This document shows positions 1 through 64,000 of a DNA stretch of 64,000 nt, one piece after another. Source of the DNA: Acidobacteriota bacterium. GTDB lineage: Bacteria; Acidobacteriota; UBA890; WLXD01. Every line of letters begins with the position of its first letter. Within the stretch, counting starts at the first letter, position 1. The DNA is taken from contig CAXWPL010000004.1 in assembly GCA_963666215.2 (NCBI GenBank), forward strand, positions 128,001 to 192,000, given 5' to 3'. Made by a program: the position numbers and the translations under genes. Below the pieces are notes generated by a model. It was not told the DNA's origin. It made no database searches and was given only the letters and a program-made list of their open reading frames with translations.

Positions 1-1500
1 GTCGAGGAACGGGACGCGATCGACCATGTAGGTGGTTGCCTCGGCGACAGTAAACTGGTTGAGGTGCATGTTGACCTCGGCCGCAACGCGAACGGTCCTC
101 TTGATTCCGAAGATGTAGTAGAGCTCGCGGGTACGCGGACGCTCGTCGAGCAGTCCGTTCTGCAGGAATGTCTCCTCCAGGTAGTAGGCCCAGCCCTCCA
201 CACGGCCACCCTCGGCGTAGGTGCTGCGAATCGGATGATCCTGCTGGGCCGCAACCAGGCCGTCGAAACGGTGCCCGGGAATGACCGCGTGTACATGGTC
301 AGGGCGCGGGTCTCGAAACTGGATCTCTTCCCAGAAGTTGCGACCACCCGGCCGTTCGATCCACGGCACGTTGGTGTCGAGCTCGCCGACAAACTCGGGG
401 ATCGTCAGCATGTTCTTGTCGCGGATGAAGGCGCGCACATGCTCGTCGGCGTCTCGGATGCGCTGCTGGTAGTCCTCGGCCGAGCCGGCGGGCTCGATCT
501 CCGGGAGGTCGGCGTTGCGGTTGCGCTCGAACGCGAGAAACGCGGTAAGACGCTCGTACTCGCGCTTTGCCAGGCGCGCGACGTCGACGTTGTCGTAGGG
601 CATGAACTTGACGTGCCTCAGGTACCAGTCGAAGTTCGCGCGCCCGACGCCGGCCGCCGCGGTCCAGCTGTCGCGGTTGTCGGACAGCCAGCGATGAAAC
701 GCCTCCACAGAGCGCTGCGCCGCTTCCACGTCAGCAACCACTTCCGGCTGCTGCCGGAGCGCCCTGCCGAGCAGGTCGTCGTACCAACCGAGCACTCCCG
801 CGGGCGGCGTCGCGCGGTACGGGTGCCCGTGGCCAACACCGTCCGCGGTCTCCAGGTTGCGGATCGCCAGGGCCGCGTAGTCGGCAGCTGGGCCGGTGAG
901 GTGCTCACGAGCGCGTTCCAGGAGCCCCGGCACGGCCGCCAGTCGCGTCCGAAGGCGCTCCAGCGCCTCTCCCTCGACGGGCAGCTCGGCGAAGGTGATC
1001 TGCATCAGGCGGTCGACGTAGAAGCCCGGATCGCGGGCCCAGGGCCGGGATACGCGGTGCAGGAACTCCTCGCGATCGAGCATGCTGCGAACCACCAGGT
1101 AGTCGACGTGGCGAGGAACCGGCCAGTCGGCCGGGCCGATCTCGCCCAGCCGCCGTTGCAGCCCTGAAATCCCCTCGAGCCGTCGCCGCATCGCCTCGGG
1201 CGACCAGTCGGCACCACCGCTCGGAGCCGTTTGGAGCTCCTGAAACTGCGCGAATAGCGCCAGCAAGTCGTCGTAGTTGCCGCCGGCAGCCACCGAGGAG
1301 GCGGCGGCGACGCGGGGTGCAGCGACCAGGTCTTCGTCGCCCACCGACGGGCCACACGCGGCGGCTAGCGCGAACGCGGCGGCAAGAATGTACGGCGGGC
1401 GCAACCTGCGAGGCCTCACCCGAGCTCGGCCGCAACGCGGAGCCACGGCGCCGCCCTTGGTCGTCGGACATCTCGATTCTTTCTCCTCGGCGATGCTCAT
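1..1500 (-). CDS. DUF885-like lipoprotein, divergent subfamily (3' end runs off the window)
   Basis: Not in the ORF track; translated by hand. ATG at 1500 overlaps the upstream TGA (ATGA). Lipobox-like ILAAAFALAAAC, then DYLVVRSML..RPWARDPGFY, HVHAVIPGHRFD and RVEGWAYYLEE. The frame stays open to position 1. Confidence 0.8.
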   Translation of the reverse strand, partial: MSIAEEKESRCPTTKGGAVAPRCGRARVRPRRLRPPYILAAAFALAAACGPSVGDEDLVAAPRVAAASSVAAGGNYDDLLALFAQFQELQTAPSGGADWSPEAMRRRLEGISGLQRRLGEIGPADWPVPRHVDYLVVRSMLDREEFLHRVSRPWARDPGFYVDRLMQITFAELPVEGEALERLRTRLAAVPGLLERAREHLTGPAADYAALAIRNLETADGVGHGHPYRATPPAGVLGWYDDLLGRALRQQPEVVADVEAAQRSVEAFHRWLSDNRDSWTAAAGVGRANFDWYLRHVKFMPYDNVDVARLAKREYERLTAFLAFERNRNADLPEIEPAGSAEDYQQRIRDADEHVRAFIRDKNMLTIPEFVGELDTNVPWIERPGGRNFWEEIQFRDPRPDHVHAVIPGHRFDGLVAAQQDHPIRSTYAEGGRVEGWAYYLEETFLQNGLLDERPRTRELYYIFGIKRTVRVAAEVNMHLNQFTVAEATTYMVDRVPFLD

Positions 1501-2381
1501 CGAGAGCGCAGGCCGCAGATCTCGGCGACGCGCTCCATCTTGGCGCGCAAGATCGACAGGTCGCGATCGACCTCCTTGATCGGCGTATCGACGATCAGGT
1601 GGTGCACACCGAGCTCCACATGGCGGGCGTGCGTCTCGGGCGTGACGTCGTAGGTGTCCCCTGGCCTCGCGACAATGGTCAGGGACTCGAACTCCCGGCC
1701 TGTCTGCTCGCAGTGTCCCCGCAGGCTGTCGAGACCCGCCTCGAGCGCCGTCAGCGAGATCTGTGTCGGATGCCAGCCGTCGCCAACTCGGGCAACGCGA
1801 CGCAGCGCGTGCTCGCTGTGGCCACCCCAGACGATCGGGATACGCTCCTGCGCCGGCCGCGGGTGCATGCGGCTCGGTGGCACACGATAGGACTTTCCCT
1901 CGAAAGCCACGGTTCGCCCCGTCCAAAAGCGGCGCATTAGATCGATCATCTCCTCGGTGCGCCTCCCACGACCCGTATAGGACTGGCCGATGGCCTCGAA
2001 CTCCTCTTCCATCCAGCCCACGCCGATCCCCAGCACCAGACGGCCGCCCGTCAGAAAGTCGAGCGTCGAGAGCTGCTTGGCGAGCAGCACCGGATGGCGC
2101 AAGGGCGCAACAAGAATCGAAGTGCCGATCTTGAGCCCGGGGCAAGCGGCGGCGGCCCAGCACAGCGACAGCAGGGGATCGAGCCACTTGGTGTCGGCCG
2201 GGTAATCCCAGCGGCCGTGCGAGCGGTACGGATAGTGCGCGTCGACGCGCTCTGGCAGCACCACGTGGTCGGTGAGCCAGATCGAGTGATAGCCCAGCTC
2301 GTCGGCCAGCCGCGCAACCGCGACGATGTTCTCAGGACTGGCCTTCGGGCCGGCATTCGGAACGATCACTCCGACTTCCAT
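1497..2381 (-). CDS. LLM-class (luciferase-like), probably F420-dependent oxidoreductase
   Basis: ADELGYHSIWLTDHVV, DPLLSL, GTSILVAPLRHPVLLAKQLSTLDFLTGGRLVLGIGVGW, GDGWHP. Start moved to MEVGV (2381) behind an AGGAG RBS. Confidence 0.9.
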   Translation of the reverse strand: MEVGVIVPNAGPKASPENIVAVARLADELGYHSIWLTDHVVLPERVDAHYPYRSHGRWDYPADTKWLDPLLSLCWAAAACPGLKIGTSILVAPLRHPVLLAKQLSTLDFLTGGRLVLGIGVGWMEEEFEAIGQSYTGRGRRTEEMIDLMRRFWTGRTVAFEGKSYRVPPSRMHPRPAQERIPIVWGGHSEHALRRVARVGDGWHPTQISLTALEAGLDSLRGHCEQTGREFESLTIVARPGDTYDVTPETHARHVELGVHHLIVDTPIKEVDRDLSILRAKMERVAEICGLRSR

Positions 2382-2432
2382 CGGTCTCTCCTGCCGGCGC
2401 GCTTTGCGGCTGACGGGCTCCGTCAACTCAGC

Positions 2433-3770
2433 TCACAGCGCCGCGCTTGTCACGCCGGGCAACGGCCTTTCGGCGTCGACACCCAGCCACAACAGGCCCG
2501 CGATCAGCGCCACGACGCCGCACGAATCCAGTGCCGTGACCCAGCCGAACCGGGCCACGAGAATCGGCATGAGGGCGGTGGACACTACACCCCCGAGGTT
2601 GTTGGCGGTATTGATGATGCCGGTGACAAAGCCCGTCCGCGGGCCGCCTATGTCCATGGCGGTCGACCAGATCGTCCCCTCCGCGAACTCGGCCAAGCCG
2701 AAGCTCAGCGCCAACGCCGCCACCGCCAGGTAAGGCCTACCGGTACGGGCGCCCAGAATTAACAGTGCGGCGCCGAGCACGGGGCCGGCCATCGCCGGCA
2801 GCCGGCGACCCCAACGACGACCGAGACGAACCGTGCCCCGATCGCTCGCCAATCCGCCCAGCGGTGACAGCGCAGCGGCCGCGATGAACGGCAGGGCGGC
2901 AACGAAGCCACCCTCGACGATGCCAAACTCTCGCACCTCCACCAGATAGATGTAAAACCAGAACACGAAGACATACAGCACGTATCCGGTCAGAAAGTAG
3001 CTGATCGAAAGGAGCACCAGCGACCGGCTGGACAGAACATGCCGCCAGCTCAAGCGTGTCGGGCTGCCACGCGCCTGGAGATCCCGGTCCTCGGTGGCCG
3101 CCGGGAGCGTCCCGCGGATCAGCGCCAGCTCCGCCGCGTCGACCCCTGGGTGATCTTCCGGTACCGACGCGCCGCGCAGGGTCCAGAGGACGGCGATCGC
3201 AACGCTGAGCAAGGAGGCAACGTAGAACGACTGCCGCCAGCCGATCGTGGCCATCAGCCAGGCAATGATCGGGGGGGTGACGGCGGAGCCCACGAAGACC
3301 CCCGTGACCACGAACGAGTACGAGAAGGCGCGCTTCGCCACCGGCTGCCACGCCGCGACGGTGCGCGCCGCCATCGGGTAAACAGCGGCGATGCTGCAGC
3401 CCAGAAGGAAGCGGATCACCAAGAGCGTGGCGAACGACGCGCCGGCGGCCATCCCGAATCTACCGGGCAGGTAGCCGGTCAGGAACGTGAGGGCGGCCCA
3501 CGACCAGCCGATCGCCGCCAGCACGACGTACGATCCGACCTTGTCGCCGAACATCCCCATGGGAATCTGCAGCAGCGCGTATCCGAGCAGGAAGGCGCTG
3601 AACACCTGGCCCATCTGGATCTGGGTCAGCGCCAGCTGCGGCATCATGAGCTCGGCCGCGACCGAGATGTTCATGCGCTCGACGTAGCTGACCACGCTGA
3701 AGCCGACGAGCAGGGCGACGATCTCCCAGCGCACGCGGCCCGGCAGCCAGCGCCGCCTCAACGCCTCCAT
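2433..3770 (-). CDS. MFS transporter, anion:cation symporter (galactonate/glucarate-like) family
   Basis: About 12 hydrophobic segments; RWEIVALL..SYVERMNISVA; SAFLLGYALLQIPMG; GIINTANNLGG. Confidence 0.88.
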   Translation of the reverse strand: MEALRRRWLPGRVRWEIVALLVGFSVVSYVERMNISVAAELMMPQLALTQIQMGQVFSAFLLGYALLQIPMGMFGDKVGSYVVLAAIGWSWAALTFLTGYLPGRFGMAAGASFATLLVIRFLLGCSIAAVYPMAARTVAAWQPVAKRAFSYSFVVTGVFVGSAVTPPIIAWLMATIGWRQSFYVASLLSVAIAVLWTLRGASVPEDHPGVDAAELALIRGTLPAATEDRDLQARGSPTRLSWRHVLSSRSLVLLSISYFLTGYVLYVFVFWFYIYLVEVREFGIVEGGFVAALPFIAAAALSPLGGLASDRGTVRLGRRWGRRLPAMAGPVLGAALLILGARTGRPYLAVAALALSFGLAEFAEGTIWSTAMDIGGPRTGFVTGIINTANNLGGVVSTALMPILVARFGWVTALDSCGVVALIAGLLWLGVDAERPLPGVTSAAL

Positions 3771-5602
3771 TCGGGTCGGAACTCCGTCTCCAGCTCGCCC
3801 ATCATCTCGTCGCGAACCAGTTCGACCGGCAAGAAGCCGATGCGGTAGACGCGATCGTGGAAGTCCTTCAGCGTCCCCTTCTGGTCGAGCTCACGCATCT
3901 TGTTGAAGTAGTCCTGGCGCAGCAGCATCCACTGGAAGTAGCCAACCGTGGGGGCCGCAGTGCCGGTGCCACCGCCGGCGATCCCATCGATGTTGATCTC
4001 CGCACCACGGCGAACGAAGCCGGTGCGGTTCGACTCCACATCGACGGCCTCCTCCCAGGTCATGCGGCCAGTGTGCAGCCCCGAGTCGATGATCACGCGC
4101 CCCATGCGCCACAGCTTGAGCCGCAGGATCTCGAGCTCGTAGCGGTCCTGCAGCTCGGGCGGGAAGAAACCGTACTCCGGCCTCGGGGTCAGCTCCCACT
4201 CGATGTAGTAACACCAGGCCTGGTTGGAGTAGCTCGACTCGTATCGCCGTAGCGGTCGCTCGTTGCGGTTCTGGTACAGCCGCATCAAGTGGTGCCCAGG
4301 ATAGGCCTCGTGCGGTCCGATCGCGTAGAAGAAGCTCCAGTCCTTCTCCGTCAGGTTCTCCTCGGCAACGTCCGGGGCCCACTCCGGCTGGATGGGGATG
4401 ATGGGCCAAGCCATTTTCTTCGACATGTTCCCGGCGGGCAGGTAGCCGGGGCCGAAGCCCCACCACTGCGACGACGACATGCTGGGATCCGACGCCACCA
4501 TGAGCTGGTCGTCGTCGTCCCACGGAATCGAGACCAGATCGTTGGCAATCGTCCACTCGCGTGTCCTGCGCGAGAGCACGATTCCCTCGTAGACCAGCTG
4601 CTCGTTGAACGGGTGCAGGCTCTTGGTCTCGCGGATGATCTCGAGCCAGGTCTTGGTCGGATCCATCGACGCCGCCTTGGCCTCGAGGTGATGCTCGGCG
4701 ATCTCGTACTGTTTCCAGCCCCAGTCGTGGTAGTCGGGGACGCGCGTGAAGCCCCTCTCACCAGCGCTGATCTGCTCGAGCTCCCGATCGGCAGCGGGAA
4801 ACTGGTGGCGGTTCTCGTGGAGATAGTTGTAGAGGTCGGCGCCGATCTTGAAATCGCCCTCGGGACGCTCGGTCCACTCGTCGTTCACGAAGACGCGGAA
4901 GTCCCGCAGCGCCTCGATCGTCGACTCCGCCTCGGCCAGTAGCTCCTGCCCGATCGCCGGATCGAGCCGCGCCGCGAAGTCCGGCACATGCTCCTGCATG
5001 ACGATAATCGTGCCGTCGATACGGGCGTTGGAGTAGAGAAGCCAGTTGGGGATGTACTCGGTCAGGTTCTCACGGCCCTGCTCGAGTCCTGCACGCAACC
5101 CCTGCAGGTCCCGGATCAGTCCGCGGCCGCGGTCGTCTGGGTGGCGCGGATCGGCCTGTATCTTGAAGATCATGCCGTTGGTGAACAGGTACCGGCGGGG
5201 GTCCTGGCGCCAGCGCTGGACCTCCTGCCCCTCGCGGATATTGGCCTTGAGGATGCCCTCCAGGAAGCGGAAGTCGGTTTCCTGTTCGAGCGTGAGCGAC
5301 GCCCTGTCGATCTGCTCGAGATCGCCGAGCAGACGCTGCTGGGTTTCGATGCGACGCTGAAAGCTCTCGGCGCTCATGCCGCCGGGGACGCTGCAGCCCA
5401 CACCCCGTACCTCGCAGAGGTAGCGATCGACGAGGGCCTCGAAATCGGCCGCCAAGACCACCGGCCTCGACGCCACGGGTCCACGTTCCGCCACCGCCGG
5501 TCCGCCGTCGGCCACGGATACGACCATCAAGACACAAAGTGGCACGAGAGCCACGGCGAGCCTGTTGCCGAGACGCTGGAATCGACTGCTTCCTGTTCGC
5601 AT
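3758..5602 (-). CDS. Secreted DUF885-family protein (NQAW subtype)
   Basis: Signal peptide, WRQDPRRY, HEAYPGHH, SNQAWCYYIE, KDFHDRVYRIGFLP. Start MRTGSS behind AAAGGAG. Confidence 0.85.
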   Translation of the reverse strand: MRTGSSRFQRLGNRLAVALVPLCVLMVVSVADGGPAVAERGPVASRPVVLAADFEALVDRYLCEVRGVGCSVPGGMSAESFQRRIETQQRLLGDLEQIDRASLTLEQETDFRFLEGILKANIREGQEVQRWRQDPRRYLFTNGMIFKIQADPRHPDDRGRGLIRDLQGLRAGLEQGRENLTEYIPNWLLYSNARIDGTIIVMQEHVPDFAARLDPAIGQELLAEAESTIEALRDFRVFVNDEWTERPEGDFKIGADLYNYLHENRHQFPAADRELEQISAGERGFTRVPDYHDWGWKQYEIAEHHLEAKAASMDPTKTWLEIIRETKSLHPFNEQLVYEGIVLSRRTREWTIANDLVSIPWDDDDQLMVASDPSMSSSQWWGFGPGYLPAGNMSKKMAWPIIPIQPEWAPDVAEENLTEKDWSFFYAIGPHEAYPGHHLMRLYQNRNERPLRRYESSYSNQAWCYYIEWELTPRPEYGFFPPELQDRYELEILRLKLWRMGRVIIDSGLHTGRMTWEEAVDVESNRTGFVRRGAEINIDGIAGGGTGTAAPTVGYFQWMLLRQDYFNKMRELDQKGTLKDFHDRVYRIGFLPVELVRDEMMGELETEFRPEWRR

Positions 5603-5714
5603 GGATCCTGCTCCTTTCGGGTCGCCCGCCCATGTCGTTGTCGGGCTGGCGCCATCGCGTGGGCATGGACGTCGCCGCGTGCTATTCCGCGAGCGGAGCA
5701 CACGGCAGTGTCGT

Positions 5715-5743
5715 TTTCTACTTACCGGTCAGATGAAAGTCAA
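5715..5743 (-). promoter_or_regulatory. Sigma70-like promoter (TTGACT-17-TAGAAA) with a palindromic operator TACTTACCGGTCAGAT (5719-5734)
   Basis: Read directly upstream of the DUF885-MFS-LLM operon. The operator matches TACTGACCGGTCAGTA at 13/16. Confidence 0.55.
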
Positions 5744-6015
5744 CCTGGCGCCGGCCAGGGCCTCGCCGCCCGTGAACCTCGACGGGCTCTGAATCGCGAC
5801 TCCAACAATCACCGAGAACGACGCTGAAACCGCCTCTCGCCCGTCCAGCAACCCAGGAGAGACCATCCTGACGCCCGCCGTAGGCAGGCGCGGCCGACTT
5901 CACGGAAGAAACTGACACTACTAACTGGCAGGTAAAGATAGTAGTTTCTTGCACCGGATCTTGAAACCTGCGGAGACTTCTCGGTGGCGGCGCTCCCCAA
6001 ACTGAAGCAGGAGCC

Positions 6016-6567
6016 GTGATGAGGACTTGTAACGAGCCACTTCGTCGGGTCGCAGCGATGCGCTCGGTGTTGCTGCTGGCGTTGCTGATGCCGGTTGCGT
6101 GCGCGACCGGGGATCCACCCGACGATGTAGGGGCCGTTGAGGAACCCGGCGCTGACGAGCCTGTCGCCGGAGGCTCACCCGATCAAGCCGGGGAGACCCT
6201 CGCCTTTCGCACTCAGCACATGACGGCGCTGACCGACCGCCGCGACATCGAGCGCATCATGAGCCACTTCACCGACGACGCGGCCTACGTGCCTCCGGGG
6301 GGCGAGGCCGTGGTCGGACGCGATGCGATCCGCGCCTATCTCAGCGACTTCTTCTCTGGCGGCCTATTCGGCGTCCGCTTCGACAACCACATGGCGCGCG
6401 CAGACGGCGACCTGGCGGTGCTGCGCGATACCTACGACATGGTGATCGTTCCTCACTCGGGCGGCGTTCAGACGCAGCACTCGGGCGAGGACGTCTGGGT
6501 GCTACGCCGGGTCGACAACGAATGGAAGATCGCTCTCGTCATCTGGACGGAACACACACCCGACTGA
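6016..6567 (+). CDS. NTF2-like / SnoaL / DUF4440 domain lipoprotein
   Basis: Lipobox LLMPVAC; DIERIMSHFTDDAAYVPPGGEAVVGRDAIRAY; VWVLRRVDNEWKI. Confidence 0.8.
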   Translation: MMRTCNEPLRRVAAMRSVLLLALLMPVACATGDPPDDVGAVEEPGADEPVAGGSPDQAGETLAFRTQHMTALTDRRDIERIMSHFTDDAAYVPPGGEAVVGRDAIRAYLSDFFSGGLFGVRFDNHMARADGDLAVLRDTYDMVIVPHSGGVQTQHSGEDVWVLRRVDNEWKIALVIWTEHTPD

Positions 6568-6583
6568 GAACGCTGGCTCGCGG

Positions 6584-9500
6584 TCACCCGGGAGGTCGCA
6601 CCAGCCCCGTGGAGGCGCCCACAGCGCGCCCCGGGGTCCAAACCACACCAGCGTCGTCGAGCGCCCGCCGCAGCAACGGCATCTCTTCCTGAGCGAGACG
6701 GTCGAGGTTGGAGACCAGATCGACGAGGCTGTCATAGGCCCAGCGAGTAAGTCGCGCCTGGTCGGCCGTCGGCGGCCCGGTCCAGGCCTCGGTGGTCGAG
6801 TAGAGGCGCTCGACGAGAGCGGCCAGCGGCACCCGGGTCTCCTGCTGGGCGATTCCCGACTGCGGCGCCCCACGTAGCTCCACGAGGATCTGCCGCGCGC
6901 CGTCGGCCAGCACCCGGGCTTGTTCCACGACACTGGCTGGGGCGTCCGCACGACGCTCGAGCGCGCGCTGAGCTTCGCTTACCTGGTCGACGATCTCACG
7001 AGCCGTCACCTCGGCAGCTCGCGCCACGCCGACCATCGACGACTGCGAGACCAGGGTGTCGTGCCAAAGACGCCGATCGGCCTCGCCGTGATCGATCGAC
7101 ATGTCGGGTTCGACGACCAGCGTACGCTCGTGCACCTGCTGGCCCACGGTCAGCCTCACGGTCCACTCGCCAGGCATGACGAAGAAGCCATGCAGCCCGC
7201 GCCTGTCCGCCGCTCGCGAGCGTGGATCTGGAGGCGGCTCGTGGCGAAGGTCCCAGACCAGCCGCTGCACACCGGCTCCTACTCGGCCGGCCGGCAGACG
7301 TCGAACAACGTTGCCGTCGGCGTCGAGAATGTCGACGACCGCGGCGCTCTGGCTCGCCTCCTCACTGAGCCAGTAGCTGATGAGCGCCCCGCGAGGTGGG
7401 TTCGGAGCCGTGAAGAACGAGCTGCCAAGGCTGCGACGGCCCCGGGTGAAGTCGTGCAGCTGCATGCTTGCGCGAGGCTGCGCCAGAACCGAGGACCCCG
7501 AATTACCCGCCGTTAGCTCCTCCAGGATGCCGATGTCGTCGAGGATCCAGAAGCCGCGTCCGTGGGTGCCGATGACGAGGTCGTTCTCGCGCGGGTGCAC
7601 AACGATGCCGTGAACCGCAACGGTCGGCAGGTTGTTCTGCAGGCTGATCCAATCGTCGCCGCCGCTGAACGAGGCGAAGATGCCGAGCTCGGTGCCGACG
7701 AACAGCAACTCGGGGTTGCGCGGGTGCTCGACGACGACCCGCGACGAGCCGAACTCGGGCAGGTTGGCGGTGATGTTCGTCCACGTCTCGCCCCAGTCGT
7801 CGCTCTTGACGAGGAAGGGTCCGAAGAGATTGTCCTTGTGCCCGTCGAAGGCCGCGTAGAGGGTTCCCCCGCGGCTGGCCGACCAGGTCACCCAGCTGAC
7901 CTTCATCATGTCGGGAACGCCGGGGAAGGTGTCCGATTGCCGCCACGTCCCGCCGTCGTCGCGGCTCACCTGAATGAGGCCGTCGTCGGTGCCTACGGCC
8001 ACGGTGCCGACCGCGGCCGGAGAGACCGCGAGACTCGAGATGTTGCCGTACATCGCCGTGCTTGCATGAAGGTCGATCGCGTCGGGCGGCTGCACCTCAC
8101 CCTGCAGGGGCAGCGTGGCACGGTCGATCCCACGCGTCAGGTCGGGGCTGATGACCTCCCAGGAGTCGCCCCGGTCGGTGCTCTTGAAAACCACGTTGGC
8201 TGCAAAGTAGAGCGTCTGGTGATCGTGTGGCGAGATCTGCAGAGGCGCGCTCCAGTTCCACCGGTAGCCTGGGGCGCCTTCCTGCGGCTGCCACGGTTGG
8301 ATGCGCCTACGCTCGCCGGTCCGCAGGTCGACACGAGACATCACCCCGTACTGCGACTCGCTGTAGACGATCTCGGGATCGGTCGGATCGATCTGCGAGT
8401 AGAAGCCGTCACCACCCGAGGTCACGATCCAGTCCTCGTTGGCGATCCCCGACGCATATCGCGTGGCGCTGGGGCCGCCCCACGAGCTGTTGTCCTGCGT
8501 TCCGCCGTGTACCCAGTAGAACGGCTCCCGCATATCAACGGCCACGGTGTAGAACTGCGCCACCGAGACATTGCCCTGGAACTGCCAGGTCAGGCCACGG
8601 TCGTACGAGATGTAGATGCCGCCGTCGTTGCCCAACACGAGGTGGCGAGAGTCGTCCGGGTCGACCCAGATGGTGTGGTGATCGCCGTGCACGCCGCCTC
8701 GAGCAAGATCGGTGTGGAACGTCTCTCCCCCGTCCTCCGAGACGTAGAGCGGCGTCATTGGGACATACAGGCGATCAGGATCTTGCGGATCACAGGCCAG
8801 ATGACCGTAATACCAGTGGCTCTGCACGTCGGCGTTGCGAAGCTCCCAGCTGGCACCGCCGTCGAGCGAGCGGAAGGTGCCGCCGTCGGGCGCCACGACG
8901 GTCGCGTACATGGTGTCGGGTTGGCTCGCACAGACCGCAAGCCCGATGCGCCCGACGTCGCCCTGCGGCAGGCCAACGCTCAGCTGCTCCCAGCTCTCGC
9001 CGCCGTTCGTGCTCTTGTAGATGCCGCCTTCCGGGCCCCCACCCACCATGCTCCACATGCGCCGCTCGCGCTGGAACGTGGCCGCAAACAGGACTTCCGG
9101 ATCACGAGGATCCATCAGAACATCAACGACTCCGGTGTGGTCGCTGATCGGCAGGACGTTCGCCCAGGACTCCCCACCGTCCGTCGTCTTGAACAGGCCG
9201 CGCTCCGGGTTCGGACCCCAGAGCGAACCGAGTCCGCCGACGTACACAACGTCGGGATCGGTCGGGTGAATCGCGAATCGACCGATGTGACGCGTGCCCT
9301 CGAGGCCCATGTGGCGCCAGGTCTTGCCCGCATCCAGCGACTTGTAGACGCCATCGCCGTAGGAGGAGCTGCGAACGCTGTTGGCCTCGCCCGTGCCCAC
9401 CCACACGATGTTGGGATTCGACGGAACGACCGCGATGGCACCAACAGACACGCTACCCTCGCGCTCGAAGACCGGCTTCCACGTTGTGCCGTTGTTGTCG

Positions 9501-9760
9501 GTTTTCCAGGCCCCTCCCGAAGCCGTGGCCGCGTACATGACCTGTTTGTCGTCGGGGTTCACCGCGAAAGCAACGGTCCGCCCGCTCATGATCGCCGGTC
9601 CGATGTGCCGCCATTGCAGGCCAGCCAGATCGGCGGTGCCCGGCGTTGCCTGAGGCGCGGCAGCGCCCGCAACGGTGGCCGAAAGCACTGTGAGAATGGC
9701 ACAAGGCACACCAATAGCTACGGCGAGCCGCTTGGTGTGGCGTAGGATGAGGTCACGCAT
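6584..9760 (-). CDS. Secreted Vps10/sortilin-like BNR (Asp-box) repeat protein (glycosyl-hydrolase-like beta-propeller)
   Basis: WRHIGPAIMSGR; many S/TxDxGxTW Asp-boxes; GGTQDNSSW; GTHGRGFWILDD. Start MRDLI behind GGAGG. Confidence 0.85.
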   Translation of the reverse strand: MRDLILRHTKRLAVAIGVPCAILTVLSATVAGAAAPQATPGTADLAGLQWRHIGPAIMSGRTVAFAVNPDDKQVMYAATASGGAWKTDNNGTTWKPVFEREGSVSVGAIAVVPSNPNIVWVGTGEANSVRSSSYGDGVYKSLDAGKTWRHMGLEGTRHIGRFAIHPTDPDVVYVGGLGSLWGPNPERGLFKTTDGGESWANVLPISDHTGVVDVLMDPRDPEVLFAATFQRERRMWSMVGGGPEGGIYKSTNGGESWEQLSVGLPQGDVGRIGLAVCASQPDTMYATVVAPDGGTFRSLDGGASWELRNADVQSHWYYGHLACDPQDPDRLYVPMTPLYVSEDGGETFHTDLARGGVHGDHHTIWVDPDDSRHLVLGNDGGIYISYDRGLTWQFQGNVSVAQFYTVAVDMREPFYWVHGGTQDNSSWGGPSATRYASGIANEDWIVTSGGDGFYSQIDPTDPEIVYSESQYGVMSRVDLRTGERRRIQPWQPQEGAPGYRWNWSAPLQISPHDHQTLYFAANVVFKSTDRGDSWEVISPDLTRGIDRATLPLQGEVQPPDAIDLHASTAMYGNISSLAVSPAAVGTVAVGTDDGLIQVSRDDGGTWRQSDTFPGVPDMMKVSWVTWSASRGGTLYAAFDGHKDNLFGPFLVKSDDWGETWTNITANLPEFGSSRVVVEHPRNPELLFVGTELGIFASFSGGDDWISLQNNLPTVAVHGIVVHPRENDLVIGTHGRGFWILDDIGILEELTAGNSGSSVLAQPRASMQLHDFTRGRRSLGSSFFTAPNPPRGALISYWLSEEASQSAAVVDILDADGNVVRRLPAGRVGAGVQRLVWDLRHEPPPDPRSRAADRRGLHGFFVMPGEWTVRLTVGQQVHERTLVVEPDMSIDHGEADRRLWHDTLVSQSSMVGVARAAEVTAREIVDQVSEAQRALERRADAPASVVEQARVLADGARQILVELRGAPQSGIAQQETRVPLAALVERLYSTTEAWTGPPTADQARLTRWAYDSLVDLVSNLDRLAQEEMPLLRRALDDAGVVWTPGRAVGASTGLVRPPG

Positions 9761-9885
9761 GATCTCGCCTCCGAGGCTCTGACAAGAAACGACTGCTGGC
9801 ACTCCTGTGATCGGGCGAAACAGTCCATCGGCCTCGTCGCTGGGCGCGCGCTGGATGACAGTCAGCGGGTCGAGGCGCACTCGAG

Positions 9886-10009
9886 TTTCTACCCATCAGT
9901 CGAATTAATGTCAAGCTGGCGAGTGCTCTCGATGCGCCGCGAACCGCCACAAATGAAGGTCGCGCCCGAGCGCGCAGCTATTGCCAGAAATTCTACTCAA
10001 CGGTAGGAT
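9886..10009. promoter_or_regulatory. Divergent promoter pair: TTGACA-17-TAGAAA (minus, 9914-9886) and TTGCCA-17-TAGGAT (plus, 9981-10009), with an operator-like site at 9994-10009
   Basis: Read by eye in the AT-richer intergenic gap. Confidence 0.5.
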
Positions 10010-10048
10010 AGTGAACGCTCTTGGCTTGTGGACTGAAAGTGGGTAGGC

Positions 10049-10300
10049 GTGTCGGGCGGTGAATTCAAGATCAAGGCCCGCTTGTCGGGCGTCTTCTATC
10101 GCTCGGCCGCTCCCGAGGCTCCTCCGTTCGTGGGAGTAGGATCCGAAGTGCCGCGACGCGGGACTGTTGCCCTACTGGAGTCGATGAAGCTGTTCACGAA
10201 GGTCAAGTCGCCGGAGGCCGGCACCGTGGTGGAAATTGTTGCGGCCGACGGTGAAGCCGTGGCGGTGGGAGACGTGCTGCTGCGGTTGCGAAGGACGTAA
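10049..10300 (+). CDS. accB: Biotin carboxyl carrier protein (minimal lipoyl/biotinyl domain)
   Basis: GVFYRSAAPEAPPFV..LLESMKLF..GTVVEI..GEAVAVGDVLLRL; MK biotin-attachment motif. Confidence 0.85.
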   Translation: MSGGEFKIKARLSGVFYRSAAPEAPPFVGVGSEVPRRGTVALLESMKLFTKVKSPEAGTVVEIVAADGEAVAVGDVLLRLRRT

Positions 10301-10361
10301 TACCTGCACCGGGTCGTGAACTCCGCGACCGGCGCGTCGGGCGCGACGTCGAGTAGGAGAA

Positions 10362-11135
10362 TTGTTGGCGAACAAAGCGTGGCACGATCTTTCCGGTAGA
10401 GTGGTGATGATCTACGGCGCAAGCCGGGGCCTCGGCCGCGAAGTGGCAGTCCACCTGGCGGGTGCCGGAGCGAGCGTGGCCTGCTGCGCGCGGAACCTCG
10501 AGGGGCTCGAGGAGACTGCATCGCGTGTCGCCGATGTGGGCGGAGAGGCCACGATCTTCCCCGTCGACGTCACGACGGAGGCGGCAGTGGAGGATCACAC
10601 CAACGCCGTCGCCGATCGTTTCGGACGCATCGACGTGGTCGTTTACTGCGCCGGAGTCATGCATGCCGCGCCCGCGCTCAGAACCTCCGACAGCGACTGG
10701 TCACGCGTCCTGAGCGTCAACCTGACGGGAGCGTTCGTTGCCGCACGCGCCGCCGCGAGGCACATGAAGGCGCATGGCGGCAGGATGATCCTCTTCGGCA
10801 CCGCCTTCGTCGGACGCGTGCTTCCTCTGACCGTCGCCTACAACGTCTCCAAGGCAGGACTCCACCAACTCGTGCGCAGCCTGGCCGTGGAGTGGGCCCG
10901 CTATTCCATCACCGTCAACGGCATCGCGCCGGGGTATTTCGACACCGAGATGCCCCAAGCTGTGCTGGGCGACCCTCAACTGCGCGACGCCGTGCTCGCG
11001 AGGATCCCGCTTCGTCGCGTCGGCGAACCAGGAGAAATCGGACCGCTGGTACATTACCTCGCTTCCGATGCTTCCTCATTCATGACGGGTGCCGTGCTGC
11101 GCATCGACGGCGGGCAGTCATTGAACGTCTCGTAA
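10362..11135 (+). CDS. Short-chain dehydrogenase/reductase
   Basis: GASRGLG; YNVSK (YxxxK); VNGIAPG; IDGG. Confidence 0.9.
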   Translation: MLANKAWHDLSGRVVMIYGASRGLGREVAVHLAGAGASVACCARNLEGLEETASRVADVGGEATIFPVDVTTEAAVEDHTNAVADRFGRIDVVVYCAGVMHAAPALRTSDSDWSRVLSVNLTGAFVAARAAARHMKAHGGRMILFGTAFVGRVLPLTVAYNVSKAGLHQLVRSLAVEWARYSITVNGIAPGYFDTEMPQAVLGDPQLRDAVLARIPLRRVGEPGEIGPLVHYLASDASSFMTGAVLRIDGGQSLNVS

Positions 11136-11179
11136 GGCTGACTCGACCGGCAGCCTAGTTATTCGAACCGGAGCGCCCT

Positions 11180-11804
11180 ATGGCAACTTCAACCGGAGAC
11201 GCTAAACAGAAGAAGCGTGACCGCTTCAACCGCAGACGCGATCTCATCATCGAAAAGGCGACTCAGGTATTCGGCCGCAAGGCGTTCCACGCCACCACTC
11301 TGGACGAGATCGCGGAGGAGCTCGGCGTCACGAAGGCTAGCCTCTACTACTACTTTTCTACCAAGGAGGGAGTTGCTGTACGCGGTTCTGCTGACATCGA
11401 TCGGAGAGCACCTGGAACTCGCCGACCGAGTGCTCGAGGAGAACCCCGACGCAGCCCCGGCCAAGAAGCTGGAACTGCTGATTGCCGAACACATGCGGTT
11501 GCTGGCGACCAAGTACGAACACGCATTTCTGCTCCAGCAGGAATACGAGCTTGCCGAGCCCCATCGCACGAAGATCGTCGATCTGCGCAAGGAGTACCAG
11601 GCACGGTTTTCCAGGGTCCTGCACGAAGGAGTCGAGAAACACAGTTTCCGGGTCAGAGACCAGAGCATCGCCGTCCTGATGATCCTCGGCTCGATCAACT
11701 GGTTCCTGCGCTGGTACCGGTCAGACGGGCGGTTCACGGTCGACGAAATCGCCCGGACCTTCGTCGACATGATCCTGCACGGCCTGCTGGCGAAAAACGC
11801 GTGA
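11180..11804 (+). pseudogene. TetR/AcrR-family regulator (KstR2-like C-terminus), split by a +1 frameshift at 11368-11370
   Basis: The HTH (TTLDEIAEELGVTKASLYYYFSTKE) is in one frame and ELLYAVL..ILGSINWFLRWYRSDG is in the next. Removing one G from AAGGAGGGAG restores KEELLY. This could be a sequencing error. Confidence 0.8.
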
Positions 11805-11847
11805 TGGCCAGGCATCTCGCACCGCCCGGCACGGGACGTTAGTCGGC

Positions 11848-13053
11848 ATGCGTGACGTGGTCTTCGCGAGTGCCGTGCGCCTACCCATCGGGCGCTACCT
11901 GGGCTCCCTGCAGTCCGTCAATACGGCGTTCATGGGCGAGGCGGTCGCGCGGGCCGCGCTGCAGCGGGCCGCTATCGACGGAGCCGCGGTCGACGCCGTG
12001 CTGATGTCGGAGACCTACCGCGGCGACCTGCCCGGCTGTTCTGCCCGACCGGTGGCGCTGCGCGCCGGGTTGCCGATCGAGGTTCCCGGTTTCAACCTCA
12101 ACATGCATTGCGGCACCGGGCTGCAGGCAATCGTCGTCGGTTCGCAGATGATCCGCTGTGGTGATGCCGAGGTGGTGCTGGTTGTCGCCATGGAGTCAAT
12201 GAGCCGCGCGGTGCACTTCCTGCGCGGCGCGCGGCAGGGGTTCCGGCTCGGCCACTCGACGCTGGTCGACCAGCTGGTGCAGAAGGGTGATCCGGCAAGG
12301 AACCCCGAGATCGATCCCACAGCAAGGCTGTCGATGGGAGAGACTGCCGAGAATCTGGCGGACAAATACGGGATCTCCCGGGAGCGACAGGACGAGCTGG
12401 CGCTGCGATCGCAGCGCCATGCCGCGCGCGCCCTGGAGGAGGGCCGTTTCACCGACCAGATCGTGCCGATCGACGTGCCACACGGCCGGCGCGAAACGCG
12501 GACCTTCGACACCGACGAGTATCCGCGCGCCGACAGCAGCCTCGAGAAGCTCGCCAGGCTTTCTCCTGTCTTCAGGTCGGAAGGAACCGTCACGGCCGGC
12601 AATTCCAGCGGTATGAACGACGGCGCCGCGGCCCTTGTGTTGATGTCGGCCGATCGTGCCAAGAGCTCGGGTTGCGAGCCGCTCGGCCGGTTCGTGGGCC
12701 ACGCGGCCGCCGGGGTTGCACCGGAGCAGATGGGCCTGGGCCCGGTGCCGGCGACGCGCCGGCTTCTCGAGCGCACCGGGTTGACGCTCGACCGCTTCCG
12801 CAGCATCGAGCTGAACGAAGCCTTTGCCGCCCAGGTTCTGGCCTGCTTCGAGGAGTACCCGGAGCTCGCGGAACGGCTCGAGATCATCAACGTCAACGGC
12901 TCGGGCATCTCGCTCGGGCATCCGATCGGCGCCACCGGCACCATCCTTGCGGTCAAGATGCTGCACGAGCTTCAGCGCATCGGTGGCGGCACGGGCCTCT
13001 GCACGATGTGCGTCGGCGGCGGGCAGGGCATCGCCGTGGCTCTCGAAGGATGA
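11848..13053 (+). CDS. Thiolase (acetyl-CoA C-acyltransferase)
   Basis: NMHCGTG; MGETAE; TAGNSSGMNDGAAA; NEAFA; GHPIGATG; CVGGGQG. Confidence 0.95.
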   Translation: MRDVVFASAVRLPIGRYLGSLQSVNTAFMGEAVARAALQRAAIDGAAVDAVLMSETYRGDLPGCSARPVALRAGLPIEVPGFNLNMHCGTGLQAIVVGSQMIRCGDAEVVLVVAMESMSRAVHFLRGARQGFRLGHSTLVDQLVQKGDPARNPEIDPTARLSMGETAENLADKYGISRERQDELALRSQRHAARALEEGRFTDQIVPIDVPHGRRETRTFDTDEYPRADSSLEKLARLSPVFRSEGTVTAGNSSGMNDGAAALVLMSADRAKSSGCEPLGRFVGHAAAGVAPEQMGLGPVPATRRLLERTGLTLDRFRSIELNEAFAAQVLACFEEYPELAERLEIINVNGSGISLGHPIGATGTILAVKMLHELQRIGGGTGLCTMCVGGGQGIAVALEG

Positions 13054-13748
13054 CCCACCGGAAGATGGAAGGACAGCCTCGAATCGGCCTGATTGGCGGC
13101 ACCGGCAACGAAGGGCAGGGCCTGGCGTTGCGCTTCGCCGCCGCCGGATTCCCGGTGATGATCGGATCGCGCGACGCTGCGCGGGCGCGCGATGTTGTCG
13201 CGGCATTGACGGAACGCGGCGGAAGCCCCGACATGGTGGGCAACGAAAACTCCGAGGTCATCGCCGCCTGCGACATCAACGTCCTCAGCGTGCCGTTCGC
13301 TCATGCGGCGGGTCTCCTCGACGAGCATGGCCACGCGTTCCGCTCGGGATCGCTCCTGATCGACGTGACCGTGCCGGTGAGCTTCGCGGCTGGTGCCGTG
13401 CGCTTCGTGGAGGTGCCGGAGGGGTCGGCGGCCGAGCAGATTCGCCAGCATCTTCCGAACGATGTCGGCCTGGCGGGAGCGCTGAAGACGCTTCCTGCCT
13501 TCCTCCTCGGCAAGACAGAGCGGACACTCGATTGCGATGCCTTCGTGTGTGGTGATTCACCCGAATCGAGACGCCGGGCGATCGAGATTCTCGACCAGTT
13601 GCCGGGCCTCAGGGCCGTCGATGCCGGTGACCTCGAGTCGGCCAGGACCCTCGAGCGGATGACTGTCCTGCTGATCAACATCAACCGTCGCTACAAGATC
13701 CACGATGGCCGGTTGCGGGTTCTCGGCCTGCAGCCAAGGCTCGGCTGA
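13050..13748 (+). CDS. npdG: NADPH-dependent F420 reductase (F420H2:NADP+ oxidoreductase)
   Basis: IGLIGGTGNEGQGLALRF..IGSR; EGSAAEQ; DAGDLESARTLERMTVLLININRRYK. ATGA overlap with the thiolase stop. Confidence 0.85.
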   Translation: MTHRKMEGQPRIGLIGGTGNEGQGLALRFAAAGFPVMIGSRDAARARDVVAALTERGGSPDMVGNENSEVIAACDINVLSVPFAHAAGLLDEHGHAFRSGSLLIDVTVPVSFAAGAVRFVEVPEGSAAEQIRQHLPNDVGLAGALKTLPAFLLGKTERTLDCDAFVCGDSPESRRRAIEILDQLPGLRAVDAGDLESARTLERMTVLLININRRYKIHDGRLRVLGLQPRLG

Positions 13749-13812
13749 CGTCGATCACCACACCAGCGCGCCGGGCTCGGACGAAAGCCCTGCGCCCGCC
13801 GCGGAGGACATC

Positions 13813-14604
13813 GTGAACGCCAACCCATACCGCAGCGTGCGCCTCGAACGCCACGGGCCGGTGCTCCACGTCGTGCTTGCGCGACCCGACGTGCACGACG
13901 CCTTCAACAACGACACGGTGCTCGAGCTCACCGACGTCTTTGGCGACGCCGCCGTGCAAGACGCCGTCCGCGTCGTGCTGATGCGCTCGACCGGCAAACA
14001 CTTCTCTGCCGGCGCGGACGTCAACTGGTTGAAGCGGGTTGGCGAGTCCAGCAGGGCCGAGAACATCGCCGACGCCGAACGTCTCCACGACATGCTGAAC
14101 GCCATCGCATGCTGTCCGAAGCCGGTCGTGGCGCGGGTGCAGGGCGCCGCCCTCGGGGGAGGCTGTGGCCTCGCCGCCGCGGCCGATATCGCGATCGCCT
14201 CGGAGCGCGCCTTCTTTGGCTTCACGGAAGTCAGGCTGGGCATCGCTCCGGCGGCAATCTCGCCGTTCGTGCTGCGCAAGATCCACACTGGCCGCGCGTT
14301 GCCGCTGTTCCTGACGGGGGTGAGATTCGACGCGAACCAGGCACTAGACTACGGGCTGGTGCACAGGGTGGTTGTCGAAGACGATCTCGACAACGCGGTC
14401 GCCGCGGTCATCGAGGACTTGCTGGCCGGCAGCCCGGCGGCGCTGGCCGCCGTCAAGCGGTTGGTCGAGGACATACGCGGCGCCTCGATCGACGAGGCGC
14501 GCCCGTTCACCACGCGCGCAATCGCCGACCTACGCGCCGGCGACGAGGGGCGCGAGGGTCTGTCGGCATTCCTCGAGAAGAGGAAGCCCGACTGGGCTCA
14601 GTGA
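13813..14604 (+). CDS. Enoyl-CoA hydratase/isomerase, methylglutaconyl-CoA hydratase-like
   Basis: LARPDVHDAF; FSAGAD; GAALGGGCGL; FTEVRLGIAPAAISPFV; EGREGLSAFLEKRKPDW. GTG start behind GGAGG. Confidence 0.88.
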   Translation: MNANPYRSVRLERHGPVLHVVLARPDVHDAFNNDTVLELTDVFGDAAVQDAVRVVLMRSTGKHFSAGADVNWLKRVGESSRAENIADAERLHDMLNAIACCPKPVVARVQGAALGGGCGLAAAADIAIASERAFFGFTEVRLGIAPAAISPFVLRKIHTGRALPLFLTGVRFDANQALDYGLVHRVVVEDDLDNAVAAVIEDLLAGSPAALAAVKRLVEDIRGASIDEARPFTTRAIADLRAGDEGREGLSAFLEKRKPDWAQ

Positions 14605-16547
14605 ACGCTCGGCAGGCAACCGCCAATCGCGCGCCCCACCCGTGAGCCCTCGGCGATTGCCTCGAGCGCGCTGCGCGGAGCGATCGCGTCGCCGATGACC
14701 TCGACACGCGACGCTACCGCCCGAATGCCCTCCAGGAGACGGGTGTCGGCCTTGGCTCCGGCGGCGACAACCACGGTGTCGACGCCACGGAAGGTCACGG
14801 GTGTGCCGTCGCGTTCGGCCTCGACGGAGCCGTTGTGGATGGCGAGGACCTTGGTCGACAGAACGACCTCCACCGGCAGGTTGGCGAACTCCCTCTCGAT
14901 GTGCCATTTCGCGTCGGGCGGCATTCCGTGCCCCCAACCCGGCAGCATCTCGAGCATCGTGACCGTGTGCTCCTGCTCTGCCAGCATGTGCGCCACCTCG
15001 GCGCCAACAGCCCCGCCGCCGAGCACGACGACACTCTTCCCGATCTGCGCGCGGCCTTGCAAGAAAGTGTCGGCCAGCACCACGTGCGGCCCATCCAGCC
15101 CCGGTATCGGTGGCTTCAGGGGCTCGGCACCGGCGGCAAACACGACCACGTCGGGTGCCAGCTCCACGACCAGCTCTGGCGCCACCGCGGTATTCAGCCG
15201 CATGTCGACACCGTGCTTGCGGCATTGGTCGACGAAGTAGTCGATGCCGACCGCGTACTCCTGCTTGTCGGGAGCCAGCGTGCCCAGATAAAGGCGCCCG
15301 CCCCAGTATGGCTCGCGCTCGCAGACAATGACGTCGTGGCCTCGCTGTGCCGCAACGCGGGCCGCCTCCAGCCCTCCGGGGCCGCCACCAACGACCAGCA
15401 CCCGTTGCAATCTCGCCGGAGGGTCCATCCGCAGCTCCAGCTCGAAGCCGGCCTCGGCGTTGAGCAGGCAAGCGGTCGCCCGGGTGTCGCGCGAAGGGTC
15501 GTGGCAGCCCTTGTTGCAACCGATGCAGATGCAGATGTCGTCCTGCTCGCCGCGCATGGCTTTGAGCGGAAAATCAGGATCGGAGATCAGCGGACGGCCC
15601 AGCGAGATCACGTCGGCGTCGCCCCGGACGAGGATCTCCTCGGCGAGCTCGGGCGTGCTGATGCGGCCGACGGTGCTGATCGGGATGTTGCACGCCGCTT
15701 TGACCGCCCGCGCCATTCCCGTGAAGCAACCGCGCGGCAGCGACATGTTGGGAACCGTGTAGTAGTAGGGAGCGACCCCAGCGGAGACGGCCACGAGATC
15801 GGCGCCCGCTCCTTCGAGCATGGCGGCGATGAGCGGTGTCTCGGCCGTCGTCAGCCCGTTGTCGGTGAACTCGTCGCCCGAGATCTTGACGGTGAGCGGA
15901 ATGTCGGCACCGACGACCTCACGTACGCGTCGTACGACGCGTACGATGAAACGGCCCCGGTTCTCCAGGCTCCCTCCGTACTCGTCGTCCCGGTCGTTGG
16001 CCCTGGGCGAGAGGAACTGCGCCGGCAGGTAGCCGTGTGCGCCGTGCACTTCGATGCCGTCGAAGCCGGCCTCCATCGCCCGCCGCGCTCCGTCCGCGTA
16101 CCACTCCACCGCGATCGCGATGTCCTCGTGAGTCATCGGCCGCGGCACCTGCAGCTTGATCGGGCACGGAACCGACGACGGCCCAATCAGCGGATGGCCG
16201 GTCACGCTCGTGTTGGTCTGCCGGCCGGCGTGGTGGAGCTGGATGGAGGCCACGGCGCCATGCTTGCGGATGGCGCTGGCGAGCCGGCTCAGGCCCGGGA
16301 TCAGCTGGTCGTCGTGGATGCCCAGTTGATTGCCGAAGGTACCCGACGGGTGTACGAACGCCGCGCCGACCACGATGTAGCCAACGCCGCCTGCCGCGCG
16401 CCGTTCATAGAAGGCGAGCTCGCGGTCGGTCACCGAGCCGTCGGCCGGCGCCATATGGCCCGACATGGCGGTCATCAGCATGCGGTTCTTGACCTCGCGG
16501 GGTCCGACCTGGATGGGGCTCACGAGCGTCGGGAACGGGGACGTCAC
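14598..16547 (-). CDS. NADH:flavin oxidoreductase (OYE / 2,4-dienoyl-CoA reductase / BaiH-like) with Fe-S and FAD domains
   Basis: QLHHAGR; GFDGIEVHGAHGYL; DEYGGSLENR; CIGCNKGC; VVGGGPGG. GTG start coupled to the aldolase stop. Confidence 0.92.
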   Translation of the reverse strand: MTSPFPTLVSPIQVGPREVKNRMLMTAMSGHMAPADGSVTDRELAFYERRAAGGVGYIVVGAAFVHPSGTFGNQLGIHDDQLIPGLSRLASAIRKHGAVASIQLHHAGRQTNTSVTGHPLIGPSSVPCPIKLQVPRPMTHEDIAIAVEWYADGARRAMEAGFDGIEVHGAHGYLPAQFLSPRANDRDDEYGGSLENRGRFIVRVVRRVREVVGADIPLTVKISGDEFTDNGLTTAETPLIAAMLEGAGADLVAVSAGVAPYYYTVPNMSLPRGCFTGMARAVKAACNIPISTVGRISTPELAEEILVRGDADVISLGRPLISDPDFPLKAMRGEQDDICICIGCNKGCHDPSRDTRATACLLNAEAGFELELRMDPPARLQRVLVVGGGPGGLEAARVAAQRGHDVIVCEREPYWGGRLYLGTLAPDKQEYAVGIDYFVDQCRKHGVDMRLNTAVAPELVVELAPDVVVFAAGAEPLKPPIPGLDGPHVVLADTFLQGRAQIGKSVVVLGGGAVGAEVAHMLAEQEHTVTMLEMLPGWGHGMPPDAKWHIEREFANLPVEVVLSTKVLAIHNGSVEAERDGTPVTFRGVDTVVVAAGAKADTRLLEGIRAVASRVEVIGDAIAPRSALEAIAEGSRVGRAIGGCLPSVH

Positions 16548-17401
16548 GATTCCTCCTGGCCGGTTGTCGGCCGTGGCGACTCTGCATCGCCGCCGAGGGT
16601 CTCGCGGACCATTTTCCGGCAGCCATGGAGGTAGATGCCGGCGTCCACCGACAGGCACATGTAGCGAACGCCGGTCCCGATCCAGTGCCGGGCACCTTCC
16701 GGGAAGTCCGCGTAGGTCCCGGCCGTCAGGCCGGCAGCGGTGATCGTGGTGACTGCTTGCGCCATGCGGTCCCGCACCCGGGGATCCCAGACCTGCGCCG
16801 GGATGCCAATCGCCTGCGAAAGGTCGTACGGACCGAGGAACACGATGTCGATGCCATCAACCCGGACGATCTCTTCGAGCTTCTGCACGCCCTCGAGGCC
16901 CTCCACCTGGATGGCCACCAGCGTCTCCCGATTGAGACGCTCGGTTACCGCGCCGCCGGCCGAGAAATAGCGGCCGGCGCGAGTATACGGCGACAGTCCC
17001 CGGCTTCCGAGAGGCGCGTAGCGGGCCGCTTCGACGACCGCCTCGGCCTGCTGCGGCGTCGATACGTGCGGCACCTGCACTCCGGCGGGCCCCAGATCGA
17101 GCGCTCGGAGGATGTCGACTGGATCACGAGCCGCTACCCGCACGACAGGGGCAATCCCGACACTGTCGGCAGTCCGGCACAGGTTCTCGATGACCGCCGG
17201 ATCCAGCGGCGCGTGCTCCATGTCGAGCACCAGGAAGTCGAACCCCGCCAAAGCGGCGATCTCGATCAGTGCCGGCGACGCCAGGTTGACGAACGGCCCG
17301 AGGACCGTAGCTCCACCCGCGAGCCGTTGCCGGAACGACAGGGAGTCCGCGACAGACGCGCCGGCCGGGCCTTCTGTTGGTGCGACCGAGCTGCGCGTCA
17401 T
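16544..17401 (-). CDS. HpcH/HpaI-family 2-keto-acid aldolase
   Basis: GFDFLVLDMEH; RYAPLGSRG; IQVE; FLGPYDLS. Confidence 0.9.
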   Translation of the reverse strand: MTRSSVAPTEGPAGASVADSLSFRQRLAGGATVLGPFVNLASPALIEIAALAGFDFLVLDMEHAPLDPAVIENLCRTADSVGIAPVVRVAARDPVDILRALDLGPAGVQVPHVSTPQQAEAVVEAARYAPLGSRGLSPYTRAGRYFSAGGAVTERLNRETLVAIQVEGLEGVQKLEEIVRVDGIDIVFLGPYDLSQAIGIPAQVWDPRVRDRMAQAVTTITAAGLTAGTYADFPEGARHWIGTGVRYMCLSVDAGIYLHGCRKMVRETLGGDAESPRPTTGQEES

Positions 17402-17586
17402 CGATCTACCCGAGAGTAAAATACGGAAGCCTCAGCCGGTGGGGCAGGCTTCACGGGCTCCCAAAGCCCCACGCTTGTTCCTCGCCGCTGCAAGACCACC
17501 GACCCGGCACGAACGCGTAGAGTGTACTCCAACTTTGACTCTCCAGTACAATTCCAGAGACTCCAAACAAGCGAGGCTCCGCTTCG

Positions 17587-18942
17587 ATGTTCACCCGCGT
17601 CATGGTGGCAAACCGCGGCGAGATCGCCGTTCGGATCATGCGTTCGCTGCGCGAGATGGGAATCGAGTCGGTGGCGGTTCACTCCGACACCGACGCCGAC
17701 TCGCTCCACGTGCACCTGGCCGACCAGGCGGTCGCGATCGGCCCTGGCCCGGCGGTCCAGAGCTATCTCAGTGTAGACGCTCTCCTGGATGCGGCGCGTA
17801 GGAGCGGCGCAACCGCAGTACATCCGGGCTACGGCTTCCTGGCCGAGAACGCCGGGTTCGCCGCCGCCTGCGAGGCACAAGGGCTGGCGTTCATCGGACC
17901 CACACCGGAGAACATCGCGCTCGCCGGAAACAAGCTCGTCGCCCGAAAGACCATGGCGGCGGCAGGGCTGCCGGTGGTTCCCGGCTCCGACGCGAAGATC
18001 GATGACCTCGATGACGCGAGGGCGGCCTGCAAGGAGGCCGGCTTCCCCGTGATGCTCAAGGCGGCCGCGGGAGGCGGTGGTCGAGGCATGCGCGTGCTGA
18101 CCGGCGAATCGGAGCTGGTCGAGGATTTCGCCATTGCCCGCGGTGAAGCCAACGCCGCTTTCGGCGATCCCACACTCTACCTCGAGAAGCTCGTCCCGGA
18201 AGCGCGCCACGTGGAAGTGCAGGTACTGGGCGACGGAACCGGCGCCGGCGTCCATCTCGGCGAACGCAACTGCTCGGTCCAGCGGCGCCACCAGAAGCTT
18301 GTCGAGGAGAGTCCGTCGCCCAGGCTCGGCGAGGACCTGCGCAGCGCTCTACACCGCGCTGCGCTCGACGCGGTGGCTGCCCTCAACTATCGGAACGCCG
18401 GCACCGTTGAGTTTCTGGTCGACCCCGACGACCGTTTCTACTTTCTCGAGCTCAACTCCCGCATCCAGGTCGAGCATCCGGTGAGCGAGTTGATCACCGG
18501 CGTCGATCTGGTCAAGGCCCAGCTGCGAATTGCCGCGGAGGAACGATTGCCGTTTCACCAGGGCGACATCACGTTCCGCGGCCACGCCATCGAGTGCCGC
18601 ATCAATGCCGAGGACCCCGACGACGATTTCCTGCCGCAGCCCGGGACCATCGTCAACTTCCGACCACCCGGAGGGTTCGGTGTAAGACTCGACACGCATG
18701 TGTACGCGGGCTACACGATGCCGATCTACTACGACTCGCTGCTGGGCAAGCTGCTGGCTCTCGGGGCGGACCGCGACGAGGCCATCGCCGTGATGTCGAG
18801 GGCGCTCGACGAGCTCGAGATCGGCCCGCTGCGCACCACAACGGCCTTCCTGCGCCGCGTGATGGACGAGCCCACATTCAGAGACGGGACCTACACCACG
18901 ACGCTCTGCCGCCGGATGCTGCCGGACCTCGAAGACGACTAG
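17587..18942 (+). CDS. accC: Biotin carboxylase subunit
   Basis: VANRGEIA; HPGYGFLAEN; KAAAGGGGRGMR; ERNCSVQRRHQK; RIQVEHPV; YDSLLGKL. Confidence 0.95.
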   Translation: MFTRVMVANRGEIAVRIMRSLREMGIESVAVHSDTDADSLHVHLADQAVAIGPGPAVQSYLSVDALLDAARRSGATAVHPGYGFLAENAGFAAACEAQGLAFIGPTPENIALAGNKLVARKTMAAAGLPVVPGSDAKIDDLDDARAACKEAGFPVMLKAAAGGGGRGMRVLTGESELVEDFAIARGEANAAFGDPTLYLEKLVPEARHVEVQVLGDGTGAGVHLGERNCSVQRRHQKLVEESPSPRLGEDLRSALHRAALDAVAALNYRNAGTVEFLVDPDDRFYFLELNSRIQVEHPVSELITGVDLVKAQLRIAAEERLPFHQGDITFRGHAIECRINAEDPDDDFLPQPGTIVNFRPPGGFGVRLDTHVYAGYTMPIYYDSLLGKLLALGADRDEAIAVMSRALDELEIGPLRTTTAFLRRVMDEPTFRDGTYTTTLCRRMLPDLEDD

Positions 18943-18989
18943 CTGTGTCTTCTCAGGAGGTTGTTCGTGTTGGCGGCGGCGTTTCATAC

Positions 18990-19062
18990 GCGCGGAGGCG
19001 AGGGGCAGCGGGCACCCTTCCCCCTGGCGGGAACGCAGGCGACCGTCCCCTGCCGCCCGCGC
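18990..19062. terminator. GC-rich imperfect hairpin between convergent genes
   Basis: GCGCGGAGGCGAGGGG...CCCCTGCCGCCCGCGC inverted repeat. Confidence 0.35.
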
Positions 19063-19068
19063 GGTCGG

Positions 19069-20064
19069 TCAGATCGATCCCGTCTCCGGCGTGCTTTCGG
19101 GGCCGGTCAGATCGCGATAGGCCTTGGCGGTGAAGCAGAGCCCCAGTGCCGCTCGTGTGGTCATGAACGTGGCATGGGCGGCGAGACTGAATGCCAGTAG
19201 GCGAGGCTCGTCGGCGTAGTCGCCGAAGAAGAAGATCCACGCCACCTGTGTGGTGCCCAGGTGGGCAACGGTAATCGGTAGGGCCGCCAGCATGAAGATC
19301 ACCGGCAGGAAGGTCAACAGCGCCAGGAACGGGATGTGAATGCCGAAGGCGCCGGCCGCCACGTAATGGAAACAGAGCGACGCGAAGAACATCGGCGCGC
19401 GCAGCAGGACGATCTGCAGATAGCGAGCCACCGGGGCAATCTTGAAGGTCCGGAACAGCGACCATTCGCGAGGGCCACCGGCAATCGAGGAGCTGCCGAG
19501 CCCGATGATCCGCCGAACGACCGTCCAGGGACTGAGCCCGGCCCGGGCGTACAGGAGGAAGAACAACCAGAAAACCGCCACCGCGGGTGGCACCCAGAAG
19601 AGCTTTTCGGGGATCCGCTCGTATCCCAGGACCATGCCCGCCGTGGCCCAGCCCAGCAAGTGTGTGTATTCGGTCAGCACCAGGAAGATCACCGTGCTCC
19701 CCAGCTGCAGGAACGGCGCCCTGACGCGACGCGACAGATAGGCCGCCAGGGCCCCGCGCGCCAGGTTGGTGTTGAACATCGCGACGACATAGGACGCAGC
19801 GCGGGCCGGCAGCATGTCGCGATAGCGGATCGGGCCGTGAAACCACCGGATGACGCAGGTCAGCACCAGCGTGTCCCAGCAGAAGTAGATCACCGAGTTG
19901 GGAATCATCAGCGCCAGGAAAACGCCGACGTCGGCCTCGCCCAGGGCCGACATGAGCCGCTCGAGAGGGATCCGCCTGAAGATGAACAGGAAGATCGCCG
20001 CGGTCACCAGGTACGGAACCAGGCGCTGCAGGAGGCGGATTCCGCGCTTCCGCGGCTGCTTCAC
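19069..20064 (-). CDS. Lysylphosphatidylglycerol-synthase TM domain (UPF0104, flippase-like) membrane protein
   Basis: Polytopic hydrophobic protein; LPITVAHLGTTQ resembles the P(S/T)xxGxGxxE motif of this family. Confidence 0.65.
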   Translation of the reverse strand: MKQPRKRGIRLLQRLVPYLVTAAIFLFIFRRIPLERLMSALGEADVGVFLALMIPNSVIYFCWDTLVLTCVIRWFHGPIRYRDMLPARAASYVVAMFNTNLARGALAAYLSRRVRAPFLQLGSTVIFLVLTEYTHLLGWATAGMVLGYERIPEKLFWVPPAVAVFWLFFLLYARAGLSPWTVVRRIIGLGSSSIAGGPREWSLFRTFKIAPVARYLQIVLLRAPMFFASLCFHYVAAGAFGIHIPFLALLTFLPVIFMLAALPITVAHLGTTQVAWIFFFGDYADEPRLLAFSLAAHATFMTTRAALGLCFTAKAYRDLTGPESTPETGSI

Positions 20065-21056
20065 CGGAACCGCGGCATCACCTCACGGGCGAAGAGCTCG
20101 AGCGAGCGCGAGGCCTTGTCGACCGGGAAGCCCGGCGGGAACGCCCAGTGAACGAACTCCTCGAAGGGGATCTGCTCGCGCAGCCGGCGGATGGCAGCCT
20201 CGCAGTCGTTCGGCGTCCCGCAGATGAAGTTGCCGCGATCCAGCTGCTCGGCGTCCTCGAGGTCAGGGTCGACGGCATCGCCGGCCTCGCGGTACCAGCG
20301 GCGATAGTCGTTGGCCTGATACAGGTAGTGGTCGCGGATCTCGCGCCACCCGTGCTCCGCGTCCTCACAGCAGTACAGGGCGCGGAAACACTTCATCGAA
20401 TGGTCCGCCGGATCGCGACCCGCGGAGCGCAGTGCGTCGTGATAGGCCTTCTGGACATCGAACGGCGTCGTCGAGGAGGGCAGCAGCCCACAACCGAAGC
20501 GCGCCGCCCGTCTTATTGCCGGCTTCGACTGGCCGCCGATCCACAACGGCATCGGGCTCTGGAGCGGCTTCGGCGTCACTTCCAGGTCGTCGAAGTTCCA
20601 GTATTCGCCGTGGAAGGAGAACGGGCCCGGCTGCCATGCCCGCGTCAAGATTTCCATGGCCTCGTCCATGACTCGGCCGCGGCGTTCGTGTGACACCTCG
20701 AATCCTTCGAACTCCTTGACCCGGTAGCCGACGGCCACCCCCAGGTCGAGGCGTCCACCCGAGAGGATATCGACCACCGCCGCGTCCTCCGCCACCCGCA
20801 GCGGGTGGTGTAGGGGTAACAACAAGATCAAGGTCCCCAGACGCATGCGTTGCGTTCGAGCGGCGACCGCCGCCAGCATCGTCAGCGACGACGGCAAGTA
20901 GCCGTCGTCGATGAAGTGGTGTTCGGAAGTCCACATGGAGTCGTACCCGAGCTCCTCTGCGAGGGTGATCTGATCGAGGATCGCGGGGTAGAGCTCTCCC
21001 CAGGGACGGCTCCACGCACTCGGGTTGCGGAAGTGATACCAGACACCGAATCTCAT
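20061..21056 (-). CDS. LLM-class flavin-dependent oxidoreductase
   Basis: AEELGYDSMWTSEHHF; LPLHHPLRVAEDAAVVDILSGGRLDLG; SLELFAREVMP. Start MRFGV. Confidence 0.9.
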   Translation of the reverse strand: MRFGVWYHFRNPSAWSRPWGELYPAILDQITLAEELGYDSMWTSEHHFIDDGYLPSSLTMLAAVAARTQRMRLGTLILLLPLHHPLRVAEDAAVVDILSGGRLDLGVAVGYRVKEFEGFEVSHERRGRVMDEAMEILTRAWQPGPFSFHGEYWNFDDLEVTPKPLQSPMPLWIGGQSKPAIRRAARFGCGLLPSSTTPFDVQKAYHDALRSAGRDPADHSMKCFRALYCCEDAEHGWREIRDHYLYQANDYRRWYREAGDAVDPDLEDAEQLDRGNFICGTPNDCEAAIRRLREQIPFEEFVHWAFPPGFPVDKASRSLELFAREVMPRFR

Positions 21057-21150
21057 GTTCTCGAGCTCCCGATCGACGCCGGGCGAGGCGCTGTGATGAC
21101 GCGCGCATCGGATCGTTGCTCCATCGTGCGACTCCTCCGCGGACCTCGGC

Positions 21151-22377
21151 TCACCTCGACAATGAGCCCGGATCCTGTTCCAGGTACTCGCGCAGCTGGC
21201 CCACGAACGCCAGCGCCTGCGCGCCATCAACGACACGGTGATCGAAGGTGAGCGACACCGGGAGCACGGGGCGCGCCACCACTGATCCGTTCTCCACGAC
21301 CGCACGATCGACGATGCGTCCGAGACCGAGAATCGCGACCTCCGGGGGCCGGATCAGCGAGGTGCCATAGTGGCCACCGGCAGGACCCACATTACTGATC
21401 GTGAAGGTCCCGCCGCGCATATCCTCCGGCGTCAGCTCGTGCTGCTCGGCAGCGTCGCAGAGACGCTGAATCTCCACACCAATCTCGAAGAGATCGCGAC
21501 CGTCTGCCCGTTTCACGACCGGCACGACCAGGCCCTCCGACGACGACACGGCGATGCCGATGTCGCGGGCTTTCTTCAGCACGATCATCTCGCGCGACTC
21601 GTCGAGTGAAGCGTTCAGCCAGGGGTGCTGCCGCAGCGCCAGGGCGACGGCCTTCACCACGAAAGAGAGGTACGTCAGCTTGACGCCACGCGACTCCGCC
21701 TCGGGCTTCAGACGCTCGCGCTCGGCAACCAGCCGGCCGACTACGAACTCGTGGAACCCGGCAACGTGCGGGATTTCTCTGTACGACTTGGCGAGGGTCT
21801 CCGCGACACGGCGCCGGATGCCTCGCAGGGGCACCTCTTCGTCTGCGGTGACCGCCGCAACTGCCGTGTCGCCCGCCGCAGCGGCGGCAGCGCTCCCCGA
21901 GAGCGAGTCGAAATGGCGCTGGACGTCCTCCGGGAGGATCCTTCCCCGCGGGCCGGATCCCGGCACTGCCGTCAGATCCACCCCTAGCTCCCTGGCAAGC
22001 CGGCGCGCCGAGGGCGCGGCAGGCACGTTGCCGGCCGGGGCCCCGGCAGCGGTCTCGAGGGGCGGCGCGGCGACGTTTGCGGCGGCGGTTCCAGCGGCCG
22101 GCGCGCCGGCGTCGGCAGTATCGGCGGTGCCCGGATCGGCGACGTCCATCACCAGTAACAGGTCACCCACCGGCACCCGCTCGCCCACCGCGGCAGCCAG
22201 GTGGACGATCCGTCCGGTGGCGGGTGCCGGCATCGACACGATCGACTTGTCGGTTTCGATGTCGGCGATCTCCTGGTTCTCTTCGACCCAGTCGCCGACG
22301 GCGATCTTCCATTCCGAGACCTCGACCTCAGCCAGACCTTCACCGACGTCGGGCATGTGGAATTCGAACTTCGCCAT
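21151..22377 (-). CDS. 2-oxoacid dehydrogenase E2 (dihydrolipoamide acyltransferase)
   Basis: Lipoyl domain ETDKS; E3-binding PSARRLARELG..GSGPRGRI; FDHRVVDG. Confidence 0.95.
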   Translation of the reverse strand: MAKFEFHMPDVGEGLAEVEVSEWKIAVGDWVEENQEIADIETDKSIVSMPAPATGRIVHLAAAVGERVPVGDLLLVMDVADPGTADTADAGAPAAGTAAANVAAPPLETAAGAPAGNVPAAPSARRLARELGVDLTAVPGSGPRGRILPEDVQRHFDSLSGSAAAAAAGDTAVAAVTADEEVPLRGIRRRVAETLAKSYREIPHVAGFHEFVVGRLVAERERLKPEAESRGVKLTYLSFVVKAVALALRQHPWLNASLDESREMIVLKKARDIGIAVSSSEGLVVPVVKRADGRDLFEIGVEIQRLCDAAEQHELTPEDMRGGTFTISNVGPAGGHYGTSLIRPPEVAILGLGRIVDRAVVENGSVVARPVLPVSLTFDHRVVDGAQALAFVGQLREYLEQDPGSLSR

Positions 22378-22380
22378 GGC

Positions 22381-23364
22381 TCAGACCTGCGTCGCTTTCT
22401 CGATCCCCGCGAGCACGCGGGCCTCGTCGATCAAGTACTGGGGCTCCAGCATCTGCACGGGATAGGGCGTGTCGGGTCCGCAAACGCGGACGAGCGGTCG
22501 ATGCAGCGCGAAGAAAGCGTCCTCGTTCTCGAGAATCGTGGCAATCACCTCGCCGGCGAATCCAGCGGTCTTGGAGGCCTCGTGGACGATCACTCCGCGG
22601 CCCGTTTTGGCCACGGACGCCCAGAGAGTCTCCGCATCGAGCGGCACCAGGGTCCGCAGATCGATCACCTCAACCGAGATGCCGCGCTGCGCGGCGGTTT
22701 CCGCGGCCGCCGTCACGACCTCCACCGCGGCGCTCCAGGCGATCACGGTGCAATCGGTGCCCTCGCGCACAACGCGCGCTTTGCCCAGCGGCACGAGGTG
22801 CTCTCCGTCGGGAACCTCTCCTCGGATCAGCCGGTATCCACGCAACGGCTCGATGTAGATCACCGGGTCGGGGTCGCGCACGGCGCTCGCCAGCAGTCCC
22901 TTGGCGTCGGCGGGGTTGGACGGAGCCACCATCTTCAGCCCGGGTGCGTGGGCGAGGTGGGCCTCGAAGGAATCGGAGTGCATCTCCGGCGCTCGAACGC
23001 CGCCGCCGCACGGCATGCGCAGGGTCACCGGGGCCGAGAGGCTGCCCCACGACCGGTAGCGCACGCGGGCGAGCTGCTCGACGATCTGATTGAAGGCGTT
23101 GTGGGTGAATCCCATGAACTGGATCTCCGCCACTGGCACCATGCCGGCGATCGCCAACCCCACCGCGGCGCCGACGATGGCGCCCTCCGCCAGCGGCGTG
23201 TCGACAACCCGAGCCGATCCGAACCGCTCCTGGAGCCGGTCTGTGGCGCGGAACACGCCGCCCGACTGACCGACGTCCTCACCCAGGATCATCACCCGCT
23301 CGTCGCGCTCCATCTCGGCTTCCAGAGTCGACCGGATCGCCTCCACCATGGTCATGTCGGACAT
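22381..23364 (-). CDS. 2-oxoacid dehydrogenase E1 beta subunit
   Basis: GEDVGQSGGVFRAT; DTPLAE; EIQF; IDLRTLVPLD. Confidence 0.95.
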   Translation of the reverse strand: MSDMTMVEAIRSTLEAEMERDERVMILGEDVGQSGGVFRATDRLQERFGSARVVDTPLAEGAIVGAAVGLAIAGMVPVAEIQFMGFTHNAFNQIVEQLARVRYRSWGSLSAPVTLRMPCGGGVRAPEMHSDSFEAHLAHAPGLKMVAPSNPADAKGLLASAVRDPDPVIYIEPLRGYRLIRGEVPDGEHLVPLGKARVVREGTDCTVIAWSAAVEVVTAAAETAAQRGISVEVIDLRTLVPLDAETLWASVAKTGRGVIVHEASKTAGFAGEVIATILENEDAFFALHRPLVRVCGPDTPYPVQMLEPQYLIDEARVLAGIEKATQV

Positions 23365-23366
23365 CG

Positions 23367-24440
23367 TCACATCCCCCGCGGCGAGGGAAGAGCAGATACG
23401 TGCCGCAGGCTCTCCTCGAGACTCGGCGGTGCTTCGGCCTGTGCTTCCGCCCACGCCGCCTCGAGCTGCGCGTTGATCTCCTCCTCCATGGCGCGTTCGA
23501 TCTCGTCGTCCCACTTGCCCTTGCGCGCAAGGTAGCGCTGGATGCGGAACAGCGGATCCTTGGGCTCCCAGGTCGCCCGCAGCGCCGGGTCCTCGAACCG
23601 TGTGCCGGCATCGGCGGTGGTGTGGATGCCAAGACGGTAGGTAAAGCCCTCGATGAGAGTCGGGCCGTCACCGCGTCGCGCCCGCGCCACCGCGTCGCGC
23701 ATGACCTCGTAGACGGCAAACAGATCGTTGCCGTCAACCAGCACTCCCGGGAACCCGCAGGCCATGGCCTTGTGGGCCACGGTCGGAGCCGCGGTCTGCA
23801 GCGGTCGCGACGTCGAGATCGCCCAGTGGTTGTTCTGACAGAAGAAAATGACCGGCGCCTTGCTCACGCCGGCGAAGTTCGCAGGCTCGTAGAAGTCCCC
23901 GTGCGAGCTGGCGCCCTCGCCGAAGTGCACCACCACAACATCATCTCGGCCGCGCAACCTCAATCCCCACCCCAGCCCGACTGCGTGTGAGATCTGCCCA
24001 GCAACCGCTGCCTGAAAGGGCAGCATCCGGAGCCCCTCCGGAATGTGGAAGCCGAGAGGGCTGCCCATGTGCCAGAGATATCCACGCACCAGAGCAAAGC
24101 CGTGGAGGAATTGTCCGGCGGCCTCGCGATACTGGGGCACGAACCAGTCCCGCTCGGGCTCCACGGCCATCACGCTCCCAACACTGCAGGCCTCCTGGCC
24201 GATGCCAGGGGCAAAGGTCACCATCAAGCCGCGTCGCTGGAGCTTGATGCAGTGCTCGTCAAAGCGCCGCCCCAGCATCATCGCGCGCAGCCCGGCGAGG
24301 GCTTCGTCGTCGGTGAGGGGTGGTGTATCGACCAGGAGGTTGCCGTCGGTGTCGAGCACCGAGTAAGGCTCCGGCACATCCTCTGGTGTGATCTCGAGAA
24401 CCCGGTATCTCGTCGTCTTCAGCATCGCCTTCTTCCCCAT
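23367..24440 (-). CDS. 2-oxoacid dehydrogenase E1 alpha subunit (pyruvate/branched-chain type)
   Basis: GQEA; PQYRE; ThDP motif FGEGASSHGDFYE..QNNHWAIS; TYRLGIHTTAD. Confidence 0.93.
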   Translation of the reverse strand: MGKKAMLKTTRYRVLEITPEDVPEPYSVLDTDGNLLVDTPPLTDDEALAGLRAMMLGRRFDEHCIKLQRRGLMVTFAPGIGQEACSVGSVMAVEPERDWFVPQYREAAGQFLHGFALVRGYLWHMGSPLGFHIPEGLRMLPFQAAVAGQISHAVGLGWGLRLRGRDDVVVVHFGEGASSHGDFYEPANFAGVSKAPVIFFCQNNHWAISTSRPLQTAAPTVAHKAMACGFPGVLVDGNDLFAVYEVMRDAVARARRGDGPTLIEGFTYRLGIHTTADAGTRFEDPALRATWEPKDPLFRIQRYLARKGKWDDEIERAMEEEINAQLEAAWAEAQAEAPPSLEESLRHVSALPSPRGM

Positions 24441-24503
24441 CTCTTGCCTGGCCCAGCCGGCCGCGCGACGACGGCACTTGGCCGTCGGCGCGTATCACTC
24501 TCT

Positions 24504-25430
24504 TCAAGCATCGAGCGTCGCAATGATCTCGCGGCCGAAAGCGTGGACGAGCTCCACGTGCTGCTCCGCGGTCTCGTGCTCGAACTGGCACACGAAGTCG
24601 GTCGCCCCGAGATCCCGGTAGCGCCGCAGGAAGGCCCGTATCTGAGCAAAGGACCCGCGACACCCTATCTCCGACTCGCCTCCCATGTAGTGCCCTTCTA
24701 CACCGTCTCCGTGACGTGCGATTCCAGTCGCCTCGAACAGGTCGACGCTGAAACGAACCGTCGCCGCCAACGCCTTCTCACCACGACCCTTCGCTAGCCG
24801 ATTCATGCGTTCCACGGCGCGGCCGAAATCGTCCGGCATGACCTCGTCGCCATGCCAACCATCGCCGAGCAGGCCCGCACGCCGCACGGCAGCCGCCGAG
24901 TTGCCACCGATCCAGATCGGCGGTCCGCCCGGCTGTGAGGGCTTGGGCTCGAACAGCGCCTCACCGTAGTGGTAGAACTCACCCTGGAAGCGAGGCCGCG
25001 CCTCGGTCCAGAGGTTCCTGAGCACGCCGATGGACTCGTCCAGCAGACGCCCGCGCTGGTGGAAGGGCGCGCCGACGAAATCGTACTCCTCCTCGTTCCA
25101 GCCGACCGCCACGGCGACGATCAAGCGCCCCGGGGCGAGGGCGTCGAGCGTCGCCAGCTGCTTGGCGGCCAGCACCGCATTCCGCATCGGCAGCACCAGC
25201 ACCGACGTCCCGATGCGGATCCTGTCGGTATGCGCGGCTACCCAGGTCAGCGTCACAAGGCTCTCGTAGACGTTCCCGTAGCGCGGGTGCTCGGGACCGA
25301 CCAGAATATGGTCGGTCGTCCAGATCGACGTGTACCCGGCCTGCTCCGCCGCCTGCGCGACACCGAGAATGTGTTCCGCCGACGGATTCGCACCATATTT
25401 GAAGTTGGGAAGCGCAACTCCGAAATCCAC
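24504..25430 (-). CDS. LLM-class, probably F420-dependent oxidoreductase
   Basis: AEQAGYTSIWTTDH; GTSVLVLPMRNAVLAAKQLATLD; PPIWIGG; GDGWH. Confidence 0.9.
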   Translation of the reverse strand: MDFGVALPNFKYGANPSAEHILGVAQAAEQAGYTSIWTTDHILVGPEHPRYGNVYESLVTLTWVAAHTDRIRIGTSVLVLPMRNAVLAAKQLATLDALAPGRLIVAVAVGWNEEEYDFVGAPFHQRGRLLDESIGVLRNLWTEARPRFQGEFYHYGEALFEPKPSQPGGPPIWIGGNSAAAVRRAGLLGDGWHGDEVMPDDFGRAVERMNRLAKGRGEKALAATVRFSVDLFEATGIARHGDGVEGHYMGGESEIGCRGSFAQIRAFLRRYRDLGATDFVCQFEHETAEQHVELVHAFGREIIATLDA

Positions 25431-25718
25431 TCTGGTCCCCTGATCCGTGCCGTCCAGACGTGGCGGCGAGTTGGCAGAATACCGCCGCAGCCTTCGACTT
25501 TCCAGTTAATAGAAGATTGGCACGCTACGACGTCGATTCGATCGCTTACGATAGGCTGAACCGGGGCCGGAGGTGCGTGTTTCTCTTAGTCGATCCCGCG
25601 CGACTACAGTAGGTACTTTCGTCGCTGTTCGCGCAAGTTCAACCGGAAAGTAGAATAATCGGACGTCGTCCGCCGTACGTCCCGATTCGGACCCCTGGCG
25701 TGCACTGAAGGAGCCGCG

Positions 25719-26789
25719 GTGGGACCCAAGCTAGGAGCATCCGTCGCCCTCACGGGGCCAGAGGCCGAGTATGGGGCCCAGCTCCGCGTGGTCATCGAGC
25801 TAGCCCTGGCGGACGCCGGCCTGCCGGGTGTGGAGCTCGAGGTCGTCGACGACGCATCAGATCCGACGCGCGCCGTGCAGGCGGCCGAAGCATTGATTGA
25901 CGATCCTGCTGTTGTTGCCGTGGTAGGCCCGATGAACTCCTGGACCTGTGCCGTTCAGGCGCCGCTGTTCCACCAGGCGGGTCTGCAACACATCACGAAC
26001 TCGGCGTCGGCTCCGGAGCTTTCCAGGGGCGGTTGGCAGACCTTCCGGCGAATGTGCCCTGCCGACGACCTTCAGGGAGACGTGCTCGCGGCGGTAGCTC
26101 ATCGGCTCGTCGAGGCAAAGCGGGTGGCGGCGATTCACGACTGTACGAGCTTCGCCGAGCCGCTCGTGGACCGCTTCTCTGAGCGTGCCGGCGAGCTCGG
26201 GCTCGAGGTCGTACCGGCCGTCGGCATGACGCCCGGCCAGGTGCCCGATGTTCTGCTGGAACCACTCGTCGCACGGCGGCCACAGGCGCTGCTGATCGCC
26301 GGCCTGGAGGAACCGTGCCGGGTCGCCGCGCAAGCCATGCGCAGACTCGGCAGCGATGCCGTCTTGCTCGGCACCGATGCCATCAAGCCCACCCGAGTGC
26401 TCGTCACCGACGGGCCCTACGAGGGCCCGTACCTGACCTGTTCAACCGCCAATGCAGCGAGCGTGGCGCCGCTGCTCGATGCACGCATCCGCGAGCGCCA
26501 CGGACGCCACGACTCGATCTACACCGTGGAGGGATACGACGCGACGCGGATGCTGCTCGAGGCGCTGAGACGAGCTCTCGCCGGAGCACAGCAAGGCGAT
26601 CAGCGCGACGACGATCTCAGGCGCCGCGTCGGGGTGGCGCTCGCCGGGCTCGACGACTTCGCCGGCGCCGGTGGCCCGATTCGCTTCGACGATCGCGGCG
26701 AACGTCTCAACCCGATCGTTTCCATCTACCGCCAAGAGGGATCCGAGCTCCGCTATCTCGGAACCGCCGACGACATCGTGCCGTTGTGA
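25719..26789 (+). CDS. Branched-chain amino-acid (LivK-type) substrate-binding-fold protein, no visible signal peptide
   Basis: LTGPEAEYG; DDASDP; VVGPMNS; FRRMCPADDLQG; GYDA; GPIRFDDRGE. AAGGAG RBS directly before the GTG. Confidence 0.82.
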   Translation: MGPKLGASVALTGPEAEYGAQLRVVIELALADAGLPGVELEVVDDASDPTRAVQAAEALIDDPAVVAVVGPMNSWTCAVQAPLFHQAGLQHITNSASAPELSRGGWQTFRRMCPADDLQGDVLAAVAHRLVEAKRVAAIHDCTSFAEPLVDRFSERAGELGLEVVPAVGMTPGQVPDVLLEPLVARRPQALLIAGLEEPCRVAAQAMRRLGSDAVLLGTDAIKPTRVLVTDGPYEGPYLTCSTANAASVAPLLDARIRERHGRHDSIYTVEGYDATRMLLEALRRALAGAQQGDQRDDDLRRRVGVALAGLDDFAGAGGPIRFDDRGERLNPIVSIYRQEGSELRYLGTADDIVPL

Positions 26790-27526
26790 GGTCGGGCTTG
26801 GAGGGGCTCCAGGCGCTGGTCACTGGTGGCGGCCGGGGGATCGGACTGGCGATCGTCCGCGAGCTGGCAGCACGCGGTGCACGCGTCGTCGCCGGCGACC
26901 TTCCCGCCGTTCTCGAAACCTGGCCGGGAGTCGACGGCGCCGTGCCGATGGTGCTCGACGTCACCAGCGAGGCGGGGCGCGGCGCGGTTGTCGATGAGCT
27001 CGCCAAGCAACCCGGGCACCTCGACATCCTGGTGAACAACGCCGGCGTTCACCTCGATCGGCCGCTCGAAGCGGTCACCGACATGGACTGGAATCGCGTG
27101 CTGTCGGTTAACCTGCAGGGTGTCTACTTCCTTTGCCAGGCAGCGTTGCCACTGCTGCGGGCCACAGCCTCGCCGGCGATCGTCAACCTCGCCAGCACGT
27201 CGGCCTACGTTGGCTCTCCCGGCCAATCGGTGTACGAAATCTCCAAGGCCGGGGTCGTCATGCTGACCCGGTCGCTGGCGCTGGAGCTCGCACCTTGTGG
27301 GGTACGTGTCAACGCCGTCGCACCGGGGCTCATCGACACCGACATGTCCCAATCGTTGTTCCCAACACCCGAGGCAATGCGAGACCGCGCCCGAGACAAC
27401 GTCCCGATCGGCCGACCAGGGGAACCCGCCGAGGTGGCCCGAGCGGTAGCGTTCCTGGCGTCGCCGGACGCCAGCTACGTGGTCGGCCACACACTGCTGG
27501 TTGATGGTGGCTGGATGCTGCGATGA
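26786..27526 (+). CDS. Short-chain dehydrogenase/reductase
   Basis: TGGGRGIG; NNAG; YEISK; VNAVAPG; VDGG. GTGA overlap with the upstream stop. Confidence 0.9.
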   Translation: MRSGLEGLQALVTGGGRGIGLAIVRELAARGARVVAGDLPAVLETWPGVDGAVPMVLDVTSEAGRGAVVDELAKQPGHLDILVNNAGVHLDRPLEAVTDMDWNRVLSVNLQGVYFLCQAALPLLRATASPAIVNLASTSAYVGSPGQSVYEISKAGVVMLTRSLALELAPCGVRVNAVAPGLIDTDMSQSLFPTPEAMRDRARDNVPIGRPGEPAEVARAVAFLASPDASYVVGHTLLVDGGWMLR

Positions 27527-28239
27527 GCGTGCGAGGAGGAGGACACGGCACCATCGGCGGGTGCCTGATCGTGACGTTCATCGCGCTTTGGTCCACATCA
27601 GCACTCTCGTCGGCGGGACCGCTGACATCACGTCACCTCAGCGTGCCGCTCGACTCGAGCTCGTCGGGGTTCCTTACGTCAGTGACCGGGCTACAGTGCG
27701 ACAGTTGCCATGGTGTGCCGCCTGCGACCGGGGCCCATGCCGCGCACGCGGACTGGGATTCGTACGACTTCGGTTTCGACTGCAACAGCTGCCACTTTGA
27801 GACCTTCCCGCAGCTGCACGACGACGGCACCGTCGACGTGCGCCTCAGCCCCACGTTACCGACGATCGGCAACATCGGCGTCACGTACGGGAACGGCACC
27901 TGCTCCGACTCCTACTGTCACTCGGACGGCCGGGGCAAGGCCCGCGCCGTGAGCTGGAACGACGGCACGGTACTCGGTTGCGATGGCTGCCACGACTACC
28001 GCACCAGCCTCGAGATCGACATGTCCGGGAACCACCAGTTTCATCTGAACTCGGGGGTCGAATGTGCCGCGTGCCACGCCGAGATCGTCAACGTGGCCGA
28101 TCTCGTCACTGAGTTTCCGCGGCACGTCGACGGCACGGTGGATGTCGCGGTTCTCGCCGGCGACTATGACGCTGGCACGGCGTCGTGCCAGAACGGATGT
28201 CACGAAACGCGCGTGTGGCCATCCGGCGGCCGGCCTTGA
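27523..28239 (+). CDS. Exported multiheme c-type cytochrome, CxxxxCH/CxxCH type
   Basis: Signal/TM segment, then CDSCH, CNSCH, CSDSYCH, CDGCH, CAACH and CQNGCH. Confidence 0.85.
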   Translation: MSVRGGGHGTIGGCLIVTFIALWSTSALSSAGPLTSRHLSVPLDSSSSGFLTSVTGLQCDSCHGVPPATGAHAAHADWDSYDFGFDCNSCHFETFPQLHDDGTVDVRLSPTLPTIGNIGVTYGNGTCSDSYCHSDGRGKARAVSWNDGTVLGCDGCHDYRTSLEIDMSGNHQFHLNSGVECAACHAEIVNVADLVTEFPRHVDGTVDVAVLAGDYDAGTASCQNGCHETRVWPSGGRP

Positions 28240-28269
28240 CCTCGCCACCACCCGGGGCGAGCGAGCATC

Positions 28270-30402
28270 TCATTCGGGCAGGGCGAATACGAACAGCGCC
28301 AGACTATCGTGGGGCGGCTTGAGCTCGGGATGAATCGACAGCGCCCGCCGCTCGGGCGAGGCGCTACCACCACCAACCGCTACGGCGATGTACTGGCGGC
28401 CGTCGACAGCATACGAAATCGCGCTGCCGGAGACCGGGCCACTGACGATTGTCTTCCAGAGGATCGCGCCGCTGGTGTCGTCGAAGGCCATGAACCGGCG
28501 GTTGACGTCGCCGACGAAGACGAGCCGACCCGCGGTCGACACCATGCTGCCGATCATCGCGGCGCGCTGCTCGTAGTGCCAGGCCTGCCTGCCGGTGGCG
28601 ATATCGATGGCGTCGACCCGTCCCACCGGATAGGGATCACCGTCCACGGCCGGGTCCTCGACGACGATCCAGTTGAGAGCGTAGCCGTCCTCCGCCGTCG
28701 GGGTGTCGGTGTAGCCGGAATTGAGCACACACATGTTCTGCTGCGGCTGGTACATCACGCCGGTGAGGGGGCTGTAGGTCCCCGCCGCCCAGTTCTTGCC
28801 ACCGCCCAGTGAAGGACATACGAGGATCTCGACGAACGGCCCCACGATGAGCTCCTCGTTGACCGAGACCTTTCCGGTGGCGCCGTCGATGCCGGTGATG
28901 ACGTTCTGGTGCAGCGTCTCGCGCGCCCAGAGAAACTCACCGGTCTCGCGGTCGAGCGTGTAGACAACACCGGTCTTGCCGGGAATGCCGGTGACCACGC
29001 GACGCCTCTCGCCGGGCGTCAAGGCCGGGTTGATCCACGCCACCTCGGACGGATCGGGAGCGACCTCGACGTCCACGAGATAGCGTTCGAAGACGTGGTC
29101 GAGATCCCAGTTGTCGCGCGGCAGGTGCTGGTAGTACCAGACGATCTTGCCGGTATCGGGATCGGTGGCCAGGGTGCTGTTCGAGTAAAGAACGTCGTGC
29201 CCCGCTGTGCCGCGCAGCACCTCGAGAGACGGGGCGGCAACGGAGGTTCCCCAGTAGATGAGATTCAGCTCGGGGTCGTAGCTCGGAACGTTGGCCCAGG
29301 AGCCGACGTGCCAGCGCTTCTCGTCGGCCAGGCCGCCCCAGGTCTCGTCACCGGGCTCCCCCGGCCGCGGAATGGTGCGTGTCCGCCAGAGCTGCTCTCC
29401 CGTATCGGGATCGTGGGCGGCGAGGTAGCAAACCTCCGGGCCACCACGCGCCGAGCAGGAGCGGCCGCTGACCACCTTGCCGCCGGCAATCGTCGGACCG
29501 GCCTGGTGACCGATCCCCTCGTCGGCGCCGAATTCCTGGACCTGCCATAGCAGCGAGCCGTTGCGCGCGTCGAGCGCGATCAGGTGGTTGTCGTCGGTCA
29601 GGTGGAAGATCTTGTCGTCAAGAATCGCCAGGTTGCGCCGGTTCCGCGAGCGCCGGACCGACCCCAGCCGGCGCCGATACTCCCAGATCAGGTCGCCTGT
29701 CGTCGCGTCGAGCGCCTGAATGACATCGTCGGGATTGCCGATGTACATGACGCCGGCGTGAACCAATGGCGTCGCGTACTGCCCTCCCGACTCCATCGCC
29801 CGAGACCAGACCAAGCGCAGCTCGCCGACATTGTCCCGGTCGATCTGGTCGAGCGGGCTGTGGGCCCAGCCATCGTAGGTGCGTCGGTACATCAGCCAGT
29901 CTTCGTCGGGTGGATCGGCGAGCATCTCGAGGGTGACCGGCGCGTAGTTCTCGACCTCGCTCTGAGCGAGGCCCTGCAGGTCTACCGTCCGCGTCGGCTG
30001 CCGGCTCAGGCTGCGGACGTAGGCCACCAGGGCAACGAGATCGTCGCCGCGGATCTCCGGGAACGGCGGCATACGGAAGCCGCCGTACTGGATGGTCCTG
30101 GCGATGACCATGTCGGCGCGCTCCTCCATGTAGACGGAGTCGCCGATATCTGGCGGCCGCGACTCCGGGCCGGCGCCGTCAACCAACCTGCCCGCGCCCA
30201 CCGACGTGTGGCAAGCAAGGCACTGATTGCTGTAGATCTCGGCGCCGCGCTCGAGCATCGCCTCGGTGACGATGATGGTCGGCGGCGCCTGCGCCGAAGC
30301 CAGCGTCGCGGCCAACATCACGATCGCCGCCGACACGACCGCTGACACGACGATCGCGCCGGCGACGCTGATCGACCAGCGATCCGACGTCGACGGCCTC
30401 AC
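28270..30402 (-). CDS. PQQ-dependent dehydrogenase-like beta-propeller with an N-terminal cytochrome c domain
   Basis: Signal peptide; CLACH; DWLMYRRTYDGWAHSPLDQI; A.DA.TG..W repeats; YSNSTLA; DNWDLD; CPSLGGGKNW; YAVDGRQYIAV. Confidence 0.88.
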   Translation of the reverse strand: MRPSTSDRWSISVAGAIVVSAVVSAAIVMLAATLASAQAPPTIIVTEAMLERGAEIYSNQCLACHTSVGAGRLVDGAGPESRPPDIGDSVYMEERADMVIARTIQYGGFRMPPFPEIRGDDLVALVAYVRSLSRQPTRTVDLQGLAQSEVENYAPVTLEMLADPPDEDWLMYRRTYDGWAHSPLDQIDRDNVGELRLVWSRAMESGGQYATPLVHAGVMYIGNPDDVIQALDATTGDLIWEYRRRLGSVRRSRNRRNLAILDDKIFHLTDDNHLIALDARNGSLLWQVQEFGADEGIGHQAGPTIAGGKVVSGRSCSARGGPEVCYLAAHDPDTGEQLWRTRTIPRPGEPGDETWGGLADEKRWHVGSWANVPSYDPELNLIYWGTSVAAPSLEVLRGTAGHDVLYSNSTLATDPDTGKIVWYYQHLPRDNWDLDHVFERYLVDVEVAPDPSEVAWINPALTPGERRRVVTGIPGKTGVVYTLDRETGEFLWARETLHQNVITGIDGATGKVSVNEELIVGPFVEILVCPSLGGGKNWAAGTYSPLTGVMYQPQQNMCVLNSGYTDTPTAEDGYALNWIVVEDPAVDGDPYPVGRVDAIDIATGRQAWHYEQRAAMIGSMVSTAGRLVFVGDVNRRFMAFDDTSGAILWKTIVSGPVSGSAISYAVDGRQYIAVAVGGGSASPERRALSIHPELKPPHDSLALFVFALPE

Positions 30403-31946
30403 TGCCCGTCCACCGCGAAGGCGCGCACCTCGTTGCGCTCACCGGGCCGAGCCCCTCCGAGCGCCGAGTGGTAGCCGGCGCCGACGACGAGGATCCCCTC
30501 ACCGATCGCGGCGCCGCCCTGGATGCTGACGCCACCCTCGAACTGGTAGTCCCAAAGCACCTCGCCCGTGTCCGGGTGGTAGGCGCGCAGCTTGCCGCCG
30601 TTCGAGCCGACGAAGACGACGTGGTCGCCGGCCGGTCCCGAGATGGTCACCGGCGCATGGTTGACGCCCTCGTCGTTGAGCGTCTCCCAGCGGATCTCGC
30701 CGGTCTCAACGTCGATGGCCGAGAGCGTGCCGGTCCCGGCGGCGATGGCCGAGTAGACGTTCACTCCGTCGTAGGCCGAGCCGAACTCGATGCCGCCGAG
30801 GCCGCCGCCCCGGCCAACCTTCGTCTCCCAGAGCTTCTCCCCGGTGTCGGGGTCGAACAGGTACAACCAGCCGCTCTTCTGGCCCACCGCCAGCCACCTC
30901 GTCCCGTCGGGTCCGCCGACGAGCAGCGGCCCCGAACCGAAGTCGAGGTCGGGGCCGGTGTCGTCTCCCTCGAGGCGCTCGTTGGTGTAGAGATCGTCGG
31001 CGCCCGGCTTCGCCTGGTGCGACCAGTGGAGCTCTCCCGTCTCCATGTCGAGGGCCAGAACAGCCTCCGCCAATCCCAGGTGTTCCTTCGGCCCGGTGTA
31101 CGGATTTCCCGTTGCCGCGAACACCCGCCCGCGGCCGGGGTCGAGACTGACGGTCGCCCACACCGACGCGCCCGATGGTCCGTAAACCGGCCGGTCGCCG
31201 TACTTGGTGCCCGTTTGCGCCGCCTGTACGGGAATGGTGTAGAAGCGCCAGATCTCCTCGCCCGTTTCCTGGTCGAGACAGACGACGCTGCCGCGGAAGG
31301 TATAACCGTCGTACAACGGATTCACCCGGATGGCCGATTCCTCCAACGACGACACGCCCACGTAGATCCGACCCTCGTGGATCCTCGGTGTCGAGAAGAC
31401 CCGCGTGTGTGGATGATCCTCGAGGCGATGACGCCAAACCAGCTGACCGTCGGCGGCGTCGACGGCCGTGAGGTAGCCACCCGTGTCGCCGAAGTAGACG
31501 TGCCCATCGCTGACGTTGAGACCGCTCCGGATGCCGATCCCGCGCTCGATCCAGGCGCTCTCTTCCCCCACGAGCTCGCGCGCGTTGAACCGCCAGATCT
31601 CCTCGCCGGTGGCGGCATCGACGGCGTGAACGACACCCGCCCAGGTGCCGACGTAGACAACACCATCGACAATCGAAGGCGTCGAGGGAGGCATCTCCTC
31701 CACCGGGAATACCCACTTGGTCTGCAGTCGTGCCACAGTCGATGCTGTGATCTGCTGCTCGGCGCTGTTGTAGTTGGTGTTGTGGATATCGAAACCGTAC
31801 TCGGCCCACGCCGAGCCCCCTGGCGACACCGTCGCGACCGGATCGCGGGCAGGTACCGCCGCATCATCGCCGGATCGCGGCCCGCAGCCCACGGCAACGA
31901 GCAACACTCCGGCGACGACGAACAAGCGAAAGTCGGTCCGTTTCAT
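30399..31946 (-). CDS. PQQ-binding beta-propeller lipoprotein, polyvinyl-alcohol-dehydrogenase-like
   Basis: Lipobox LLVAVGC; YVGVSSLEE..TFRGSVV; GASVW; ATGNPY; GPDLDFG; GQKSG; GGIEFG. Confidence 0.8.
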   Translation of the reverse strand: MKRTDFRLFVVAGVLLVAVGCGPRSGDDAAVPARDPVATVSPGGSAWAEYGFDIHNTNYNSAEQQITASTVARLQTKWVFPVEEMPPSTPSIVDGVVYVGTWAGVVHAVDAATGEEIWRFNARELVGEESAWIERGIGIRSGLNVSDGHVYFGDTGGYLTAVDAADGQLVWRHRLEDHPHTRVFSTPRIHEGRIYVGVSSLEESAIRVNPLYDGYTFRGSVVCLDQETGEEIWRFYTIPVQAAQTGTKYGDRPVYGPSGASVWATVSLDPGRGRVFAATGNPYTGPKEHLGLAEAVLALDMETGELHWSHQAKPGADDLYTNERLEGDDTGPDLDFGSGPLLVGGPDGTRWLAVGQKSGWLYLFDPDTGEKLWETKVGRGGGLGGIEFGSAYDGVNVYSAIAAGTGTLSAIDVETGEIRWETLNDEGVNHAPVTISGPAGDHVVFVGSNGGKLRAYHPDTGEVLWDYQFEGGVSIQGGAAIGEGILVVGAGYHSALGGARPGERNEVRAFAVDGQ

Positions 31947-32009
31947 ATCTGGATCTCCAATGCGTCTCGCGAGCTCGAAGTAGGTGGTCGGCGCCGGCGG
32001 GCCGGCCAC

Positions 32010-33917
32010 TCATGCGCCGAACGCCTCCTCGAGCTCATGGAACAGGGCTTCGCGAACCAGCACGACGGGTAGGAACCCGATCCGGTACACGCGATCGTGG
32101 AAGTCCTTCAGCGTCCCACGCTCATTCAGCTCCCGCATCTTCTGGAAGTAGTCCTCGCGCAGCAGCATCCATTGGAAGTACCCGAGCGTGGGGGCGGCGT
32201 AGTCGGCACCAGTCCGCGCGGTGATGTTATCGATGTTGATCCGGCCACCCTCTGGAACGAATCCGATCGTCTCGGTCTCGAGCTCGACCGCCTCGTCGTA
32301 GCTCATCCCGCCGGTGTTGAGTCCCGAGTCGATGATCACCCGGCCGAAGCGCCACAGCTTGAGGCGCAGTGTCTCAAGCTCGTAAACATCCTGCTTGTCG
32401 GCGGGGAACCAACCGTACTGCGGATCGGGCGTCAGCTCCCATTCGATGTAGTAGCACCAGGCCTGATTGGAGTAGTAGCTGCTGAGATAGCGACGCAGTC
32501 GGCGGGGATTCTCCTTCTGATAGAGGCTCTGCAGGTGGTGCCCGGGATAGACCTCGTGGGTGGTGATGGCGTACATGAACGAGGCTTCCTTCTCGGTCAG
32601 GTTCGCCTCCGCCATCGCGTCCGGCCAATCTGGAGACACCGGGATGATCCGCCAGGCCGACTTCCGACTCGGCGAGTCGGGCGACACGCCCGGCCCGAAC
32701 CCCCACCACTGGGATGCCCACATGCTGGGGTCGGCCGCCGCCATGATCGAGTCGTCGTCGTCCCAGGGAATGCTCACCAGGTCGTTTTCAATGACCCAAT
32801 CGCGGCTCCGCCGCGCTGCTTCGAGGTGCTTGAATACGAGCTGCTCGGCGAAGAAGTGATCCTGCTTCTCGTCCTTGATGATCTCGAGCCACGTGCGCTC
32901 CGGATCGATTCGCCGCGCCTTGACCTCGAGGTGGTGGCGAATGATATCGAACTGCTTCCAACCCCAATCGTGGTAGCCAGGGACGCGCGTGAAGCTCTCC
33001 TGGCCGCGAGCGATGCGGCGCAGGTGGATGTCGTTCTCCGGGAACATGTAGCGGTGCTCCTGGAGGCCGTTGAAGACCTCCGCACCGACCCGCCAGTCGC
33101 CCTCCGGAAGCCGCGGCAGATCCTCGCGCAGGAAGGCACGAAAGCGCGCCATGGCGTCGGCTGCGCGCCCGCTCTCGGCCAGAAGACGGTCGCGCAAGGC
33201 GTCGTCGTCGACGCGCTCGGCAAAAGCCGGCAGATCGTTGGCCAGCACCGATTGAAAACCCACCAAGGTCTGATCGGTGAGCTCGATCCAACGCGCGATG
33301 TACTGGTCGAGGTTAGCGCGGGCGCTCGTCAGGCGCGTTTGCAGCAGCTGCAGATCGTCGATCAGGTCCGCTGCCCGCGCCGCCGGGGGCCGCGGATCGA
33401 CGGAGATCTTGTAGACGATCGGGCCGTTGTTGAAGTACAGGCGAGGATCCTGCCGCCAGCGCTGCACGTTCTCGGCCACCAGCAGATCGGCGCGCAGCGT
33501 GCCCTCCAGGAAGCGGTAGTCGATGTCCTGGTCGAACGTCAGCGCGCCGCGGTCGATGTCACCGAGCTCGTCGATGAACCGCCGCAACGTCGCCGTCTGC
33601 CGCCGAAAGCCCGCCGCGTCCATCTCCCGCAGCGCCGCGTCACCGCGGGTGATTGGCGCCGAGAGGGCGTCCCCGCCACCGACACCCTGAACCTCGCGCA
33701 GGTACCGATCGACCAGCCCCTCGAACTGCCAGCCAGCCTCCTGAGCCGGCGCCAGGCTCGACCCTGCACCGACGGCGGCCCCCATCAGCAGCAGCAGCGA
33801 CAGAACGACGGTGGCGGCCTCGCCGCTGCGCGCACGGTGCCGTCCGTCTCCGGAAGCCCGCAGATCCTCGGCGCACGGCCTTGGGGACCTCCACCGCGAC
33901 CTGCCGGAGCGCATCAT
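32010..33917 (-). CDS. Secreted DUF885-family protein, tandem copy 5 (last transcribed)
   Basis: HEVYPGHH; SNQAWCYYIE; FHDRVY. The start overlaps the upstream stop (TGATG); the longer ORF call is a shadow extension. Confidence 0.85.
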   Translation of the reverse strand: MMRSGRSRWRSPRPCAEDLRASGDGRHRARSGEAATVVLSLLLLMGAAVGAGSSLAPAQEAGWQFEGLVDRYLREVQGVGGGDALSAPITRGDAALREMDAAGFRRQTATLRRFIDELGDIDRGALTFDQDIDYRFLEGTLRADLLVAENVQRWRQDPRLYFNNGPIVYKISVDPRPPAARAADLIDDLQLLQTRLTSARANLDQYIARWIELTDQTLVGFQSVLANDLPAFAERVDDDALRDRLLAESGRAADAMARFRAFLREDLPRLPEGDWRVGAEVFNGLQEHRYMFPENDIHLRRIARGQESFTRVPGYHDWGWKQFDIIRHHLEVKARRIDPERTWLEIIKDEKQDHFFAEQLVFKHLEAARRSRDWVIENDLVSIPWDDDDSIMAAADPSMWASQWWGFGPGVSPDSPSRKSAWRIIPVSPDWPDAMAEANLTEKEASFMYAITTHEVYPGHHLQSLYQKENPRRLRRYLSSYYSNQAWCYYIEWELTPDPQYGWFPADKQDVYELETLRLKLWRFGRVIIDSGLNTGGMSYDEAVELETETIGFVPEGGRINIDNITARTGADYAAPTLGYFQWMLLREDYFQKMRELNERGTLKDFHDRVYRIGFLPVVLVREALFHELEEAFGA

Positions 33918-35731
33918 CAATCGGCCCGGCTGCCGCCGAACTCCTGCTCGAGCTCGTGAAAGAGTGCCTCTCGAACGAGCACGACCGGCAGGAAGCCGAT
34001 GTGGTAGATGCGGTCGTGAAAGTCCTTGAGCGTGCCCCGCTGATCGAGCTCCCTCATCTTCTGGAAGTAATCCTCTCGCAACAGCATCCACTGGAAGTAG
34101 CCGAGCGTCGCCGCGGCCGTCCCGGATCCGCCCGAGGTGATGCCGTCGATGTTGATCTGGGCGCCACGCAGCACGAACCCGATGGTCTCCGACTCGAGCT
34201 CGACGGCCTCGTCGTAGGTCATCTGGCCCGTGTGCAGCCCGGAATCGATGATCACCCGCCCGAGGCGCCACAGCTTGGTCCGCAAGGCCTCGAGCTCGTA
34301 CACGGCCTGTTTGTCGGGTGGATACCAGCCGTACTGCGGGTCCGGTGTCAGCTCCCACTCGATGTAGTAACACCAAGCCTGGTTCGAGTAGCTTCCCTCG
34401 TAGACCCGCAGCCGCCGTGCGTTCTCGTTTGAGTAAAGGCGTTGCAGGTGGTGCCCCGGATAGCCCTCATGGGTGGCGATCACGTAGGCGAAGCTGGCGT
34501 CCTTCTCCTGCAAGTTCCCTTCGGCGATGTCGTCCGGCCAATCCGGATTGACGGGGATAATCGTCCAGCCTGACTTGCGCGACGACGAGCCCGCCGGGAC
34601 GGTGCCGGCGAACCCCCACCACTGGGCCGCCCACAAGCTCGGATCGCCGGCCACCATGATGTTGTCGTCGTCGTCCCAGGGAATCGTCATCAGGTCGTTT
34701 TCGATGACCCAGTCCCGCGACCGCCGCAGGATCTTGTGGTGCTCGTAGACGACCTGCTCGTTGAAGAAATGGTCCTCCTTCTCGTCGCGGAGGATCTCCA
34801 GCCAGCTGCGCTCGGGATCGATGAGCCGCGCCTTGACCTCGAGGTGATGGCGGACGATGTCGAACTGCTTCCAGCCCCAGTCTCGATAGGCGGGCACACG
34901 GCTGAAGCTCGGGGCCCCACGAGCGATGCGCCGCAAGTGGATGTCGTTTTCCGGAAACATGTAGCGCAGCTCGTGCATGGCGTTGAAGACTTCGGCGCCG
35001 ACACGCCAGTCGCCCTCGCGGCGGCCGGGGAGCTCGTCGGTCAGGAACGTGCGGTAGTCCCGCAAGGCAGCAAGCGCCCGTTCGTTCTCGGCCAGAAGCT
35101 CTCCCTGGAGCGGCTGCGGCACGCGGCTGGCGAACTGCGGCAGGTTGGTCGACAGGCTGACCACGAAGCCGTCGAGGTTCTCGACGGTCTGCTGCGTCCA
35201 TCGCGGCACGTACTGGTCGACGTTGTCCTTGCCGTTGGCGAGACGCGTCTGCAGCAGTTGCAGGTCGGCGACCAGATCGGCGGCTCGCTCCACCGCCGGC
35301 CGCGGATCGGCCGTCAACTTGTAGACGATCGGCCGCACCGCCAGGTAGGTTCCGGGGCTCTGACGCCACCGCTGTACGTTCTGATCCCAGACGACGCCGG
35401 AGCGCAGGATGCTGTCGAGGAAGCGGTAGTCGATGTCCTGGTCGAAGGTCAGCGTCGAGCGATCGATGGCCTCGAGAGCCTGCAGCACGCGTCGCTTGGT
35501 CTCGAGTGCCCCGACGAAGCTGTCGGCGCTCATGTCGTTGGGGCCGCGTGCCGCGCCGATGCCGCGCACCTCGGCCAGGTAGCGGTCCACGAGCGCCTCG
35601 AAAGCCTCGTTCTCGGCGGCCGGTGCACCGGCGCTCCCGAGCACCGCCACCGGCTGGCCGACAGCGGCAAAAGCCATCAAGCCGACCAGAGCCACGCGCG
35701 ACAAGGTACCGAGAATCCTGGGCGTCTTCAT
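33917..35731 (-). CDS. Secreted DUF885-family protein, tandem copy 4
   Basis: Signal peptide MKTPRIL; HEGYPGHH; SNQAWCYYIE; GGGAGG RBS. Confidence 0.88.
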   Translation of the reverse strand: MKTPRILGTLSRVALVGLMAFAAVGQPVAVLGSAGAPAAENEAFEALVDRYLAEVRGIGAARGPNDMSADSFVGALETKRRVLQALEAIDRSTLTFDQDIDYRFLDSILRSGVVWDQNVQRWRQSPGTYLAVRPIVYKLTADPRPAVERAADLVADLQLLQTRLANGKDNVDQYVPRWTQQTVENLDGFVVSLSTNLPQFASRVPQPLQGELLAENERALAALRDYRTFLTDELPGRREGDWRVGAEVFNAMHELRYMFPENDIHLRRIARGAPSFSRVPAYRDWGWKQFDIVRHHLEVKARLIDPERSWLEILRDEKEDHFFNEQVVYEHHKILRRSRDWVIENDLMTIPWDDDDNIMVAGDPSLWAAQWWGFAGTVPAGSSSRKSGWTIIPVNPDWPDDIAEGNLQEKDASFAYVIATHEGYPGHHLQRLYSNENARRLRVYEGSYSNQAWCYYIEWELTPDPQYGWYPPDKQAVYELEALRTKLWRLGRVIIDSGLHTGQMTYDEAVELESETIGFVLRGAQINIDGITSGGSGTAAATLGYFQWMLLREDYFQKMRELDQRGTLKDFHDRIYHIGFLPVVLVREALFHELEQEFGGSRAD

Positions 35732-35868
35732 ATCGGGCCTCCCTTGGCTGAACACCGGACCATCCACGGATCGCCGCCGCGGCAGGGCCCGAGCCGAACG
35801 GGGCTCGACGCCCGGGTCCGGATTTGACCGGCATCAGTGACACCACCTCCGGGAACGTGCCCGAGGAT

Positions 35869-37671
35869 CTAGCTGAACTCCTCCTCCAGGTCGTGGAACA
35901 TGGTCTCCCGTACCAGGACGACCGGCAGGAAGCCGATCTTGTAGACGCGGTCGTGGAAGTCCTTGAGCGTTCCCCGCTGGTTGAGCTCGCGCATCTTCTG
36001 GAAGTAGTCCTCGCGCAACAGCATCCACTGGTAGTAGCCCACCGTCGGCGCGGCCGTCCTGGATCCGCCCCCGGTGATGCCGTCGATGTTGATCTGGGCG
36101 CCACGCAGCACGAACCCGATGGTCTCCGACTCGAGCTCGACGGCCTCGTCGTAGGTCATCCGACCCGTGTGCAGCCCGGAATCGATGATCACCCGCCCGA
36201 GGCGCCAGAGCTTCAGGCGCAGGGTCTCGAGGGCGTAGATCTCCTGCTTGTCGGGCGGGAACCAACCGTACTTGGGATCCGGGGTCAGCTCCCACTCGAC
36301 GTAGTAGCACCAGGACTGGTTCGAGTAGCTGCCCGCGTAGACCCGCAAGCGGCGAGGGTTCTCGTTGCGGTAGAGACTCTGCAGGTGATGCCCCGGGTAG
36401 ACTTCGTGCGTGGCAATGGCGTACATGAAGCTGGCGTCCTTCTCCGACAGGTTCTGCTCCGCTATGTCGTCCGGCCAGTCCGGGGCGACCGGTATGATCC
36501 GCCAGGCCGACTTCCGGGTGATGGTCTGCCCGGCCGGCACGCCAGGGCCGAAGCCCCACCACTGCGACGACCATCGGCTCGGGTCGGCCGCTTCCATGAT
36601 CGAGTCGTCGTCGTCCCAGGGGATGCTCACCAGGTCGTTGTCGATGACCCAATCGCGGGACGCCCGCGCAGCCTCATGGTGCTTGAAGACGAGCTGCTCG
36701 GCGAAGAAGTGATCTTCCTTCTCGTCGCGGAGGATCTCCAGCCAGGTGCGCTCGGGATCGATGAGCCTCGCCTTGACCTCGAGGTGGTGCTTGATGATCT
36801 CGAACTGCTTCCAGCCCCAGTCGTGATAGTCGGGCACCCGGGTGAAGCCCGGCTGGCCGCGGGCGATGCGACGCAGGTGGACGTCGTCTTCCGGGAACAT
36901 GTAGCGCAGCTCCTGCATAGCGTTGAAGACTTCGGCGCCGACCCGCCAGTCGCCCTCGGGGCGGCCAGGGAGCTCGTCGGTCAGGAACGAGCGATAGTCC
37001 CGCAGGGCAGCAAGCGCGCGTTCGTTCTCCGCCAGAAGCTCTCCCCGGAGCCGCTGCGGCACGCGCCCGGCGAAGGCCGGCAGGTCGTTCTCCAGGACGA
37101 CCACGAAGCCGTCGAGAATCTCGACGGCCTCCAGCGTCCAGCGTGGCACGTACTGGTCGACGTTGTCCTTGCCGTTGGCGAGTCGCGCCCGCAACAGTTG
37201 CAGATCGGCAACCATCCCGGCGGCACGCTCCGCCGGCGGCCGCGGATCCGCCGTTAGCCTGTACATGAAGCGCCCCGCCGCCACGTAGCTCCCCGGGTTC
37301 TGACGCCAGCGCTGTACGTTCTCGCCCCAGACGACGCCGGAGCGCAGGATGCTGTCGAGGAAGCGGTAATCGATGTCCTGGTCGAAGGTCAGCGTCGAGC
37401 GGTCAATGGCCTCGAGAGCCTGCAGCACGAGTCGCTGGGTCTCGAGCGCCCTGGCGAAGCTGTCGGCGCTCATGTCGTTGGGGCCGCGTGCCGAGCCGAT
37501 GCCGCGCACCTCGGCCAGGTAACGGTCCACGAGCGCCTCGAAAGCCTCGCTCTCGGCGACCGGCGCAGCGGCGCTCCCGAGTACAGCCACCGGGTGGCCG
37601 ACCGCGGCAACGGCCATCAAACCGACCAGAGCCAGGCGCGACAACGTACCGAGGATCCTGGGCGTGCTCAT
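35869..37671 (-). CDS. Secreted DUF885-family protein, tandem copy 3
   Basis: Signal peptide; HEVYPGHH; SNQSWCYYVE. Confidence 0.88.
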   Translation of the reverse strand: MSTPRILGTLSRLALVGLMAVAAVGHPVAVLGSAAAPVAESEAFEALVDRYLAEVRGIGSARGPNDMSADSFARALETQRLVLQALEAIDRSTLTFDQDIDYRFLDSILRSGVVWGENVQRWRQNPGSYVAAGRFMYRLTADPRPPAERAAGMVADLQLLRARLANGKDNVDQYVPRWTLEAVEILDGFVVVLENDLPAFAGRVPQRLRGELLAENERALAALRDYRSFLTDELPGRPEGDWRVGAEVFNAMQELRYMFPEDDVHLRRIARGQPGFTRVPDYHDWGWKQFEIIKHHLEVKARLIDPERTWLEILRDEKEDHFFAEQLVFKHHEAARASRDWVIDNDLVSIPWDDDDSIMEAADPSRWSSQWWGFGPGVPAGQTITRKSAWRIIPVAPDWPDDIAEQNLSEKDASFMYAIATHEVYPGHHLQSLYRNENPRRLRVYAGSYSNQSWCYYVEWELTPDPKYGWFPPDKQEIYALETLRLKLWRLGRVIIDSGLHTGRMTYDEAVELESETIGFVLRGAQINIDGITGGGSRTAAPTVGYYQWMLLREDYFQKMRELNQRGTLKDFHDRVYKIGFLPVVLVRETMFHDLEEEFS

Positions 37672-37725
37672 GTCCCCCCCTTTTGTTAAGAACCTAGAAA
37701 CCGGGCTGCTAGCAGCCCGTGGCTG

Positions 37726-39522
37726 CTACCCGAACTCCTCCTCCAGCTCGTGGAACAACGCCTCGCGCACGAGCACGACCGGCAGGAACCCAATGCGGTA
37801 GACGCGGTCGTGAAAGTCCTTGAGCGTTCCCCGCTGGTTGAGCTCCCGCATCTTCTGGAAGTAGTCCTCGCGCAGCAGCATCCACTGGTAGTAACCCACC
37901 GTCGGCGCCGCCGTGCTGCTACCCCCTGCAGTGATCCCGTCGATGTTGATCTGGGCGCCACGCTGCACGAATCCGATGACGTTCGACTCCAGGTCGACGG
38001 CCTCCTCGTAGGTCATGTCGCCGCCGTGTAGCCCCGAATCGATGATCACCCGGCCGAGGCGCCAGAGCTTCAGGCGCAGGGTCTCGAGGGCATAGATCTC
38101 CTGCTTGTCGGGCGGGAACCAGCCGTACTTTGGATCCGGGGTCAGCTCCCACTCGACGTAGTAGCACCACGACTGGTTCGAGTAGCTGCTCTCGTAGACC
38201 CGCAAGCGGCGGTCGTTCTCGTTCGCGTAGAGGCGCTGCAGGTGATGCCCCGGGTAGACCTCGTGGGTGGCAATGGCGTACATGAAGCTGCGGTCCTTCT
38301 CCGACAGGTTCTCCTCGGCCACGTCGTCCGCCCAATCCGGGGCGACAGGGATGATCCGCCATGCCGACCTCCGGGTGACGGTCTGCCCGGCCGGCACACC
38401 GGGGCCGAAGCCCCACCACTGCGACGACCACAAGCTCGGGTCGGCCGCCTCCATGATCGAGTCGTCGCTGTCCCAGGGAACCGTCACCAGGTCGTTGTCG
38501 ATGACCCAGTCACGGGACGCTCGCGCCGCCTCGTGGTGCTCGTAGACGAGCTGTTCGGCCTGCAGATGGTCCTCCTTCTCGTCGCGGAGAATCTGCAGCC
38601 AGGTGCGCTCCGGATCGATGCGGCTCGCCTTCACCTCGAGGTGGTGCTTGATGATCTCGAACTGCTTCCAGCCCCAGTCGTGGTAGCCCGGCACACGGGT
38701 GAAGCCCGGCGAGCCGAGGGCGATGCGCCGCAGGTGGATGTTGTCCTCCGGAAAGAGATACCGCGCCTCGTGCAGGTCGTTGAAGACGTCGGCGCCGATG
38801 CGGAAGTCGCCCTCGGGCATCGCCATCAGATCGGTGTTGATGAACTCCCGGTAGTCGTTCAGCGCCGCCAGCGCGGAGACGCTCTCATCCAGCAACTCCT
38901 GGCGGAGCGACGCCGACTGCAGTCGACCGGCGAAGGCCGGCAAGCTGTTCTCCAGAACGACGACCAGACCCTCGATGAGGTCGTCGGCGAGCTCGACCCA
39001 ACGATGGATGGGCTGCCGCAGATTGCGCTCGCCGTTCTGCAGCCGTACCTGCATCAACTGCAACCCGTCGAGAAGGTCGGCGGCGCGGGCCTCCGGCGCG
39101 CGCGGATCGACGGTCAGCAGGTAGTTGAGCCGGTTCGGCCGCACGCTCCAGCCACGGCTGATGCCCAGGTAGCCGCGCGGGTCCTGTCGCCAGCGCTGGA
39201 CGTTCTCGCCGCGGATGATGTTGCCGCGGAGAATGCTCTCGAGGAATCGCCAGTCGATGTCCTCGTCGAAGCTCAGCGTGTCGCGATCGATTTGGCGTAG
39301 CTCCCCGAGCAGTCGCCGTTGCACCTCGACATCGCGCCCGAACGCCGCGGCGCTCATGTCGTGGGCCTCCACACCAGCTCCAACGCCGCGCACCTCGGCC
39401 AGATATCGATCCACGAGAGCATCGAACTCGACGCTCGTGCTGGCCTCGAGGAAGCTGCCGCCGGATCCGGCGATAAGGGCGACGCCGGCCGCCAGCCCCA
39501 TGATCAGAAGCGTTCTGCGCAT
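37726..39522 (-). CDS. Secreted DUF885-family protein, tandem copy 2
   Basis: Signal peptide; HEVYPGHH; SNQSWCYYVE. Confidence 0.88.
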   Translation of the reverse strand: MRRTLLIMGLAAGVALIAGSGGSFLEASTSVEFDALVDRYLAEVRGVGAGVEAHDMSAAAFGRDVEVQRRLLGELRQIDRDTLSFDEDIDWRFLESILRGNIIRGENVQRWRQDPRGYLGISRGWSVRPNRLNYLLTVDPRAPEARAADLLDGLQLMQVRLQNGERNLRQPIHRWVELADDLIEGLVVVLENSLPAFAGRLQSASLRQELLDESVSALAALNDYREFINTDLMAMPEGDFRIGADVFNDLHEARYLFPEDNIHLRRIALGSPGFTRVPGYHDWGWKQFEIIKHHLEVKASRIDPERTWLQILRDEKEDHLQAEQLVYEHHEAARASRDWVIDNDLVTVPWDSDDSIMEAADPSLWSSQWWGFGPGVPAGQTVTRRSAWRIIPVAPDWADDVAEENLSEKDRSFMYAIATHEVYPGHHLQRLYANENDRRLRVYESSYSNQSWCYYVEWELTPDPKYGWFPPDKQEIYALETLRLKLWRLGRVIIDSGLHGGDMTYEEAVDLESNVIGFVQRGAQINIDGITAGGSSTAAPTVGYYQWMLLREDYFQKMRELNQRGTLKDFHDRVYRIGFLPVVLVREALFHELEEEFG

Positions 39523-39534
39523 GTCAGCCTCGAT

Positions 39535-41343
39535 TCAGTTGCTGATGGCCTGGCCGAACTGCTGCTCCAGCTCGTGGAACATGGCCTCGCGTACCAGGAC
39601 GACAGGCATGAAGCCGATCCGATAGACGCGGTCGTGGAAGTCTTTCAGCGTTCCGCGCTGGTTGAGCTCGCGCATCTTCTGGAAGTAGTCCTCGCGCAGC
39701 AGCATCCACTGGAAGTAGCCGAGCGTCGGCGCCGCCATGGTCGAGCCGATGCGCGAGACGATGCCGTCCATGTTGATCCGCGATCCCTCTTCGACGAACC
39801 CGACCCCGCTCATCTCGAGCTCCAGCGCATCGTCGTAGCTCATGTCGCTGGCGTGGATGCCCGAGTCGATGATCACGCGGTCGAAGCGCCAGAGCTTCAA
39901 ACGAAGGGTCTCGAGCGCGTAGATGTCCTGCTTGTCGGCCGGGAACCAGCCGTACTGCGGATCCGGGGTCAGCTCCCACTCGATGTAGTAACACCAAGAC
40001 TGGTTCGAATAGCTGCTCTCGTACTGCCGCAGCCGACGCGGTATCTCGTTCGCGTAGAGCCGCTGCAGGTGGTGCCCCGGGTACACCTCGTGCGTGGCGA
40101 TGGCGTACATGAACATCGCGTCTTTCTCGGTCAGGTTGCCCTCGGCCTGCTGGTCTGGCCACTCCGGGTTGACCGGGATGATCGTCCACGCCGACTTGCG
40201 GAACTCGGTCTGGCCGGCGGGCACCCCCGGGCCCCAACCCCACCACTGCGACATCCACAGGCTCGGGTCGGCGGCCTGCATGATCGAGTCGTCGTCGTCC
40301 CACGGAATCGTCACCAGGTCGTTGTCGATAACCCAGTCGCGGCTCGCTCGTGCCGCCTCGAGGTGCTTGAAGACGAGCTGCTCGGCGAAGAAATGATCCT
40401 CCTTTTCGTCGCGCAGGATCTCGAGCCACGTACGGTCGGGGTCGATCCGCGCGGCCTTGACTTCGAGGTGGTGCTTGACGATCTCGAACTGCTTCAACCC
40501 CCACTCCCGATACGCCGGAAAGCGGGTGAAGCCCGGCATCCCGCGGGCGATACGGCGCAGGTGGATGTTGTCCTCCGGGAACATGTAGCGAGTCTCCATG
40601 AGCCCGTTGAAGACCTCGGCGCCGATCCGGTAGTCGCCCACCGGCATCTCGGACAGGTCCGAGTTGATGTGCTCACTGAAGTTGCCCAGGGCGGCGATCG
40701 CGCGATTGTTCTCGGCGAGCAGCCGCTGGCGAAGGTCGGCGTCGCCGACCCGCTCCGCGAACTTCGGAAGGTCGTTCTCGAGGACGACCAGGAAACCGTC
40801 GATGAAGGCGTCGGACAGCTCCACCCATCGGGCGATGTACTGGTTCAAGTTCGCCTTGCCGTTCTCCAGCCGTGTCCGCAACATCTGCAGGTCGGAGATC
40901 AGCCCCTCGGCTCGCACCTCGATGGGGCTCGGATCGACGATGACCTTGTAAGCGACCGCGCGGTTATTCAGGTAGACGCGCGGGTCTTGCCGCCAGCGCT
41001 GGACGTTCTCTTCCTCGAGCACGGCAGAAGCAAGGATGCTCTCGAGGAAGCGATGGTCGATGTACTGATCGAAGGTCAGGGTGTCGCGATCGATGCCCCT
41101 GAGCTCGGCGAGGAGCCTACGCTTGGTCTCGGTGACCCGCTCGAAGCTCTCGGCGCTCAGATCGCGCGGAGCCGAGCTCGCGCCGACGCCGCGCACCTCC
41201 TCGAGATAGCGGTCGATGAGACCCTCGAACTCCATGTTGAGGGCGGCCTGCGGACTCTCGACTCCGCCGGCTGCGAGTGAGCCCGCGAGCAGGCTGAGTC
41301 CGACGATGGCGCCGGCGGTCAGAACAAATCCGCGTTTCTTCAT
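39535..41343 (-). CDS. Secreted DUF885-family protein, tandem copy 1
   Basis: Signal peptide MKKRGF; GGAGG RBS; HEVYPGHH; SNQSWCYYIE. Confidence 0.88.
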   Translation of the reverse strand: MKKRGFVLTAGAIVGLSLLAGSLAAGGVESPQAALNMEFEGLIDRYLEEVRGVGASSAPRDLSAESFERVTETKRRLLAELRGIDRDTLTFDQYIDHRFLESILASAVLEEENVQRWRQDPRVYLNNRAVAYKVIVDPSPIEVRAEGLISDLQMLRTRLENGKANLNQYIARWVELSDAFIDGFLVVLENDLPKFAERVGDADLRQRLLAENNRAIAALGNFSEHINSDLSEMPVGDYRIGAEVFNGLMETRYMFPEDNIHLRRIARGMPGFTRFPAYREWGLKQFEIVKHHLEVKAARIDPDRTWLEILRDEKEDHFFAEQLVFKHLEAARASRDWVIDNDLVTIPWDDDDSIMQAADPSLWMSQWWGWGPGVPAGQTEFRKSAWTIIPVNPEWPDQQAEGNLTEKDAMFMYAIATHEVYPGHHLQRLYANEIPRRLRQYESSYSNQSWCYYIEWELTPDPQYGWFPADKQDIYALETLRLKLWRFDRVIIDSGIHASDMSYDDALELEMSGVGFVEEGSRINMDGIVSRIGSTMAAPTLGYFQWMLLREDYFQKMRELNQRGTLKDFHDRVYRIGFMPVVLVREAMFHELEQQFGQAISN

Positions 41344-41425
41344 CGGCTGGGCTACCTCCTGTCCGACCGCCCCGCGCGCAAAGCTCAGGGTCTACCCTGG
41401 TTGGCGCGACTCGGCCCTCGAAAAT

Positions 41426-41473
41426 GTGGCCGTCATCTATCGCCGAAAGGGAACAGCGAGAGAGGGCGGCCAC
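41426..41473 (-). terminator. Long hairpin between the TonB receptor and the DUF885 array
   Basis: GTGGCCGTC..TCTATCGC / GCGAGAGA..GGCGGCCAC pairing. Confidence 0.4.
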
Positions 41474-41549
41474 TTGTTGATCATCGTTTGACTTGTTTCA
41501 GCTGGTTGTGTCCCGCCAAAACGGAACCGTCTGCCCTTCCTCCGCGGTC

Positions 41550-44360
41550 CTAGAACTCGATCCGCAGGCCGAGCCGGAAGATGCGCGGCGGCGTCACGTT
41601 GCGAGGCACGTTGAGGTTCGAGCCGGTGAGCACGCCGGTGCGCAGGATGGTGTTGGCGTTGAGCACGTTGAAGCCATCGACCATGGCCTCGAGCGAGATG
41701 TCCCCGACACGGAAGGTCTTCGCGAACCTGAGGTCGAGAATGCTGCTGGCATCCTGGCGGAACTCGCCATTCTCCTCCACGCGGATCGAGGAGAAGGAAC
41801 CGGTCGTGGCGTCCTGGACCAGGAGCTCGCGCGCCATCTGGTGATCGAGGCCACCGTAGGTGTTCATGCCACTCGTAATCCGGTACGCGCCACCGATATT
41901 GATGTCATAGGGGGCCACGAAGAAGCCGGAGACCTTGCCGGCGAACGGTGCGTCCAGGCCGGTCGAACCGTAGGGGAACACCTCCGCCGTGTTGCGGTTC
42001 GTGAAGCCGCCCACGCGACCGTACTGGTCAGAGATGGTCGCCGACGCGGTCATCATCCACACGCCGTCGAAGCGGCGGGTGTAGACGAAGTCGACGCCGT
42101 GGTAGCGGTTGTAATCGTCCTCGTGATTCCCGAGGGTCTGCTGTCTGTCGACGCCGACGAAGGCCGGGTCGATCGACCAGTAGTCGATCGTGTTACCCGT
42201 GATCGGATCGATCGCGGTGGTCGGGATGTTGTAGGCCGACGTCGGAATGCCCGCCCAGCTCACGCCCCATAGGTTGCTGTTCTTGCGGTAGGTATAGCGG
42301 GCGCTGAGCGAGCTGCGCTCCGTCAGGCCCCTCTCCACCGCGAAGCTGACCTCGTCGCTGTGCCAGGTATCGAAGTCGTCCGCGAATTGGTTGCTGCTGC
42401 TCAGTGTCTGGATGCCCGAGGCGTTGAACTCGTCCGGATAGTCCGGGAAGTCGTTGCCGTTCAGGTCGTTCCACGAGACCGTTGCGTTGCGGTTCGAGAA
42501 CCTGATCCCGTAGCTGTGCATGTCGCTGTTGTCGATGCCGGTGTAGTAGCGGCCGGCGCTGCCCTTGACGACCGTGCGGCCGTCACCCTTGACGTCCAAG
42601 GCGAAGCCGAGGCGTGGCGAAACGGTGGTCCAGCCGGCGACGCTGTCGTTCGGCTGGACGGCCTGCTGCTCCGAGAAGAAGATGCCGACCCAGGGCCCCT
42701 GGTTTTGGGGCTGCTGCGGGATGCTGGCGTTGTGGTCCTCTACCCGGACGCCGAGGTTCAGGGTCAAGTTGCCGATCCGGACGTCGTCCTGGACGTAGCC
42801 CATCCACACCTGCTGGTGGTTTCGTGCCTCGACCGGGGAGTTGAACACCCTCACGCGGAAGGGCACGCCGTTAGCATAGCGGCGCTCGAGGCTCGCGTTG
42901 TGTGAGGTTCGGGTGTAGTAGGAGCCGCGCCGGTGCTCGACCCCGAGCTTGAGGTCATGCGAAGCGCTGGCCCCGTCCTTGAACAGCGTGTAGTTGCTGC
43001 CGAGGGTCCACAGGTGGGCGAGCGAGAAGAACTCACTCCGCGCGGCGTCCGAGCGAACGCCGGTGACCTCGTCGAAGCGGCTGGTGGTGTTGCCGACGCC
43101 GTCCTGGTACTTCAGCGGAAATGGCGGGCTGCCCCAGCCGGCGTAGACGTCGAGGAAGGCATTGTTGCCAAACACCCGGTTGTACTTGCCCTGCATGATG
43201 AAGTGGCGGCCATCCTGGAACCACGAGCCCTCCGGGGCGGTGAACTGGCTGACGCCACGATTGGCACGGATCTTTTGGGCCCACTCGCCGTTCACCATCA
43301 GCGTGCTGCTGTCGTCGAGACGAGCCGTGACCTTGGAGGTGAGGTTGGTGAGGAAGGAGCCGTCGGTGCACCCGCTGCCGTCCGGCAGGAGACAGTTCAG
43401 GACAAACGGTGTCACCCGATACTCGCGGAACGCGGTGTAGAACCAGACGCTGTCACTCACAACCGGCCCGCCGAAGTCCACCGAGATGTCGGTGAGCTTG
43501 TCGAGATTACCGCCGGTCGAGGTGACTCCCTTGTCCCGGAGCTCCTGGTTGAGGTTGTCGCCCTGGAGAGACGGGCCCTCGTAGTAGCCGCGGATACCGC
43601 CGTGAAAATCATTGCCACCGTCCTTGACGATGGTGTTGATGATCATGCCGCCCTTCGAGTTCTCGGCCGAGATCCCCGAGGTGGTGAACTGGATCTCCTC
43701 GAAGGCATCGGTGTTGAAATAACCGAGCCCGATGCCGTGCTCGAACAGCGTCATGTCCATACCGTTCATGTTGTACTGCTGCGCCTCGCGCTCCGATCCA
43801 TGTACCTGGAACCCGGACAGCTGGACGCTCTCGTTGCCGCCTACGTTCTCCTTGGAGAGCATCACACCAGGCACCTGCTGGAGGTACGACCACAGGTCCA
43901 TCGCCGAGGGGATCTCGTGGAGCTGGTTCTGCCCCCAGACGGAGGTGGCCCCTGAGTTCTTGGTGTCGATGAGCGGCGCCTCGCCAGTGACCGAGACGGT
44001 CTCGGACACGCCGGAAAGATCGAGCCGCGCGTCGATCGTGAGGCTCACACCAACGCTGACGCCGACGGCGCTGAATTCGGCTGTTCTAAAGCCCTGTAGC
44101 TCGACCCGCACGAGGTAGGTCCCGGACTGCAGGCCGGGGAACCGGTACACTCCCGCTACCGACGTTGTCGTCGTCCGACTGCCACCGATCAGGTCGTCGC
44201 TCTCGACCGTCACCGTGACCCCGGGCAGTGGCGCCCCGTCAGGGTCGGTAATGATGCCTCGGATGGCTCCGGTATCCCGCCCCTGCGCGAACGCCACGTT
44301 CGCGGTGACGAGAACGAGAACGACGACAAAACAACAGAACGCGCAACGGGCCACTCGCAT
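41550..44360 (-). CDS. TonB-dependent outer-membrane receptor (carboxypeptidase-regulatory N-domain, Oar-like), paralog 1
   Basis: Signal peptide; G.ITDPDGAPLPGVTVT; YRFPGL; G.IINTIVKDGGNDFHG; TLNLGVR; SPRLGFA.D; C-terminal PRIFRLGLRIEF. Confidence 0.9.
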   Translation of the reverse strand: MRVARCAFCCFVVVLVLVTANVAFAQGRDTGAIRGIITDPDGAPLPGVTVTVESDDLIGGSRTTTTSVAGVYRFPGLQSGTYLVRVELQGFRTAEFSAVGVSVGVSLTIDARLDLSGVSETVSVTGEAPLIDTKNSGATSVWGQNQLHEIPSAMDLWSYLQQVPGVMLSKENVGGNESVQLSGFQVHGSEREAQQYNMNGMDMTLFEHGIGLGYFNTDAFEEIQFTTSGISAENSKGGMIINTIVKDGGNDFHGGIRGYYEGPSLQGDNLNQELRDKGVTSTGGNLDKLTDISVDFGGPVVSDSVWFYTAFREYRVTPFVLNCLLPDGSGCTDGSFLTNLTSKVTARLDDSSTLMVNGEWAQKIRANRGVSQFTAPEGSWFQDGRHFIMQGKYNRVFGNNAFLDVYAGWGSPPFPLKYQDGVGNTTSRFDEVTGVRSDAARSEFFSLAHLWTLGSNYTLFKDGASASHDLKLGVEHRRGSYYTRTSHNASLERRYANGVPFRVRVFNSPVEARNHQQVWMGYVQDDVRIGNLTLNLGVRVEDHNASIPQQPQNQGPWVGIFFSEQQAVQPNDSVAGWTTVSPRLGFALDVKGDGRTVVKGSAGRYYTGIDNSDMHSYGIRFSNRNATVSWNDLNGNDFPDYPDEFNASGIQTLSSSNQFADDFDTWHSDEVSFAVERGLTERSSLSARYTYRKNSNLWGVSWAGIPTSAYNIPTTAIDPITGNTIDYWSIDPAFVGVDRQQTLGNHEDDYNRYHGVDFVYTRRFDGVWMMTASATISDQYGRVGGFTNRNTAEVFPYGSTGLDAPFAGKVSGFFVAPYDINIGGAYRITSGMNTYGGLDHQMARELLVQDATTGSFSSIRVEENGEFRQDASSILDLRFAKTFRVGDISLEAMVDGFNVLNANTILRTGVLTGSNLNVPRNVTPPRIFRLGLRIEF

Positions 44361-44458
44361 CTTTAGTGCCTTCCTGGTGTGTAGCATCCGCCGCCAACGG
44401 CATCATGTGGGTGCCCTCGGCGGGCAGAATTACGGTTATCAATCGTTATCAAAGCGTA

Positions 44459-44488
44459 GTTTTACTAACCCTTCGGTCCTCTTGTCAA
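44459..44488 (-). promoter_or_regulatory. Promoter of TBDR1 (TTGACA-18-TAAAAC) with an operator-like site at 44463-44478
   Basis: Same architecture as the promoter at 53844-53873. Confidence 0.5.
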
Positions 44489-44566
44489 GCGATCGGCTCC
44501 GAATTCATGCCGTCGCGCTAACCAACGGCGATGGTTCATCCATCGACGGTTTCAGGGGTCGGACCC

Positions 44567-45221
44567 CTACTCGCCGCGACGTAGGTGTTCGTCGAAGAAC
44601 CGTTCCATCTTCCCGAAGGCGTCGACCCAGCTCCGCTTGCGGCCGAAGAAGTGAGGCTCGCCCGGGTAAACCTCGAACTCGAACCGCTTGCCCCGTTGCA
44701 ACATCTCGTCGACCAGCTTGATCGACTGCAGGAAGTTCACGTGGACATCCGCCGTGCCCTGCACGGTCAGCACGGGCGCCTGGAGATCGTCGAGGAAATT
44801 CAACGCTGAGGCGTTGAAGTAGGCCTCGGGATTCTGCTCGGGCGTTCCCAGGCGAGCGTACATCCAGCCGTTGCGGACGTCCCATGGCCCTCCCTCCATC
44901 TCGAAGTCGAGAACACCCGCGACGTTGATGTCCGCCGCCGTCGACGGGCACGACGTAGAGATCCTGGGTGCGCCAGTCGGTCCATAGAAAGGACACGTGG
45001 CCACTGTCGGGCGAGAAGTTGGGCCGGGAGGGCCAGAGAGCGTCCAGATAGTCGCCCATGGACAGGGTGTCATCGGTGGGGGCCGCCGGATCATTGCCGC
45101 TAGTGCCCCACGGATCGCCACTGCAGGCCGTCACGGAGACGACGAGAAGCGCGGCGGTGCTGATCGCTCGTCCCGCTCGCCGTTGCCGTGGGCCCGAGCC
45201 GGTCCGGTCGTCACTGGTCAT
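44567..45221 (-). pseudogene. Internally deleted, frameshifted copy of the S9 peptidase
   Basis: The N-terminus up to VVPVDGG is joined out of frame to INVAGVLDFE; the propeller and the catalytic Ser motif are missing. Confidence 0.88.
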
Positions 45222-45407
45222 CCTGCTACCTCCGTTGCCAACACGCGTGCGAGTCCGCTCGGGCGTCGACCGCTAGACCGTGCGCCGCGACACGCTGGTC
45301 GCCCTGCGCGCCCGCGTGGCCCGAATCGCCCTGGAAAACGTCAAGGGCGGTGGCGACCGGGCGACCGGCTCGCCACTGCCCTTGCGGCTCAGTCGAGGCG
45401 AGGCGCC

Positions 45408-48209
45408 TCAGAAGTTGATCCGCGCCCCGATCCGGAAGACCCGCGGCGGCAGCACCGCGATCGGCGTTCCGAGATTGCCACCGGTGGTCGTGCCCTCCAC
45501 CAGGATGTTGTTGGCATTGAGCGCGTTGAAGCCATCGATCATCGCCTCGACATCGACGTTCCCGAGCCGGAAGGTCTTGGCCAACCTCAGGTCGAGGATG
45601 TTGGTTGCGTCCTGTCGGAACGATCCGTTCTCCTCTACCCGAATGTTGTAGAAGGAGCCGGTGGTCTGATCCGCGACCAGAAGGGTGCGAGCCATGTTGT
45701 TGGCGCGGCCGTCAACGTTACGGCCGCCCGAGTACCGGTACGCGAACCCGAGGTTGATGTCGTACGGCGCCACATAGTAGCCGGAGACGCGACCGTGGAG
45801 CGCCGTGTCGAGCCCGTGGGCACCGTAGGGGAAGATCTCCCGAGTGTTCCGGTCCGAGAAGCCGCCGATGCGGCCGTACTTGTCGGAGATCGTCGCCGAG
45901 GCGGTCACCATCCAAGTTCCGTCGAAGCGACGGGTGTAGATGAAATCGACGCCGTGGTAGCGGTTGTAGTTGTCCTCCTGGTTGGTCAGCGTGGGCACGT
46001 TGTCGGCACCGACGAACGCCGGGTCGATCGACCAGTACTCGACCGTGCTGCTCGTGATCGGATCGACGGCGGTGCTCGGGATGTTCCAGGCCGAGGACGG
46101 GATTCCATCCCAGGTCTGGGCCCAGAGATTGTTGTTCTTTCGGTACGTGAAACGGGCCGAGAGCGAGCTTCGCCGGGTGAGCTCGCGCTCGATCGAGAGG
46201 TTGAACTCGTCGGCGTGCGGACTCCTGAAGTCGTCCGCCATCCGTCGGCTGCTGGTCAGCTCGACGATGCCCGTGGTGTTGAACTCGTCCGGGAAGTCCG
46301 CGACGTCGTTGCCGTTGAGATCGTTCCACGGGGCCGCCGCGCTGGCATTGACCCTACGGATCCCGTAGCTGTGGATGTCAGCGTTGTCGATCCCGAAGTA
46401 GTAGCGTCCGAAGCTGCCCTTGACCACGGTCTGGCCCGTGCCCATGAGGTCCCAGGCAAAGCCGACCCGCGGCGACAAGGTCGTCCAGCCGGCGATGCCG
46501 TCCTGCGGCTCTACTGGCGGCTGCTCCGAGAAGAAGACGCCGATCCAAGGCCCCGTCTGGGCCTTCTGCTCCGGGATGTTGGCGTTGTGTTTCTCGACGC
46601 GGACGCCGAGGTTCAGCGTCAGGTTGCCGATGCGCACATCGTCCTGGACGTAGCCCATCCACACCTGCTGGTAGCTGTTGGCCTCGACCGGGTGGTTGCG
46701 CACGCTCACCCGGAAGGGCACGCCGTCGGCGTACTGGCGCTCCAGCGCGCCGTTCGACGAACTGCGCGTGTAGTAGGAGCTGCGCCGGTGCTCGACCCCG
46801 AACTTCAGGTCGTGCGAGGCGCCCAGCATGTCGTCATTGAACAACGTGTAGTTGGTGCCCATCGTCCACAGGTGGGCAATCGCCCTGAACTCGATTCTCG
46901 CCGCTCCAAACCGGTGTCCCGTGACGACGTCGACGGCCGTCGTGGTATCACCGACTCCTGTCTGGTAGTTCAACGGGAAGGGCGAGTTGCCGTAGCCGAT
47001 GTAGGCGTCCAAGAACCCCGTGTTGCCGAAAACGCGGTTGTACTTGGCCTGCAGCGCGAAGTAGCGGTAGGCTTCGATCCAGGTCGCCTCTGAGGCCACG
47101 AACTGGCCGACGTTTCGGGTCGGCCGGTCGTACCACTGGCGCTCGCCGTACAGCATGACCGTGCTCGCGTCGTCGGGCCGAGCGGTGATCTTCGCGTTGA
47201 CGTTCTTGATCGTCACGCCGTCGGTGCAGGGTACCCCTTCGGGCGTGATGCAGTTGAGCTTGATCGGGAATACGGCGTACGAGCGACCCCCGGTGTAGAA
47301 CCACGCCCTGTCACGCTTGATCGGGCCACCCAGGTTCAGGGTGGCCAGTTTGATGTAGTCCACGCCACCGGCAGAGCTGGTGACGCCGGCCTTGCGGAGA
47401 TCGTCGTCGATATTGCTCGACTGTAGGCTGTCGTTCTCGAGCATGCCCTGGAGCATGCCGTGGAAGTCGTTGCCGCCGTCCCTCACCACGGCGTTGATGA
47501 TGACGCCGCCCTTCGAGTACTCGGCGGTGATGCCGGCGGTCGTGAACTGGATCTCCTCGAAGGCGTCCGTGTTGTAGTAGCCGAGCCCGATCCCGTGCTC
47601 GAACAGCGTCATGTCCATGCCGTTGATGTTGTACTGCTGCTGCTCGCGCTCCGAGCCGTGTACCTCGAAGGCGTCGAGCATGACGCTGCCGCTGCCGCCG
47701 ACGTTCTCACGGTTGGTCTGCATCCCCGGAACCTGCTGGATGTACGACCACACGTCCATCGCCGAGGGAATTTCCTGGAGCTGATCCTCGCCCCAGGTGA
47801 AATCGGAGGAGGAGTTCGCGAGGTCGATGATCGGCGCCTCACCGGTAACGGTGAGGGTCTCCGCGACACCGGCGAGCTCGAGCAGCGCGTCGAACGTCAG
47901 GGTGCTAGCGACGTGGACTCCGATGTCCGCTACCTGAACCGTCCTGAAGCCGGTCAGGGTCACCAGGAGCTCGTACGTGCCCGGGGGCAGACCGGGAAAC
48001 CGATAGATACCCGCGAGCGTCGTCGTCGCCGTCCGAGTCCCTCCCAGGAGCGCCTCGCTGCTCAACGTCACCGTGACCCCGGGCAGTGCCGCCCCGTCAG
48101 GATCTGTAATGATCCCTCGGATGGCTCCGGTATCCCGGCCTTGCGCGAGCGCCACGCTCGCGACACTGAGAATGAGCAAACAACAGAACAAGCATCGGGC
48201 CGTTCGCAT
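45408..48209 (-). CDS. TonB-dependent receptor, paralog 2 (duplicate of 50954-53755)
   Basis: Same motifs as TBDR1; C-terminal GARINF. Start MRTARC behind GGGGAGG. Confidence 0.88.
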   Translation of the reverse strand: MRTARCLFCCLLILSVASVALAQGRDTGAIRGIITDPDGAALPGVTVTLSSEALLGGTRTATTTLAGIYRFPGLPPGTYELLVTLTGFRTVQVADIGVHVASTLTFDALLELAGVAETLTVTGEAPIIDLANSSSDFTWGEDQLQEIPSAMDVWSYIQQVPGMQTNRENVGGSGSVMLDAFEVHGSEREQQQYNINGMDMTLFEHGIGLGYYNTDAFEEIQFTTAGITAEYSKGGVIINAVVRDGGNDFHGMLQGMLENDSLQSSNIDDDLRKAGVTSSAGGVDYIKLATLNLGGPIKRDRAWFYTGGRSYAVFPIKLNCITPEGVPCTDGVTIKNVNAKITARPDDASTVMLYGERQWYDRPTRNVGQFVASEATWIEAYRYFALQAKYNRVFGNTGFLDAYIGYGNSPFPLNYQTGVGDTTTAVDVVTGHRFGAARIEFRAIAHLWTMGTNYTLFNDDMLGASHDLKFGVEHRRSSYYTRSSSNGALERQYADGVPFRVSVRNHPVEANSYQQVWMGYVQDDVRIGNLTLNLGVRVEKHNANIPEQKAQTGPWIGVFFSEQPPVEPQDGIAGWTTLSPRVGFAWDLMGTGQTVVKGSFGRYYFGIDNADIHSYGIRRVNASAAAPWNDLNGNDVADFPDEFNTTGIVELTSSRRMADDFRSPHADEFNLSIERELTRRSSLSARFTYRKNNNLWAQTWDGIPSSAWNIPSTAVDPITSSTVEYWSIDPAFVGADNVPTLTNQEDNYNRYHGVDFIYTRRFDGTWMVTASATISDKYGRIGGFSDRNTREIFPYGAHGLDTALHGRVSGYYVAPYDINLGFAYRYSGGRNVDGRANNMARTLLVADQTTGSFYNIRVEENGSFRQDATNILDLRLAKTFRLGNVDVEAMIDGFNALNANNILVEGTTTGGNLGTPIAVLPPRVFRIGARINF

Positions 48210-48589
48210 CTGGGGCCTCCCCCGCAGTAGATCCCCAGCGAGCCCGAGACGGCCGTCCGCGATCCCAGGCATGCCAGGGTAATAATTAGTCAAAGGTGTT
48301 TTACTAACTCGTCAGTCAACAACTGCAAGTCGTGTGCCCGGACACCATCGCCGCGAAGTTGCTCGAAAATTACGTGAAGTCGTAGATATGAGACGTAAAT
48401 CTACGTAATTACGGGGAAGACGAAGGTTTCTCTATGTAGCAACTGGCCGCAAGAATTCAATTAATTGAACAATGGTTTCAAAAGGCCGAAGAGAACAGGT
48501 CCTCTTGTCAAGCGATCGGCTCCGAATTCATGCCGTCGCGCTAACCAACGGCGATGGTTCATCCATCGACGGTTTCAGGGGTCGGACCC

Positions 48590-50767
48590 CTACTCGCCGC
48601 GACGTAGGTGTTCGTCGAAGAACCGTTCCATCTTCCCGAAGGCGTCGACCCAGCTCCGCTTGCGGCCGAAGAAGTGAGGCTCGCCCGGGTAAACCTCGAA
48701 CTCGAACCGCTTGCCCCGTTGCAACATCTCGTCGACCAGCTTGATCGACTGCAGGAAGTTCACGTGGACATCCGCCGTGCCCTGCACGGTCAGCACGGGC
48801 GCCTGGAGATCGTCGAGGAAATTCAACGCTGAGGCGTTGAAGTAGGCCTCGGGATTCTGCTCGGGCGTTCCCAGGCGAGCGTACATCCAGCCGTTGCGGA
48901 CGTCCCATGGCCCTCCCTCCATCTCGAAGTCGAGAACACCCGCGACGTTGATTCCGGCGGCAAACACCTCCGGGTACTTCGACAGCAGCGTCAGGACCAT
49001 GTGGCCGCCGTAGCTCATCCCATGTACGCCCACGCGATCGGTGTCGACGAACCCGAGCCCCGCGAGGTAGTTCACCCCTTCGACCGCGTCTGCAGCGTCA
49101 CCGACGCCGACGTCCAGGTAGTTGGCGGTGCGGAAGTCCCGGCCGTAGCCGTAGCTGCCCCGGAAGTCGACGTTGAGAACGACGTAGCCGCGGTCGGCGA
49201 GTCGCTGGTGCCAGCCGTACCAGGCGACGTTGTCCTTCTGCGGCCCCGAACCCACGAAGACCTCCTGGTAGATCGCCGCCTGGTGGACGTGGACGATCGC
49301 CGGATAGGAGCCATCCGGATCGAACGACCGCGGTCGGAACAGCTGGGCGCGGATCGGCACGCCCTCGTGACCGGGGTAGCTGACGATCTCCGGGCTCTTC
49401 CAGTCGTAGGCATGCAGCTCGGGTGTCATGGAGTCGGTGAGCTGCACGGCCTCGGCAGCCGCAGCGGTTTCCGTTACCCACAGGTCGGGCAGGCGCGACG
49501 AGTCGGAATGTACGAACGCGATTCTCTCGCCGTCGGGAGACAAGCGAGCCGTGGTGTTGTTACCGGCCAGATCTGTCAGCTGGGTACGCTGGCCGCCATC
49601 GGCGCTGACCGAGTAGAGCTGCCGTCCCTCGGTTCCGGCCTCCGTGGAGACGAAGTAGATGGTCCCGCCATCCGGTGACCAGGCCGGGAAGCTGACCTCG
49701 AAGGGACCGGTCGTCACCTGGACCGCCTCGCCACCCTCCGCCGGCACCAAGTAGACGTGGTTCCAGCCGTCTTCGTCGCTGGTGTACAGCACCCTGGCGC
49801 CGTCAGGCGAAAAGGCAACGACCCGGTCTCGGCCGTTCAGGTAGCGATCATCATGCTGGGTCGCGAGAGTGGCGAGGACATTGCCGCGAAGATCGACGCG
49901 ATGAAGCGAACGATCCTTGACGTTGATGGAAGTGCGCTGGACGACGAGGCTCGCACCGTCCGGTGCCCAGGCCATGACCCCTTCGCGCTCGGGTGACGCG
50001 AGCAGCGTCCGAACCTCACCCGTTCGCGTCGACACGATCGCCGCGTCACGCTGGCCGCCTCGTGTTCGTCGAAAGACGAGCAATGGACCCGAGTAGGGGG
50101 GTGAGTAGTCGAGCCGCACCGACGGATCGCCGACGCTGCCAGCGATCCACTCCCCCGCGGGCGCCCAGCTCCCGAGGCTCATGCGCCCGATCTGGCCGCG
50201 GCTCGACTCGGCACCATCGTCGAGACCGAGGAGAACCAGCTCCCCCCCGCGCCTGAACGCGACGCTATCTCCATCCGGGGAGACGAGAGCCGACCCTTCA
50301 CGAGCCTCGGTCTCGGTGAGGTTGCGCGTGCCCCCCTCCGGCACCGACGCCAGAAACAGGTCGCCGTCGTCCGCGTAGACGATGCCGCTGCCGTCGGGAA
50401 GCCACTCGCCGAAGCTCCCGGAGCTGTTCCACGTCGACCCGCCGAGAAAACCGTCCGACTGCGTCAGCGCGACTGGCGGCCCGCCGTCGACGGGCACGAC
50501 GTAGAGATCCTGGGTGCGCCAGTCGGTCCATAGAAAGGACACGTGGCCACTGTCGGGCGAGAAGTTGGGCCGGGAGGGCCAGAGAGCGTCCAGATAGTCG
50601 CCCATGGACAGGGTGTCATCGGTGGGGGCCGCCGGATCATTGCCGCTAGTGCCCCACGGATCGCCACTGCAGGCCGTCACGGAGACGACGAGAAGCGCGG
50701 CGGTGCTGATCGCTCGTCCCGCTCGCCGTTGCCGTGGGCCCGAGCCGGTCCGGTCGTCACTGGTCAT
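48590..50767 (-). CDS. S9-family (DPP-IV/acylaminoacyl) serine peptidase, lipoprotein
   Basis: Lipobox VSVTAC; SPDG propeller repeats; DFRGSYGYG; GMSYGG (Ser); GTADVHV (Asp); PGEPH (His). Confidence 0.92.
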   Translation of the reverse strand: MTSDDRTGSGPRQRRAGRAISTAALLVVSVTACSGDPWGTSGNDPAAPTDDTLSMGDYLDALWPSRPNFSPDSGHVSFLWTDWRTQDLYVVPVDGGPPVALTQSDGFLGGSTWNSSGSFGEWLPDGSGIVYADDGDLFLASVPEGGTRNLTETEAREGSALVSPDGDSVAFRRGGELVLLGLDDGAESSRGQIGRMSLGSWAPAGEWIAGSVGDPSVRLDYSPPYSGPLLVFRRTRGGQRDAAIVSTRTGEVRTLLASPEREGVMAWAPDGASLVVQRTSINVKDRSLHRVDLRGNVLATLATQHDDRYLNGRDRVVAFSPDGARVLYTSDEDGWNHVYLVPAEGGEAVQVTTGPFEVSFPAWSPDGGTIYFVSTEAGTEGRQLYSVSADGGQRTQLTDLAGNNTTARLSPDGERIAFVHSDSSRLPDLWVTETAAAAEAVQLTDSMTPELHAYDWKSPEIVSYPGHEGVPIRAQLFRPRSFDPDGSYPAIVHVHQAAIYQEVFVGSGPQKDNVAWYGWHQRLADRGYVVLNVDFRGSYGYGRDFRTANYLDVGVGDAADAVEGVNYLAGLGFVDTDRVGVHGMSYGGHMVLTLLSKYPEVFAAGINVAGVLDFEMEGGPWDVRNGWMYARLGTPEQNPEAYFNASALNFLDDLQAPVLTVQGTADVHVNFLQSIKLVDEMLQRGKRFEFEVYPGEPHFFGRKRSWVDAFGKMERFFDEHLRRGE

Positions 50768-50887
50768 CCTGCTACCTCCGTTGCCAACACGCGTGCGAGT
50801 CCGCTCGGGCGTCGACCGCTAGACCGTGCGCCGCGACACGCTGGTCGCCCTGCGCGCCCGCGTGGCCCGAATCGCCCTGGAAAACGT

Positions 50888-50930
50888 CAAGGGCGGTGGC
50901 GACCGGGCGACCGGCTCGCCACTGCCCTTG
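50888..50930 (-). terminator. Strong hairpin just downstream of the TBDR (also at 45342-45384)
   Basis: CAAGGGCGGTGGCGA-13nt-TCGCCACTGCCCTTG. Confidence 0.55.
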
Positions 50931-50953
50931 CGGCTCAGTCGAGGCGAGGCGCC

Positions 50954-53755
50954 TCAGAAGTTGATCCGCGCCCCGATCCGGAAGACCCGCGGCGGCAGCA
51001 CCGCGATCGGCGTTCCGAGATTGCCACCGGTGGTCGTGCCCTCCACCAGGATGTTGTTGGCATTGAGCGCGTTGAAGCCATCGATCATCGCCTCGACATC
51101 GACGTTCCCGACCCGGAAGGTCTTGGCCAACCTCAGGTCGAGGATGTTGGTTGCGTCCTGTCGGAACGATCCGTTCTCCTCTACCCGAATGTTGTAGAAG
51201 GAGCCGGTGGTCTGATCCGCGACCAGAAGGGTGCGAGCCATGTTGTTGGCGCGGCCGTCAACGTTACGGCCGCCCGAGTACCGGTACGCGAACCCGAGGT
51301 TGATGTCGTACGGCGCCACATAGTAGCCGGAGACGCGACCGTGGAGCGCCGTGTCGAGCCCGTGGGCACCGTAGGGGAAGATCTCCCGAGTGTTCCGGTC
51401 CGAGAAGCCGCCGATGCGGCCGTACTTGTCGGAGATCGTCGCCGAGGCGGTCACCATCCAAGTTCCGTCGAAGCGACGGGTGTAGATGAAATCGACGCCG
51501 TGGTAGCGGTTGTAGTTGTCCTCCTGGTTGGTCAGCGTGGGCACGTTGTCGGCACCGACGAACGCCGGGTCGATCGACCAGTACTCGACCGTGCTGCTCG
51601 TGATCGGATCGACGGCGGTGCTCGGGATGTTCCAGGCCGAGGACGGGATTCCATCCCAGGTCTGGGCCCAGAGATTGTTGTTCTTTCGGTACGTGAAACG
51701 GGCCGAGAGCGAGCTTCGCCGGGTGAGCTCGCGCTCGATCGAGAGGTTGAACTCGTCGGCGTGCGGACTCCTGAAGTCGTCCGCCATCCGTCGGCTGCTG
51801 GTCAGCTCGACGATGCCCGTGGTGTTGAACTCGTCCGGGAAGTCCGCGACGTCGTTGCCGTTGAGATCGTTCCACGGGGCCGCCGCGCTGGCATTGACCC
51901 TACGGATCCCGTAGCTGTGGATGTCAGCGTTGTCGATCCCGAAGTAGTAGCGTCCGAAGCTGCCCTTGACCACGGTCTGGCCCGTGCCCATGAGGTCCCA
52001 GGCAAAGCCGACCCGCGGCGACAAGGTCGTCCAGCCGGCGATGCCGTCCTGCGGCTCTACTGGCGGCTGCTCCGAGAAGAAGACGCCGATCCAAGGCCCC
52101 GTCTGGGCCTTCTGCTCCGGGATGTTGGCGTTGTGTTTCTCGACGCGGACGCCGAGGTTCAGCGTCAGGTTGCCGATGCGCACATCGTCCTGGACGTAGC
52201 CCATCCACACCTGCTGGTAGCTGTTGGCCTCGACCGGGTGGTTGCGCACGCTCACCCGGAAGGGCACGCCGTCGGCGTACTGGCGCTCCAGCGCGCCGTT
52301 CGACGAACTGCGCGTGTAGTAGGAGCTGCGCCGGTGCTCGACCCCGAACTTCAGGTCGTGCGAGGCGCCCAGCATGTCGTCATTGAACAACGTGTAGTTG
52401 GTGCCCATCGTCCACAGGTGGGCAATCGCCCTGAACTCGATTCTCGCCGCTCCAAACCGGTGTCCCGTGACGACGTCGACGGCCGTCGTGGTATCACCGA
52501 CTCCTGTCTGGTAGTTCAACGGGAAGGGCGAGTTGCCGTAGCCGATGTAGGCGTCCAAGAACCCCGTGTTGCCGAAAACGCGGTTGTACTTGGCCTGCAG
52601 CGCGAAGTAGCGGTAGGCTTCGATCCAGGTCGCCTCTGAGGCCACGAACTGGCCGACGTTTCGGGTCGGCCGGTCGTACCACTGGCGCTCGCCGTACAGC
52701 ATGACCGTGCTCGCGTCGTCGGGCCGAGCGGTGATCTTCGCGTTGACGTTCTTGATCGTCACGCCGTCGGTGCAGGGTACCCCTTCGGGCGTGATGCAGT
52801 TGAGCTTGATCGGGAATACGGCGTACGAGCGACCCCCGGTGTAGAACCACGCCCTGTCACGCTTGATCGGGCCACCCAGGTTCAGGGTGGCCAGTTTGAT
52901 GTAGTCCACGCCACCGGCAGAGCTGGTGACGCCGGCCTTGCGGAGATCGTCGTCGATATTGCTCGACTGTAGGCTGTCGTTCTCGAGCATGCCCTGGAGC
53001 ATGCCGTGGAAGTCGTTGCCGCCGTCCCTCACCACGGCGTTGATGATGACGCCGCCCTTCGAGTACTCGGCGGTGATGCCGGCGGTCGTGAACTGGATCT
53101 CCTCGAAGGCGTCCGTGTTGTAGTAGCCGAGCCCGATCCCGTGCTCGAACAGCGTCATGTCCATGCCGTTGATGTTGTACTGCTGCTGCTCGCGCTCCGA
53201 GCCGTGTACCTCGAAGGCGTCGAGCATGACGCTGCCGCTGCCGCCGACGTTCTCACGGTTGGTCTGCATCCCCGGAACCTGCTGGATGTACGACCACACG
53301 TCCATCGCCGAGGGAATTTCCTGGAGCTGATCCTCGCCCCAGGTGAAATCGGAGGAGGAGTTCGCGAGGTCGATGATCGGCGCCTCACCGGTAACGGTGA
53401 GGGTCTCCGCGACACCGGCGAGCTCGAGCAGCGCGTCGAACGTCAGGGTGCTAGCGACGTGGACTCCGATGTCCGCTACCTGAACCGTCCTGAAGCCGGT
53501 CAGGGTCACCAGGAGCTCGTACGTGCCCGGGGGCAGACCGGGAAACCGATAGATACCCGCGAGCGTCGTCGTCGCCGTCCGAGTCCCTCCCAGGAGCGCC
53601 TCGCTGCTCAACGTCACCGTGACCCCGGGCAGTGCCGCCCCGTCAGGATCTGTAATGATCCCTCGGATGGCTCCGGTATCCCGGCCTTGCGCGAGCGCCA
53701 CGCTCGCGACACTGAGAATGAGCAAACAACAGAACAAGCATCGGGCCGTTCGCAT
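50954..53755 (-). CDS. TonB-dependent receptor, paralog 3
   Basis: Same as TBDR2 apart from one residue (FRVGN vs FRLGN). Confidence 0.9.
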   Translation of the reverse strand: MRTARCLFCCLLILSVASVALAQGRDTGAIRGIITDPDGAALPGVTVTLSSEALLGGTRTATTTLAGIYRFPGLPPGTYELLVTLTGFRTVQVADIGVHVASTLTFDALLELAGVAETLTVTGEAPIIDLANSSSDFTWGEDQLQEIPSAMDVWSYIQQVPGMQTNRENVGGSGSVMLDAFEVHGSEREQQQYNINGMDMTLFEHGIGLGYYNTDAFEEIQFTTAGITAEYSKGGVIINAVVRDGGNDFHGMLQGMLENDSLQSSNIDDDLRKAGVTSSAGGVDYIKLATLNLGGPIKRDRAWFYTGGRSYAVFPIKLNCITPEGVPCTDGVTIKNVNAKITARPDDASTVMLYGERQWYDRPTRNVGQFVASEATWIEAYRYFALQAKYNRVFGNTGFLDAYIGYGNSPFPLNYQTGVGDTTTAVDVVTGHRFGAARIEFRAIAHLWTMGTNYTLFNDDMLGASHDLKFGVEHRRSSYYTRSSSNGALERQYADGVPFRVSVRNHPVEANSYQQVWMGYVQDDVRIGNLTLNLGVRVEKHNANIPEQKAQTGPWIGVFFSEQPPVEPQDGIAGWTTLSPRVGFAWDLMGTGQTVVKGSFGRYYFGIDNADIHSYGIRRVNASAAAPWNDLNGNDVADFPDEFNTTGIVELTSSRRMADDFRSPHADEFNLSIERELTRRSSLSARFTYRKNNNLWAQTWDGIPSSAWNIPSTAVDPITSSTVEYWSIDPAFVGADNVPTLTNQEDNYNRYHGVDFIYTRRFDGTWMVTASATISDKYGRIGGFSDRNTREIFPYGAHGLDTALHGRVSGYYVAPYDINLGFAYRYSGGRNVDGRANNMARTLLVADQTTGSFYNIRVEENGSFRQDATNILDLRLAKTFRVGNVDVEAMIDGFNALNANNILVEGTTTGGNLGTPIAVLPPRVFRIGARINF

Positions 53756-53843
53756 CTGGGGCCTCCCCCGCAGTAGATCCCCAGCGAGCCCGAGACGGCC
53801 GTCCGCGATCCCAGGCATGCCAGGGTAATAATTAGTCAAAGGT

Positions 53844-53923
53844 GTTTTACTGACTCGTTAGTCTATGTGTCAAGAGGAGTGGCCCAAGTTGCGCATTTCT
53901 GATAGAAAATTGACCGGTCGGTC
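53844..53923. promoter_or_regulatory. Divergent control region: TTGACA-18-TAAAAC (minus) with operators TACTGACTCGTTAGTC (53848-53863) and AATTGACCGGTCGGTC (53908-53923)
   Basis: Both sites match TACTGACCGGTCAGTA at 12/16. Confidence 0.55.
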
Positions 53924-53982
53924 GATTTTTCTTGACCTTGGCCGCCGGGACGGCCCTCTTTCGTTCACAGCGAGCACAGCCG

Positions 53983-54750
53983 ATGCGATCTGAGCTTCTT
54001 CAGGGCAAGACGGCGCTGATCACTGGCGGCGCTCGTGGAATCGGCCAGGCCGTTGCGAGACGCTTCAGTGCGGAGGGCGCGACGGTTGCTCTGATCGATC
54101 TGCCCGCCTCCAAGCTTGCCGAGACCGCCCGGGAATTGCAGGCATCGAACGGCGCCACGGTCCACGCCATCGAGGCGGACCTCCGGAACATCGACAACCT
54201 CTGTGGAGCGGTTGCGGAGACCGTCGAGCGACTCGGCAGGATCGACGTACTCGTGAACAACGCCGGCATCGCGCCGGAGCTGCCTTTCCTCGAGACCGGT
54301 CCCGAGCAATACGACCAGATCATGGCGGTAAACGCCCGTGGTTCCTTCTTTTGCGCCCAGCAGGTCGCACGGCACATGATCGGCAACGGCGGCGGCAGCA
54401 TCGTGCAGATCGCGTCGATCTGTGCGTTTCCGGCCGGCGCGCTCCGGAACTATGCCGCCTACAACATGTCGAAGGCAGCGGTCCGCCAGATGGCCGCAAG
54501 CCTGGCCAACGAGCTCGCCCGTCACTCCATTCGAGTCAACGCTGTCGCCCCTGGCAGCATCGACACCGAGTTGACGCGCAGCCTTCTGCCAACGTCCAAG
54601 AAGCAGGAGGAGGTGGTGCGGACAATCCCGATGAGGCGGCTGGGGCAGCCTCGAGAGATCGCCGCCGCCTGCGCCTTTCTCGCCTCCGACGAGGCCAGCT
54701 ACATCACCGGGGAGACACTGCTTGTCGACGGCGGCTGGCGGGTCACGTGA
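53983..54750 (+). CDS. Short-chain dehydrogenase/reductase
   Basis: TGGARGIG; NNAG; YNMSK; VNAVAPG; VDGG. Confidence 0.9.
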   Translation: MRSELLQGKTALITGGARGIGQAVARRFSAEGATVALIDLPASKLAETARELQASNGATVHAIEADLRNIDNLCGAVAETVERLGRIDVLVNNAGIAPELPFLETGPEQYDQIMAVNARGSFFCAQQVARHMIGNGGGSIVQIASICAFPAGALRNYAAYNMSKAAVRQMAASLANELARHSIRVNAVAPGSIDTELTRSLLPTSKKQEEVVRTIPMRRLGQPREIAAACAFLASDEASYITGETLLVDGGWRVT

Positions 54751-55937
54751 ACCTCGGACGCGACCGCCTCGCCCACCGCCTCGACGAGGTCCCCGTCTCG
54801 GGAATACGTCGCGTCGTGCAGGCGCTGACCGATTGGCAGTCCACGCACGACGAGGAGGCCATCCCTTTCCACCTGGGGATGCCCGACTTCGATACCCCTC
54901 GGCACATCAAGGCAGCCCTCACGAGCGCGCTCGACGCTGGCTTCGTCGGCTACACCGCCAGCCGCGGTATTCCGGAGTTGCGCCAGGCGATCGCCAACAA
55001 GCTGGCGCGCGACAACGACATGGAGGTCGATCCCACCAGTGAGATCGTCGTCACGTGCGGCGCCAACGAGGCGATCAGCGCCGCGATCACCGCGACGATC
55101 GACCCGGGAGACGAGGTGATCGTCCCCGACCCGGCGTGGCCCCACTACGTGTACTGCCTGCGGATGGCCGGCGCGGTGCCGGTCTACTGCAAGCTGTCGG
55201 AGGCCGACGGGTTCGCGATGTCTCCGGAAGCCGTCGCCGAGTGCTGGTCGGAGCGCACCCGAATGGTGATCCTCAACTCACCCCACAACCCGACCGGGGC
55301 GGTGATGTCACGGGCCCAGATCGAGGCCATCGCCACAATGGCCAAGGAGCGCGGCGCCTGGCTGTTGTCGGACGAGCCCTACGAATACATCCTGTTCGAC
55401 GACCAGCACGTCAGCCCGGCCTCGCTACCGGGGATGCACTCGACCGTGCTGACCGTGGGGTGCCTGTCCAAGACGTATGCCATGACCGGGTGGCGCCTGG
55501 GCTGGCTCTGTGGCCCGCCGGAAGTCGTTGATGCCGTGAACCGCGTTCATCTGTATACCGTCACCTGTGCCGTCTCGTTCGTGCAGAAGGCGGCGATCGC
55601 CGCCCTCGCCGAGAGTCAGCAATGCGTCACCGACATGGTCGCCGAGTACCGTCGCCGTCGCGACCTGGTCGTAGCCTTGTTGCAGGAGATCCCGGGGGTT
55701 GAAATCGCGGCGCCGGCCGGCGCGTTCTACGCCTTTCCCAACGTCAGCGCCTTCGGTCTGCCATCGGAGGATCTGGCGATGCGCCTGGTTCAGGAGTGCG
55801 GCGTCGGCGCCGTCCACGGAACCGCCTTTGGCGACGCCGGCGAGGGCTACCTTCGGCTGGCCTTCACCTGCTCGGAGCAACACATCCGCGAGGGCGTCAG
55901 CCGCATGCGAGCCCTGCTCGGTGGGCTCGACCACTGA
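54747..55937 (+). CDS. PLP-dependent class I/II aminotransferase (AspC-like)
   Basis: LGMPDF; NSPHNPTG; SDEPY; SKTYAMTGWRLG; GAFY. GTGA overlap start. Confidence 0.92.
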   Translation: MNLGRDRLAHRLDEVPVSGIRRVVQALTDWQSTHDEEAIPFHLGMPDFDTPRHIKAALTSALDAGFVGYTASRGIPELRQAIANKLARDNDMEVDPTSEIVVTCGANEAISAAITATIDPGDEVIVPDPAWPHYVYCLRMAGAVPVYCKLSEADGFAMSPEAVAECWSERTRMVILNSPHNPTGAVMSRAQIEAIATMAKERGAWLLSDEPYEYILFDDQHVSPASLPGMHSTVLTVGCLSKTYAMTGWRLGWLCGPPEVVDAVNRVHLYTVTCAVSFVQKAAIAALAESQQCVTDMVAEYRRRRDLVVALLQEIPGVEIAAPAGAFYAFPNVSAFGLPSEDLAMRLVQECGVGAVHGTAFGDAGEGYLRLAFTCSEQHIREGVSRMRALLGGLDH

Positions 55938-55947
55938 CCCTCTGCGC

Positions 55948-57537
55948 TCACTGCGGCGGGTTGCCGTGGCGCCGGCTCGGCAGCTCCACCTGCTTGTTCT
56001 CGAGCGCTGCCAGCGAACGTATCAACACCTGGCGGGTGTCTCGCGGATCGATGATGTCGTCAACGAAGTCGAACCGGTAGTTCTCTGCGAGCTTGAAGAT
56101 GTCGATGTAGGTCTCGCGATACTCGGCGCAGCGGGCCTCCAACACCTGCCGCTCCTCGGCGGAATCGGCCGCCGCCTTGACGTCCTTGGACCAGATCACC
56201 GCCGCTGCCGACTCCGGGCCCATGATCGAGATTTCCGCCGTCGGCCAGGCGAAGGAGAAATCAGCGCCCATCGTCTTGGATCCCATCACCACGTTGCCAC
56301 CGCCGTAGGAGCGACGCACGATCACCGAGATCTTGGGCACGGTGGCGCACGCGTATCCGTAGAGCAACTTGGCGCCGTGGCGCAAGATCCCCTTGTCTTC
56401 CCAGTCGCGGCCGACGACGAATCCGGGCGTGTCGACGAGCGTGACAATGGGGATGTTGAAGGCGCTGCAGAACGTCATCAGCCGCATGTACTTGTCGGAG
56501 CTGTCGTTCTCCATCACCCCGCCCATCTCCTCGGGGTTGTTGGCGATCAGCCCAACGCTGCGACCCCCGAGCCGGCACAGCCCGGTGATGATGTTCGGCG
56601 CGAACTCGTCCTTGAGCTCCAGAAAGCTATCCCTGTCGACGATGCAGTCGATGATCTCGTGCATGTCGTACGTCATCCGCGGCGAGTCCGGGAGAATCTC
56701 GAGAAGCGCTGCGTCCCTGCGATTCGACGGGTCCTGCGTGTCGACGACCGGAGGCGGCTCGCCGCTGTGCTGCGGCATGTACGAGAGCAGACGCTTGGCC
56801 TGTTCCAGAGCGTCATGGTCGTCGGCGGCGATGAGGTCGCACTGCCCGGCAGCCATGTTCGAGAATGCTGAGCCTACGATGGAATCGTCGATGTCTTCCC
56901 CAGTCGCCGCCTGGGTCAGCCGAGGGCCGCCGAGCCACATGTAGGCTGTGCGCTCGGTCATGATCAGGAAGTCGGAGAGCATCGGCGAGTAGCCCTGGCC
57001 CGCCGCGCATGGACCCATCAGAACCTGAATCTGCGGCACGACGCCTGAATAGACCGACTGATTGATGAAGATCTGATTGAACGGCCGGCTCAAAGCACTG
57101 CCCTCGTGCAATCGGGCTCCGGCTGAGTCGAGCATGCCCACCACCGGCACGCGCAGCTTCCCGGCCAAACCGACAATCGCGGCGATCTTGGCGGCGTGAC
57201 TCTCACCGGCGCTGCCGGCGAGAATCGTGAAATCGGTGCAATAGCAGCAGACCTGACGACCAGCGACGTCGCCGTAGCCGGTGATCACGCCGTCGGCAGG
57301 CGTGTGTCGCTCCCGCATGCCGAAATCGACGTTCTGGGAGCGCACGAGTCCCCCCAGCTCGACGAAGGTCCCTGCATCGTAGAAGGCCTCGATGCGCTCG
57401 CGCGCGGTGGCCTTGCCACGATCGTGCTGCTTGGCCACCGCCTTTTCGCCGCCCATGCCGGACTGCTCTGCCTTGCGCTCGCGGAGCTTCTGAAGCAGAC
57501 GGTCCATGGGCCTCGCTTTGTCGTCGATCGAGCTCAT
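55948..57537 (-). CDS. Acyl-CoA carboxylase carboxyltransferase subunit (PccB-like)
   Basis: GKATARERI; DFTILAGS; DSAGARLHEG; SGVVPQI; VDTPGF; RHGAKL; DDIIDPRDTR. Confidence 0.93.
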   Translation of the reverse strand: MSSIDDKARPMDRLLQKLRERKAEQSGMGGEKAVAKQHDRGKATARERIEAFYDAGTFVELGGLVRSQNVDFGMRERHTPADGVITGYGDVAGRQVCCYCTDFTILAGSAGESHAAKIAAIVGLAGKLRVPVVGMLDSAGARLHEGSALSRPFNQIFINQSVYSGVVPQIQVLMGPCAAGQGYSPMLSDFLIMTERTAYMWLGGPRLTQAATGEDIDDSIVGSAFSNMAAGQCDLIAADDHDALEQAKRLLSYMPQHSGEPPPVVDTQDPSNRRDAALLEILPDSPRMTYDMHEIIDCIVDRDSFLELKDEFAPNIITGLCRLGGRSVGLIANNPEEMGGVMENDSSDKYMRLMTFCSAFNIPIVTLVDTPGFVVGRDWEDKGILRHGAKLLYGYACATVPKISVIVRRSYGGGNVVMGSKTMGADFSFAWPTAEISIMGPESAAAVIWSKDVKAAADSAEERQVLEARCAEYRETYIDIFKLAENYRFDFVDDIIDPRDTRQVLIRSLAALENKQVELPSRRHGNPPQ

Positions 57538-57630
57538 GGTGGTCCTCGCCGGTTCGCGGATCGCGCCGGTTTCGATATGGCGATCAGTCTGACGTCCCTC
57601 GTCCGCGGCGCCGCTCGGCTTCCACCCGAC

Positions 57631-57954
57631 TCAGTCGTCGATGCTCAGCACGAGGCGCAGCAGATTGGGGCCGTAGGCCTTGCCAGTTTGGTCCATCATC
57701 AAGGTCTGAGTGGCGCCACCGCCCAGGGCCTGCGTCATGACGAACTCGAGCGACTCGAGATTGTCCATGGGGTAGCAGGTTACCTCGCCCTTGACGATTC
57801 CCCTGAAATGCTCGCGGACCACCGCGGCCGTGAGGTGCTTCTTCAGGAGCGCATAGCACTCCGAGTCCTTGGCCATCACACCGATGTTGATGACGTCACC
57901 CTTGTCGCCCGAGCGTGCGTAGGCGATTTCACGCAGCTGAACCGTACGAGCCAT
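57631..57954 (-). CDS. AtuA-related small protein (stand-alone AtuA C-terminal domain)
   Basis: MARTVQLREIAYARSGDKGDVINIGV..ALGGG..DQTGKAY. The start overlaps the atuA-like stop. Confidence 0.85.
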   Translation of the reverse strand: MARTVQLREIAYARSGDKGDVINIGVMAKDSECYALLKKHLTAAVVREHFRGIVKGEVTCYPMDNLESLEFVMTQALGGGATQTLMMDQTGKAYGPNLLRLVLSIDD

Positions 57955-59321
57955 CACGCCACCTCCGTGATCTCTACCCGCTGCGGCACGAGCTCGCGGG
58001 GAATCAACGTTGGCCACAGGGTCACAATCTCTCGCGGCGGTGGCGGCATGATCACCGCCGTCATGCCGAGAGGACCGTGGGTCCACAGGTGGGTCACTTC
58101 GCGCCGCACGAGGTTCGCGTTCTCCTTGCTGTCGGTGCGCACCGCCAGGCGCACGCGGATCTCGTTCACGTCCTCCAGATCGGCCGGCATCTTCGAAAGC
58201 GACCCGTGGATCGAGTTCAGCCCGATGTAGTCGAAGCGGATCTCCCGGATCGGGAGACCGATCTCGCGGAAGCGACCTCTGAGGAAGCTCTCGCAGAACT
58301 GGGCCTTCTCGTAGGCGTCGGGCCAGCAGGCGGTGATCTCGGACTGCCCTACCCAGCCGTCCCGGTAGCCGATCGTGAGCTTCAGCATGTCGGGCTTGGG
58401 CTTGCCGCGAAAGCCGGTGACCTTGACTCGGTCCTTGCCAACGGTCTCCAGCTTGATTCCGGTCAGGTCGCTGATGCCATCGGCCATGATGTAGTTGGCA
58501 GGATCGTGAACCTCGTAGACCAGGTGCTCCTTGACGGTCCATTCGGTGACCATCCGCCCACTGCCCTCGGCCTTGGTGATGATCGCGTCACCGTTCTCGT
58601 AGACCTCGGCGATGGGGAAGGCCACCCGCCACGGCTCCTCGATCTCCTTCCAGAAGTTCGACATACCTCCGGCGCAGCCCGACGAGCACTCGATGATGTG
58701 CCCGATCGCGATGGCCGCGCCCATCAGATCCGGGTCGTCGAGCGACCAGCCGAGCTCCTGGACCATCGGCGCCAGATGAGCCGAGCTGTCGGTGGCGCGC
58801 CCGGTGATGACGAGGTCCGCGCCCGCAGCCAGCGCCTCCACCTGGCCCTCAGCACCGATGTAGACATTCGCCTGCAAGATGTCGGCGGCGATACGATCGA
58901 TGTTCTCCTCGCCGGTCTCCATATTGGCGAACTGCAGGCCCTGATCCCGGAAATCCTGCAGGCGATCGAGAACGTCGTCACCGAGGACCGTGGCGATCTT
59001 CATGCCCTCGAGGCCCAGCCGCTTCGCCAGGCCCGTCGCCGCCTTCCCGGCCGCCTCGACGTTGGCGCCCCCGGCGTTGGTACACATGCGGATGCCGGCC
59101 GGTTGCGTAATCGGGAGCAGCCGCTCCATCCAAGGGATCAGGTCCGGTATGTAGCCGTACTCGGGCCGCTTCGCCTTGATCTTGTTGAGGATCGACATCG
59201 TCAGCTCGGCCAGGTGGTCGAACCCGAGGTACTGGACGTTTCCCTTCTCGACGAGCTCCACCGCCGGGTCGAGCATGTCGCCCCACGAGGCGGAGCCACA
59301 GCCGATGCGAACTTTCTTCAT
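57954..59321 (-). CDS. Acyclic terpene utilization AtuA-family protein (DUF1446)
   Basis: VRIGCGSASWGD; LAELTM; NAGGAN; ANVYIGA; VITGRATD; GHIIEC; EHLVYEVHDP..Y. Confidence 0.9.
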   Translation of the reverse strand: MKKVRIGCGSASWGDMLDPAVELVEKGNVQYLGFDHLAELTMSILNKIKAKRPEYGYIPDLIPWMERLLPITQPAGIRMCTNAGGANVEAAGKAATGLAKRLGLEGMKIATVLGDDVLDRLQDFRDQGLQFANMETGEENIDRIAADILQANVYIGAEGQVEALAAGADLVITGRATDSSAHLAPMVQELGWSLDDPDLMGAAIAIGHIIECSSGCAGGMSNFWKEIEEPWRVAFPIAEVYENGDAIITKAEGSGRMVTEWTVKEHLVYEVHDPANYIMADGISDLTGIKLETVGKDRVKVTGFRGKPKPDMLKLTIGYRDGWVGQSEITACWPDAYEKAQFCESFLRGRFREIGLPIREIRFDYIGLNSIHGSLSKMPADLEDVNEIRVRLAVRTDSKENANLVRREVTHLWTHGPLGMTAVIMPPPPREIVTLWPTLIPRELVPQRVEITEVA

Positions 59322-59372
59322 AGCGTGAATCTCCTGAAAAGACCGAGGCGTCAGCTTCGGGTTGGGACGCCA

Positions 59373-59392
59373 ATTATACTGATTGGACAGTA
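59373..59392 (-). promoter_or_regulatory. -10 box TATAAT abutting the palindrome TACTGATTGGACAGTA (59377-59392)
   Basis: Upstream of the atuA-like operon; 13/16 to the consensus. Confidence 0.55.
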
Positions 59393-59608
59393 GAATGCAC
59401 TACGCTAACGCCCCGCTCGCTCTCGAGGAGGCCGGGATTCCAGACGGTAGAACTTCTTGCGCCGCCCCCCAGAACTGTATTGGGACCAGGGTGGGCGTCC
59501 CCGGCAGCGCGATAATCAAAGCATCCGATGCCCCGAGACGTCAAATGGGGCCGCAGAAAGAGTCCGCGATTGTCGGACGTTGACCTCCATAGACCGCGCC
59601 CCGCGGAT

Positions 59609-60563
59609 TCATTCAACGAGCGGGTTCGGCCCGCGAACATGCGCCTGTACCGCCTCGATCACGGGTCGCAAGCGGACCGGCCACCCACGAGGTGTTTCCG
59701 GCGTCTGGCGGATCCGCGCCGAGACTATCGCCAACACGATTCCCGACTCGCTATCCCACGCCAGGTAGTCGCCAGTAACCTCGGGCCTACCGGGCCCGGT
59801 TCCGAGTGCTGTCGCCCAGGTCGGCGCCGCTGCCGGCCACAGGTCAGCGTCGGTATTCGTCCAGGTCATGTACCCGTAGGGGCTCTCGGCAAAATCATCC
59901 ACGCGCAGCTCGGTGGGACCATCGTTGGCGTTGTCGAAGTTCGGGATCACGCCATACGTTTGCTTGGTGGCCATCGCCGCGGCGAAGCCCTCGGCGAGGA
60001 GCCTCCGGTCGCGCCACACACCGTCGTTGATCATCAACAGGCCAAAGCGCCCCGGATCCTCGAGATCGAGCGACAGGGCCACGCCGTCGGCCCCGATGCT
60101 GGTGCTCCAGCCGGTTGCACCCATGCCGTTCATGAACGATTTCTGCAGGACCCGCTCGTAGTCTTGTCGATAGTCGGCGAGGCCCCAAACCCGCGCCAGT
60201 GCCAAGCACAGGGCATGAGCGTTGGCGTCGGAGTACGCCCACAGCGTGCCCGGCTTCAGCTGCGGCTCGTCGAACGCGGTCGTCTGCGTCAACACATGGC
60301 GCCAGGTGGCTTCGGCATTGTTGCCCGAAAGCTCGGGAATCCACCTGCGCAGGGGCTCGTCCAGGCTCGCGATTCGGCCCTGGTGCAGCGCCGCACCGAC
60401 CGTGGCCGCATGGAAGGTCTTGCGCACCGATCGCACCATGGTTCGATCGGTGAACGAGCCGTTCACGTGTGCTCCGCTCCTCAGAGCAGCCCGTCATCCC
60501 GATGCCGATCAGCACCAGGATCAGCGCCGGCCGGGTCAGCGCAGGAGCAGGGGCAGATCTCAT
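59609..60563 (-). pseudogene. Serine hydrolase / beta-lactamase-family lipoprotein, frameshifted (probably also deleted) near 60470
   Basis: The lipoprotein signal (ILVLIGIGMTGC) is in one frame; SVRK (SxxK), ATWRHVLTQT, PGTLWAYSD and GRFGLL are in another. Confidence 0.65.
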
Positions 60564-60574
60564 TCGGGTGAGCT

Positions 60575-63500
60575 CTACTGCTCCCTGTCGCGAGCCGTGC
60601 GGCGCTCGAAAGCTGGCCGACCCGGAAAGCTCATGGGGCTGCCTTCCAGAATACCGAGTGCCTCCTGGATAGCGGCCTCGAGCTGCGGATCAACTCCGCG
60701 AGCGAGCTGCGCCGGGTCGTCGACAACCAGCAGGTCGGGCTCAACCCCATGGCCCTCCGCGAACCACTCGCCGTCGGGGCCATAGATACGACCGGGCGGC
60801 GCTGTGTAACGGCCGCCGTCGATCGTCTGGTGACCTACTGCCGGTCCGATCAAGCCGCCCCAGGTGCGCTCACCGATGATCGGGCCAACACCAAGTGTCT
60901 TGAAGAAGTAGGGAAATGCGTCTCCTCCGGAGCCGGCCCAGCCGTTGATCAGCATGACCTTGGCTCCGAAGAGGCCGACGTTGGGCTGGTTGACGATGTC
61001 GCCGGAGCGGAAATAGATGCGATTCACGAGGTTGCGGTTGAACGTCTCGATGAAGCGATCGGGAAGCTGCCCGCCGGCATTGAAGCGCTCATCGACGATG
61101 AGCCCTTCCTTGCGCACCTGCGAGGTGAGCTGGCGCACCAGCTCCGTTTGCCCCGGCACGCCCGTGTTGGGGACGAACACGTAGCCCACCCGACCGCCAC
61201 TGGCTTCGTCAACGCGGCGTCGGTTGGCCTCGATCCATTCGAGGTGGCGCAGCCGCGCGTCGCTCGTCAGGGTGCGAACGATCACCTCACGTGCGCCGTC
61301 TGTTGTGGGTCTGTCGTTCACCGTCAGCGCAACGGTTTCGCCAGCGAGCCCCTCGAAGGCGGCGTGAGGAGATACCGAGGTGTCCATCGGCCGGCCGTTG
61401 ACGGCGAGCACGTATTCGCCGGCCGAGACCTTTATGCCGGGCTCGCGCAAAGCCGATCGTGTCTCGATGTCCCATGGCGCGCCCCGAACGACGCGACCGA
61501 TGCGGTAGGCGCCGCCGTCCGCGCGGTCGAGCTCCCAGTCGACGCCCAGCAAGCCCACCGGACGGCTCGCCGCCGATTCGGTATCGCCGCCGCCGACGTA
61601 GGTATGCGACGCGTTGACCTCACCGATGAGCTCGCCGAGTAGGAAATTGACGTCCCAGCGCGTGACCGCGTGCTCAACCAGCGTGCCGTAGAGCTCGCGC
61701 ATGGCCTCCCAGTCGACGCCGTGCATGGACGGGTCGTAGAAGAAGTCGCGATAGGCCCGCCAGATGTCGTTGAAGATCTGCCGCCACTCCGCCAGAGGTT
61801 CGAGCGTGGTCTGCAGATCGTCGGTCGAGATCGCGTCGCCGAGCTCCTGCCGAGGACGCGCATCGACAATGAAGTAACCGCCCCGCCGCGCCACCAGCAT
61901 CTTGCTGCCCTTGGCCACCAGCTCGAAGCCACTGGCGTCGTCGCTGGCGTCTGCCTCTTCATCAGCCTCGTCATCGGCCTCCTCCTCGCTCTCTTCCTCG
62001 TCGTTGTGCGGTAACAGTAGCGACGCCACGTCGGCACGAAGCGGCGCAGCGACCACGCCGGTGGAGTTGGGATAGACCCAGGTGGCGTCGAAATCGGAGT
62101 AGACCGCCTGCAGGCTTCTGTTCGACAGGTAGTAGAGATAGTCGCCGTCGGGGTCGAAGACCGGCGACGAGTCGCTGTAGTAACCGGAGGTCGCCTGATG
62201 CAGCTCGGCACTCTCGGTGTCGTACAGGAATACCGCGCTGAGCTGAGTGTCGAGCGACTTCGAGTACGCCAGCCAGCGCGAATCGGACGACCAGCTCACC
62301 TCGAAGCCGGCGAGCGCCGGATGCAGCATGTAGGGGATGTGATCGACGTCGGTCAACGCTCCAGACTCCACGTCGACGAGCCTGAGGCTTCCAGCGTTGT
62401 CGACGAAGGCAATCGTCTCGCTGTCGGGCGACCTACATGGGGCGATAGCGATAGCCCTCGCCGAGCGACGTCAGCACTCGCTCCACTCCGCCTCCCGCTG
62501 GCCGCAGAGTGAGCTCATACTCGAAACTGCGATTGCTCCAGTAGGCCACCCAGCGGCCATCGGGCGACCACGCGGGATAGCGCTCGGCGACGCCGGAGCT
62601 ACCCGTCAGGTTGCGCGTGATGCCGTTCTCGGCCGGAACGGTGTACACATCGCCTCGCGCCTCGAACAGAACTCGGGCGCCGCTAGGCGAGATTCCGGCG
62701 CCCTGGATGTTGCCGGCAACGTCGACGGTACGCGGACGGAGAGTGGCGCGATCGCTGACGAGCTGAACAGGAACCGGCGTCACGGCCTCCGACTGAAGAT
62801 CGAGCAGCTGCAGCTCGCCGCCGGCCTGAAAAACAATCTCCTTGGGGCCGATCGCGGCGTGCGCGATGTCGTACTCGGCAAAGCGCGTCACCTGGCGCAT
62901 GTCGCCGCTGTCGACGCCGTAGGCCCAGATGTTGAGCCGCTGGTTGGGGCCACGGTCGGCGGCGAAGTAGATCGTGTTGCCGTAGAACATCGGCTGCATC
63001 TCGTTGGCGTCGCTATCGCTGATGTTGCGCGCCTCGAGCGTCGTCAGGTTGAAGAGCCAGATGTCGGGAGCCATGCCGCCGCGGTAACGCTTCCAGGTGC
63101 GCGAGCTGCGATCCTTGGGCGTGTAGGCGATCCACTCGCCGTAGGGCACCGGCAGCCGCTCCGGCAGGCCACCGTCGGCGCTGATCGTCCAGAGCTGGTT
63201 GTAGCGCTGCACACCACTGGTACGCGACGACGCGAACAGAATCCTGCCGTCAGGCGTCCACTCCACCATACGATCGGCGCCTGGGTGGAAGGTGACGCGC
63301 TGCACCGAGCCTCCGGTAGCCGGAACCACATAAACGTCGGTGTTGCCGTCGTAATTACCGGAAAACGCGATCCGGCTGCCATCGGGCGAGAACCGTGGAT
63401 AGCTCTCTTCGCCGGCCGGCGAGCTCAGCCGCCGCGCCACGCCACCACTCTTGTCCATCACCCAAACGTCACCTCCATAGACGAAGGCGATGTGGGTGTC

Positions 63501-63614
63501 GGACACGTCTGGATAACGCAGCATGCGAGCGTCCACCTGGGCCGAGACTGGCAGGGCGGCGGCTACCGAGACAACCAGAACAACAAGGGCAGTGATGCTG
63601 GCTCGCGATCTCAT
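60575..63614 (-). pseudogene. Tricorn-like S41 peptidase, split by a 1-bp insertion at about 62434
   Basis: LRYPDVS..PRFSPDG..WKRYRGG in the N-part; EWRQIF..FYDPSMHGVDW, DERFNAGG, GSGGD, RTWGG and DPQLE in the C-part. CCCATG-TAGG-TCGCCC would read PM-W-SPDS without the extra A. Confidence 0.85.
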
Positions 63615-63875
63615 GACACTCCGGTGGCTCAAGCGGGGATCTTGGCTCGAAACCCCGACTGTACACAGTCGCTGGCCGCCGGTGGGGCAAGCGCTGGCTG
63701 GGGGCGGTCCAGTGGCGGCGACCCCGCAGGAGCCGACACTGCCGTAACGTCTCGAACCGGGCCACGCTGACTGCTGACGACACGACCGTACCGCCCGCGA
63801 GCAGGAGCGAAGAGCCAGTGCCGCGAGCCGTGCCGGGTTGCCAAAGCTGGTTGTCTATTTGTCCGTTTCCGGACC

Positions 63876-63904
63876 TTGCAATGCTTACCCCCTAAGCATA
63901 TCTT
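63876..63904 (+). promoter_or_regulatory. Promoter TTGCAA-17-TATCTT containing the inverted repeat ATGCTTA-CCCCC-TAAGCAT
   Basis: Perfect 7-bp inverted repeat at 63881-63899. Confidence 0.55.
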
Positions 63905-63911
63905 TTGAGCT

Positions 63912-64000
63912 ATGAGAATGCCTGCAGACATCCGCGAGCAGTTCCGCCGCTACGGTCGAGCCGGCGGCGAAAAACGGGCAGCCCGCATGAGCCCGGAGGC
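63912..64000 (+). CDS. Hypothetical protein, 5' fragment (MRMPADIREQFRRYGRAGGEKRAARMSPE...)
   Basis: ATG 7 nt after the putative -10; the frame is open to the window end. Confidence 0.5.
   Translation, partial: MRMPADIREQFRRYGRAGGEKRAARMSPE

Follow-up and report, generated by a model that had tools for sequence, protein, structure and literature searches.

In polysaccharide utilization loci (PULs; SusC/SusD, Bacteroidota) and in the CUT loci of Xanthomonas, which are centred on a TonB-dependent transporter (TBDR), the TBDR importer is encoded beside secreted or periplasmic hydrolases. In the FusA/FusC and E. coli YddB/PqqL systems a polypeptide enters through a TBDR and is cleaved by a zinc protease in the periplasm; Fus, which takes up ferredoxin and serves iron supply, relies on a protease of the M16 family together with its own TonB homolog and an ABC exporter. 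RagAB of Porphyromonas gingivalis is introduced in a preprint as a TonB-dependent outer-membrane importer of protease-generated oligopeptides (bioRxiv 10.1101/755678). Here we describe a locus in which TBDRs are combined with an S9 peptidase, an array of secreted DUF885 proteins and PQQ propellers. Our literature searches found no description of such a locus, in line with an earlier note on this DNA whose author knew of no described system with this architecture.

Gene content and layout of the locus

The window is the whole 64,000-nt stretch of DNA analysed here. Within it TBDR-A, an S9 lipoprotein, a second TBDR, TBDR-B, five secreted DUF885 paralogs and two PQQ propellers form a co-directional run on the minus strand:

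50954-53755, minus strand: TBDR-A, Oar-like TonB-dependent transporter, 933 aa, ATG at 53755, signal peptide ending in ALA before QG
48590-50767, minus strand: S9 serine peptidase, predicted lipoprotein, 725 aa (Pfam, VTAC lipobox)
48318-48497, no strand: spacer between the two TBDR-A/S9 copies, 180 bp, 44% G+C, unique in the genome
45408-48209, minus strand: TBDR-A', near-identical second copy of TBDR-A (nucleotide match)
44475-45221, minus strand: S9 remnant, pseudogene (three-frame reading)
41550-44360, minus strand: TBDR-B, Oar-like TonB-dependent transporter, 936 aa (Pfam, fold match)
39535-41343, minus strand: D1, DUF885 paralog, 602 aa, signal peptide (PF05960, 98 bits)
37726-39522, minus strand: D2, DUF885 paralog, 598 aa, signal peptide (PF05960, 113 bits)
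35869-37671, minus strand: D3, DUF885 paralog, 600 aa, signal peptide (PF05960, 116 bits)
33917-35731, minus strand: D4, DUF885 paralog, 604 aa, ATG at 35731, signal peptide (PF05960, 117 bits)
32010-33917, minus strand: D5, DUF885 paralog, 635 aa, signal peptide (PF05960, 128 bits)
30399-31946 (ORF to 32009), minus strand: PQQ1, divergent propeller of the 8-bladed type, lipoprotein-like N-terminus (AVGC) (PF01011, 144 bits)
28270-30402, minus strand: PQQ2cyt, quinohemoprotein dehydrogenase, N-terminal cytochrome c and PQQ propeller (PF01011, 189 bits)
6584-9880, minus strand: BNR/Sortilin-Vps10 repeat protein (Sortilin-Vps10, 94 bits)
3758-5602 (ORF to 5701), minus strand: D6, DUF885 paralog, signal peptide (PF05960, 108 bits)
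2433-3770, minus strand: MFS transporter (MFS_1, 163 bits)
1497-2426: LLM oxidoreductase, between D7 and D6
1-~1450, minus strand: D7, distant DUF885, cut at the window edge (PF05960, 70 bits)

Every part of the run that the earlier note had named is present, and the starts it gave at 53755, 44360 and 5602 agree with the true starts of TBDR-A, TBDR-B and D6 from N-terminus analysis; both of its PQQ propellers were also found, at 28270-32009 and hence outside the start of 32010 that it had set. The short gaps and overlapping stops it saw downstream correspond to distances of 12, 54, 137, -1, 0-63 and -4 nt from D1 to PQQ2cyt, the D5 start overlapping the D4 stop by 1 nt and the PQQ2cyt start overlapping the PQQ1 stop by 4 nt. 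S9 is flanked by gaps of 186-296 nt, and 206 nt lie 5' of D1. A signal peptide or lipobox can be read at the N-terminus of every cluster product, that of the five tandem DUF885 proteins being of the Sec type, which bears out the envelope context proposed before. The start of the MFS gene overlaps the stop of D6, making it the sole inner-membrane transporter tied to a DUF885 gene of the window. Neither tonB nor exbBD turned up among the window's genes.

RNA-library contigs from two studies, which may derive from DNA carry-over, cover parts of the TBDR genes, of D1-D5 and of the two PQQ genes, and bridge the TBDR-B/D1, D2/D3 and D3/D4 gaps. Co-expression is hinted at, and the genes are presumably co-transcribed. 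A TTGACA-N18-TAAAAC element with GACTAA, found by eye, lies upstream of both TBDR-A and TBDR-B in genomes G000 and G003.

The transporters, the S9 peptidase and a recent duplication

The ORFs spanning 50954-53839, 45408-48293 and 41550-44387 carry CarboxypepD_reg and Plug in Pfam, with scores of 64 and 21.6 bits for TBDR-A, the latter just below the Plug cut-off of 23.9, and of 65.5 and 24.0 bits for TBDR-B. No Pfam barrel family was detected in either transporter; homologs at 43-49% identity carry PF25183, PF00593 or PF07715. The AF2 model of TBDR-B (pLDDT 89) has a plug-sized region at residues ~135-260 (Pfam Plug match 136-237) ahead of the barrel, and the C-terminal F936 is invariant in 44 sequences. 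In the PDB, Foldseek gave 500 or more hits at E<=0.001, of which the best 50 are all TonB-dependent transporters, headed by FusA (4zgv, E 9.5e-55, TM 0.68 on target) and YddB (6ofr, 1.9e-52), both transporters of polypeptide substrates; PqqU ranks fourth, and E differs little across TBDRs (1e-55 to 1e-47).

Positions 44475-48317 are a 99.9% copy of 48498-48956 plus 50481-53863, with 44475-44934 corresponding to 48498-48956 and 44935-48317 to 50481-53863 (99.911% over 3383 nt). The second TBDR-A/S9 copy has undergone a ~1.5-kb deletion that left a frameshifted S9 remnant, in which the first ~95 codons run out of frame into the last ~120 and residues ~96-604, catalytic Ser included, are gone. 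The cluster therefore contains two distinct TBDR genes, 64% identical in TBDR-A and TBDR-B, and one recent duplicate; of the TBDR(s) previously placed after S9, TBDR-B stands and the middle one is a recent copy of TBDR-A. The intact S9 gene matches Peptidase_S9 (154 bits), DPPIV_N (101 bits) and PD40 in Pfam, and its nucleophile elbow GMSYGG occupies residues 583-588 (Ser585), while the other two triad residues, Asp and His, were located by eye within the C-terminal portion.

The DUF885 paralogs

All seven DUF885 genes exceed the Pfam gathering cut-off for PF05960 of 32.4 bits, the five tandem genes at 98-128 bits, 3758-5701 at 108 bits and the cut gene at 1-~1450 at 70 bits, so that the family assignment of the earlier note is confirmed by HMM. 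Its pair of DUF885 genes at 1-5602 is likewise made up of PF05960 members, but MFS and LLM genes lie between them and only D6, 53-57% identical to D1-D5, belongs to the same subfamily. D7 represents a second DUF885 type that accompanies the D-subfamily in gammaproteobacterial loci, with 41% identity to the protein labelled DUFgen in L004.

The AF2 model of D3 (pLDDT 91) matches the DUF885 crystal structures 3iuk (Arthrobacter; Z 33.2, rmsd 4.0, 496 aligned), 3u24 (Shewanella; Z 32.8, rmsd 4.3, 518 aligned) and 3o0y (Colwellia; Z 31.7, rmsd 2.9, 515 aligned), which come from structural genomics and belong to the same family as the window proteins, although identity is only 14-18%; phmmer recovers 3u24 (E 1.3e-16) and 3o0y (1.3e-07), and 3iuk is unmatched by sequence. 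Among 1,962 family representatives, three full-length ones are 40-56% identical to the window proteins and the rest at most 33%, which marks a distinct subfamily. Beyond DUF885, the best 50 entries matched by the D3 model comprise only M32 carboxypeptidases, M3 oligopeptidases and ACE/ACE2. These align across residues 40-594 at Z 9-13, and values below ~13 in helical proteins can reflect a common arrangement. DUF885 may share with M32, M3 (PepF, neurolysin, Dcp, Pz-peptidase) and M2 ACE a two-lobed all-helical fold with a central cleft (~330-396 residues aligned), and like them it has a His-Glu motif followed further downstream by a conserved Glu, a candidate third zinc ligand; one published account places it in the same Pfam clan as the M32/M3/M2 peptidases (PMC12572635). 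Identity to these enzymes is 8-11%, and in place of their HExxH DUF885 has HExxPGH with a helix break.

The conserved motif of the family reads H422-E423-x-x-P426-G427-H428-H429, with one predicted helix ending at 423 and the next starting at 428; the canonical zincin HExxH on one helix is absent from the DUF885 paralogs, whose spacing is that of the HExxPGH variant. Among 65 family members E459 never varies, while H422, E423, P426, G427 and H428 reach a conservation of 90% or more, and both motif and E459 are kept in all six window paralogs D1-D6. The DUF885 proteins are presumably hydrolases; the literature searched contained no tested activity for any of them. Divergence among the paralogs is concentrated at the N-terminus, mean pairwise identity being 46-66% over residues 31-240 vs 64-92% over residues 241-600. 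D5 has an N-terminus with a long charged region ahead of the hydrophobic stretch.

Phylogenetically, D1 is sister to the main gammaproteobacterial clade, D5 falls with the second of the tandem copies in gammaproteobacterial loci, and the D2 clade was seen only in G000 and G003; the D1/D5 split is older than the spread across lineages. D3 and D4 are 81% identical, and, judged from sequence, D3 is a recent duplicate of D4.

The PQQ propellers

PQQ1, a putative PQQ enzyme (PF01011 144 bits, PQQ_2 122 bits), resembles quinohemoprotein alcohol dehydrogenases (ADHs) over its first half only, at E 2e-23 at best. PQQ2cyt (PF01011 189 bits) has in addition a Cytochrome_CBB3 match of 36.7 bits at residues 49-129 with the heme c site CLACH, and its residues 146-710 align with 4cvb at E 8.9e-143, with 7wmd and 4mh1 likewise at about 1e-140, and with 9m2c, a resemblance to the sorbose/alcohol-dehydrogenase type. 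Neither reaches the cut-off of 480 for TIGR03075, the methanol/ethanol family (PQQ2cyt 341.8 bits, PQQ1 159.7 bits). Its predicted domain order makes the last propeller of the cluster a quinohemoprotein in which the cytochrome c domain is N-terminal. In the type II ADHs 1kv9, 1kb0 and 1yiq, by contrast, it is the propeller that aligns from the N-terminus.

Recurrence in related genomes

Genome G003, from another genus of the host's family, carries TBDR-A, S9, TBDR-B, D1, D2, D4, D5, PQQ1 and PQQ2cyt in this order at 78-93% identity (TBDR-A 78%, S9 82%, D1 90%, D4 93%, PQQ1 86%), with four DUF885 paralogs vs five and no counterpart of D3. Its IS elements, ~8.6 kb between TBDR-A/S9 and TBDR-B, imply that the TBDR-A/S9 half and the remainder need not form one operon. 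A D3 search of the 40 other related genomes at E<=1e-50 left 39 without a match. The conserved synteny that the earlier note wished to see searched for exists in one related genus, and the nearest relatives beyond the host's family are marine Gammaproteobacteria, which are not among the phyla it suggested. Across the phylum of the host, DUF885 as a whole was matched in 80 of the 121 genomes sampled, a tally that includes the unpublished G070 and G046.

The DUF885-PQQ core recurs in marine Gammaproteobacteria and Marinacidobacterales. PQQ2cyt is the most conserved partner, its homologs (65-73% identity) lying directly 3' of DUF885 genes in 12 loci. PQQ1 follows DUF885 directly in two loci, L016 and L017 (64% identity), where S9 orthologs (63-64%) also adjoin, so that S9, DUF885 and PQQ1 are contiguous in a different bacterial order. 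Many gammaproteobacterial loci have TBDR, DUF885 and PQQcyt contiguous, with one or two D-type copies only. D6-type genes in L020-L024 are followed by a BNR/sortilin protein 57-60% identical to that of the window, and in G003 the equivalent protein (87%) is beside D6.

A TBDR lies within 10 kb of D-subfamily genes in 16 of 25 related loci, drawn from about 20 genomes some of which are closely related, or in 16 of 22 if only loci with sufficient flank are counted. In 13 it is the direct neighbour, and six of the 22 have none within 10 kb. These TBDRs are of the classical type and by BLAST unrelated to TBDR-A/TBDR-B, suggesting that the association reflects function rather than shared descent and that the transporter was recruited independently. 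Around 20 canonical DUF885 loci used as a control, a TBDR was found in none of 53 long ORFs by Pfam and at one of 20 loci by a local HMM. The proposed linkage of DUF885 to TBDRs thus applies to this subfamily and not to DUF885 generally.

Proposed function

Because its core recurs in distant marine bacteria, the locus probably represents a genuine system for harvesting nutrients, with peptides as the likeliest substrate. With moderate confidence we propose an accessory, horizontally spread envelope locus for the import and degradation of peptides, either oligopeptides or unfolded protein fragments. The substrate would cross the outer membrane through TBDR-A and TBDR-B, dedicated transporters of the Oar type, and would be cleaved by the S9 lipoprotein (DPP-IV / prolyl-oligopeptidase type) and the five periplasmic DUF885 proteins. 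The latter would have one common catalytic half (HExxPGH...E) and differ mainly in the N-terminal lobe, so that each would take a different subset of peptides. The quinohemoprotein PQQ dehydrogenase and the second propeller might then oxidise a hydroxyl or hemiacetal group of the substrate, such as that of a glycan or a hydroxylated residue, or of one of the products set free, with electrons passing to the respiratory chain via the cytochrome c domain of PQQ2cyt itself. Products would enter the cell through general transporters, an MFS transporter adjoining the sixth paralog.

The neighbours of D-subfamily genes at related loci fit this scheme in part. They include S9 (L002, L016, L017, L021), M24 Xaa-Pro-peptidase-like (L002, L006, L014, L020, L021, L023), M1 (L002) and M17 (L015) peptidases, amino-acid permeases (L020, L023), PutA (L023), amino-acid-type ABC transport genes (L006, L008, L014) and DAO, DHDPS-like and SoxA-like genes, with further MFS genes in L009 and L012; NCBIfam gave no neighbour an equivalog-level name. 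The peptidases and amino-acid transport genes favour the peptidic or amide-linked substrate put forward in the earlier note, but a PQQ dehydrogenase in 12 loci goes unexplained if that substrate is purely peptidic. A second PQQ-type partner, a GSDH-type sugar dehydrogenase, lies within nine gammaproteobacterial loci; together the two speak for a sugar or alcohol moiety, which plain peptides do not have.

These partners could instead mean that the substrate is a non-peptide or mixed conjugate (glycoconjugate, glycopeptide, N-acyl or ester-linked), that the DUF885 proteins are amidases, esterases or binders for varied head groups, and that PQQ oxidation of sugar or alcohol is the main energy step. 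The conservation of PQQ2cyt, the presence of GSDH in nine loci, the similarity of the PQQ2cyt propeller to the sugar/alcohol dehydrogenases 4cvb, 7wmd and 4mh1, and the departure of the DUF885 motif from HExxH would all agree with this, as would the sugar-type ABC systems (SBP_bac_1, MalK) in L003 and L010, a sulfatase in L004 and a below-cut-off match of the BNR/Sortilin protein, the D6-type partner, to a glycosylhydrolase family. We nevertheless consider a conjugate somewhat unlikely: the window cluster has no CAZyme family, peptidases of four families recur beside D-subfamily genes, the structural neighbours past DUF885 in the best 50 are oligopeptidases/carboxypeptidases and ACE/ACE2, and the putative catalytic Glu is kept in all paralogs, which argues against pure binding proteins.

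Quite improbable is the absence of any single system, with TBDR-A+S9, TBDR-B plus the DUF885 array and the PQQ pair as chance neighbours and the paralogs as a lineage-specific expansion that involves no division of labour. The IS elements of G003, the gaps around S9 and before D1, a promoter-like element at each TBDR, the low copy number in gammaproteobacterial loci and the recent duplication of D3 could all be read in this way. On the other side stand the contiguity of S9, DUF885 and PQQ1 in L016/L017 and of TBDR, DUF885 and PQQcyt in many gammaproteobacterial loci, and a motif common to both TBDR promoters. In addition, D1, D2, D4 and D5 each have an 89-93% ortholog in G003 and the D1 and D5 types predate the lineages, indicating that the copies are maintained and not drifting.

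Very improbable is piracy of a metal or cofactor. A metalloprotein, metallopeptide or cofactor (iron, lanthanide, PQQ) would here enter through the TBDRs and be released by the periplasmic hydrolases, much as FusA/FusC deal with ferredoxin, to the benefit of the PQQ dehydrogenases. This might be argued from the FusA, YddB and PqqU fold matches and from PQQ-type enzymes that are the most conserved partners yet are encoded in a genome with pqqC unfound and pqqE matches only far below cut-off. However, the fold ranks barely differ, the pqq absence concerns a genome that is 91.7% complete, neither a Fur-box nor genes for an M16 protease, a TonB-like protein or a metal ABC transporter were seen in the cluster, and bulk nutrition accounts better for five diverged hydrolases, Xaa-Pro-type peptidases and neighbours from amino-acid catabolism.

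Returning to peptide import and degradation, a more specific version can be formulated, which we regard as unlikely in its full form. DUF885 would be a large family of periplasmic zinc oligopeptidases with an HExxPGH site that, with a TBDR and a PQQ quinohemoprotein, forms a new mobile class of 'peptide utilisation locus' that passes back and forth between marine Gammaproteobacteria and Acidobacteriota-like bacteria. Its substrates would be proline/hydroxyproline-rich, partly glycosylated peptides (collagen, spongin, algal wall glycoproteins), the paralog panel covering their sequence variety and the dehydrogenases taking the hydroxylated or glycosylated remainder.

DUF885 is widespread (1,962 representative clusters at 50% identity), with three crystal structures and no function. 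The locus gives it a testable setting, with an envelope location, a dedicated importer and peptidase partners, and Chromatocurvus halotolerans DSM 23344, with loci L015, L018 and L021, is a tractable cultured carrier. If correct, our proposal would extend TonB-dependent peptide acquisition beyond Bacteroidota, couple peptide breakdown unexpectedly to periplasmic PQQ-linked respiration, and bear on the turnover of proteinaceous organic matter by marine, sediment and host-associated bacteria.

Comparison with described systems

The earlier note had called the locus PUL-like. Its logic of a TBDR plus hydrolases holds, an outer-membrane importer being encoded beside a hydrolase set as in PUL and CUT loci, with an N-terminal CarboxypepD_reg as in SusC. 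In the strict sense it is not a PUL: a Pfam scan of 28270-53839 found no SusD-type lipoprotein or CAZyme, only S9, DUF885 and PQQ families beside the TBDRs, and the cluster has no hybrid two-component or ECF/anti-sigma regulator. Unlike in PUL and CUT loci, the hydrolases are S9 and DUF885 proteins, and PQQ dehydrogenases belong to the conserved core. RagAB is a SusC/SusD pair, whereas the window cluster has no RagB/SusD homolog; conversely, the RagAB genes are not known to be accompanied by a periplasmic peptidase array or dehydrogenases. FusA and YddB are the best fold matches of TBDR-B, but sequence identity is only 13%, and by Pfam the M16 protease, TonB homolog and ABC exporter genes of Fus are absent from the cluster. 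The locus is analogous to PUL, RagAB and Fus systems, yet it is a member of none of them.

Gene content of the cluster

Because the G+C content of the cluster region is 63–68%, gene calls were chosen by third-position G+C together with Pfam matches. The resulting genes, with the further DUF885 genes of the window, are listed below.

Table. Genes of the cluster and additional DUF885 (PF05960) genes of the window.
50954–53755, minus: TBDR-A, TonB-dependent transporter (TBDR), Sec-type signal peptide
48590–50767, minus: S9 peptidase, VTAC lipobox
45408–48209, minus: TBDR-A', second copy of TBDR-A
44475–45221, minus: S9 remnant, first ~95 codons and last ~120, out of frame
41550–44360, minus: TBDR-B, Sec-type signal peptide
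39535–41343, minus: D1, DUF885, PF05960, Sec-type signal peptide
37726–39522, minus: D2, DUF885, PF05960, Sec-type signal peptide
35869–37671, minus: D3, DUF885, PF05960, Sec-type signal peptide
33917–35731, minus: D4, DUF885, PF05960, Sec-type signal peptide
32010–33917, minus: D5, DUF885, PF05960, Sec-type signal peptide
30399–31946, minus: PQQ1, PQQ propeller, lipobox-like AVGC at the N-terminus
28270–30402, minus: PQQ2cyt, Sec-type signal peptide
3758–5602, minus: D6, DUF885 of the D1–D5 subfamily, Sec-type signal peptide
1–~1450, minus: D7, distant DUF885 family member

The earlier note had described a co-directional run of TBDR, S9, five DUF885 and two PQQ genes. All lie on the minus strand with predicted signal peptides or lipoboxes, the genes from D1 to PQQ2cyt are separated by 12, 54, 137, -1, 0–63 and -4 nt, and each of the seven DUF885 genes found in the window clears the Pfam cut-off for PF05960 (70–128 bits against 32.4); the observation is therefore confirmed. 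Its details needed some revision: TBDRs are present but the middle one is a 99.9% copy of TBDR-A beside an S9 remnant, one of the two PQQ propellers (PQQ2cyt) is in fact a quinohemoprotein with an added cytochrome c domain, and the two further DUF885-type genes at 1–5602 both belong to PF05960 but only D6 is of the same subfamily. The stop of D6 overlaps the start of an MFS transporter. The N-terminal region of D5 (33785–33917) has ~35 arginine-rich residues before the hydrophobic segment, which is unusually long compared with the short n-regions of the other paralogs, and the start or the export route assigned to D5 is tentative.

Within 44475–53863 a 5.4-kb TBDR-A/S9 unit has recently been copied, and the copies are 99.9% identical. 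Self-comparison of the window matched 44935–48317 to 50481–53863 at 99.911% (3 mismatches in 3383 nt) and 44475–44934 to 48498–48956. The second S9 copy has lost ~1.5 kb and is out of frame, so that residues ~96–604, including Ser585 of the GMSYGG elbow, are gone; an intact S9 paralog with 75% amino-acid identity to the cluster S9 is found at C5:678603–680762 of the host genome, apart from other cluster parts. Between the copies is a unique 180-bp spacer (48318–48497, 44% G+C), which is AT-rich and, by eye, palindrome-rich. Among the listed contigs of one DNA run, depth was 27.7 and 30.5 over the repeated part versus 8.2–13.9 over the unique part, which fits two or more copies, such depths not being copy numbers; breaks occur at 44504 and 44935, where the listed X1 contigs end and start, respectively. 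Since ~8.6 kb of IS elements occupy the same position in G003, a genome from another genus of the host's family, the site of duplication is a rearrangement hot spot.

Properties of the encoded proteins

D1–D6 share 53–81% identity (53–57% for D6 against the others), and their divergence falls mostly within residues 31–240 (46–66% mean pairwise identity, versus 64–92% for residues 241–600). Across 65 aligned family members, conservation is at least 90% for H422, E423, P426, G427 and H428 and complete for E459; all six paralogs keep these residues. The D3 model (pLDDT 91) matches three DUF885 crystal structures with Z scores of 32–33. The entries listed next, at Z 9–13 over nearly the whole chain, belong to M32 carboxypeptidases, M3 oligopeptidases (PepF, neurolysin, Pz-peptidase, Dcp) and ACE/ACE2; such values can be unspecific in helical proteins. 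The DUF885 motif departs from canonical HExxH, and in the D3 model the helix is broken at Pro-Gly. PMC12572635 assigns DUF885 to a Pfam clan and notes a zinc site predicted for it; the consistency of the fold matches, the His-Glu...Glu pattern and this clan assignment are in accord. The published literature searched yielded no tested function under DUF885, PF05960, COG4805 or IPR010281, no NCBIfam model matches the DUF885 or TBDR proteins, and an ESM Atlas search by features with PF05960 left out gave no usable match.

Of 121 sampled genomes from the host's phylum, 80 have DUF885 genes, a tally that includes two unpublished genomes (G070 and G046) of which all other claims are independent. The host is probably a member of the Acidobacteriota, judging by named TBDR homologs and by MacB/FtsX-type permeases in genomes of the same phylum; AccC is ambiguous here, its best named matches being divided between Acidobacteria (59%), Gemmatimonadota (58%) and other groups. 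None of the other DUF885 genes of the host genome adjoins a TBDR; one candidate following an Oar-like TBDR on contig C3 was a weak local-HMM match that Pfam did not confirm, and it was dropped. Two more DUF885 genes, at C3:325654–329411, are seemingly split into several ORFs with one in-frame TAG, adjoin a PD40/DPPIV_N propeller protein and an IS481-like transposase, and are possibly decaying copies.

CarboxypepD_reg is strong in both TBDR-A and TBDR-B (64% identical to each other), Plug scores 21.6 and 24.0 bits, respectively, against a cut-off of 23.9, and Pfam detected no barrel family in either. Because this support is thin, TBDR membership was checked by homologs, C-terminus and fold. Homologs of 43–49% identity carry PF25183, PF00593 or PF07715, and the named homologs, at 27–28%, are annotated as TonB-dependent receptors (Aminicenantales, Luteitalea) or, in one case, as a carboxypeptidase-like regulatory domain protein (Vicinamibacterales). 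The last residue, a Phe, does not vary. As phmmer found no matches to TBDR-B among PDB sequences, a fold search was needed; the best matches listed for its AlphaFold model (pLDDT 89) are all TonB-dependent transporters, led by FusA (E 9.5e-55) and YddB (1.9e-52).

PQQ2cyt has a cytochrome c domain with CLACH (residues ~49–133) followed by a propeller that matches the solved PQQ dehydrogenases 4cvb, 9m2c, 7wmd and 4mh1 (E 1e-137 to 1e-143); PQQ1 is far more divergent. In the host genome (91.7% complete), pqqC had no match and pqqE only matches far under cut-off, though PQQ-type dehydrogenases are encoded. The host may scavenge PQQ.

Relatives and gene order

With D3 as query (E ≤ 1e-50), the subfamily was found in only one of 40 related genomes, G003, where the order is TBDR-A, S9, IS elements, TBDR-B, D1, D2, D4, D5, PQQ1, PQQ2cyt at 78–93% identity, with D6, SnoaL and a BNR protein directly beside the cluster. 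G003 lacks D3, which is thus an extra copy in the host genome. G003 alone has orthologs of TBDR-A and TBDR-B among the 40, all other matches being at most 36% identical. Further members of the subfamily come from marine Gammaproteobacteria (Woeseiaceae, Chromatocurvus, Ca. Rariloculaceae, Ca. Azophilus and others) and Ca. Marinacidobacterales. In a tree of 47 sequences, built by a quick method with SH-aLRT support, the main gammaproteobacterial clade has D1 as its sister, D5 joins the second of the tandem copies in loci L002, L003 and L015, and D6 clusters with orthologs of its own, so the D1/D5/D6 paralogy is old. The shared gene order is D1-type, D5-type, PQQcyt. Loci of D1 type, D5 type and D6 type are all present in Chromatocurvus halotolerans DSM 23344 (L015, L018, L021).

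We compared 25 related loci from ~20 genomes, several of them close kin. Directly after the last D-type gene comes a PQQ2cyt homolog (65–73%) in 12 loci and a PQQ1 homolog (64%) in two, while four loci end early downstream. A BNR/sortilin protein is near the D6-type gene in five of five loci (L020–L024), and six loci (L003, L006, L008, L010, L011, L014) have a conserved SAM methyltransferase after PQQcyt, L005 having a fragment of one.

Regulation and expression

Consensus scans for promoters and terminators over 27000–54500 returned sites no more numerous than in shuffles. A promoter-like element missing from the scanner's list (TTGACA, ~18 nt including GACTAA, then TAAAAC/TAGAAA) lies ahead of both TBDR-A and TBDR-B in the host genome and in G003, three times before TBDR-A in the latter, and may be a common operator. 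The stretches concerned are:

53756–53931, window
44361–44504, window
48210–48497, window
12740–13150, L033
19100–19700, L032

The cluster stretch was found in sequencing runs of 12 studies. The TBDRs, and the DUF885 genes in part, are covered by contigs of three RNA libraries from two studies; the PQQ genes are reached in one or two runs, and parts of D4/D5 and the PQQ genes lack cover in single runs. The contigs bridge the TBDR-B/D1, D2/D3 and D3/D4 gaps and, carrying neither strand nor level, are compatible with transcription as a unit.

Genes for lipid and branched-chain catabolism are abundant in the rest of the window. Tricorn-like S41 and PD40-repeat genes, which lie in the orientation of TBDR-A ~7 kb upstream of it and beside a beta-lactamase-fold protein, encode candidates for further players in protein breakdown.

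Table. Other features of the window.
60575–63632, minus: tricorn-like S41 peptidase (Tricorn_C1, PDZ_Tricorn, Peptidase_S41) and PD40-repeat protein
55948–59321: AtuA and carboxyltransferase, together
24504–25430: luciferase-like (F420/FMN-type) oxidoreductase
21151–24440: 2-oxoacid dehydrogenase E1/E2 set
20061–21305: luciferase-like (F420/FMN-type) oxidoreductase
1497–2426: luciferase-like (F420/FMN-type) oxidoreductase, passing F420-dependent LLM family TIGR03619 (240.7 bits versus 166.9)

Proposed function and comparison with known systems

Neighbours in the related loci include S9 peptidases (L002, L016, L017, L021), M24 Xaa-Pro-peptidase-like genes (L002, L006, L014, L020, L021, L023), M1 (L002) and M17 (L015) peptidases, amidohydrolases, amino-acid permeases (L020, L023), amino-acid-type ABC transport genes (L006, L008, L014) and PutA (L023). 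The theme is peptide and amino-acid catabolism, biased to proline-specific peptidase families, with a persistent PQQ-dehydrogenase component. DAO-type (L004, L010, L014), DHDPS-like (L003, L010, L014) and SoxA-like (L006, L014) genes are also found; as NCBIfam named no neighbour at equivalog level, their assignment to hydroxyproline catabolism is a lead only.

The best-supported explanation, which we hold at roughly even likelihood, is that the products form an envelope system which takes in oligopeptides or unfolded protein fragments and degrades them step by step. In it, the DUF885 proteins would supply a range of specificities built on one catalytic scaffold, and the quinohemoprotein would act as oxidant either of a product or of a part of the substrate that bears a hydroxyl group. 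Alternatively, the substrate could be a conjugate whose sugar or alcohol part matters most. Nine gammaproteobacterial loci (L004, L005, L007, L009, L010, L012, L018, L019, L022) have a GSDH-type (soluble glucose/sorbosone) PQQ dehydrogenase gene, mostly just upstream of the TBDR; set beside the peptidase-rich neighbourhoods, this alternative seems unlikely, if worth keeping in view. That the parts are independent units that happen to be neighbours appears more doubtful still, and metal or cofactor piracy of the Fus kind is very improbable, FusA heading the TBDR-B fold matches but M16 being absent from the cluster.

Linkage of DUF885 genes to TBDRs, raised in the earlier note, recurs for this subfamily: a TBDR is within 10 kb in 16 of 25 loci, or of 22 when only loci whose upstream flank is long enough are counted. 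In 13 loci it adjoins a DUF885 gene directly, and six have none in that range. The linkage does not extend to canonical DUF885 loci: in 20 such loci of the host's phylum (±8 kb), none of 53 ORFs of at least 600 aa was a TBDR by Pfam, and one locus had a partial TBDR by local HMM. TBDRs of the related loci are of the classical Plug-plus-barrel type, 28–84% identical to one another, with no BLAST similarity to TBDR-A or TBDR-B. Because orthologous DUF885-PQQ modules thus adjoin non-orthologous importers in two phyla, function accounts for the pairing better than inheritance does.

Import coupled to breakdown of peptidic material remains our preferred reading. We found no paper under the terms 'peptide utilization locus/loci' or 'protein utilization locus/loci', and the accessible text of PMC12175321, on Woeseiaceae, mentions TBDRs only for iron and in its methods. 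The earlier proposal of a PUL-like locus fits the working logic, although the cluster, having neither SusD nor CAZymes, is not itself a PUL. SusD likewise separates it from RagAB, and M16 from Fus; what the cluster would share with PULs, RagAB and Fus is the way in which it works.
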